A DNA stretch of 41,203 nucleotides. Source: Sanchytrium tribonematis. Its lineage: Eukaryota. Below are positions 1-41,203 of this stretch, piece after piece (the first letter of the stretch is position 1; every line of letters starts with the position of its first letter). The notes under the pieces are model-generated. The model had not been told where the DNA came from. It ran no database searches and was given only the letters and a program-made list of their open reading frames with translations. Made by a program: the position numbers and the translations under genes. Where the stretch lies: positions 1 through 41,203 of the forward strand of contig JADGIG010000024.1 of assembly GCA_018985235.1 (NCBI GenBank). Reading direction: 5' to 3'.

Positions 1-422
1 AGTGTGGTTCATGGAGGTTTATACACTATCAAAACTCTATCAGGAAATACATCCTTTATTTTAAACAAATAAATATATAGACAAGAAAGAAGCTTTGAGT
101 TTTTTAAATAGACAAATAAATAAAGAAATAGGCTAGACTAGAGCTTTGGGTTAAATTGGTCAGGCTTGGTTTTAATCGATTTGAGTTTAGTATTTAGTAA
201 CACGAATTTTATGAAGAAAAAATCACTAAATACTCTTGATATGACTAAATTGAATGCCTTATCATTTTCTTTTTACAATCTAGTGAGATGTGATGAAAGG
301 AATATGAGACTGATGCGTGTCTTGAATTCATTCACGAAGCATTGTAAAAGTTAAAATTTATAGTAAGTGGAACTCCGTATAATAGAATAGAATCTTTTAG
401 AGGGCCTTCTAATTTGTAAACA

Positions 423-2672
423 ATGGGAGTGAAAAATATCTGGACGCTTTTGGAACCAGCTGGACAGCCTGTACAATTGCCATCTCTCTATAAAAAAACC
501 TTGGCAGTGGATGCATCTATTTGGATTTATCAGTTTATACGAACAACGAATCAATCTTATTTGTTAGGATTTCTCAGAAGAATTTGTAAATTACTTTTTT
601 ATGGTATAAGACCGATATTTGTGTTTGATGGGCAGCCTCCAGATTTGAAAAAAAGAGTTTTACATTTGCGTAAAGAAAGGTCAACTCAAATCAATCATTC
701 CAAATTGGCGCATCAATTATTGCATAAGAAAAAAGTACCACAGCCAAATCAAGATATTTATCATTTACCAGAAGCACAGGAATATTCAAATACTAATAAC
801 GACGTTCGTATGCCCCTACTACCAGAGGAAATGACAAAATTACAAGAATATCACTATTTGAGTGATTTACATATGAAAAGTAGGATTGCAAATTATGACT
901 ATCATATAGCAGACCCTTTAGAGTTTAGTAAGATGCAAATAAAGCAAGTTGAATATCGCCATTCTATCACCGATAAACTACACGACTTTACTAATATTAA
1001 TGAAACAAAGAGACTCAAAGGAAATAGACTTAAATCCTATAAACTCACAAGCAATATCGAAAGTATGCAGTGGTTTGATGAAATCAACAAAGACATCCCG
1101 GAAATGACAAGCTTAGGTGGAGATGAGAGCAATAGCAATGTATCTGATTCTGATGAATTTGAGGAAGCTAACAGTGGTAATTTGATATTGGAAGAATTTA
1201 TCGAAGCGGAATATCCGGAAAACTTAAAGGATCAAAGTGATAAGCCTGCTGGTCCTCAATTAGGAACTAGTGCTTTTCCAATTGAAGTCCTTGATTCAGA
1301 AGAAGATTTCGAACCTGTAGAAGCAACTCATCCCTTTGATGAAAAGGAATTTTTATATTCTTGGCAAGAATTTGCGCCCAACTCTGTAGCTAAAATTTTT
1401 GGAAATGATATTTTCAACAACCTAATAAAGATGCCCAATGCTATGTTGGAGCAGAAGAAAATTGATTGTAAAAAATTTAGTTTGAGTGCTTTTAAAGAAG
1501 GGTATGAATACGTATTTCAGTTCATAAATGCAGTACAAAAGCTAGACAATAGAAAAATTGCACAGGATTCTGTAAATAATGTCATAGACTTGACTAAAGA
1601 TACTCAACTTTCACAGAAAACAACTTTTTTTAAAACTCCCACAACTTACAAGCAAGAACAAAAGAAACTCCCGCCGACAAGTAATATTAAAGAACTTTTC
1701 AGGAGACAAAAGGTGAACATCTACGTTGAAAAGTCAAATGCCAAGTGGAAAATTGACCTCAACTCACCTTCTTTATATGTTGATAAATTGGAACCGCTAG
1801 TCTCTGATGCACCAGAAGCGCAGTTAAATACTAGTCCCCGAAAAAAAGAAGCAAAAACAATAGACCTTCCTGTAAATGATAATCCTATTGTTTTTCAAGA
1901 CGATAAACAATATGATTTGTCAACAGATAACCCAGTTGAGTTCACAATTGAAGAGGTGGAAAGAATCAAGAACGCTCCAACTCAGCCATATAAAGAATTT
2001 ATTCAAAATCAAAATGTTTCGTCTGACATGATTCAAGATGTTCAAGAGCTTTTAACTTTATTTGGAATACCATACATTACTGCACCACAAGAAGCTGAAA
2101 GCCAGTGCGCTTATCTGAATCAAATTGGCTTGGTGGATGGAATAGTCACAGAAGATGCTGACGTTCTTTTATTTGGTGGTGCAAAAGTTTACAAGAATAT
2201 TTTCAAAAATTCGCCGGAATGCTACGATATAAACATGTTGACTAAATATTTGAATTTGGATCAAGATAAACTCATCTATCTAGCACATTTGCTCGGCTCA
2301 GATTATTGCTTGGGAGTTCAGAAAGTGGGACTTGTCGGTGCCGTTGAATTGCTACTAAAATATTCTGATTTAGAGAAGTATAAACAATTTAACAAAGACA
2401 TAATGGATGTTAGTTATGCTTATACCAAGCCAGTGCTAGATACAAGCACTACACCGTTTGTATTCGGCGAAGTGCAATTGGACAAGCTTTATCCTTATCT
2501 AGAAAGAAGACTGAAATGGGATAAAGACGAAGTTAATAAGCATTTGCTCCCCATTCTTGAACGACATCCATATCAAATAACACTTAATCCCGAGCGTCAG
2601 GTCTTGGTGAAGTACAAAAGCTTGAAATTAACAAAATTGATGCAAAAGTGGGTCTCTCAAATGAGTCAGTAA
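423..2672 (+). CDS. RAD2: XPG/Rad2 family structure-specific endonuclease (749 aa)
   Basis: XPG-N motifs MGV..W..LEP, LAVDASIWIYQF, RRICKLLFYGIRPIFVFDG; long spacer; XPG-I motifs FGIPYITAPQEAESQCA, TEDADVLLFG, LGSDY. The long N-I spacer favours XPG over FEN1/EXO1. Confidence 0.92.
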   Translation: MGVKNIWTLLEPAGQPVQLPSLYKKTLAVDASIWIYQFIRTTNQSYLLGFLRRICKLLFYGIRPIFVFDGQPPDLKKRVLHLRKERSTQINHSKLAHQLLHKKKVPQPNQDIYHLPEAQEYSNTNNDVRMPLLPEEMTKLQEYHYLSDLHMKSRIANYDYHIADPLEFSKMQIKQVEYRHSITDKLHDFTNINETKRLKGNRLKSYKLTSNIESMQWFDEINKDIPEMTSLGGDESNSNVSDSDEFEEANSGNLILEEFIEAEYPENLKDQSDKPAGPQLGTSAFPIEVLDSEEDFEPVEATHPFDEKEFLYSWQEFAPNSVAKIFGNDIFNNLIKMPNAMLEQKKIDCKKFSLSAFKEGYEYVFQFINAVQKLDNRKIAQDSVNNVIDLTKDTQLSQKTTFFKTPTTYKQEQKKLPPTSNIKELFRRQKVNIYVEKSNAKWKIDLNSPSLYVDKLEPLVSDAPEAQLNTSPRKKEAKTIDLPVNDNPIVFQDDKQYDLSTDNPVEFTIEEVERIKNAPTQPYKEFIQNQNVSSDMIQDVQELLTLFGIPYITAPQEAESQCAYLNQIGLVDGIVTEDADVLLFGGAKVYKNIFKNSPECYDINMLTKYLNLDQDKLIYLAHLLGSDYCLGVQKVGLVGAVELLLKYSDLEKYKQFNKDIMDVSYAYTKPVLDTSTTPFVFGEVQLDKLYPYLERRLKWDKDEVNKHLLPILERHPYQITLNPERQVLVKYKSLKLTKLMQKWVSQMSQ

Positions 2673-2888
2673 ATCATCTGATTTAAAAGTAGTGTACATA
2701 ATCCACATTTGATAGATTAGATAGTCTTCAGACCATCTTCCTGTGTGTGAATGATCTTGATCAACCAATAAACGTGTTTAGCCGTTCACATCATGTTAAT
2801 ATTGATTGGTTTAAATACTCCGTAATTTATCCATGACAGCGATTTATAAGATAGACTCCCATTCGCCACCCAGTACATAAGCAATATA

Positions 2889-3017
2889 ATGAACTACTAC
2901 TATTATCACGTATTTCCTGCGCAGCCACAGCCATATCAATATACATATTATCCAGATTACGATCCAGAGAACTTTGATTTGCAGTACATATTGAGCGGAA
3001 TGAGCCAATTTAATTAA
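2889..3017 (+). CDS. candidate 42-aa Tyr/Pro/Gln-rich micro-ORF
   Basis: Reads MNYYYYHVFPAQPQPYQYTYYPDYDPENFDLQYILSGMSQFN*. The stop overlaps AATAAA (TAATAAA), as in several real genes here. No homology recognised. Confidence 0.3.
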   Translation: MNYYYYHVFPAQPQPYQYTYYPDYDPENFDLQYILSGMSQFN

Positions 3018-3244
3018 TAAAGATTTACAGTAAATATATGCTCAAAGTTGTTGCTTATTTTAGTTGCTGCCTAGGCTTGTAAAAATAATCGTAATATTAT
3101 TAGGTTGGACTGAAACTTGAGAAAATATTGCTTTAAACTATAATCCATTCGGCCTCGCTATTGTGTTGAGACTTACTTGTCTCTTTGCTAGTGATAAGTT
3201 TTATTTTTCTGGAGCCATAACTCCGTGCTTCTCGTTACTCGCCA

Positions 3245-4519
3245 ATGTTTGTGCAAACTGGCTATCATCATTTCTTATTTCAAGACGACTTGGACTTTGT
3301 TATAAGACCTGACGACTTTGATGCACTATGTTGTGTAGAGCTAATCAAGAATATTTGTAAGAATTATTCAGTCTCAAGCACTGAGCACTATATACCACAA
3401 TCTAGAACAGTTTTGGGCATTAATATAAATTCTCCACTAAACAAGAACAAAGAGAGAGTTTTGCTGACATTCCTGTTGAATCAGGAAGATGTTTATGACG
3501 AATCTGCAATTGTTCTTGTTGATCAAATGACTCAGTCACATCGAAATATAATTCCTACTTGGTGTGCATTTAAAATGTTAGAAGCGACAAATGATTTGAA
3601 AATTGAGCATGCTTATTTGACTGCTGTTGTTATCTATTATTATTATATGCTAAATTTAATTGATTATCAAGAATATTTGCAGCATTTAAAAGAAATTCAA
3701 TTAATATTTCCGGAAATACAATTGCACGAACATTTATTCGGATATTTATTTGGCATGAGTGATTTGTTTTCAGTGTTAAAGCATTCTCCTCATTTATTTT
3801 ACGTTTTAAAGTGGTATAAAAATGAGCAGCTTGCTCGACATTTAGCTGCTCATGCTGGGATCCATATAAATTTGAGCAAGCAGAATAAAAGTACAGAAAT
3901 GACGAAAATCTACAATTTTGTGAATAAGGCCGAAATGTTTAGAATTGAGAAATCTGATTTATTAATACATTGTGTAAAATGTCCGTCTGTCAGAAATATG
4001 GATTTGTCATTATACGCACTTTATTTGCTTGATAATAATGACAAATATATTTTGAGTGCTTTGCCTAAAATGCGAGAAAATTTGGTCCAAGTGCAGTTGT
4101 ATCTAGAAACGATTACAAGTCAATTTGGTCTTCTTTTACAGCAAAGATCTCTCATTTTGATGCCCCAAAGAGAAGGAATAACCATGTCGAACTGCGATTT
4201 TGCACATGGCTCAGTCAATCTACCAAAATTTGCAATGAAATGGCTATCTTGCGTACTGAGCAATATTTATGACACGCCAATTCTTCTCCATAATCCAGAA
4301 TTTGATTTAGTAGCTAGTGATCCACATTCAAGGATTCAAGAATATTATGACCAAGGGAATTTATTGACAATTATTCATGAAATATATGAAGAACAATGCG
4401 GTTTTGGCATGTATTCATTTAAATCACGTCAAGATATGATGGAAATCATTGAGCAACTCGGACTTAGAATGCGAGCTTATAAATATGAAGAAGAACATGG
4501 AAATGAAATTGAAGAATAA
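3245..4519 (+). CDS. CDC45: highly divergent, shortened CDC45-like replication factor (424 aa)
   Basis: MFV start; DFDALCCVELIKNI resembles CDC45 DVDALCACKIL; LFSVLKHSPHLFYVLKWY...LAAHAGIHINLSKQ resembles SLYDSMLHSPY..KLKLW...LAKMGISL..AKQ; NMDLSLYALYLLD resembles ASDVVYALTALLE. Motif order is preserved. Confidence 0.6.
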   Translation: MFVQTGYHHFLFQDDLDFVIRPDDFDALCCVELIKNICKNYSVSSTEHYIPQSRTVLGININSPLNKNKERVLLTFLLNQEDVYDESAIVLVDQMTQSHRNIIPTWCAFKMLEATNDLKIEHAYLTAVVIYYYYMLNLIDYQEYLQHLKEIQLIFPEIQLHEHLFGYLFGMSDLFSVLKHSPHLFYVLKWYKNEQLARHLAAHAGIHINLSKQNKSTEMTKIYNFVNKAEMFRIEKSDLLIHCVKCPSVRNMDLSLYALYLLDNNDKYILSALPKMRENLVQVQLYLETITSQFGLLLQQRSLILMPQREGITMSNCDFAHGSVNLPKFAMKWLSCVLSNIYDTPILLHNPEFDLVASDPHSRIQEYYDQGNLLTIIHEIYEEQCGFGMYSFKSRQDMMEIIEQLGLRMRAYKYEEEHGNEIEE

Positions 4520-4551
4520 ATTGTTGCATAATTTGAAAAGAAATCATAATT

Positions 4552-7500
4552 TTATTGTGAGCAATCGCTAGCTACGAATCTTTCATCCTGGCATTCGACT
4601 TTACCAGATTTGATGACACAGACTGTTCCTGCAGGACAATCCCGGACCAACCATTTTCCTACGAGCGAGGTATCTTGGGATCGTTTCATGAACCTCATTA
4701 GCCATCTTTTTTGTGGAGTTTGAATACATTGACCATATGTGTTGGAGCTACTACAAACTTCTGCTTGCTCTAATGGATCACAAGCAGTTCCATCTGTAAC
4801 AGCTGAACACTTTGGTGCTGATGTTATTCCATAGTCACTTGATTCTTCAATGGCTACTTTTGGACATATTCTTGGAGGGTTACTTATCTGATTCAAGCTT
4901 AAGCAAGCCATTCCTTGTGGTTCAGGTTGAGGTACGCAGAATGTGCCAGCTGAACATGGTTGAACAGTCCATTTTCCTAAATAAATATAATCTACCATTA
5001 GAACAAATTGCAAAGTTGGTGCCGCTGCATTTGTATTCTCCTTCTTTATAACACTGAGATCCCTCGGGTATTTCATGAACACAATCCGATGGTGACGGAA
5101 TGCCGGTTTCATAGGATTGAGGAGATACAGAGTCAGTAAATAATTGAGTGTATGGTGCCCAAGTTTGAGTCGCAGTCCATAGCTCAGTAAATGATGTTTC
5201 CGAAGCTGTAGTTGTGGATGTGAAATGATCTGTGACAATTTCAATTGTAGAAGAAGAGTCAACAACGGATGAAAATGATGATATTGTTGTTGAATCAAAT
5301 GATGCGACTCCTAAAGTATCAGTCAGTACTTCAGTAGTGGTCGAGTCTCCTACAATGGTTTCGGTTGAAAAGACTGTCTCAGTAATGGTACATGTAACAG
5401 TTTCAGAGATAGTGCATACATTATTCTCAGTACTGAAACCAGAAGCATTTACAGTTTCCGTAGCAGTTGCAATTGCGGTGGTTTCAGGAGTTGGGTTTCC
5501 ATTTGGACATTGAACATTTGATGGATAATCGCAAGCAATTTGAAATAATGGATCTGAACGGCAAACAGTGCCCAAACCACAAGCCTTGTTGACCCATTTA
5601 CCATGGAAGCATTGAACAAATCCATCTCCAGAGCATTGATAGGTATCATCAATACAGTCGCCGCCATCAGCAACAATATCATGACAGGTGCCGACTTCAG
5701 AGACACCCACATCAGTAGCAGTGGCCTCTGGTGTGGCTGTTGTTTCAACAACACCAAAAGTAGACGTTGCATCACAAATTCTATTTTGGGGCCAATCGCA
5801 GACTATTTGAGATTTGCTATCTGGTCGACAAACTGTACCCAAAGCACAGTCTTTATTTACCCATTTGCCATGATCGCATTGCACAAATCCGTCACCACTA
5901 CATTCATAAGATCCTTCAACACATTCTCCACCATTCTCGATCTTTGGAGAGCAATCTGTGGAGGAAGAGCTGACAGGTTCACATGTGTTTACATTTTGAG
6001 GCCAATCGCAAGCAATTTTAAATGCAGCATCGGGTCTACATACTGTTCCTAAAGCACAATCTCTATTTATCCATTTTCCGTGGTCACATTGAACGAATCC
6101 ATGTCCACTGCATTTGTAGTCTCCTTCTACACAATCTTGTCCATCTGGAATAAATGGATTACAGCTTCCAGTTTCTACAACTGATGTAGTTTGTGGTGCG
6201 CTAGAACCGTCAGTTCCATCTGACACTTCCGAAACACCAACATTACCACCAGCTGGACAAGTTGCATTATAACTGCAAGTAGCGCCTGCACCTTCTACAC
6301 TTTCACAACTCAAGTCGGCACTACATTTTTCTCTAATCCATCCATTTGTACCACAAATTGCGAATTCTTTATCACTGACACAAATTGGAGTGTCTTTACC
6401 CCAGTCACAAATTGTACCATTTTGAATGTTCAAGTCTGATTTACATCCTTGACTAGGTGCCCATTCCAAAGGATTCGTCTTGTTAACAGGTGTCGCATCA
6501 ATAGCAGTATTATTGCAAGTATTTTCATTTGGAAGTCCACAAGTGATGCCATCTTTAATATATTGGCAAGCCAATCCGGCTGGACATTTTATAGCTGCAA
6601 ATGTATTACTTGGAGTACATTGTACAAAGTCTGATCCACTGCACAAATAAGTGTCTTTCTCAAAATCACAAGGTGAGTTATTAGGAATGATAGCGCAGGT
6701 GTCATTTGTACTGCTTTCTGATGCAGTTTCGGTAGAAATAGGCACAGCAACAGTCGTTTGAAATACTTCTGTTACAGTCGGTGAGATTTCAGTGTAAGTT
6801 GTATTTGGTGTGGAATATCCACAACTTGGAGCTCTTCCGCAAATAACTCCTGGTCCTTCATATGATTGACAATAAGTTCCATAACCACATTCTCTTACAA
6901 CGTATCCTTTACTGGTACATACTCCAAATTTAGTATCGTCGATACAAACAGGAGTGTCTTGAGAAGTTGAACATTGTGATCCAGTTGTTATGTTTGAATC
7001 ACACTCTCTGGCAGGCGCCCATTGCATTATATCTGATTTGTTAACAGCAGGGGTATTATCAACCCATGGGCAAGAATCTTCTTTAAGAAATCCACATTCA
7101 ATTTCAGTATCACTTAATTGGTTGCAAGCAGTACCAGCTCCACAAGGTCTCCATTTATATTTTCCATTTTGACATTGTACGAAATTTCTTCCACTACATT
7201 TATGTGTGTCGCCAGAGCAAGAAGTACCTTCAGGAATTTCAGTGCAATCTTGAGCTCTCTTTTCTAATGATCTCTTTGACAAGGTATGGGCTGTTGTTGG
7301 ACACATTGCTGCGTCAGTTGTGCATTCAATTTTAAATGGATTGCGTTGTTGGCAATTAGTTCCAGCTGCACAATCTTTCTTGATCCATACATTGTTGTCA
7401 CATTGGTAAAATCCCGAGTCAACACATCGATATTCACCAGCTTGACAGCCAATTTCCAAGTTTGAAACTGCAGGTAGACAAGAATCTGTAGAAATGCTGG

Positions 7501-8824
7501 TCTGTGGCAAATCAATGCTTGATACTCCAGGTCCAGAAGATGAAACTGGGCAAACGGGTCCTCTTCCAGGAAAATCGCATAAGAAGCTAAGTCCATTGTT
7601 GGTAGGTCTACACTCTGTTCCACTGGCACAGGAAGATATTTTCCACACATGTGTCGCTTGTCCATTAATTCTGTCTGGTACACATCTAATAAAATCAGTT
7701 CCATAACATCTGTCAAAATCTTGTCCGATTGTACATTCTTGACCTGGGGTGACCAATGGTGGACATCCATCAGGAACATCAGTTGGTGTGGAAACAGCAG
7801 TTGTCGTTTTAGAGACAGTCGATGTGGCTTTCTTTGTTGTAGTCACCTTTGTGGTTGTTGATGCCTTTTTTGTGGTGGTTGCCGCTTTGGTAGTTGTAGC
7901 AGCCTTGGTCGTCGTGACTTTAGTCGTTGTTGTGGCGACTTTGGTACTTGTAGGTGCTACAGTAGTGGTTGCAGCTTTAGTTGTAGTTGCAGCCTTTGTG
8001 GTGGTCAATATATTTGGATTGTTAACACAAATTTGTTTTGGATTTGACGCATCAGCAATTCCTTGCAGGTCACTGGCACACAAAGCTGGATTGACACTCA
8101 AGCTACAAGATACTCTAGGATCACAGTCATAGTTTACAGGTTGTTTTCCGATATCAATATCGACATTTGTTGCATCTTTTGAAGAAGGATCAGCATAACA
8201 AAAACTGCCGAATGCAGTTCCTTTCAAAATTGTATCAACGGCAGGTCCGCCACTTTTGACACAAGCAGGCACATTATTTAGAGGTACATTATTATTTTTA
8301 CAAGACTTTCCTGCATATGGTCCATCGGCCACGATCTCAATCAATGAGCAGCCGTAGTAAGCAGCAAAGGCGTTTCCTACTAATCCGTTCCACTGCAAAA
8401 CATATTTACCGGCTTTCAAATTCAGTGGAATTTTCACAGTCGTGTCATATCTTTCCAAGTCAGTTGATGATTGTTGGTAATCACACCCACCTCTAGCATT
8501 ACATGGATGAATACAGTCACCATAAGCGTATCTACCAGCACGTTCATCGATACCGTAACAGGCCAATTTAATTACATTTTGTTGAAAGGTCAACTCATTC
8601 ATTTGATCGAAAGGAGCCAAAGCCAATCTAACGTATCCACCACCGTGGTTATTGCTGGTCCATCCAACTTTTAAACGGTCTCCAGGACTCACTTTATTGG
8701 TTGGACTGTTTGCTGAAAATTGCTCGCAGCTTGGTTGTAAAATACCTCCTCTACTTGGGTTGGTATTGAAAGGTAAAGGGCAGGACATCCATGAGTGTCC
8801 AAATACAAATACATTGAGAAGCAT
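4552..8824 (-). CDS. secreted LPMO-like (histidine-brace) protein with Thr-rich linker and 11 eight-cysteine CBM19-like modules; 2 exons (8824-4996, 4976-4552), 1417 aa
   Basis: Hydrophobic N-terminus MLLNVFVFG followed by His10; NNH60GGG; GKYVLQW; YY157GC. Repeats of the form C..G.Y.CSG.GFVQC.HGKW...CA.GT.C resemble CBM19. Removing 4977-4995 joins CSNG|KWTVQPCSAGTFC and completes module 10. Confidence 0.8.
4977..4995 (-). other. 19-nt GT-AG spliceosomal intron
   Basis: GTAGATTATATTTATTTAG. Removal restores the repeat consensus C.NGKW....C.AGT.C. Confidence 0.92.
5507..6163 (-). repeat. three closely related tandem CBM19-like coding modules (modules 7-9)
   Basis: Shared core CSG.GFVQC.HGKW.N..C.LGTVCR.D...I.CD.P.N in three successive copies. 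Confidence 0.85.
7781..8005 (-). repeat. low-complexity (TTTKAA/TTTKV)n linker coding repeat
   Basis: Translation TTTKAATTTKAATTTVAPTSTKVATTTTKV..., typical of a fungal O-glycosylated linker. Confidence 0.85.
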
Positions 8825-8859
8825 TCTGCGTTTTACTTTTAAAATCAGAGTTCAACTAT

Positions 8860-8917
8860 TTATACCCAAACGTCAAGGTCATTTATACGTGTGCCAAGAT
8901 TAAATTATACCCAAACG
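8860..8917 (-). promoter_or_regulatory. duplicated 13-bp promoter motif CGTTTGGGTATAA upstream of the LPMO-like gene
   Basis: TTATACCCAAACG occurs exactly at 8860-8872 and 8905-8917, 36-93 nt upstream of the ATG, and contains TATAA on the sense strand. Confidence 0.4.
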
Positions 8918-9498
8918 GGGAGGACGTCAAACTGTTTCAACCAAAAGAACTTTTTATTTTGGTGTAATCAATATGTGAAATGAATCTATGATGGTACAGA
9001 ATTACATTTTTGGTATCTCTACCATGACCTAAAGGTTACTCCGGCCTATCCTTAATATTGTTTCATGTGACGCCCCAAAACCTTCAGGTTTTTCAAACTT
9101 AAAAGTAATAACTCCAAACCGAAGTGGAGTAGCTTGAACAATTTCAATTTAAGTTTATTTTTAAAGAAAACTGCTAAAAAAGAATGAGGTTATCATATTG
9201 GATAGTTTTACAATAAATTACTTGACACATATATCAGAGTTTGAAATCAGAGCAGCTTCAAATCTGATGAATTTTAAATATAGATTTGTTCAAGCAATTA
9301 CTCCTGCAAAAATGTACGAAGTAATTTGACCCATGTTTCATGAATCACTCTCCAAGAAAACAATACCCAATATTAAAGTGGCATGGAACACAATAATCAA
9401 AGATGGAATTAGAGTCGATTCGTAACTTGGTTTTGAAATACTCTATCGGATCATCACGAGCTGCTGCGACAGTGTAAGTAAATTTAGTAAGAGTTTTA

Positions 9499-11019
9499 TT
9501 AAATTCTACGAAACGTGATAGTCTCCACACACGTGAATTTTTTTCGAAACTCTGTGCAACTATTCACTCTGATTTGATTTTTTTGAAATGATAAGAGATT
9601 AGTGTAACCATACTCTCTCGGTCCAACCCTTTCTGATTTAGCTGTATCACCGCGCACAAGAGGTTCCATTTGAATATTTACTTCGTCAAAAGTATGAGTA
9701 TTGCGATGATAATTGATTACTCTTTTCCATTTGGTATCATCCATACAAGCAGGTAGAGCATTACACGCTACTCGATATACATAAATATAAGCACATCCAC
9801 TTCTATTTACCGCACGGAATAACCTTTTCAATACCCAATCAATTGCCTGTTCTTGGGTCTCATTGAGATAAATACCAGCACCAGAATCATGCCCGGAAAG
9901 ATCAAATTTACGAGTAGTTGGCATTCCGTCAGTGTCAAACCTACCACCATTAGATTCTGTGGAATGATATACTAACATACACCCAATTTCTTCGAATTTA
10001 TTCACAAGTTCAGAAAATTGTTTAACATATGGACTTTGATCCGTCGGAATTTTACCACCGCGAACTTGAATTTCAGATGTCTTGGTTCTACTGGGAGTGC
10101 TTGTGTTTTCATTAGTACTTTTTACAATGTCACTAAAACTCATCTGGAGGCGTTCCCCATAAAATTCATATGCAGAAAGTGTATGGTTTGTTGGGTACTC
10201 TGCTTCATATTCTAAATCTTTAAGGACTGCGTTCACAATATCGTTGCTAATGCCAAGCAGCTCGGAATCGTGTTCATTGGGGCCATCCTCTTGCTTCAAA
10301 TACTTGATGTACTCAACCACAGTATCAAAAAGGGAATTATGTAACTGTGGATCATAGGATTGACTTATTTGGTTACTTGCATCATGATTAAAGCCAATCG
10401 TTTTCAATATCTGAACCTCCTGAGAATAGTATTCCTCGGAAGCTTCCCAAATTTTGTTAAATTCCGCGTGAATATCATCTATGTTTTGTTTATAAAACTG
10501 CTCAGAAGTGGTTGATTCCTCTCCTGTCTTCAACAGAGTCAAGGGAGATTTTGAACTTGGTCTTCCAAACTGAAAATGCTCAACGACGATAATATTCTCG
10601 AATATATAAAGTCCTCGATAAAATGCAAATGGAAACAATCTTGTTTCTCCGTTGATCTTATGCAATTTTTCGAATTGGCTTTCGATTTCCGACGGCTCAA
10701 AATTTGGTCGATGCGCCTTGAAAAGTGAGCCATATGGGTCTGCAACAACTACTTTTGCCTTCTTCAACAACTCTGGGTTCAGATAATTTAATGTTGGCGC
10801 AGCAATTTTCACTTCATCAGAGCTTTGTTGGCAGCAATAATCAAGCAAGACCTCTAGACTAATGTTCTGAATATGAGTGATTAAACTAGATTTTGGAGTA
10901 TTTTTGAAGAAATTTTCAAGTGGTTGGTCTGCTGGAATTACCATTTTACCAAGATCTGGTATTTCAAAATAGTTGGGAGAGATGTTTGTCATTGAAGGAG
11001 AGAAAAAAATCAAAAACAT
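9499..11019 (-). CDS. fusion protein: PLD-superfamily (DUF5919-like) domain plus DUF3990-like ADP-ribosyltransferase-fold domain (506 aa)
   Basis: N-part (aa ~55-195): VVVADP, ETRLF, LYIFENIIVVEHFQFG, SP, EFNKIWEAS. C-part (aa ~347-506): VYHST, DSGAGIYL, QAIDW, YIYVY, W..VI..HR, VRG, NQI. Confidence 0.6.
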   Translation of the reverse strand: MFLIFFSPSMTNISPNYFEIPDLGKMVIPADQPLENFFKNTPKSSLITHIQNISLEVLLDYCCQQSSDEVKIAAPTLNYLNPELLKKAKVVVADPYGSLFKAHRPNFEPSEIESQFEKLHKINGETRLFPFAFYRGLYIFENIIVVEHFQFGRPSSKSPLTLLKTGEESTTSEQFYKQNIDDIHAEFNKIWEASEEYYSQEVQILKTIGFNHDASNQISQSYDPQLHNSLFDTVVEYIKYLKQEDGPNEHDSELLGISNDIVNAVLKDLEYEAEYPTNHTLSAYEFYGERLQMSFSDIVKSTNENTSTPSRTKTSEIQVRGGKIPTDQSPYVKQFSELVNKFEEIGCMLVYHSTESNGGRFDTDGMPTTRKFDLSGHDSGAGIYLNETQEQAIDWVLKRLFRAVNRSGCAYIYVYRVACNALPACMDDTKWKRVINYHRNTHTFDEVNIQMEPLVRGDTAKSERVGPREYGYTNLLSFQKNQIRVNSCTEFRKKFTCVETITFRRI

Positions 11020-12120
11020 GGGAGATCTTTGATCATGCGCAACACAAAGCGAATTTGAGGCCCAAACTTGGTATATTCCCTTGGTTCTTCATCTTTCCAA
11101 TTTTAAAAATATTACCGTCGCATCTAGGCCCTTTAAAGCAAGACATTTGATATATATCATTACTAATTAATTCAGGTTAATTCCTTCTATATCCCTCAAT
11201 TGTATTCTTCAGGGTGTCTGTAGTAGATTTAAATTCGTAATAATCTGGATCCTTTACGGGATCAATATGAAGCCAATAGCTGAATACAACTCCGAAGTTC
11301 TTGTTTTACGCCTAAAGCCCCTATCAATTGCGAATGCATAATCAAAGATTTCATGTTCTAAATTATAGTGATTCTCTTCTCTTATCTCCAAATCAGAATA
11401 AATGACAAACTTCCACAAATCCAAATATTTTTATGATCAGGACAATATAATTTTTAATTTCCTTCCTATATACCAGACATTATAGGATGTTTCTCATGTG
11501 TGCAATACAAAGTTCCTTTAATACAATTTATTGTGTTTAAAAGAAAGTATAGCTATGGAACTTTAAGTCTATAATGACCACACAGTCAACCGGTCCTTTG
11601 ATCCAAATTTTCAGTTGGCTTGGGTTATTCATATTTCCATTATTAATTGCTTTGCAACTGTTTCCAAAATACTCCTCTTCTCTTTAGCTTCAGCTTTAAA
11701 CTTTGTAAATAAATGTCAAATCCTAGGGAAAGTTCTAACTGTGTGATTTTTTTTTACCGAAATTTTAGTTGAATGGATCTCTTCGAGTTTGATGTCAACA
11801 GAACTAAGGTATGCGGAAGATCCGACGCCTTGGGGTCTTAAAGATAATTAAATTGTGTAACTTTTAAATAATCCAGCATTATGTAAAAGCATTTTGATTT
11901 TCTTATTTGTTGTGATGAAGACTTAAAAAACTCTTTAATCGTTTGAGCAATTTAGGCGTGAGTAATTCGAAATAAATTAATAAATGTTGCAATTGATAAA
12001 ATTGTGACAAATATGCATTACAACATCAAATTCTGTAGCTTTAATATGTGAAGTACGCGTTCATTTATGTGAGTATTGACAAAATAGTTGTTGCCAAAGT
12101 GCTCCCCCCGAAACTAGATA

Positions 12121-15100
12121 ATGTCTTTAGAAATTTTACGTCACGCAATTGCAAATCCAAAGGATACAAATTTTGACATCATTTCACACATGAGAAATGT
12201 TGAAGGTGATGCAAGATTGTTAAACTCTTTGAATTTAGAAGTCATTCATGGTTTGCAAACTTTAAACATTGAAAATTTAACTCTTTCTTATGACGCAATT
12301 ATGAAAGTAACTAAGTCATTATTGGAATCTGAATCTTGTTCTGAATCATTAATACTATATCATTATGCAGTGACTAGAATACTGCTTACAAAATTTAAGC
12401 CGAACATTAATCGGAGGAAAAAGACCCCATTTCATATTGATTTTTATTTTAGTAACTTGGAAGAATTTGCTGACAAATCAGACCAGTCTGAGGCTATATT
12501 GATGTCAGTTTTAGACCTCTTTCAATTTGATCTGATACAATTTGCCGTTCCTTATCAATCAGTTGCTGCGATTTTGATTAAGTCTTGTCACAATAATTTA
12601 TCAGGGCAGTACAAGACATGCATTCCAACTATCTTATCTACTTCCGAGATCAATATTACTCACTTTGCTCAATCTTTAAATGAATTAGCCACATTGGAAG
12701 ATGACCATGTTTACTTTACAACCATGCAAATTCTTATTGATCTTCAGGATGAAAGCACTACTTTGTATAAAAATATGGCACATATGCTCTCTCTTGTAAA
12801 CTCTGATCAATTATACCATCAATTGCCTGTCATACAGCCATTATTCAATTCCCCATCTCCTCATATCAGAATGGCAATGATCACCGCATCCACCCAGTTT
12901 ATGCTGTCAAATGCTGTCTCAGAGCATCCCCATGATTCCTCTGAAATGTTGAGTCTAGTAATGGATCGCTTCCTTGATCAACACGGTCAGTGCAGAAGCA
13001 AAGCAGTTCAAAGTGTCGGTGAATTGATGGCTAATAAAGCTATACCACCACAAATGCACTCTCAGGTCACTCAGGATATCATGTCTAGGACAAAAGATAC
13101 CTCACATTTTTGTAGAAAATCAGCTTTAAAATCATTGATTCCTTGCATCAATAATCACCCTTTTTATAAAGATGGAGGACATTTAAGTGATTCAGAATGT
13201 AATGGCAAACTTGATTTAATCAACACTTTAATGACCAGCTTGGAAGAAAATGCATTAACTCCCGAACATCAATCACAAATTACCAATTTACTGGAACAAT
13301 TCCAATCTTCTATTGGCGATGTATCTAGTGCTACTCAATTGCAGCAGTCTTTGACTGTCATTCAGAAATATTACATGGAATACGCAGATTTTATCAATAT
13401 ATTTACTGAAAATATTCCTCACATTTCATCTTGTTTGTTGAGTAAGCAAAAAACGCTTGTTCAACAATGTATCACTCTTGTATACGAATTAACCATCTAC
13501 CAGCATGATCTTGGAATCACATTGCTTAAGCAGGTCATGCAATGTATTTGGAGAAAAGAGGCCTCCACTGGGCATGTAGAGTTGAAAACGATGAAGGCAA
13601 ATATCATCAACATGTTTAATACTTACTTTTTTGGAGTTGATGAGCATGTAGCTACCAAAAGATTAATTGCATTTTATCATTGTTGTAATGACGTCGATCT
13701 TTTGGGGATTCGAGAAATATTAAAAGATGTGGATAATACCGAGACTGAAGCAAATATTGAAGCTGTAGTTTTAAAACTTGTGAATATCATAAATAGTGAT
13801 GTGGTCACCAAAGAGCAAAAACGAGCTGCAACTGGTGTTTTAGAATGCCTAAATGTAAATATTACCGATATCAAAACATTGTACTCAAATTATCCTAGTG
13901 CTGCTATATTAGAATTATTAGATCCGTCAGATGTCAAGTGGGCATTTACTGTGATTCATCAAATGGATTATGCAAGTTTACGGTGTATTTGCCTTAAACT
14001 GAACCAGATTGAAGATATGGAGGAACTGCTAAATCTTATTTATCAACAATATGCTAATACAAAACAAGTGGAAGATCTCATACGCCTTCTTGTGGCATCC
14101 GCTTTTTGTGCTACTCAATCTGGTGACGTGCTGAATTCTGTTCTTTCTCAAAGTCTGGCAGCAACCCCGGCACAAGCAAATTCAAATATTGTGGCTTCTA
14201 TGGAAGACGTTTTCACAAATTACATGGAAAATTTAAGAGAGCAAGAAATGTGGTCACATGAATGTTTTTACAAAGGAATGGGAGATTTTGTTTCCTTTAG
14301 TGTCAGAAATTTGCATAAAATTAAAAACAAGCAGCTACAGTTGGCTTTTTATCAATGTTTAGGTCAGTTTATGGTGACTAGTCAGGGTTATTTGCAAGTT
14401 CATCTGGATTATTTTATTGAATTACTCAAGTTAGAGCACCTAACTAGAACGGGTATAGTTGTAATTGGAGATCTCATGATCACCCATTCACATTCGTTGT
14501 ATTCTCACGTTCATTTCATTTTCCCGTTTTTGGAAAGCGACAACGTCAATGTGGTTATTACCACTGTTCTCGTTATGACCCGTTTAATTCTTCAAGGATT
14601 AATAAAGTCCAAGGGTGTGCTTGGAAATCTGAGTCATCTTTTAATTCACAAGGATTCAAATGTAGCATTGATGATTCAAGGATTTTTCATAGAATTGAGC
14701 GAAAAAGACGATTCCATTTATAATAATATTGTCGATATTGTAAGTCATCTTCATTCTGCAAAATGTGATATGGACGGGTTTATAGAAATATTACAATTTC
14801 TTTATTCTTTCTTGTCTAGTCATCAAACTGAAAGTGTATTAGAAAGATTTTTGGTGAGATTTGAAAATGAGTATGATGATTATTTGCTTACTTCGTTGGA
14901 CCTACTATCTCAGAGCTTGAATGATCAGTCCACATCTACGACTGAAGAAGCTACCAACAATCCGACTTTAAATAGTTCATGCTCCAAATACCTTTCGAAA
15001 TGGATTGGCTGTTTTAAATATTACAAGGAAGCTTTGAGAAACAAAAAAGTCAATGAGATATTTGTGAAGTGCTGCAAACGTCTAGAGAAATATTTGAAAG

Positions 15101-15264
15101 TGGAAGAAAAAATGAGCTTAAATGAATTGGTAAAAGAAATGGAAGCTTGCCTCATAAATTCCAGTCCTAAGCTAGACAAGAGAATGAAAAAATTAAGCTT
15201 GAAGCCTCTTGAAGCAATGGCTGGTTCCGAGGATGAGATATTGACTGATATTGCTGAAGAATAA
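12121..15264 (+). CDS. YCS4: condensin complex subunit 1 (CAP-D2/Cnd1/Ycs4), HEAT-repeat protein (1047 aa)
   Basis: RFLD...CRSKAVQ; R.KD.S..CRK.A.K.L....NHPF; C-terminal Cnd1-like region (VIGDL, LILQGLIKSKG, FFIELSEKD.SIYN...DI.SHL). Confidence 0.85.
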   Translation: MSLEILRHAIANPKDTNFDIISHMRNVEGDARLLNSLNLEVIHGLQTLNIENLTLSYDAIMKVTKSLLESESCSESLILYHYAVTRILLTKFKPNINRRKKTPFHIDFYFSNLEEFADKSDQSEAILMSVLDLFQFDLIQFAVPYQSVAAILIKSCHNNLSGQYKTCIPTILSTSEINITHFAQSLNELATLEDDHVYFTTMQILIDLQDESTTLYKNMAHMLSLVNSDQLYHQLPVIQPLFNSPSPHIRMAMITASTQFMLSNAVSEHPHDSSEMLSLVMDRFLDQHGQCRSKAVQSVGELMANKAIPPQMHSQVTQDIMSRTKDTSHFCRKSALKSLIPCINNHPFYKDGGHLSDSECNGKLDLINTLMTSLEENALTPEHQSQITNLLEQFQSSIGDVSSATQLQQSLTVIQKYYMEYADFINIFTENIPHISSCLLSKQKTLVQQCITLVYELTIYQHDLGITLLKQVMQCIWRKEASTGHVELKTMKANIINMFNTYFFGVDEHVATKRLIAFYHCCNDVDLLGIREILKDVDNTETEANIEAVVLKLVNIINSDVVTKEQKRAATGVLECLNVNITDIKTLYSNYPSAAILELLDPSDVKWAFTVIHQMDYASLRCICLKLNQIEDMEELLNLIYQQYANTKQVEDLIRLLVASAFCATQSGDVLNSVLSQSLAATPAQANSNIVASMEDVFTNYMENLREQEMWSHECFYKGMGDFVSFSVRNLHKIKNKQLQLAFYQCLGQFMVTSQGYLQVHLDYFIELLKLEHLTRTGIVVIGDLMITHSHSLYSHVHFIFPFLESDNVNVVITTVLVMTRLILQGLIKSKGVLGNLSHLLIHKDSNVALMIQGFFIELSEKDDSIYNNIVDIVSHLHSAKCDMDGFIEILQFLYSFLSSHQTESVLERFLVRFENEYDDYLLTSLDLLSQSLNDQSTSTTEEATNNPTLNSSCSKYLSKWIGCFKYYKEALRNKKVNEIFVKCCKRLEKYLKVEEKMSLNELVKEMEACLINSSPKLDKRMKKLSLKPLEAMAGSEDEILTDIAEE

Positions 15265-15293
15265 ACGTTATAGGAATGGGACGAGTTTATTAA

Positions 15294-15843
15294 TTATTCT
15301 TGATCGTTGTTTGAGCCTCCATTGCTGCCAAGCTTGAGAGCTCTAATAAATTCTTTGTAATTATATCGATTTAACGGGTCTGCTGGAGTTCCTTTGAAAA
15401 ACGCCTCCACCTAAATAAATTAATAATACCTCTTCTTCCGTCATTCTATCACCATAATTCAAAAGCCAATCTCTTAGCTCATCCATATCACAAAAGCCGG
15501 TTCTTCTGTCATCAAAATATTCAAAAGCTTGAATCAATTCATGTTCAGCATCAGTTCCGTTCATTCTTTCACCAAATAATGTTAAAAAAATTGTAAAATT
15601 GATACTTCCAGGTGCGTCTTGTAACATTTCTTCAATATAGGCATCATTTTGACTTTGTGCTGTTTGGCCTAAGCTAGCCAACATATCTTTCAAGTCTTCT
15701 TTGTCAATAAACCCATCTTGATCATGATCGATCATGCTGAAGGCTTCCTTAAATTCTCCGATTTGTTTTTGGTCGAACATAGCGAATATGTTGGAATTTT
15801 GACGAGCGGCTCTTCTTTTGACTTTCTTTCTGGTAGCAGACAT
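15294..15843 (-). CDS. myosin II regulatory light chain; 2 exons (15843-15430, 15410-15294), 176 aa
   Basis: RQNSNIFAMFDQKQIGEFKEAFSMIDHDQDGFIDKEDLKDMLASLG. After splicing the C-terminus reads MTEEE|VEAFFKGTPADPLNRYNYKEFIRALKLG, the expected fourth EF-hand region. Confidence 0.93.
15411..15429 (-). other. 19-nt GT-AG spliceosomal intron
   Basis: GTATTATTAATTTATTTAG. Removal restores the conserved RLC C-terminus. Confidence 0.93.
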
Positions 15844-16279
15844 GAAGACGTCGGTTTCACAATTCGAGAGTTAAATTTACAACTCTGAAATTTTTGAAGA
15901 AATACAAATGAGCAGTAGGTCTTAATAAACCCAGTTTATTCAAATATTACTATTATTGCGAAATTTAACGATCTGCTCCCGAATTTTATATTTAACTGGG
16001 CAGCTCTGAATTTATTGAGTAACACTTTAGTTCAATAAAAAATTTAAGCTTACAGACCATATTAAATTGCGGCTAACACATACGCCTAATCCTAAGTCAA
16101 TTTCCTATTTTAGTGGCTCTTCTAGGTTTTGATAAATTTTAAAATGAGTAATCCCATAGTTATTCGTTGAAATTCAAGAGAAATATAAAGAATTTGATTT
16201 CGTCAAAAGTGTCGAAATATTGCAGGCAATGCCTAAGTGAAAGCCAGTTGTCGAAGTTGGATGATTTCAAACACGGAAA

Positions 16280-17101
16280 ATGGAACGTTTTTTTGGACAA
16301 AAGAGAAGTTCAAAATTCGAGAGAGATGATGACTATACTCCGGAAAATAATGTCAAACATAACAAGAAATACAAAACCAGGTCTTCAGAGCGGCAGCAGG
16401 AAAAAAAGTGTTTCGAGAATCAAATTTCTTGTGCCATTTTTGAGCTATTACCAGAAGATCTTCGATATATTTTGTCACAGCACTCTTATAAGTGTGCCTA
16501 CCTTTTTGGATTTTACGACCAATTATCACAATTTCGGAACAAGCCATTAAAAATCACACTTTTACTTTATCGACAAATAATAAGATGTTGTCAACCAATT
16601 TTAACTTTTTGGTTTGATGGTTACTGGCAAATCTTGATCAACCACGATAGCAAAACCTCTACTTTAATGAAATTCCAAAATGAAAATTCATTCCGCTCGG
16701 GCTTACTAGAAATATTGCTCAAAAAAGTGATTCTAGTTACCAATGACATGATATACTGTTCGTACAAATATGAAATTGAGCTCCACCCGACTCTAAAACC
16801 GTTCAAAATTTTGACTTTTGACCCTAAATTTGACGAAATGGACATCTTTGAACTTATAGAATTGTACTTGAATTTCGTCAATAGTTTTGAGCCATTCAAA
16901 GAGCCCAAGATATCGTTTGCTTATCACACATACACAGAACACTCTGAATTTCAAAATATTTCATATCAATGGATACTTTTAGGAAACAGCTTTTTTAAAG
17001 TTTGCAAATATTTTGATGGCAAATTTTATATATGTGAATATGGAGACAAAAAAAGCATAGGTGAGAAGGATTTTTCGTATAATTGGAAAAGGAGGAATTA
17101 A
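16280..17101 (+). CDS. hypothetical protein (273 aa), possible degenerate F-box-like motif
   Basis: Long ATG-TAA ORF in AT-rich DNA; basic N-terminus; IFELLPEDLRYILS resembles L..LP.E...IL. Confidence 0.55.
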   Translation: MERFFGQKRSSKFERDDDYTPENNVKHNKKYKTRSSERQQEKKCFENQISCAIFELLPEDLRYILSQHSYKCAYLFGFYDQLSQFRNKPLKITLLLYRQIIRCCQPILTFWFDGYWQILINHDSKTSTLMKFQNENSFRSGLLEILLKKVILVTNDMIYCSYKYEIELHPTLKPFKILTFDPKFDEMDIFELIELYLNFVNSFEPFKEPKISFAYHTYTEHSEFQNISYQWILLGNSFFKVCKYFDGKFYICEYGDKKSIGEKDFSYNWKRRN

Positions 17102-17157
17102 TTTTAATAATGCTCAGATTTTCAAATTAAGCAGGCCAACTATTTAATTGAAGTAAT

Positions 17158-18150
17158 TTATTTTAAATTTAACGCATCATTAAAATCGTGACGAAGTTCT
17201 TCTGCAGCATGGAGAGCTGATAAACAAGCGCCTTCAATTTTCGAGTCACCGAAGCCATCTCCTGCTAAAATCAATGTCTTGGGACCATTTGAATAATGAT
17301 ACGTCGACTTTTTAAATGTGTTTTTTGGCTGAGAATAGTCCCATCTTAATACCTTGGCCTTTGATAAAGACAAATCCGATAGTGCCTCGATAGATTTCCA
17401 TTCAGAGTTTACTTTATCGATGATGTCGCGATCGGATTTTTTGAAATAGGCTTCGCTGAACTCTTTGCCACAATGAATGGTGATAATTTCTTTATCAGTA
17501 ATACCTTTAGTGTGATTATTAGCAACGAAGTCAATGACCGATCCTTTATGTTGATATGCTCCGTTCTCTCCAATTTTAAATTTGTCGTCCAACTCCATAA
17601 TAAGAGTGACGCAAGGCCAGTATTTCACTTCAGCTAATTTTTCAAAATCAGCTTTTGGAATAATATCCTCCACAAGCTTTAAAGACTTAGGCAATGGGGC
17701 GGTCAACACAACGTGGTCGGCCTTCATGATGCCCTTATTAGTATGCAATATAAATTCGTTTTCCGACTCTTCAATCGTATTAACCTGAGTCTTGTACTTG
17801 ATTTTTAAATTTTCGCAAAGATCATCAACTAGATTCCCCATGCCATCAACTGCGCAATAACGCGGATAATTGTCATTTTTTGGAGGAAAACCCTCACTCC
17901 ACACTTTCACTAGATTTTGAGACTTCCATTCTTGAACAAGTTTGCCAAATTCATCAGTACGGACCGTAAAAAATTGAGCGCCAGTGTCTGCTTCGTTTGT
18001 TTCTGTTCTTCCATGTCCATGCTCTGTTTGTTCGAGCACGATAGATTCGATTTCAGATTCTTTCAATTTGTTGGCGATAATTGAACCGGTGATTCCGCTC
18101 CCAATTATAACGTTTGATACCATTTTGCAACTACGCTGGAGAAGTGTCAT
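17158..18150 (-). CDS. renalase-like FAD/NAD(P)-dependent oxidoreductase (alternative ATG at 18123)
   Basis: IIGSGITG Rossmann motif; DTGAQFFTVR; GM..L...L; VVLTAPLP; RWDYSQP; LAGDGF...IEGA.LS. Confidence 0.85.
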   Translation of the reverse strand: MTLLQRSCKMVSNVIIGSGITGSIIANKLKESEIESIVLEQTEHGHGRTETNEADTGAQFFTVRTDEFGKLVQEWKSQNLVKVWSEGFPPKNDNYPRYCAVDGMGNLVDDLCENLKIKYKTQVNTIEESENEFILHTNKGIMKADHVVLTAPLPKSLKLVEDIIPKADFEKLAEVKYWPCVTLIMELDDKFKIGENGAYQHKGSVIDFVANNHTKGITDKEIITIHCGKEFSEAYFKKSDRDIIDKVNSEWKSIEALSDLSLSKAKVLRWDYSQPKNTFKKSTYHYSNGPKTLILAGDGFGDSKIEGACLSALHAAEELRHDFNDALNLK

Positions 18151-18630
18151 TCTTATTCAAAATCTAATTTTTAGAGCCCCCTTGAGCAGATAAGTACTAA
18201 CTTTTTGTTGTAAGATGTGCAAGAGTTCCAAGATGTAGGTGATTCCTCATATTCATCAATATGGGACACGCTCTGTGCAATTGAGTCGATTCATTAAAGG
18301 AAAAGATCCTATTGATATTCGAGCACTTAAAATTTTAAATGAATTCTTGGCAAATTAAAGGGACAACAAACTGTATTTTCGCTCATTGTTTTTGTTTATT
18401 GTGCTAGAATTTAATGTGTCGAAGTGCAAATGCTGTTAGATTGTGCTTTAATCACATGCATTGGCAAGATGATGCGTTGCAAGTCTTTTTTAGCCTAGAT
18501 GATTAAAATTAGGTTAAATTAGTCTTTACATTTGAATGAAGATTTAAAACGATTCGATTGGTCAGCATGCATATTTAGTTTAGTTTTTATATTTGGATTG
18601 CTATATAAAATTTTCGACTCTTTCTAGTTA

Positions 18631-18704
18631 TTAGATTTGATGTCCCATATGAGGTTTCGGAGTCAGCTTTTACATTTGATGTCCCACATGATTTTTAGGA
18701 GTTA
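18631..18704. repeat. imperfect direct repeat, 35-nt unit at 39-nt period
   Basis: TTAGATTTGATGTCCCATATGAGGTTTCGGAGTCA versus TTACATTTGATGTCCCACATGATTTTTAGGAGTTA (29/35 identical). Confidence 0.8.
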
Positions 18705-18780
18705 AACTGATTAACTTTTCACCAATCTGACTTGTGGACGACTCCTTTAAAAAGGAACGGCATAAAAATAAACGTGACTG

Positions 18781-19026
18781 ATGGACATTAGACTAACTGG
18801 TAAAAGGGTTCGTGAAATAGTAGAAATCTTAAAAGCTGGAGAGGATCCTGAATTGGCAGAAGATTTTAATAATTTGGTTGTTAATTTGTTACCAAGTTGT
18901 CTAATTCATGTAACTGATTTCTTTCAAATACCTACCTATGGAATAGCTAGTGATGATGTTGTTTATGTAACAAGAGGGCTTAAGGATGATGATAAAAGAT
19001 TGATAAAATCCAAACTGTTTAAATAA
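18781..19026 (+). CDS. small hypothetical protein (81 aa)
   Basis: ATG-TAA ORF with globular-protein composition; the stop lies within AATAAA like neighbouring genes. Confidence 0.55.
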   Translation: MDIRLTGKRVREIVEILKAGEDPELAEDFNNLVVNLLPSCLIHVTDFFQIPTYGIASDDVVYVTRGLKDDDKRLIKSKLFK

Positions 19027-20171
19027 ACATTGTAAATTCTAACAATAGTATTTTTCGAGTCTTAGTTCCAATATGCTAGTCTTGCATTCAATATGAGCAT
19101 GAAAAACACCAACAATAAGGTGATATAAATTCTCTTTCTCTAATAGTTTCAACCGTCCAACATTCATAGGATCATTGGACACCTGGACCGCTCAAATTCA
19201 GGTGAAATCCAAATATATTTGTCTAAAAACTTGACATATTTTATTCTCTTCAAACCCAAAGCTCTGACTAAAAATAATTTGATCCAAAATCAGCGTATTG
19301 CTTCACATTAGTTGTTATTCTTATTACGTCTCTAAATTCTGTATCATCTTTTTAAAAATCAGTCTGTTACCAATTAAATTTAGTATTTTGATATCAACAA
19401 TTCCTGTTAATTGTACAATAAATTTCAAGTCGTCTTTTCTGAAGCAATCACTGGCAAGTGGTAAATATTCAGTTCAGTCACACCCAATCTTTTAGCAACC
19501 TATCACAAAGTGTTTCCGTGGAAACTCAGATGCTTCCGCATTCATATTTAAAGATTTATCTTACAATCTAATGTTAACACAGATTTAGATTTGTCGCATA
19601 TAATGACGTTTAAATAAAATTTGTTCGTGTGAAAGTACTTGAGAGTTATATGAATTTGAAACAATTACATTACAGTATAATTTTATTAATTTAATCCGAA
19701 ACTGCCGATCCTAGTTTAGTTATTTTAGTTTCTTCAAGCAACCCTCGTCTAGATTCATTAGTGTAAATGTCGTCAAAACTTTAAATTTTTACAAAAAACA
19801 AGATTTAATCCGAGTCTAGTTTCCACAGGGCGTGTCCTTTTATGTTAAGATAGTTTGGAATGATTCCTAACTTATCATTTCATGAATTAGAAAAGAATTT
19901 CTGGATTGCCTGCAAAACTCAGGTGAAATTTGCATCGCTCATTCAATTTGTAATTCTAATTCTTAAAAATTTATTGAGAAATTTGTATTCAATTATCTGG
20001 CTCTGATAAATCTAACGATACAAAGCGACTTGGGCCTAATCGATTATTACCACAATAAAAGATTTAATTTTTTTGAAACATACAATAGTACATAATTAAT
20101 ATGTTTAAGTATAACATGATTGCCAGAATGGTAAGGGTTAAGATCATGCATAGACGTAAGCAGCCTGAAAC

Positions 20172-20306
20172 ATGGGCCATTCACCTAAAGTCCAAGTAGT
20201 ACGTTTAAAATGTGAAAAATGCGGTGGAACAGGTGTACGACAAGGCGGAGCATGCAGTAACTGTAAAGGTCATGGGACTATAATTAAGCACGAGCGGCGA
20301 GGTTGA
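20172..20306 (+). CDS. 44-aa stand-alone DnaJ-type zinc-finger microprotein
   Basis: MGHSPKVQVVRLKCEKCGGTGVRQGGACSNCKGHGTIIKHERRG* has two CxxCxGxG motifs; locally higher GC; AATAAA begins 5 nt after the stop. Below the ORF-track length cutoff. Confidence 0.75.
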   Translation: MGHSPKVQVVRLKCEKCGGTGVRQGGACSNCKGHGTIIKHERRG

Positions 20307-21119
20307 TATCAATAAAATACTTATATTTCAAAACAATAAAGCGCCAGTAGACAGTTCGATGGAGCGAGCACTGTAATCGCTAGCTTAAGTTTTGAATAGA
20401 TGATACTGGTACACTGTTAATAGAACCTTCATTATGTTTTAATGGGGTCTTTGAATTTGATCTACTTCATGTGAAATGCTGTTTGGCCTAATCAGCTTGA
20501 CACTGTGGAGTAATGAAATGACAAGCAGTACTTGAGATTGCAATAATTAACGATTTTTTAATGAATAGCACCATTAAATTCAACTGACTCAAGGCGGCTT
20601 ACATAGATAGAGAACATCTTTCGTGTTGTCGCAAATTAAGGTAGAATAAATAGTTGACGGGCAGTTAGTTTATCGTTTTACTCTTTATGCAAGTTTTGAT
20701 GAGTTTGATAGATTTATATCGAATAAATAAACTCGTTTGTTCAGAATTATATTTTAATTTGTGATACACTGACAATACATCAGATGCTTTGCTATTGTTG
20801 GACAATTCAATTAACCCTGGTGGGAACCATTTACTAGCAGTCAAAAGGGGTGTTTGACCAAAATTAATACCCCTGGCTGGAAGAGTACAATTAGTTTGAT
20901 TTATATACATTAAATTTAACTCAATTTAGAAATTGATTCATTTATTATAAACCGGTTGGGAAGTTCAGCATTGGAAAACTCAATTGTCATCGGAGTGCGG
21001 TTGATTGTGGGGCAATTAAATAAGTTTATTAATGCGGTTATCACACCATTCATTTATCACAAAATATCACCCAGTCAATTTGAACCTTTGTTTAGCCAAG
21101 CGACGTGTATTTCTGAAAC

Positions 21120-24100
21120 ATGTCAAAGAAAGAAGTTAAAAAGTTTCATTGGAAGCCAAAATTTTTAACTGTTGTTGCAGTAGCAGAGTTCGCACCTGTT
21201 CAAGTTGATTTGTCAGCCTATCCAGAAACCGAAAAGCTCAGCTCAAATAGATTCCATCCTCGGGATCAAGTCGAGCTCCATGTTGGTGATATAGCTTCAA
21301 TTCTTGAAGAACTGAGTGGTTGGTACCGTGGCTATGTGTTTTCTCCCAGCAATCCACAACTAAAAGCTCGCCTAGGAATATTTCCCGCCAATCATACATC
21401 TTCAATTCGCAAGAGAGAATATAAGGACTCATCTCAAAAAGATAAGCCAATTCTACCTAGTTCAGACGATATTCAATCCCCTGTCGATGTGAGACAAGAG
21501 CCAGATGAAGTCTTGGCGCATGATGAAGTGCAATTGAGTGTCAAAAAATCGACTTCCATTGTTGCAGATTTTTTGAATGCTAATACTACGGACGCTGTAA
21601 GACCTGATGGAACATTAATGAAAGTAAGAAAAGCAGGTAGTAATCCTTTGCCTGATGCCAGTATGCCTTTTTACATCACAAAATATGCAAGGGAAGATCC
21701 TTTGATTGACGAAGTTACTGTAGTCTTAAGGGATTGGTTTTTTAATTTGAAAACGTGCTTGAGATCTCAAGATTACAAGTCCTATGCATTGACCAAAAAG
21801 AATGTGAATAATTTGCTAAGAGGAAGAAGACAATTGTTGGCCAGAAAACATGTCGGTCAAGGGTTGAGCTCCGTTAGACAGGAAATTTTGCAAAGTATTT
21901 CAGATGGAAATGAAATGCAAAAGTATCATCAAGTCATTAGAGACAAAGAGACTGGTGAAGTGTTTACACCCAGACTTGCGACTGTCATGAAAATGCACCA
22001 AACCCATACACATTTACAGTGGCATGTCAATCCTGATAGTAAAAAGCAACAACCACGATCTTTTGATGTTTTTGATCAGGAATATTTGCAAAAGGAAGAA
22101 ACTCATGTCCAGTTTCATCACTTTTACTTTGAGATTAAAGAAAATCAGATTCAATTAGCAACGGATGGGCCTTATGAAATTCATTTTAATATTTTGACCA
22201 AAAGTGATGGACAGCCATTGTGTGAAACATTTATTGTGAAATACGACCAAAACAAGGCGTTGAATCCTATTCAGTATCTTGTTACAAATCTAGCACCGGT
22301 TGATGCTTCATTGGACACCATTTTACTTGGCAAAATTTTTAAACGTGAACAATTTAGTGACAAGTGCGCGGAAACTGTTGTCCGAAGACCGGTGGGCATC
22401 GTTTTGATAGAAACAAAGGATATTTTTAATGGTAAGGAAGCTCAACCAACCAATGGATTTTTTATGAAGTTGTTTCCTGTCAGTAATGAAAATAACTTTG
22501 GAAAATTTTACGAGAAAATTTTGGAGACAGGATTATCCGCTGACTATGGTCCAAAAGCAGGGGGTTTGTTCGTGGTTTTGAAAACAGCAGTAGGTGATTT
22601 GGATTACGTTTTGAAAAGTACGCCATTTTTCGAACCAAAAAACACCATCTTGGTAAATAGAATTAATTTTCCAACTGTAATTACTCCCACAATTGCTCGA
22701 AATAAGGTTCATATTACATTGAGGAGTGGTGATTTTCAAAGAAGTGTATCAAGAAATATTGAAATTGCAATTCAGTTACGAAATAATTACACTGGGCAAG
22801 TTATTGATCAATCAATGAGTGTTGGTAGAGGTGTGAATAATTCTGCTGTTTATGAGAGTTCACTTCATTATCATGCACTGAGTCCAAATTACAATGAGAC
22901 TTTCACTGTTGACTGTCCTTTAGATATTTTGACTGATTCACACTTGTATTTTGCTATCAGAGCTTTACATAGCTCTGACAAAGAACGAAAAGAGACCAAG
23001 GTGATTTCGTTTGGATTTTTACCAATCATGAAAGACAATAGAATGATAGCAAATGGAGTGAAAGATTTAGCTGTATATAAATACGAAAAATCTAAAACTA
23101 GCCCAGGTACTTATTTAACCCTTCCTTTCGAAATTCAGGAAGAAAAGGAAAAGCAAGACACTTTATCAGTTTATGTGAATCTTTGTAGTTCTAAGTACCC
23201 ACAAAATACTAATCTATTTCAATTTTTAAATTGGAAAAAGATTCCAGATTCTACTGCAGACACGTTTAAGCCGATGTTGGGAGAACTGAAATCTGTCAAA
23301 GAAAGCGAAATACTTTTTGCTCTATTTGATATTTTGGAGGGTTTATTTGAATTACAAAAGAGTGCTAAGAATGAAAATTTAGTTCTTGACCAACTAATTT
23401 TTCAAGGTTTATTGCATTGTATAGGACTCACTCAAGACAACAAATATTCAAAATTTGAGCCAAATGTGAGAAAGTTTATAGAGGAAAAATTCAACTATGC
23501 TTTGGCGTATAAATTCTTACTTCATAATTTAATCAAACTCATTGATGAAAACAGCACTGCTGGTAATTTACAATATGTGAAAGAAGTCCGAGCCACCTTT
23601 AAGATTGTTCACTACATTTTCATGATGATTTTTAAAAGTAGAGCCCTTCAACAGGAAAAAGAGAAAAAACAAGACGAATCACCATTTGAAGCCAATGAAC
23701 AATTGTTCAAAGAAGACATCAATAAGTTTGTAAATAGTATTTGTACGGTGATGCATGAGGTCAGCAACGACACCGTATTGGGAACTCAAACTACAATCCT
23801 TCAGTACTTGGACAGAATTATCATCGAATTTTTAAAGTATTTTGGGCCGGTCGCTACAGCTGATTACACAATCCAGATGGCTGACGCAGTTCAAAACAAG
23901 AAATCCACTGTTATAAACTACAAATTAGTATTTATGATGAATATTGTTAAATCACCTTTGTTCAAGACCAAACAAGCTCGCCCAATTTTAAGTCAAGCCA
24001 TTGCGAGATGGCTAACAAATTCATTTTTAGACCCTGGTTCTGGTGATAAAAATGGAAGGAAAGATGTATTTCGTAAATCTGTGTTTGTATTAGCAGAAAC

Positions 24101-26784
24101 GTTGGATTGTATGCAAAATGTACTAGAAGTCAACGCGCATTTACACTCTCAAGATTTAGACACTGATTTCAAATCACTCCAAATCTTTGCCAAAATTGTG
24201 CCAACTTTGATTGATGTTTTTGATGATTCTTTAAGCAGCAGTGATGTTCAGACAAAGTTCCAAACTAAAACAAATCATAACGCGACTTCATTTCATTCCT
24301 CAATAACTGCTCAACAGACCTCAACAATTTTAAGTATTCCACAATCCGGGCCTTCATCCCCAATTTCTATGAATGCACAAAATCCATCTATTTTGAGTGG
24401 TGTCATTGCTGCAACTATGTTGATCATCTTTCATTTGTTGAGCAAACAAGAACTTTTAAATGTCTTTTTTGAAGAATTGAGTCATTACAATATTGAAAAA
24501 AGCCAAAGATTGATCAAGTTAATGATTAACAGTGTGAACTCTATGGTGATCGGTGAAGCTTTTCCAGATGAATGGGCAAATTTAACTTTGTTTACCAACA
24601 AGACAGCCCTTAAAATGTTTGAAGTTATATCAATGATTACACTTGGCAAATTTAGTCACCGGTATGGTCACCAATTCGACAAAGCCATTTGGGTGTCATT
24701 ATTAAAAGGTATATTGAATTTGCTTCAAAATCATAATTTTAATACCAGAAAAGAATCTCAACAATTTAAAAGAGTAGAAATGATCTTGGAGGCAAACATT
24801 GAAGTGAAAGGTGCTCAATTCTTGAAAGCGCTCTGGGACTCTATTGGTGTCGATGACAATGGAAATGATATTTTGAACTATCATTTGCAATTAACTAATG
24901 ATTTGATGAGCAGTGTCTGCCAATTATCAGTGAGTAACAATTCGACTTGTCAACAAGTGGCAAGTTATATCATTTTCAACATGATGAGAAGAGAATATCA
25001 ATTCTGTAAATCGGTGCATCGTATCGAAACAATGGTCATTGACGAATTAGATAAGCTATTTAGCATTGGTATGGGTGATGAAACTTATCAGAAAAATTTG
25101 ATTTACAACTTGAAAACATACAACAAATATATTCAAGTAGATGATCAATTTAGAGATATTACTGACAAAGTCATTTCTAATTTTGATCAATTCTGTAATT
25201 TGGTGCTTAGTGTGAGAAGTCTAAGCAGCTTTGGAGATGAGTATGAAGACGAAAGATGGGATGGAATCTTAAAATTGGCATTTTTCATGAAAACGGTCAA
25301 CAAACAAGAAATTTACATCAAATATGTCCATCATTTGTCTCAAATGCAATTGAAGAAGAACAATTTTGTAGAAGCTGGACTTACACTTATGAATCATGCC
25401 AATATCTTGGAATGGAATTTGAATACATCTGTTCCTGCTATGGAAGACATTGGGTTTCCTAAAGAGCAGTCTAGTTATGATAGAAAGGAAGAATTACTGC
25501 TTACCATTTTGGAATACTTTGATGAGGGAAAAGCCTGGGAAAAGGGTATCTCAATTTGTAAAGATATGAGTGCTCAGTATCAAAATTTATCTTTTGATTA
25601 TAAAAAATTAAGTGGAATGCTTAAAAGAGAAGCGGATTTGTATCTGAGTATTTTGAACAAAGAGCGATATCATTCTGAATACTTTAGAGTTGGATTTTTT
25701 GGAAAAGCTTGGCCTGTCAACATTCGAAACAAATTATTTATCTACAGAGGATTTGAATTTGAAAAAATTTCAGTGTTTTGTGAGCGAATTATCAATAAGC
25801 ATGCCGGAGCGATGATGTTGAAAAATAATAATGCGCCAACAGAAGAAGTACTTAATAGTAACAAAAAGCATATTCAGATAACTGCTGTTGTTGCAGAACC
25901 AAAGCCGTTATCTATTTTCACAAGCGATAAGGTTCCAGATGTGGTTAAAAACTATTTCGTTAGTAATGAAATTGAAAACTTTTCATTTCAACGACCATTT
26001 AGAAAGGCGGCCAAAACTGGAAATGAATTTTTAGACCTGTGGACAGAGAAAACTGTTTACAGAACAGCTGAAGTTTTTCCACATGCTTTAAGAAGAAGTT
26101 TGATAGTTGACTATGAAAAGTTTGAGTATTCTCCAGTCGAAAATGCTCTAAAAACAATGTCTGGTAAGAATGCCGAACTTTTGGCATTGGAGGCTCAATT
26201 TAGTCAAAAAGATGCTGCCAAGCTCAACTGCAATCCATTAACTATGAGTTTGAATGGTAGTGTTGATGCTCCTGTCAACGGAGGGGTACCGATGTACAAG
26301 AAAGCTTTTCTTAACGATGAATTCAAGAGCAAGTTTCCAGACAAGGCTGAATTTGTTCCACAATTGGCTGATGCAATTGACGAGCAGATTATTATCATCT
26401 CTCGTTGTTTGGACGTTCATGCTAAAGTGGTTCCACCAGCCATGCGTCCATTGCACGAAAACTTGGTCAGATGTATTTTTTTATAATTTAGTATTCTTGA
26501 AGAACTATAGTGAAGATATTGATAGACTCGGAATCCCGCCGCCAACAACCGAGGCTCCTGCTCCATTGTTGTCGCTGCCAAAGAAAGAAGAAGAAACAGC
26601 GTCTGTAATGAGCAAGGATAGTGGCGAACATCCTCTTCCAATGAAAGAAATGGAAAAGGGAGCGACATTGAGAATTAAGAAAGGAAACACTGAGAGAGGA
26701 AGTTCAATGGTGTTGAATGAAGGAGTAACAGCCAAAGACAGATTATTAAGTAAGGCTTTTGGAAAGAAAGAAAAGCCTTCCTAA
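21120..26784 (+). CDS. DOCK-family (DOCK180-like) Rho/Rac GEF with SH3, C2/DHR1 and DHR2; 2 exons (21120-26472, 26492-26784), 1881 aa
   Basis: SH3 (GWYRG...GIFPANH); DHR2 (EYFRVGFFG, FIYRG, LNGSVDAPVNGG..MY). The spliced junction reads PLHENLVRL|FLKNYSEDI. Confidence 0.93.
26473..26491 (+). other. 19-nt GT-AG spliceosomal intron
   Basis: GTATTTTTTTATAATTTAG contains the in-frame TAA that ends the ORF-track entry. Confidence 0.88.
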
Positions 26785-26917
26785 TAAAGTTATTAACTTG
26801 TATCACTTTTTATTTACAGGATACAATTATTTATCTACATGGTATACTGACATTTTAAGTCGTTTTTTGATTGGTGAATGAAATTCAAGATAAGGTTTAA
26901 GTTAGTAACGTAAATAT

Positions 26918-29900
26918 TTACCAATCCTCGTCACTTTCACTTCCATCAACCGCTTTTCGAATCCCCATAAATTTGGCATCAATATTGCCTTGCATTAATT
27001 CTAAAACATTCGTACTTCCAACACTTCCTTGTCTTCGTTTTGCTTTTCTTTCTTTCTCTTTAGCTATTCTGCGTTTTTCTAGCTCCTTTATTCTTTGATT
27101 CTCTTCATTAGCAATCTTCATCATTTGGAAAAATTGATGAAGAATACTAAACAATTGTTCAGGATATGAAATATCAGAATCTTCTACATCTTCCCCGAAA
27201 TATAATGCAGTTTTCACCCAAATATCATCATACTCGTGTTCTAATTCTAAGAGCGCATTCAAAGGATCTATTAGTGAATCAACAAAATTTTTCAAATGGC
27301 TTTTGCTATCAAATTCTCCATACTTTTGACTTATTTCCATCGGAACCGGCAAGGGTACAAATTTTTCTATCTTTGTAAGTTCATTATCCAAGAACTCGAT
27401 TTCACTAAGAAGCTCTTTCGTATTAATCTGACTCAGTTTTAGCAAATTTGAAAACTCGTCAGGAAGCTCTAATAATTCCGGACAAGCCTCGCTGGTCATT
27501 AAACAGAGGTAATTCAGTAAGTTAGATTTTGAATCACTACTGCGAATTGTATTAAGTTTCAATAAGTTATTAATTTTAAAACCAGTCAATTTTTTTCGGG
27601 TGTACCCAATATTGTAGTCATACGAAGCCAAGTTGCCCAGATTAAGCACGGTTTTCAGCAATGTTTTTAAAGAACCGCTTTCTTGTAAATCTCTGCAAGT
27701 TTTGTTAATTTCTTGAAGAGTAATGCTGAGATCAGAGATTTGCTGTCTAGAAGTGAGCATGTACTTTTGGATTTCAATGAATCTTTCGATATTTGGATCT
27801 TGATTAATTGTCAATAAGAATTGCTCCGCAGTATTATAATCAGAAATTGGAATGTTTCTATTTTGAGGGGCATTTATAAAAGAATGAATAAGTTTTAAGT
27901 CATCTTGAGTCGGCATTAACATCAGCAATGAATTAAGTTGATCGATATTAGTAATTTTGAACGTTGCAATTTCAGACCTCAATTCCTCAAATGAAAATTT
28001 TTTAAACTGAGCGAGTCCAATTGATATGTTATTCGCCTTTCTGACATCCAGAATCGTAACAACCGAAGGCTTTTCCTCTTCTTTTTTAATAACTGGAGTT
28101 TTAACAGTGTCTTCTGTTACACAAAATAGATCTTCAAACTTATTTAGATCTAGAGCAATCATACTGCTTCCTTTAAGTATTCGGCTATTTTCGTCTTCCA
28201 CAATTTCTTCGTCATCATCCTCTTGTGCCCAAATCGAATGTCTGTTGGCTTTTGCTTGATCAAACTGTACCTTATTTCGAATTCTAGGTTTGTTCGACAA
28301 ATCCGGAGCAGCAGCTAAACCGCCAGGTGGTGGAGGCGGTGGAGGAGCCCCATTTGGACCTGGAATTGGAGGGGGAGGTGGAGGCCCTGAGCCAGACATC
28401 GGCGGTAAGGGTGGCGGGGGAGGTGGCAAATCTGACTTTGATGGTGAGGAAACTGTGTATTCCGCTATTTGGTCGTTTTTTAGAACATCAATTTGTTTGA
28501 AAGCACCTGATTTAATCTGAGATCTTTTGATTCGTTTTTTTGAACGCGATTCCTGTTCGTCTTTTAATATTTGCTCTTCTTTAACCAATTGTTCCTCCAA
28601 TTGACGCATCTGGTTGTTCTCATTAATTATGGTATCGCTTTCTTCCTTCATTTGTTTAGAATGAAGCTTGAGTTGTTTTCTTTGAACATGTGCATCGGGT
28701 GTAGCGGTTTCGTCTTCAGATATGTGTGGAGTATCCGAGAATAAAGACGATGATTCGGGTGCATCGAAATCGTCTACAATATCTTTCTCTGGAGAGGTAA
28801 CAATTTTTGGTTCCTCTTTCGGAGAGAAAAATGTTACTTCTGCTTCAGCTTTTCTTTCGATTTCCTTCTCTTTTTCGGTCTGCTCTGGTATAAAGTTTAA
28901 AGATTGTCGGTTGATGACTTTATCAATTTGGTGTTGCTGCAAAGATTTTCTTCCAATTCTAATATACTCTTGTATAAATTTTTCTTGAAGTGGCTTGAAA
29001 AGAAGATGCAGATATTCAGTTGCAAGGTGCAAGTCATTGCGGGCCAATTTCAGACTCGTTTCATAAGCAATTTTCTTGAATCCCTGTTTGTGAAGTATGT
29101 CAGCCAGATTTGGGTCTACCTGAACTGGTAATAAGTGGCTCAAAGCAAGACACTCTTTAGTAATATACTGATCAATATAATTTTGATAATTTAATTTTTT
29201 TGATTCAGTTTGCATAAATACTATATCCACGCTAAAATCTGGGCTAAAGAAATCAGCCCTTTGATACTCTAGTTCTTTAAGTGGCAATCTAATCAATCCA
29301 GCACCCATAAATCCAGTATTAAATGTAAATTTTGCTAAATTTACAAGTTGTTGCTCAGCCTGCTGATACAATTTAATTTGGATGTCTTGGTCACATTCAA
29401 CCTGTAGTGAAATTACTATATTAAATTCATCGACAAATATGTTTTCACTACCAAAATATATCTGGCGATTATTTTGCAAAACCTCAATTGCAGGTTTTGT
29501 ACAGGGCACAGTGTTCAATATTAATTTCTTCAAAATTAATGACTGTGGATTAGGGACCTGCCCATGAAATTGAAAAATATCATTGATATAATTCACATAT
29601 CTTCTATGCTTGTTGCTTATCCAATCTTGATCGAATGGACTTCTGCGAAGTATAAAAAAATCGAAAGCTTCAATTGCAGAATCAAAAATATTAAGGTATC
29701 TCAAAAGAGCAGACATAATCAGACTGGTATGCTTAACTCCATTTTTGCAATGTATAAGTGCAATATGATTTGAGGATAAATGTATCCAGCCCGCAATAGC
29801 TCTGACAATTTGAAAAATGTCGGTCAGTATGTAATGAAATTCATGATTGACTACTTTAAAAATATCTGGGTATTCTATATTTGATAAATTAAAGATCATA

Positions 29901-30220
29901 TATTTCTTTCTCTTGAGATATAATTGAACTTCGTTGAAATTATTTCTATAAATTTGAGTTTCGGTTCTTTGATGCCACGGGCTGCCCATGACATAAATTT
30001 GGTTTGTTATGTTGATTATATCAAGCTCTGTTTGTAAATGTATCGGTTTAAGATCTGGATGATTGGTTGGAATTGTTATTTCCAAATAGTCGGTCAATTG
30101 GTCCATGGTCCAAACATCGTCTTCAGTAATAGTCATCGACATGACATTGATCTGGCCCTTCTTAAGACTGGAGTCAGTTGATTTAGACGATCCAAATAAT
30201 GAAGATAATGAAGGAAACAT
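26918..30220 (-). CDS. formin with N-terminal PTEN-like phosphatase and C2 domains, UBA-like motif, FH1, FH2 and acidic Trp tail (1100 aa)
   Basis: PTEN/tensin-like LDIINIT..IYVM, IHCKNG, RYVNY, FTFNTGF; polyproline FH1; FH2 motifs KANNISIGL, L.LGN, GFKI..L.KL, SNLLNYL, YFGED. The first ATG is at 30220 (the ORF track starts at a TTG). Confidence 0.92.
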   Translation of the reverse strand: MFPSLSSLFGSSKSTDSSLKKGQINVMSMTITEDDVWTMDQLTDYLEITIPTNHPDLKPIHLQTELDIINITNQIYVMGSPWHQRTETQIYRNNFNEVQLYLKRKKYMIFNLSNIEYPDIFKVVNHEFHYILTDIFQIVRAIAGWIHLSSNHIALIHCKNGVKHTSLIMSALLRYLNIFDSAIEAFDFFILRRSPFDQDWISNKHRRYVNYINDIFQFHGQVPNPQSLILKKLILNTVPCTKPAIEVLQNNRQIYFGSENIFVDEFNIVISLQVECDQDIQIKLYQQAEQQLVNLAKFTFNTGFMGAGLIRLPLKELEYQRADFFSPDFSVDIVFMQTESKKLNYQNYIDQYITKECLALSHLLPVQVDPNLADILHKQGFKKIAYETSLKLARNDLHLATEYLHLLFKPLQEKFIQEYIRIGRKSLQQHQIDKVINRQSLNFIPEQTEKEKEIERKAEAEVTFFSPKEEPKIVTSPEKDIVDDFDAPESSSLFSDTPHISEDETATPDAHVQRKQLKLHSKQMKEESDTIINENNQMRQLEEQLVKEEQILKDEQESRSKKRIKRSQIKSGAFKQIDVLKNDQIAEYTVSSPSKSDLPPPPPPLPPMSGSGPPPPPPIPGPNGAPPPPPPPGGLAAAPDLSNKPRIRNKVQFDQAKANRHSIWAQEDDDEEIVEDENSRILKGSSMIALDLNKFEDLFCVTEDTVKTPVIKKEEEKPSVVTILDVRKANNISIGLAQFKKFSFEELRSEIATFKITNIDQLNSLLMLMPTQDDLKLIHSFINAPQNRNIPISDYNTAEQFLLTINQDPNIERFIEIQKYMLTSRQQISDLSITLQEINKTCRDLQESGSLKTLLKTVLNLGNLASYDYNIGYTRKKLTGFKINNLLKLNTIRSSDSKSNLLNYLCLMTSEACPELLELPDEFSNLLKLSQINTKELLSEIEFLDNELTKIEKFVPLPVPMEISQKYGEFDSKSHLKNFVDSLIDPLNALLELEHEYDDIWVKTALYFGEDVEDSDISYPEQLFSILHQFFQMMKIANEENQRIKELEKRRIAKEKERKAKRRQGSVGSTNVLELMQGNIDAKFMGIRKAVDGSESDEDW

Positions 30221-30570
30221 CAAGATGTGAAACAGGGAAATTTCAAGGTCTTTAATGTCATCATGATTGCACGATCATTTTGGTTGGACCAAACTATCCT
30301 GAAAATATATTGTGTACAACAGAGATTTCATTCAAGCAAAATAGAATATAAAACTACTTTGAGGTATCTTCTGAATTTGAGAATTGCTATGATGAAGATG
30401 TTTGATGAGTAACTTATGGAGAGATAAGAGAATGTCTTAAGCTTTACTAGCATTACATGCCAAAAAGGAAGTTTGTTGATTGTATGTATTTCCTCAAGAG
30501 TGGGAAAAAGAGTTTGGATTTTTTGGTCTTTTGGTAACATAATATTTAAAAAGTGTCGAGCAGACCTAAT

Positions 30571-31179
30571 TTACTTCTTCGATTTAATTTTCTTCAAATA
30601 AAATTCTAGTTCTTTGCCTTCTAAAATATAACCGTCAGCTCTACCGCTTTGGCCAGGACGTGAGGCGATACGAGCGTAGATTCTGCCAGCACCAAATTGA
30701 TCAACCAAACCAGATTCAACGGCGGATTCCTTTTGTCTCTCAGTCAGTTTAGATTCAACCTTCTTCGATTTTTTCTTTTGTAATTCTTCTGACGATTTTA
30801 CACCATCTTTTCTTCCAAGTGGTAATCCATAATGTGCCTCATACCATTGTCTTAGGGGAGTAGGGTCAATTTGAATGATGCCACCTTTGGTAAGTGTATT
30901 TGTTCTCACTAATTCGTTGTTGCTTGGATTATATACGACATTTAAAATACGTGTTTTCCTGGTAACAGATTCAGATCCCCAAGAGAAATTACCAGTGTCG
31001 AGTCTTAGTGCTCTGAATTTTAAATTACCACCACGTACTCTGACGGTATGGACTCTTTTGTGTCCAATTTTAGTTGAAGCTGGCTGTCTTCCCAACTCAA
31101 ACTTTCGCTTTTTACGATATTGAGCACGCTTTGCTCCAGTAGCTGCTCTCTTGTGTCTTGAGTCTCTGGAAATTCCCAT
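30571..31179 (-). CDS. RPS8: 40S ribosomal protein S8 (eS8)
   Basis: [13 protein letters not shown]...[32 protein letters not shown]. Intronless. Confidence 0.98.
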
Positions 31180-31350
31180 TCAATATTGCATTCTGGTAAA
31201 TGTATTTTCACAATTCACGTGAAATTCGCTCCTTCAAATTGAAACAAATCTCCGAAAATTTACTTATCTTATGAAACATTTTCACTTGAGTTTAAGCTCA
31301 TATTTGCTTCGTAGACTATATTTTATTTAAAAATAGAGCACTAAGAGGCC

Positions 31351-34008
31351 TTAATCAATTAAGCCTTCAACGAATTCTTTAGATTGACTTAGCCTGGAGT
31401 ATACTATATTAACGGCAGTGTCCACTCCATTTTCATTACGAATTTGCTTTCCTAAAACTTCACATTTTTTCATCATGATTTCGTCTGAAGTAACTGCGAT
31501 AAATGCATCACACAACCTGTCGACAGTTAATTTTTTAATTGATACTCCAACTCCTAAATCCTCAATTCTGGTAGCCCAAAAAAATTGGTCACCAAAAAAC
31601 GGTTTTATGATAGTCGGTTTACCTGCACGTAGACCAGCAGCCGTGGTACCACTTCCACCATGGTGGCAAACCGCTGAGATTCTAGAAAATAACCAATCGT
31701 GTGGAATACTTTCTGTGATATACAAATGAGTAGAATAGTCGAAACCATCTGGCTCGAGTTCTGATCCGTTTCTTCCACTCCAACCTTTACAGACTACAGC
31801 TTTAATATTAGCCAATTTGACTGCCTCAAATAAGGTCCGAGTCAACTCATTCGGATCATCCACAATAATGCTACCAAATCCAATGTAAATAACAGGCGTT
31901 TTAGTATCAAAAAATCTCAATAAGTCCATAGGACATTCAAATGTTGAAGTATTTTCGGAAAACCAATAGCCGCAAACATGAGCAATATCTTGCCATTCAG
32001 GTGCACTTGGAACGACTGAAGGGCTAAATCCGTATAAAAAGGGTGCGTTAAGGTTTGTAAACGTTTTAGAGTGTAAGTTGAGCACCTTAGTTCGAAAATT
32101 ATCAAAGACATAATATCCAATATTCCACATCATCTGATCAAACAACACATAAGTAGAATAGTTATACCGTCCACCTAACGGCAAACTGGGTACTGCAAAA
32201 GGGTGTGGGTATTTTGTATTTCTAGTCCACGGCATCATAAATGCACGATAATAATACACTTGTAATTTTTCCGCAATATGTATTCCACCCAAAGATCCGC
32301 CACTCTCAATTAAAAGATCACAATCCAGGCAAGCCTCGTAACTTGTAACAAGAAGGTCATCCAGCCAAGATTTAAATTTTGTTAAAACTTCTCTGACAAA
32401 AGAAATGCTGAAAATTGAGTAATTGATACACAGTTTCATTATTTCTGCAGGCTCTCCCTTCACTTCCTTAAACCCTATATTTTCTGATTTGATCCAATCT
32501 TCATACTCTTTGTGAGTTGCTATATTGCAAGTATGGCCATCTTTTTGGAATCTTTTTGCCAATGCGATAAAAGGCTGAACATCTCCTCGACTTCCAATTG
32601 TAAGCATGGTAATACGCATTGGTTTAACGTCCAATTCGGTAGGAACATTGATTGCTAAAAGTGATTCATTTCTCACCATCTTAAAATTGGCGTCGCTGTT
32701 GTGAATATCATGAAGTATATCCCTCATTTCCAAATCCATTTTTTGCAAACTGTTTGACCTGACAAGATTGTGAAGCTGATTTTTTATAATTTTTTCGATT
32801 TGTATTCTCTTTTCTTGATCATAAAACTCAAATAGCAGCTGTTTTCCGTCAACAGTCAAAATCGTTAGTCCATTGTGAAGCGCATATCTGTGTTGCAACT
32901 CATCAATACTCATTATGTCACGTATAGGGATGACAGCTTTAAGTTTGAAGCCAGCCATACTTTTAAAGCACAAGAATCGTTCAGTCAAATATACGTTGCC
33001 ACGAATGGGTATCCATTTTATATAATACGAGACAGCCTTGATCAAAATTGTCTCGGTATTTGGAACAGGGAATTGTCTTAACTCATTTTCCTCCGATTTG
33101 AACCATTTGGTAAGCGGTGATAATATTTGACTGGGAGAATGAGCTATCTGCCATTTCGGTGAATGCTCCATCGCGCTGATTGATTTTCTATGCTTGAATT
33201 TCGGATTTAAGATAGTCTGAGAAGTGGAATTTGATAGCTGTCTCATACTGTTGGTCCTAATTTCAAGATCTGGCAAATTATCTTTAAGTGGGGAAGTGGG
33301 ACGATCAGTCTTGTAATTGGCTATGGCCATGTCAATCACTGTCATAAGTAGTTTATAGTCATAAAAATTGCAAAAGTAATATTCATCTTCCAAGTCAATA
33401 TCTTTAACGAAGCAAATTAAACATTCTGGTAAATCTTGAATGATTGAAGTGTGCTGAAGTTTAAGTATATTAGAATAAGGTATGACTACTTTTATATCAG
33501 TGCCGTTATGAATGTTGCTGAATGCAGCCCGCTGTATCACTTGCATCCATTCTTTTAAAGATTCTGTTGTTGGACAATTAAATGTATAATTTTTTGTGCA
33601 AGTTGCGATCCTGAAAACTCTTGGTTTACTTTTCGAAGTGGTAATTTGTGCAATTTCACTCAGTAGTATTGAATTAATTGGAAAATATAGATTATTTGGA
33701 GTCTCAAACCATGACAATTCGTTATTTCGTAAAATAAAATAATATTGTTTGTATTGCTTTGTCCTCCGACTCTTTTTATACATCCAACCTTGATGACTTA
33801 TTTTCTCTCGCTGATTTAAGGTTGCATGAAAGCACAAATGGGAGTGCAACACGTACAATGTACCTTTGAGGAAAACATTTTTCAACAAATAACATTCAAA
33901 ATCTCTTATCAATTCATCCTCATTTCTTAAATCGAAAAAATCCTTTATTCTGCTATTGTAATCATTTGATTTTGTGTCGATTGACATTGAACTAAATGAA
34001 GATTCCAT
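31351..34008 (-). CDS. ATG26: sterol 3-beta-glucosyltransferase (GRAM-PH-GRAM-glycosyltransferase)
   Basis: GRAM and PH domains followed by TIGSRGDVQPF, YIGFGSI, PHDWLF, HHGGSGTTAAGLRAGKPTIIKPFFGDQFFW. Confidence 0.93.
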   Translation of the reverse strand: MESSFSSMSIDTKSNDYNSRIKDFFDLRNEDELIRDFECYLLKNVFLKGTLYVLHSHLCFHATLNQREKISHQGWMYKKSRRTKQYKQYYFILRNNELSWFETPNNLYFPINSILLSEIAQITTSKSKPRVFRIATCTKNYTFNCPTTESLKEWMQVIQRAAFSNIHNGTDIKVVIPYSNILKLQHTSIIQDLPECLICFVKDIDLEDEYYFCNFYDYKLLMTVIDMAIANYKTDRPTSPLKDNLPDLEIRTNSMRQLSNSTSQTILNPKFKHRKSISAMEHSPKWQIAHSPSQILSPLTKWFKSEENELRQFPVPNTETILIKAVSYYIKWIPIRGNVYLTERFLCFKSMAGFKLKAVIPIRDIMSIDELQHRYALHNGLTILTVDGKQLLFEFYDQEKRIQIEKIIKNQLHNLVRSNSLQKMDLEMRDILHDIHNSDANFKMVRNESLLAINVPTELDVKPMRITMLTIGSRGDVQPFIALAKRFQKDGHTCNIATHKEYEDWIKSENIGFKEVKGEPAEIMKLCINYSIFSISFVREVLTKFKSWLDDLLVTSYEACLDCDLLIESGGSLGGIHIAEKLQVYYYRAFMMPWTRNTKYPHPFAVPSLPLGGRYNYSTYVLFDQMMWNIGYYVFDNFRTKVLNLHSKTFTNLNAPFLYGFSPSVVPSAPEWQDIAHVCGYWFSENTSTFECPMDLLRFFDTKTPVIYIGFGSIIVDDPNELTRTLFEAVKLANIKAVVCKGWSGRNGSELEPDGFDYSTHLYITESIPHDWLFSRISAVCHHGGSGTTAAGLRAGKPTIIKPFFGDQFFWATRIEDLGVGVSIKKLTVDRLCDAFIAVTSDEIMMKKCEVLGKQIRNENGVDTAVNIVYSRLSQSKEFVEGLID

Positions 34009-34187
34009 ATAAAATTTTTGGTTTCAGTCGCTCCTGATACAAAATCATACTCAATTACAGGATGATTTATCGAAAATACTTGATTTTCTGCTTGCGTAAT
34101 CCACAAAACATTCTGAAAAACGTTTTAATTTGACAAAATTGCCAATGATGCAATAAATGACGAAAGCAAAGTTGACTAGAGAACTCC

Positions 34188-37169
34188 ATGATACTCTTGA
34201 CTCTTATTGCTGCAACTTTTAAAGTGTTTGGATCTCATTTTCAAATCAATGGGATACCCACTTTATTACGTTCTGGATCTCTACAATGGTACCGTCTTGA
34301 TAAATCACAATGGAAAGATAGACTTTCAAAACTTTCAGCCATTTATAATGTTTTGGAAATGTATGTAAGCTGGCAATATATAGAACCACGTCCAAATGAA
34401 TTCCAATTGGATGATTTAAAGGAATTTTTACAATTGGCAAGTGAATATCCCATTTATATCTATATAAGACCTGGGCCGTATATATGCAACGAGGAAAATA
34501 GCGGAGGGTTTCCAGGTTGGGTAATTGCAAATAGCAACAAAATTATCAACCCAGACAGACCAGATGGAATGTATGCCTTGCGAACAAATGACTATGACTA
34601 TTTAAAAATAGTGGAGCGATATTTTGATGCGATAAATCAGGTAATTCAGCCACACCTCATTACCCAAGGTGGTAAGATCATTTTGTATCAAATTGAAAAT
34701 GAGTTTGACCACTATGAAAAAATATTTGAGATTGAGAAGGCAAGTGTATATAATGGGGAACCAGAAAGGCCTTTAGATTCCACTTTAGATACTAAAGACA
34801 TGTTTGATAAGCTTAGAACTATTGTTGAAAAATATATAGACATTCCTTTGAATACTTGCCCCGGAACAATAGATATTGATGGAATGGGTAATGCGGAGCA
34901 AATTATGCCATTTCCTAATTATTATAAAGACGCAAACATTTTAGAATACGTCGGTATGAATTACAAACACAAACAGCAACAAAAATCAAATTACCTTAAT
35001 TTTCCATCAGGTATCACAGAAACATTCAGGAGTGCTAGTACAATCAGTAGATTTATAATAAGTGGAATGGACATGGTCAATAATTTTAACGCGTTTGGAA
35101 TGGCTTCCTCTGGGCGTAAAAACAGTATGATAGGGCATTTCCCTGGAGTAGTTGATACAGATGTAGCTGAGCTGTGGAAAATTTTTCGAATTTTGTTTCC
35201 ATTTAAAGATATTAGAGACTTTAGAACATTATACTTTCAATTTCCAATTGGATTGTTTCCATCGGTGGTTGATTTTAATGGAGTTGTAAGTCCAAGTGGA
35301 TTGTTGCGTCTTCATTTTTTTAATATGCGACGCTTGCACTTATTCTACGAAACGTTCCAGCATCTTATTGCTCCAGTTCAGAGATGTAAACGAAGTGTTA
35401 CTGGATCACAGCAATATGAAATTAAAAATTTTTCGAATGATGTTGTAGTTAGAAACGGTCTTGTTGGAAGCAAAGACCCCGATTCAAAAGGTAAAAGGGT
35501 AGTTTATTGGCTCGAGACCGGTTTAAAAAGTGCTTTTGTAGGCCTTTTGAGTGAAGATAGGTCTATCACTATCGAGGCTAACACCATTCAAGCATACAAT
35601 ATAACGTTTCCAAGATATCCATTCGTTATTCCCAAAGAGGACTTTGTGAAATTAGAAATTCCACAAAATCACATAAATGCTAATAGCGATGACTTTTATC
35701 TGATGCACATTCCATTAAATATCCAGTTGCATCCTTTGTATAAAATTAGATATTCCACCGCAGAAGTCTTGCACTACAAGGATGGTTTGCTTCTATTATA
35801 TGGAATGGAAGGTACTCGTGCAGAAATTGAACTACTTGTTAAGGGCAGCTTTCAATTTAATGAGAGCAAAATGAAGTCCAGCACTAAATTTGACGAAACA
35901 TGGAATTCTGTGTTTTTTACTTTTATGATTCCATTCGAAATGCCTATTACCAGAAAAATACAATTTTCGAATCATACTTTGACTATAATTATTATGAACA
36001 GACGGTTAAGTGGCCAAACTTACTTTCATAAAGACGGTGTAATTATGGGGGTGGATTTTTATGACCCTAGCTTAAATGAAATACAAGTCAGCGCACAATC
36101 TTCATTTTATTATTACGGTGACTCAAAGTTGAATCCTGCATATGGGCTTCTTCGGAACGGCACGATCAAGGAGTATTCAGTTATGGCAAAGCATTTTCAA
36201 TTTTCAGCAAATCTGAACATAGCTACTATTTTAAAAGAGCCAACTCCCAGAAACTTGGACTACAGTCCGATTCCTTTGGGGAAAATCCCAGAGCAGTATA
36301 ATGTCACTGAGGGATACATATATTATCAGTCAGAAATAGTTTTGGATAAAGTGAAAAGAAACAACAAATTATACATCGAACACGCTTCTGATTTTATCAG
36401 TATCTTTGTAAATAGTAATTTTGTGATAGCATTAGTTCCAATAGGATCAAGAATTAAAAGCGACGATGGAAGTTTTCGATACAAATTTAAGATTCCTTCA
36501 AAGCTTTTAAAAATTGGTAAAAACTCTATAACAATCAGAGCTGATATATGGGGTAGAGGTAGCTTCTTATTTCCGAGAGGAAAAGTTGGTTATTTGCCAG
36601 TATTCAATACGCAGATACCGCTTGGATTTAAAGTGCAAATGGGTATGCTAGGTTTTGATGGCATTAAAGGAATATATGGAGAAACGAAATTCAATGACGA
36701 TGAAATTGTTTGGAAATATAAAATAGGCTTAATTGGCGAGGATAATAGATATTTTGACAACTTTAATAATTCGACAAAGGTTAAATATCCATTATATATT
36801 CCATCTGGGGAAGTGCAATTTATCAACTATATAGTCGAAATTCCTTCTAAAATTCCTTTAACCTTGAAATTGTTAGGCTCAAACTTAAAAGCTGATATTT
36901 ATATGAATGGCAAAATACAAGGGAGATGGATTAGTGACGATGAATGGCTTAAAAAGGGTAGCTCATTTCAAATTGACAGAAGTGCGCTGTCACTCATGAA
37001 CATGGACCATTTTCCAATTCCAAAATGTGATAACCTTAAGTTAAGTCTTATTGTAGATAGCAAAAATGGTGGAAAGCTCGATAGGGTTGAAATAGGTCTA
37101 CCTGAAGAACAGATAAAATCTGATGGCTCGACTTATTATTTACCTAGTTCTCGTATAAGTCTTGAATAA
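34188..37169 (+). CDS. GH35 beta-galactosidase-like glycoside hydrolase, probably secreted (993 aa)
   Basis: SGSLQWYR, MYVSW, IRPGPYICNE...GGFPGW, GGKIILYQIENE (acid/base motif); short hydrophobic N-terminus. Confidence 0.85.
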   Translation: MILLTLIAATFKVFGSHFQINGIPTLLRSGSLQWYRLDKSQWKDRLSKLSAIYNVLEMYVSWQYIEPRPNEFQLDDLKEFLQLASEYPIYIYIRPGPYICNEENSGGFPGWVIANSNKIINPDRPDGMYALRTNDYDYLKIVERYFDAINQVIQPHLITQGGKIILYQIENEFDHYEKIFEIEKASVYNGEPERPLDSTLDTKDMFDKLRTIVEKYIDIPLNTCPGTIDIDGMGNAEQIMPFPNYYKDANILEYVGMNYKHKQQQKSNYLNFPSGITETFRSASTISRFIISGMDMVNNFNAFGMASSGRKNSMIGHFPGVVDTDVAELWKIFRILFPFKDIRDFRTLYFQFPIGLFPSVVDFNGVVSPSGLLRLHFFNMRRLHLFYETFQHLIAPVQRCKRSVTGSQQYEIKNFSNDVVVRNGLVGSKDPDSKGKRVVYWLETGLKSAFVGLLSEDRSITIEANTIQAYNITFPRYPFVIPKEDFVKLEIPQNHINANSDDFYLMHIPLNIQLHPLYKIRYSTAEVLHYKDGLLLLYGMEGTRAEIELLVKGSFQFNESKMKSSTKFDETWNSVFFTFMIPFEMPITRKIQFSNHTLTIIIMNRRLSGQTYFHKDGVIMGVDFYDPSLNEIQVSAQSSFYYYGDSKLNPAYGLLRNGTIKEYSVMAKHFQFSANLNIATILKEPTPRNLDYSPIPLGKIPEQYNVTEGYIYYQSEIVLDKVKRNNKLYIEHASDFISIFVNSNFVIALVPIGSRIKSDDGSFRYKFKIPSKLLKIGKNSITIRADIWGRGSFLFPRGKVGYLPVFNTQIPLGFKVQMGMLGFDGIKGIYGETKFNDDEIVWKYKIGLIGEDNRYFDNFNNSTKVKYPLYIPSGEVQFINYIVEIPSKIPLTLKLLGSNLKADIYMNGKIQGRWISDDEWLKKGSSFQIDRSALSLMNMDHFPIPKCDNLKLSLIVDSKNGGKLDRVEIGLPEEQIKSDGSTYYLPSSRISLE

Positions 37170-37208
37170 ATTTAGTAGGCTTTGCAGAGTGCCCCTTGTT
37201 TATTGTAA

Positions 37209-38628
37209 ATGCAGATCCCCTTTGTGCGCCGTTTGAATTTGATGACCCGTGCTATGCTGCAAACTTCTTTAAAGAACAGCGACCCAACACTTTACAATCT
37301 TATCAAAAAAGAAGAAGACCGACAATTTAGCTGTTTGGAATTGATTGCTTCTGAAAATTTCACTAGTCAGGCTGTTATGGAAGCAAATGGTAGTTGTTTG
37401 ACTAACAAATACAGCGAAGGACTTCCAAATCATAGATACTATGGTGGAAATGAATTTGTTGATCAAATAGAAGAGCTCTGTATTTCTAGAGCTCTCAAAG
37501 CATTTCGCTTGAAAGAGTCTGAATGGGCTGTGAATGTCCAACCATATAGTGGTAGTCCTGCTAATTTTGCAGCATTTACAGCTGTCTTAAAACCTCATGA
37601 TCGTATAATGGGCTTGGATCTTCCAAGTGGAGGACATTTGACCCATGGATTTCAAACATTAAAGAAAAGAATAAGTGCATCTAGTATTTACTTCGAAAGC
37701 ATGCCTTATCAAGTCGACGAAGAAACTGGGCTTATTGATTATGAACAGTTGCGCAAAAATGCATTATTGTTTAAGCCTAAACTTATTATTTGTGGTGCAA
37801 GTGCATACCCCAGAGACTTTGACTATCAAAAACTAAGAGAAATAGCCAACAGTGTCAATGCACTTTTAATGTGTGATATGGCTCATTTCAGTGGTCTTGT
37901 TGCTTCGCAAGAACTGACAAACCCATTTGATTATTGTGATTTGATTACAACAACAACTCATAAAACTTTAAGAGGGCCTAGAGCAGGTATGATATTTTGT
38001 AAAAAAGGAATTCAAATTGATGGCGAGGCTGCTCACGATCGAGTCAACCAAGCGGTTTTTCCAGCTTGTCAGGGTGGCCCGCATAACCACGCAATTGCAG
38101 GTGTGGCTACTGCTCTCCTGCAGGTAGATTCTGACGAATTCAAAGAATATTCAAGACAGGTCAAAGCTAACGCCAGCGCACTGGCTGAAAAGCTCAAGTC
38201 ATTTGGATACAAGTTGGTTACTAATGGTACTGAAAATCACTTGGTGCTTTGGGATTTGAGACCTAGCGGAATTACTGGTAGTAAAATGGAAAAGATATGC
38301 GATGCAGTAAGGTACATTTGATTGACTTAGTATAACGTTAAACAAAAACTCTGTTCATGGTGATAAGTCAGCTATGAACCCTGGAGGTGTAAGAATCGGT
38401 TCCCCAGCTTTAACAAGCAGACAGTTTAAAATTTCTGATTTTGAGAAGGTGGCACAATTTCTTCACGAAGCATGTCAATTGACCATCAAAATTCAAACTG
38501 AATGTGGAAGTAAGAAGCTGGTCGATTTTGTAACTGCTATTAAAAATTATCCTGAAGTGGATGAGCTAAAAGCAAAAGTCGAGCAATTTGCTCGATCATT
38601 TCCAATGCCAGGGGTCTCACTTGAGTAA
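37209..38628 (+). CDS. SHMT: serine hydroxymethyltransferase; 2 exons (37209-38311, 38331-38628), 466 aa
   Basis: [25 protein letters not shown]. The spliced junction reads [28 protein letters not shown], matching the conserved sequence. Confidence 0.97.
38312..38330 (+). other. 19-nt GT-AG spliceosomal intron
   Basis: GTACATTTGATTGACTTAG, with a TTGAC branch-like motif. Removal restores the conserved I.LNKN motif. Confidence 0.95.
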
Positions 38629-38640
38629 ATTTTTATTGAA

Positions 38641-40123
38641 TCAGCTATGGTTTTTAAACATATCAATGGCTTTTTGACGTACCTGGGAATGGTCAACCAT
38701 AGGAGGGAAATATCCTAAATTTTCTAATTGCGAAGGGGAATAATATTTCCAAGGTTCGTGAATTTCTTTTCTCTTTAAAGCGGCGAGTTCCGGGCAATGT
38801 TCTTTAATAAATTTCCCATCCGGATCAAATCTAGAGCTTTGACTAGATGGATTAAAAATCCTAAAATATGGCTGTGAGTCTGTCCCCGTAGAAGCACTCC
38901 ATTGCCTGAATTAAATTTTGATACCATCCTCCATTATTTGAAGCCAGATTGCCATCAATCAAATGGCACATAAAGTGCTCCTCACCCTTCCTCCAGTCAA
39001 TTAATAAATCCTTAACTAAAAAGCTGCTGACCACCATTCTCAGTCGATTATGCATCCATCCCGTTTTCAATAATTGTCTCATTGCAGCATCCACAATAGG
39101 AAAGCCAGTTTTTCCTTCTTTCCATTTCTCAAAGTCCTCCTCGTCTTCATTCCAAGGAAGACTTTTATATATTTTTTTAAATGGAAGGCTCTTGCAAACA
39201 TGAGGAAATGAGACCAAAATATGATTATAAAAGTCTCTCCAACATAACTCATTGATCCAAGTTACTATACCCTCATTACCAGAATCAAATTGGTTAGAGT
39301 TCTTCGCTAAAGCCAAAGCTAAACATGTTCGAGCACTTAAAATGCCACCTGATAGGTAGTGGCTTAGTCTACTAGTTCCATCTTTATAAGGAAAATCACG
39401 ATCACTTTTGTAACGGGAAATTCTTGATTGTACAAAACTCAAAAGATTTTGAAAAGCTTTATCTTCACCTGGCTCATAATCTTTAGAAGAGACGTCAAAC
39501 CCAGGAATACTTGGTACAATTTCTGAATACTCCTTCATAAAGATTTTGTTCGGACTTGGATCTTTGACTACTTCAATGTATTTCGGGTTTTCTCCAATGA
39601 CTTTAAACCATCGTTTCTTGAATGGTGTGAAAACGGTCGACGTTTTCCCACTACTCTTTGCTATAACTGAATTTGGAGGACATATACAAAAGTCGTCGAA
39701 ATCATGAAATTCAACCTCGATTAAAGACAAAGCTTCCTTGGATTTTCTATCTCTCACAATTTCGTCGACCTCATATTCTTTATTGCAAAACACAGCTGCT
39801 ACCTGTAATTCTTCGCATATTTTCGTCAACTCAGATGGAATGTCTTCGAATTTATCCACAGTTCTAACCAATAGTGGAATTTTTAATCCCTTCAGGTTTT
39901 TCTGCAGATCCTTAAGGCAATTAAGCCAAAAATCAATTTTTATAGGTGCTTCACTGTGTTGCTTCCATTCCAAAGGTGTGGCGAAATAAATTGTCAACAA
40001 ATCTCCATTTTTTGCAAATTGCGATGCTTCATACAACGCAGTGTTATCTTTTAATCGTAAATCCCGCCTGAACCAGTGAAGAGCACGACCATCTAACTTC
40101 GACGATAGTTTGACTTTTTTCAT
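38641..40123 (-). CDS. PHR1: class I CPD DNA photolyase; 2 exons (40123-38925, 38905-38641), 487 aa
   Basis: HWFRRDLRL.DN; TSRLS.YL; ELCWRDFY; GWMHNRLRM. After splicing: SNNGGW|QWSASTGTDSQPYFRIFNP...FDPDG.FI. Confidence 0.95.
38906..38924 (-). other. 19-nt GT-AG spliceosomal intron
   Basis: GTATCAAAATTTAATTCAG. Removal restores the conserved NNGGWQWSAS motif. Confidence 0.96.
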
Positions 40124-40264
40124 TCGTTTTAGATTAATCTCATTGGAAAATCGCTTAAAATTCAAATGTGGCAAAATAGTCCTAATATTTGGATCAAAGT
40201 CACGCCCGTCGGTCTGCCGACAGACTGTAATAATAGCATGAACCTTCTATGCTTGTTTAGAGAT

Positions 40265-41203
40265 TTATTTTCTGTTTTTAGTAACCTGATAAATCGAATC
40301 TGCCAAGTACTGCACATTTGAACTGGAAACACCAGCCATTGAAATTCTACCATCTTTTGTCAAATAAACCGAATATTTGGATTTTAACATTTCTACTTCC
40401 TCTGGGTTAAGACCAGAATAGCAAAACATTCCAATCTGATCAGTAATATGCTTCCAGCTCAGACTAGAACCCATCTCTTCCAAATGCCCTTTGAGGCCAG
40501 ATCTCATCTTGAAAATTCGACTGCTCATAGTTTTAAGATCGCTATGCCATTGATTTTTCAATTCCTTGTTACTTAAAACTAGCGATACTAATCTACTACC
40601 ATGAATCGGTGGATTAGAATACATAGGTCTGATAACTCTTTTTAATTGGCTCATAACTCGCTGTTTTTCGTTAATATCCTTACAAGCAATACTCAAAGTT
40701 CCTACCCGTTCCCCGTAAAGCCCGAAATTTTTTGCAAAAGATTGACATACAAGTAATCCCGATAATCGATCAGAATGATTTTGAAACATTCTTAGAGCTG
40801 AGGCGTCCTTTGATGGATCGCCGCTGCTGAATCCCTGGTATGCCATATCGAATAAAACAACGTGCTTTTTCTTAGACACTACTTCGAGAATTTCTTTCCA
40901 TTGCTCTGACGTAGGATCTACTCCAGTAGGGTTGTGAGCACATGCATGCAAAAGCACAATGCAACCATCTGCAATTTTGCTCAAGTCTTCAATAAGACCT
41001 CCAAAATCTAACCCATTGGTTTTTGGATCGAAATATCGATAAGACTTGACATCTAGTCCACTATTTTTAAAAATAGGAACATGATTTCCCCAAGTTGGTG
41101 TTGGTAAATATATTGGTTTTTGATAGTAGGTTTTGAAGAATTCACCTGCAACTCTCAATGCACCAGTTCCAGATATCGTTTGAGTTGTTGCGATATTGTC
41201 AAA
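40265..41203 (-). CDS. aspartate aminotransferase, probably mitochondrial type; 5' part lies outside the window
   Basis: The frame is open to the window edge (..QTISGTGALR); LHACAHNPTGVDP, FDMAYQGF, QSFAKNFGLYGERVG, ITDQIGMFC, LTKDGRISMAG. Confidence 0.95.
   Translation of the reverse strand, partial: FDNIATTQTISGTGALRVAGEFFKTYYQKPIYLPTPTWGNHVPIFKNSGLDVKSYRYFDPKTNGLDFGGLIEDLSKIADGCIVLLHACAHNPTGVDPTSEQWKEILEVVSKKKHVVLFDMAYQGFSSGDPSKDASALRMFQNHSDRLSGLLVCQSFAKNFGLYGERVGTLSIACKDINEKQRVMSQLKRVIRPMYSNPPIHGSRLVSLVLSNKELKNQWHSDLKTMSSRIFKMRSGLKGHLEEMGSSLSWKHITDQIGMFCYSGLNPEEVEMLKSKYSVYLTKDGRISMAGVSSSNVQYLADSIYQVTKNRK

Follow-up and report, generated by a model that had tools for sequence, protein, structure and literature searches.

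Nineteen-nucleotide GT-AG segments with the features of ultrashort spliceosomal introns in a sanchytrid fungus

Results

Five segments of equal length and common motif

Five genes in the window, the whole 41,203-nt stretch of DNA analyzed here, are interrupted by segments of exactly 19 nt with GT-AG ends, and we consider it probable that these segments are ordinary U2-type spliceosomal introns that have shrunk to near the length floor of the sanchytrid spliceosome. The sequence, length, and motif of the segments, the unique cut that restores each reading frame, the lineage of the host, and the positions shared with other species are shown directly. When the five predicted segments were read on their respective strands, each began with GTA and ended with YAG, and T12, A14, Y15, T16, and Y17 were common to all, placing a T at −8 and an A at −6 relative to the 3′ end. 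The original prediction, that the five inferred introns are all exactly 19 nt and align to GTA-N8-TNAYTYAG, was borne out in both respects for 5/5 segments. This motif occurred exactly five times in the window, always at these segments, relative to 0.33 matches expected; as it was derived from the five segments themselves, the count shows only that stray matches are absent. Sequences with the same intron ends numbered five at 19 nt and zero to two at every other length from 14 to 30 nt. When the 15 inner letters of each intron were shuffled 200,000 times, four or more invariant inner columns arose in ~0.4% of shuffles, and an A at −6 in all five introns in 0.39%. The A+T content of the introns is 68–89%, and part of the shared motif therefore reflects composition. 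Contigs from one DNA run spanned all five segments with no gap and no changed letter; the assembly may itself have been built from that run, so this agreement excludes an assembly slip only.

The first intron (4977..4995, minus strand, phase 1, likely branch A at 4982) interrupts the final CBM19-type cysteine repeat encoded by a gene for CBM19-type carbohydrate-binding repeats (4552..8824, minus strand; Pfam PF03427; product of 1,400 aa), 0.90 of the way along the coding sequence. Its removal gave the register C-x-G-x2-F-x2-C-x2-G-K-W-x4-C found in other repeats of the same ORF; inspection of this gene by eye revealed no 5′ intron that would lengthen its short leader. The second (15411..15429, minus strand, phase 0, likely branch A at 15416) stands at 0.78 of a gene identified by homologue search and tree as encoding a myosin regulatory light chain (RLC; 15294..15843, minus strand, 176 aa spliced), whose exon 2, VEAFFKGTPADPLNRYNYKEFIRALK, is in register with the fungal VDIMFKGAPVDAKNNFNYRDWVRVLK. 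The third (26473..26491, plus strand, phase 1, likely branch A at 26486) is at 0.95 of a gene for a DOCK-family guanine nucleotide exchange factor (21120..26784, plus strand; Pfam DOCK_N, DOCK-C2, and DHR-2), the close relative P0365 (74%) being uninterrupted across the predicted junction and lacking the segment. The fourth (38312..38330, plus strand, phase 2, likely branch A at 38325) is at 0.79 of the gene for serine hydroxymethyltransferase (SHMT; 37209..38628, plus strand, 466 aa spliced, by homologue search), and the proteins of its three closest relatives, P0003–P0005, end at the intron site. The fifth (38906..38924, minus strand, phase 2, likely branch A at 38911) is at 0.82 of a DNA photolyase gene (38641..40123, minus strand, 487 aa spliced, by homologue search and alignment); its removal gave NNGGWQWSASTGTDSQPYF, which agrees letter for letter with this junction in P0246, a close relative that lacks the intron.

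Removal of each segment had been predicted to restore a conserved protein motif or repeat, and did so in all five genes; among 3n+1 alternatives with GT/GC..AG ends up to 30 nt from each donor, the 19-nt cut alone gave gap-free homologous register. Alternative cuts of 24 nt in SHMT and 25 nt in RLC were dropped, as they gave the wrong frame or lost two conserved residues. A scan of the window for frame-joining introns of 14–45 nt yielded 121 candidates, of which only these five loci joined recognisable gene halves by eye; such a scan may overlook in-frame 3n introns where a gene has no close relative, as well as those of untranslated regions. The resulting density is five introns in 16 gene-sized frames, or 0.15 per kb of coding sequence. 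All five lie within the last 22% of their host genes, 117–425 nt upstream of the stop, and retention of any one would end translation within 3–24 codons. Rfam gave one chance match and no snRNA, including no U2 gene, in the window; no tRNA was found there either, and a 497-aa ORF had no match in the ESM Atlas.

Lineage of the host and intron positions in other species

Judged by its sequences, the window comes from a sanchytrid fungus (algal parasites; Sanchytriomycota) near Amoeboradix gromovi. In a quick tree of 47 rows, its RLC fell into one group with the Amoeboradix protein and two environmental ones (100% SH-aLRT). Identity to A. gromovi was 91% for RLC and 79% for SHMT, and the GC content of 35.7% compares with a published value of about 35%. 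According to PMC8371127, sanchytrids branch with Blastocladiomycota, apart from microsporidia and Rozella, and their public gene calls were made by TransDecoder on contigs with no intron model; at these loci the calls end inside or just past the segments. Further sanchytrid DNA was not encountered: metagenome contigs held no stretch matching a degenerate RLC motif, genome and viral contigs gave no RLC match, an RLC alignment scan of 27/64 parts kept 80 loci at ≤66% identity with none from a sanchytrid among the matches listed, and the eight loci from an RPS8 search were all unrelated.

The RLC and DOCK intron positions, as read from homologues, are common to introns of other fungi or animals. 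At the RLC site, 119 homologues were examined, and of the 98 from outside the sanchytrids that have the motif, 22 by eye count depart into other sequence at the codon; GT-AG introns of 116, 96, and 103 nt occupy it in loci L007, L023, and L029, the three to which the shared position is referred, calmodulin loci being left out; locus L002 also breaks there. At the DOCK site, 9/54 homologues with the motif have Cys at the split codon and then lose register, and two more end at that point. The SHMT position is common to sanchytrids only, and the photolyase and DOCK introns are each missing from one close relative; the SHMT and photolyase match lists consist of full-length models, which carry no information on ancestral position. 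GT-AG ends, register, shared positions, and lineage together support the proposal that these are spliceosomal-type introns in a fungus.

Deduced intron lengths and the A at −6

In addition to the five introns read as DNA in the window, two were deduced from the protein tails of A. gromovi by back-translation. For RLC, the A. gromovi run-on is consistent with an intron of 19 nt that has A at −6 and leaves five downstream residues correct; a looser test, with four residues checked, admits 23 nt as well. For SHMT, the run-on is consistent with 19 nt, T at −8, and A at −6, conditional on a TAG stop, and an A at −6 is forced in both introns. In an environmental relative, P0242/P0244, a length of 19 nt is impossible for the RLC intron; its run-on contains a single solution, which with a TAG stop is 21 nt and has T at −8 and A at −6. 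This P0242 solution and that for SHMT in A. gromovi were kept as conditional only. Back-translations resting on a TAG stop with no downstream residue (for example, SHMT 10 nt and P0165 15 nt) are uninformative alone and were not counted. An A at −6 was also present in the deduced 21- and 31-nt introns of the unrelated fungi P0146 and P0235. The predicted fixed length therefore stands for the five window introns but does not extend to the whole phylum, since the P0242/P0244 RLC intron is of another length.

As predicted, A14 (−6) is likely to be the branch point, for its surroundings read UnAy, both A. gromovi introns are forced to have it, and it occupies the same place as the putative branch A of Stentor. 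Predicted pairing of the UnAy stretches with the GUAGUA register of U2 snRNA is weak, at 3–5 of 6 pairs with wobbles included. From these sequence features we infer splicing, its junctions, and the branch point of the five introns.

Spliceosomal factors and alternative explanations

Of the 30 spliceosomal factors sought in the published eggNOG table for A. gromovi, 26 were annotated, including Dbr1, U1-70K, U1A/U2B″, Luc7, Prp40, U2AF1, U2AF2, SF1, SF3B1, Prp8, Brr2, Snu114, and most of the NineTeen complex; UPF1 was annotated as well. The four not listed were Slu7, Prp18, U1C, and Prp19. Yeast gene names had missed six factors later found by KEGG numbers, showing that name searches of this annotation give false negatives, and as Prp19 and U1C are likewise unlisted, the absence of Slu7 and Prp18 may be a miss. 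In yeast, Slu7 and Prp18 are step-II factors that are dispensable at short branch distances, and the table gives a faint hint that both may have been selectively lost. Judged from this relative, the lineage appears to encode the major spliceosome proteins. The annotation, with its U1 snRNP proteins, does not resemble a strongly reduced spliceosome of the microsporidian or mikrocytid type, and the predicted reduction of the machinery found no support in it.

The original prediction was of a length-measuring, probably reduced spliceosome. Read as a ruler, such a machine would measure a fixed 19 nt from the 5′ site, so that length and not the branch/3′ motif defines the intron. The length of all five window introns and of both deduced A. 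gromovi introns agrees with such a mechanism, as do the four unlisted factors and the pairing of 16- to 17-nt introns with a 17- to 19-protein spliceosome in mikrocytids (PMC10245619), but the sanchytrid P0242/P0244 intron departs from 19 nt, most factors including U1 proteins are annotated in A. gromovi, and heterotrichs with 15-nt introns retain a core spliceosome (PMC13685798). Moreover, the A at −6 is constant, also in the unrelated P0146 and P0235, while the inferred length is 19, 21, or 31 nt; this pattern is more easily reconciled with a 3′ site anchored to the branch than with a 5′ ruler and weakens the claim of length measurement. We regard a ruler as unlikely.

Still less probable is that the introns are real but poorly spliced, as in microsporidia, their 3′-terminal site and early stop forming a regulatory or 3′-end-coupled switch. 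The position of the introns and the early stops upon retention would suit such a switch, UPF1 is annotated in A. gromovi, and low efficiencies are known for microsporidian introns of ~25 nt (<20% spliced on average; PMC6349667) and for 16-nt introns of Mikrocytos (63%; PMC10245619). However, with the introns retained, SHMT, photolyase, and RLC would lack C-terminal parts that are conserved, and as the second exons are conserved, useful splicing must occur. Poor splicing is compatible with the explanation we favor, that of shrunken U2-type introns, to which it would add a function only. That the segments are not introns at all, being instead frameshifting insertions in decaying genes, assembly or amplification errors, or ribosomal bypass sites, could be read from the public gene calls that end at them, calls made with no intron model (PMC8371127), but is very improbable given the GT-AG ends, equal length, and common inner motif of all five, their presence in raw-data contigs, the breaks in relatives at the same codons, the normal introns elsewhere at two of the positions, and the conserved second exons.

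Discussion

Known short introns offer several comparisons. The closest are the heterotrichs Stentor and Blepharisma, which share with the window a GTA start, an A+T-rich body, narrow length, ~0.3 introns per gene, T at −8, a putative branch A at −6, and nearly identical last eight bases (TTATWTAG); two window introns end in TTATTTAG, comparable to GTAAWWTTTATWTAG in the 15-nt introns of Blepharisma undulans (PMC13685798). In Stentor coeruleus the putative branch A shifts from position 10 to 11 as intron length goes from 15 to 16 (PMC9505925), and in the table rows for Stentor neither Slu7 nor Prp18 was found, as in the A. gromovi annotation; heterotrichs have kept a core spliceosome despite their 15-nt introns (PMC13685798). 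They differ in length (15 nt, 3n, versus 19 nt, 3n+1), in the putative lariat loop (10 versus 14 nt), and in location, since Stentor and Blepharisma introns are 5′-biased, whereas those of Fabrea salina are 3′-enriched (PMC13685798) and those of the window lie at 3′ gene ends. As the host appears to be a fungus, the origin would be independent of heterotrichs, and the predicted convergence, separate from ciliates and nucleomorphs, is the simplest reading.

Mikrocytos mackini is likewise a parasite with very short, uniform introns of conserved motif (16–17 nt), for which a deletion bias acting against a minimal-length threshold has been proposed; its group differs in a strongly reduced spliceosome (17–19 proteins, with only U2, U4, and U6 identified), whereas A. 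gromovi has most factors sought, and in metabolic genes devoid of introns, whereas SHMT has one here (PMC10245619). Chlorarachniophyte nucleomorph introns (18–21 nt, >800 in about 300 genes; cited in PMC10245619) are in the same length class, but reside in the intron-rich nucleus of an endosymbiont, in contrast to the low density in the window. The introns of microsporidia and Rozella, likewise parasites with compact genomes, are the shortest we found described for fungi and their relatives (about 25 nt in Encephalitozoon cuniculi, about 30 nt in Rozella; PMC6349667). Both are longer than the window introns; those of microsporidia occur mostly in genes for ribosomal proteins, at their extreme 5′ end, and accompany a reduced spliceosome, whereas the window introns are 3′-terminal. 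Myxobolids and dicyemids, opisthokont parasites too, have a 5′ signal pared to GTa and have kept U2AF and ancestral positions, but their introns are longer (median 22–27 nt) and variable, with no fixed A at −6 and weak As that drift from the AG with length (PMC13644364). By length (<~22 nt) and an apparently fused branch and 3′ signal, all five window introns, and two more deduced in A. gromovi, belong with ultrashort introns. They would be shorter than the typical fungal or animal introns we found described, and our literature search found no report of sanchytrid introns.

We propose that the 5′ end is read from GTA and that weak pairing between U2 snRNA and the U-rich UnAy stretch would bulge A14 and give a 14-nt lariat loop. 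The 3′ AG would come five bases past the branch A, making branch and 3′ site one fused signal with no separate pyrimidine tract. Deletion bias may erode the spacer between 5′ site and branch to a steric floor, here 13 nt before the A; the narrow length would then arise where bias meets floor, and no special ruler is invoked. The machine would be a largely complete major spliceosome from which the step-II factors Slu7 and Prp18 may have been lost. A broader proposal, which we put forward tentatively and think somewhat more likely wrong than right, is that sanchytrids have the shortest typical introns of fungi and animals, 19 nt genome-wide in at least two species and almost only at gene 3′ ends, and have converged with heterotrichs on T at −8, a branch A at −6, and a spliceosome that is nearly complete apart from the loss of Slu7 and Prp18.

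With these five introns, ultrashort introns would have arisen independently in a fungal phylum, an origin that is apparently unreported; the sister group of this phylum has ordinary genes, and at the ancestral positions a 19-nt intron can be set beside long forms of that same intron. Because public sanchytrid proteomes were called with no introns, SHMT, photolyase, DOCK, and the myosin light chain are truncated there, with possible consequences for data sets on gene presence/absence and phylogenomics in which these taxa are included. Public genomes could test what sets the minimum intron length, given loops of 10 nt in ciliates and 14 nt here with a common 3′ end, and whether Slu7 and Prp18 are predictably lost where the branch A lies at −6. 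If the convergence with heterotrichs is true, it would point to a general route to minimal introns, in which branch and 3′ site are fused, the bridging factors are dropped, and the lariat loop then shortens to a floor specific to each lineage.

Five 19-nt segments as probable introns

The five segments, at 4977–4995 (−) in a gene for a CBM19-type repeat protein, 15411–15429 (−) in the myosin regulatory light chain (RLC) gene, 26473–26491 (+) in a DOCK-family exchange factor gene, 38312–38330 (+) in the serine hydroxymethyltransferase (SHMT) gene, and 38906–38924 (−) in a photolyase gene, were as the original prediction had described them: each is 19 nt, starts with GTA, ends with YAG, and has T12, A14 (position −6 from the 3′ end), Y15, T16, and Y17. 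The pattern derived from them matched the window five times, at these segments only, with 0.33 matches expected, a count that is no independent test because the pattern was built from the same five. When the same end letters were scanned at lengths of 14–30 nt, there were five matches at 19 nt and 0–2 at every other length, and shuffling the inner letters 200,000 times put A at −6 in all five in 0.39% of cases. Raw-data contigs from one DNA run spanned all five segments with no gap and no differing letter, which rules out an assembly slip and is not independent support.

For each locus we enumerated all frame-restoring GT/GC..AG cuts of up to 30 nt from the donor; the 19-nt cut was the only one giving gap-free register with homologues. 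The photolyase relative P0246 lacks the segment and reads the predicted junction, NNGGWQWSASTGTDSQPYF, and the close DOCK relative P0365 also lacks it (RPLHENLVKLFLKNYGEDI versus RPLHENLVRLFLKNYSEDI in the window); both are known as proteins, whose source may be gene or transcript. RLC exon 2 aligned position by position with the tails of fungal RLC proteins. Register was lost at the RLC intron codon in 22 of 98 motif-bearing non-sanchytrid homologues (119 examined, counted by eye), and three of 80 metagenome loci (L007, L023, and L029) had GT-AG introns of 116, 96, and 103 nt at that position; judged from these alignments, the RLC intron position is old. For DOCK, nine of 54 motif-bearing homologues (150 examined) carried Cys at the split codon, as T|GT predicts, before losing register, and two more stopped at that codon, one being a partial Piromyces model. 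This shared-position evidence covers RLC and DOCK; sharing of the SHMT site was seen within sanchytrids. The segments passed sequence-level tests for U2-type introns, and all five are very likely real introns.

Position within genes and lineage

The window held five introns in 16 gene-sized frames, or 0.15 per kb of coding sequence. All five lay at 0.78–0.95 of coding length, 117–425 nt upstream of the stop, a 3′ bias with a nominal chance of 5e-4 under uniform spread and a threshold set post hoc. This bias was no part of the original prediction. Missed 5′ coding introns are unlikely in the RLC, DOCK, photolyase, and SHMT genes, since alignment to relatives begins at the first residues of each protein, or in XPG, which matches its Pfam model from position 1. 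Intron retention would stop translation within 3–24 codons. In contrast to these 3′ introns, those of microsporidia (PMC6349667) and most heterotrichs are biased 5′, Fabrea salina being 3′-enriched (PMC13685798).

Sanchytrids are parasites of algae with genomes of 10–11 Mb and ~35% GC, sister to Blastocladiomycota (PMC8371127). The nearest named relative was Amoeboradix gromovi (SHMT 79%, RLC 91%). In a 47-row RLC tree built by a quick method, the window protein, A. gromovi, and two environmental proteins grouped with 100% SH-aLRT, within an open group (92%) with Blastocladiomycota. The related proteins P0003, P0004, P0246, and P0365 were placed in sanchytrids solely by identity.

Deduced intron length in other sanchytrids

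Because public gene calls extend into the intron, protein tails are open to back-translation. The A. gromovi RLC tail VVFFYLGRSIF is compatible with an intron of 19 nt that has A at −6 and is followed by five correct residues; a 23-nt solution, with four residues checked, also passes. The SHMT tail of the same species, RYYSII, is compatible with 19 nt, T-8, and A-6, given a TAG stop, and all three close SHMT relatives end at the same site. For the environmental RLC proteins P0242 and P0244 (tail VIIEFI) a 19-nt intron is impossible; the sole solution within the tail is 21 nt, with T-8, A-6, and TAG required, the alternative being a longer intron. Three further proteins, P0243, P0003, and P0004, end too early for length inference. 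The fixed length of 19 nt holds for the window and fits both A. gromovi tails, but P0242/P0244 count against it as a phylum-wide length.

RLC proteins P0235 and P0184 imply introns of 31 and 33 nt. P0146 is a chytrid-like RLC, 84% identical to Boothiomyces, from a JGI metagenome in which its longest contig measures 36,643 nt. From its called protein two introns can be deduced, one in frame, 21 nt long and with A-6, the other 20 nt long and located where the window's RLC intron lies. It may belong to another fungal lineage that acquired ultrashort introns independently.

Putative branch point and spliceosome

T12-N-A14-Y15 matches the UnAy branch context, which makes A14 the putative branch base, with a loop of 14 nt and a tail of 5 nt. 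Predicted pairing with the U2 register was weak (3–5 of 6 pairs), as has likewise been proposed for the U-rich branch region of Stentor, whose putative branch A is constant at −6 in 15- and 16-nt introns (PMC9505925). A ruler measuring from the 5′ site, as originally proposed, explains the data worse than a branch-anchored 3′ site would, since A-6 is kept in Stentor and in deduced introns of 19, 21, and 31 nt. With branch anchoring, the narrow length would be a floor on the 5′-to-branch spacer under deletion bias, a model taken from PMC10245619.

The published A. gromovi eggNOG sheet (3,755 rows, half of the proteome annotated; PMC8371127 supplement file 4) listed 26 of 30 factors sought: Prp8, U2AF1, U2AF2, SF1, SF3B1, U1-70K, U1A/U2B'', Luc7, Prp40, Brr2, Snu114, Prp16 and Prp22 (one row, both numbers), Dbr1, Isy1, Prp17, Cwc25, Yju2, Cwc22, Cef1, Syf1, Clf1, RBM22, SNW1, PLRG1, and Bud31. 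With U1 proteins among them, a microsporidian-type reduction is unsupported, and the reduced spliceosome of the original prediction was not borne out. Slu7, Prp18, U1C, and Prp19 were absent from this table by number or name, and since Prp19 is unlisted the table misses genes. The Stentor factor table also lacks Slu7 and Prp18, and in yeast Slu7, Prp18, and Prp22 are dispensable for step II if the branch-to-3′-site distance is <7 nt (PMC3392075). Loss of Slu7 and Prp18 common to A. gromovi and Stentor is a possible and attractive parallel.

Other features of the window

Between 14–17-nt terminal inverted repeats, 18264–19837 (~1.57 kb) contains an 82-aa frame; its terminal sequence also turns up at 30310, where it forms a loose end in a DNA run (X1), and the element is likely a small DNA transposon, polymorphic in the sample. 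A polymorphic insertion occupies 9056–11867 (2.8 kb), at ~1/3 of flanking depth and skipped by one run X1 contig; its minus-strand frame of 497–529 aa had a sub-threshold DUF3990 match and no ESM Atlas match, and no clear terminal repeats were found. The large cysteine-rich CBM19-type repeat protein at 4552–8824 (−) has an N-terminal domain His after a 9-residue hydrophobic leader, a layout presumably resembling that of lytic polysaccharide monooxygenase. An intronless FAD-dependent oxidoreductase of amine oxidase fold at 17158–18156 (−) gave a bacterial-looking impression, with horizontal transfer possible. SHMT and photolyase (37209–40123) are convergent, 12 nt apart; for both of their closest environmental relatives, P0003 and P0246, the longest contig is 28,760 nt, a hint that the gene order is conserved. 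Inside a gene-poor 3-kb gap, the 45-aa frame at 20169–20306 (+), with a sub-threshold DnaJ zinc-finger match, is a small gene or fragment.

Comparison with known ultrashort introns

Introns are 15–16 nt in heterotrichs (PMC9505925, PMC13685798), 16–17 nt in mikrocytids and 18–21 nt in nucleomorphs (PMC10245619), a median of 22 nt in myxobolids (PMC13644364), ~25 nt in microsporidia and ~30 nt in Rozella (PMC6349667), and 23–25 nt in Trichomonas. The last eight bases of the Blepharisma motif GTAAWWTTTATWTAG (PMC13685798) are identical to those of two window introns. By sequence, the window introns would work like these. At 19 nt they are shorter than typical fungal and animal introns described in the literature compared, and the consulted part of a fungal intron survey (PMC8476143) gave no length as short.

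The sanchytrid genome paper (PMC8371127) applied TransDecoder to contigs for its protein calls; in the main text the word "intron" occurs solely within a reference title, and "splic" nowhere. We found no report of sanchytrid introns or spliceosome in the literature, chiefly open-access, and that paper's supplement may mention them. The sanchytrid introns are apparently a new, unreported case within the known ultrashort class, and they provide two further leads, the 3′-end bias and the possible Slu7/Prp18 loss in common with Stentor.
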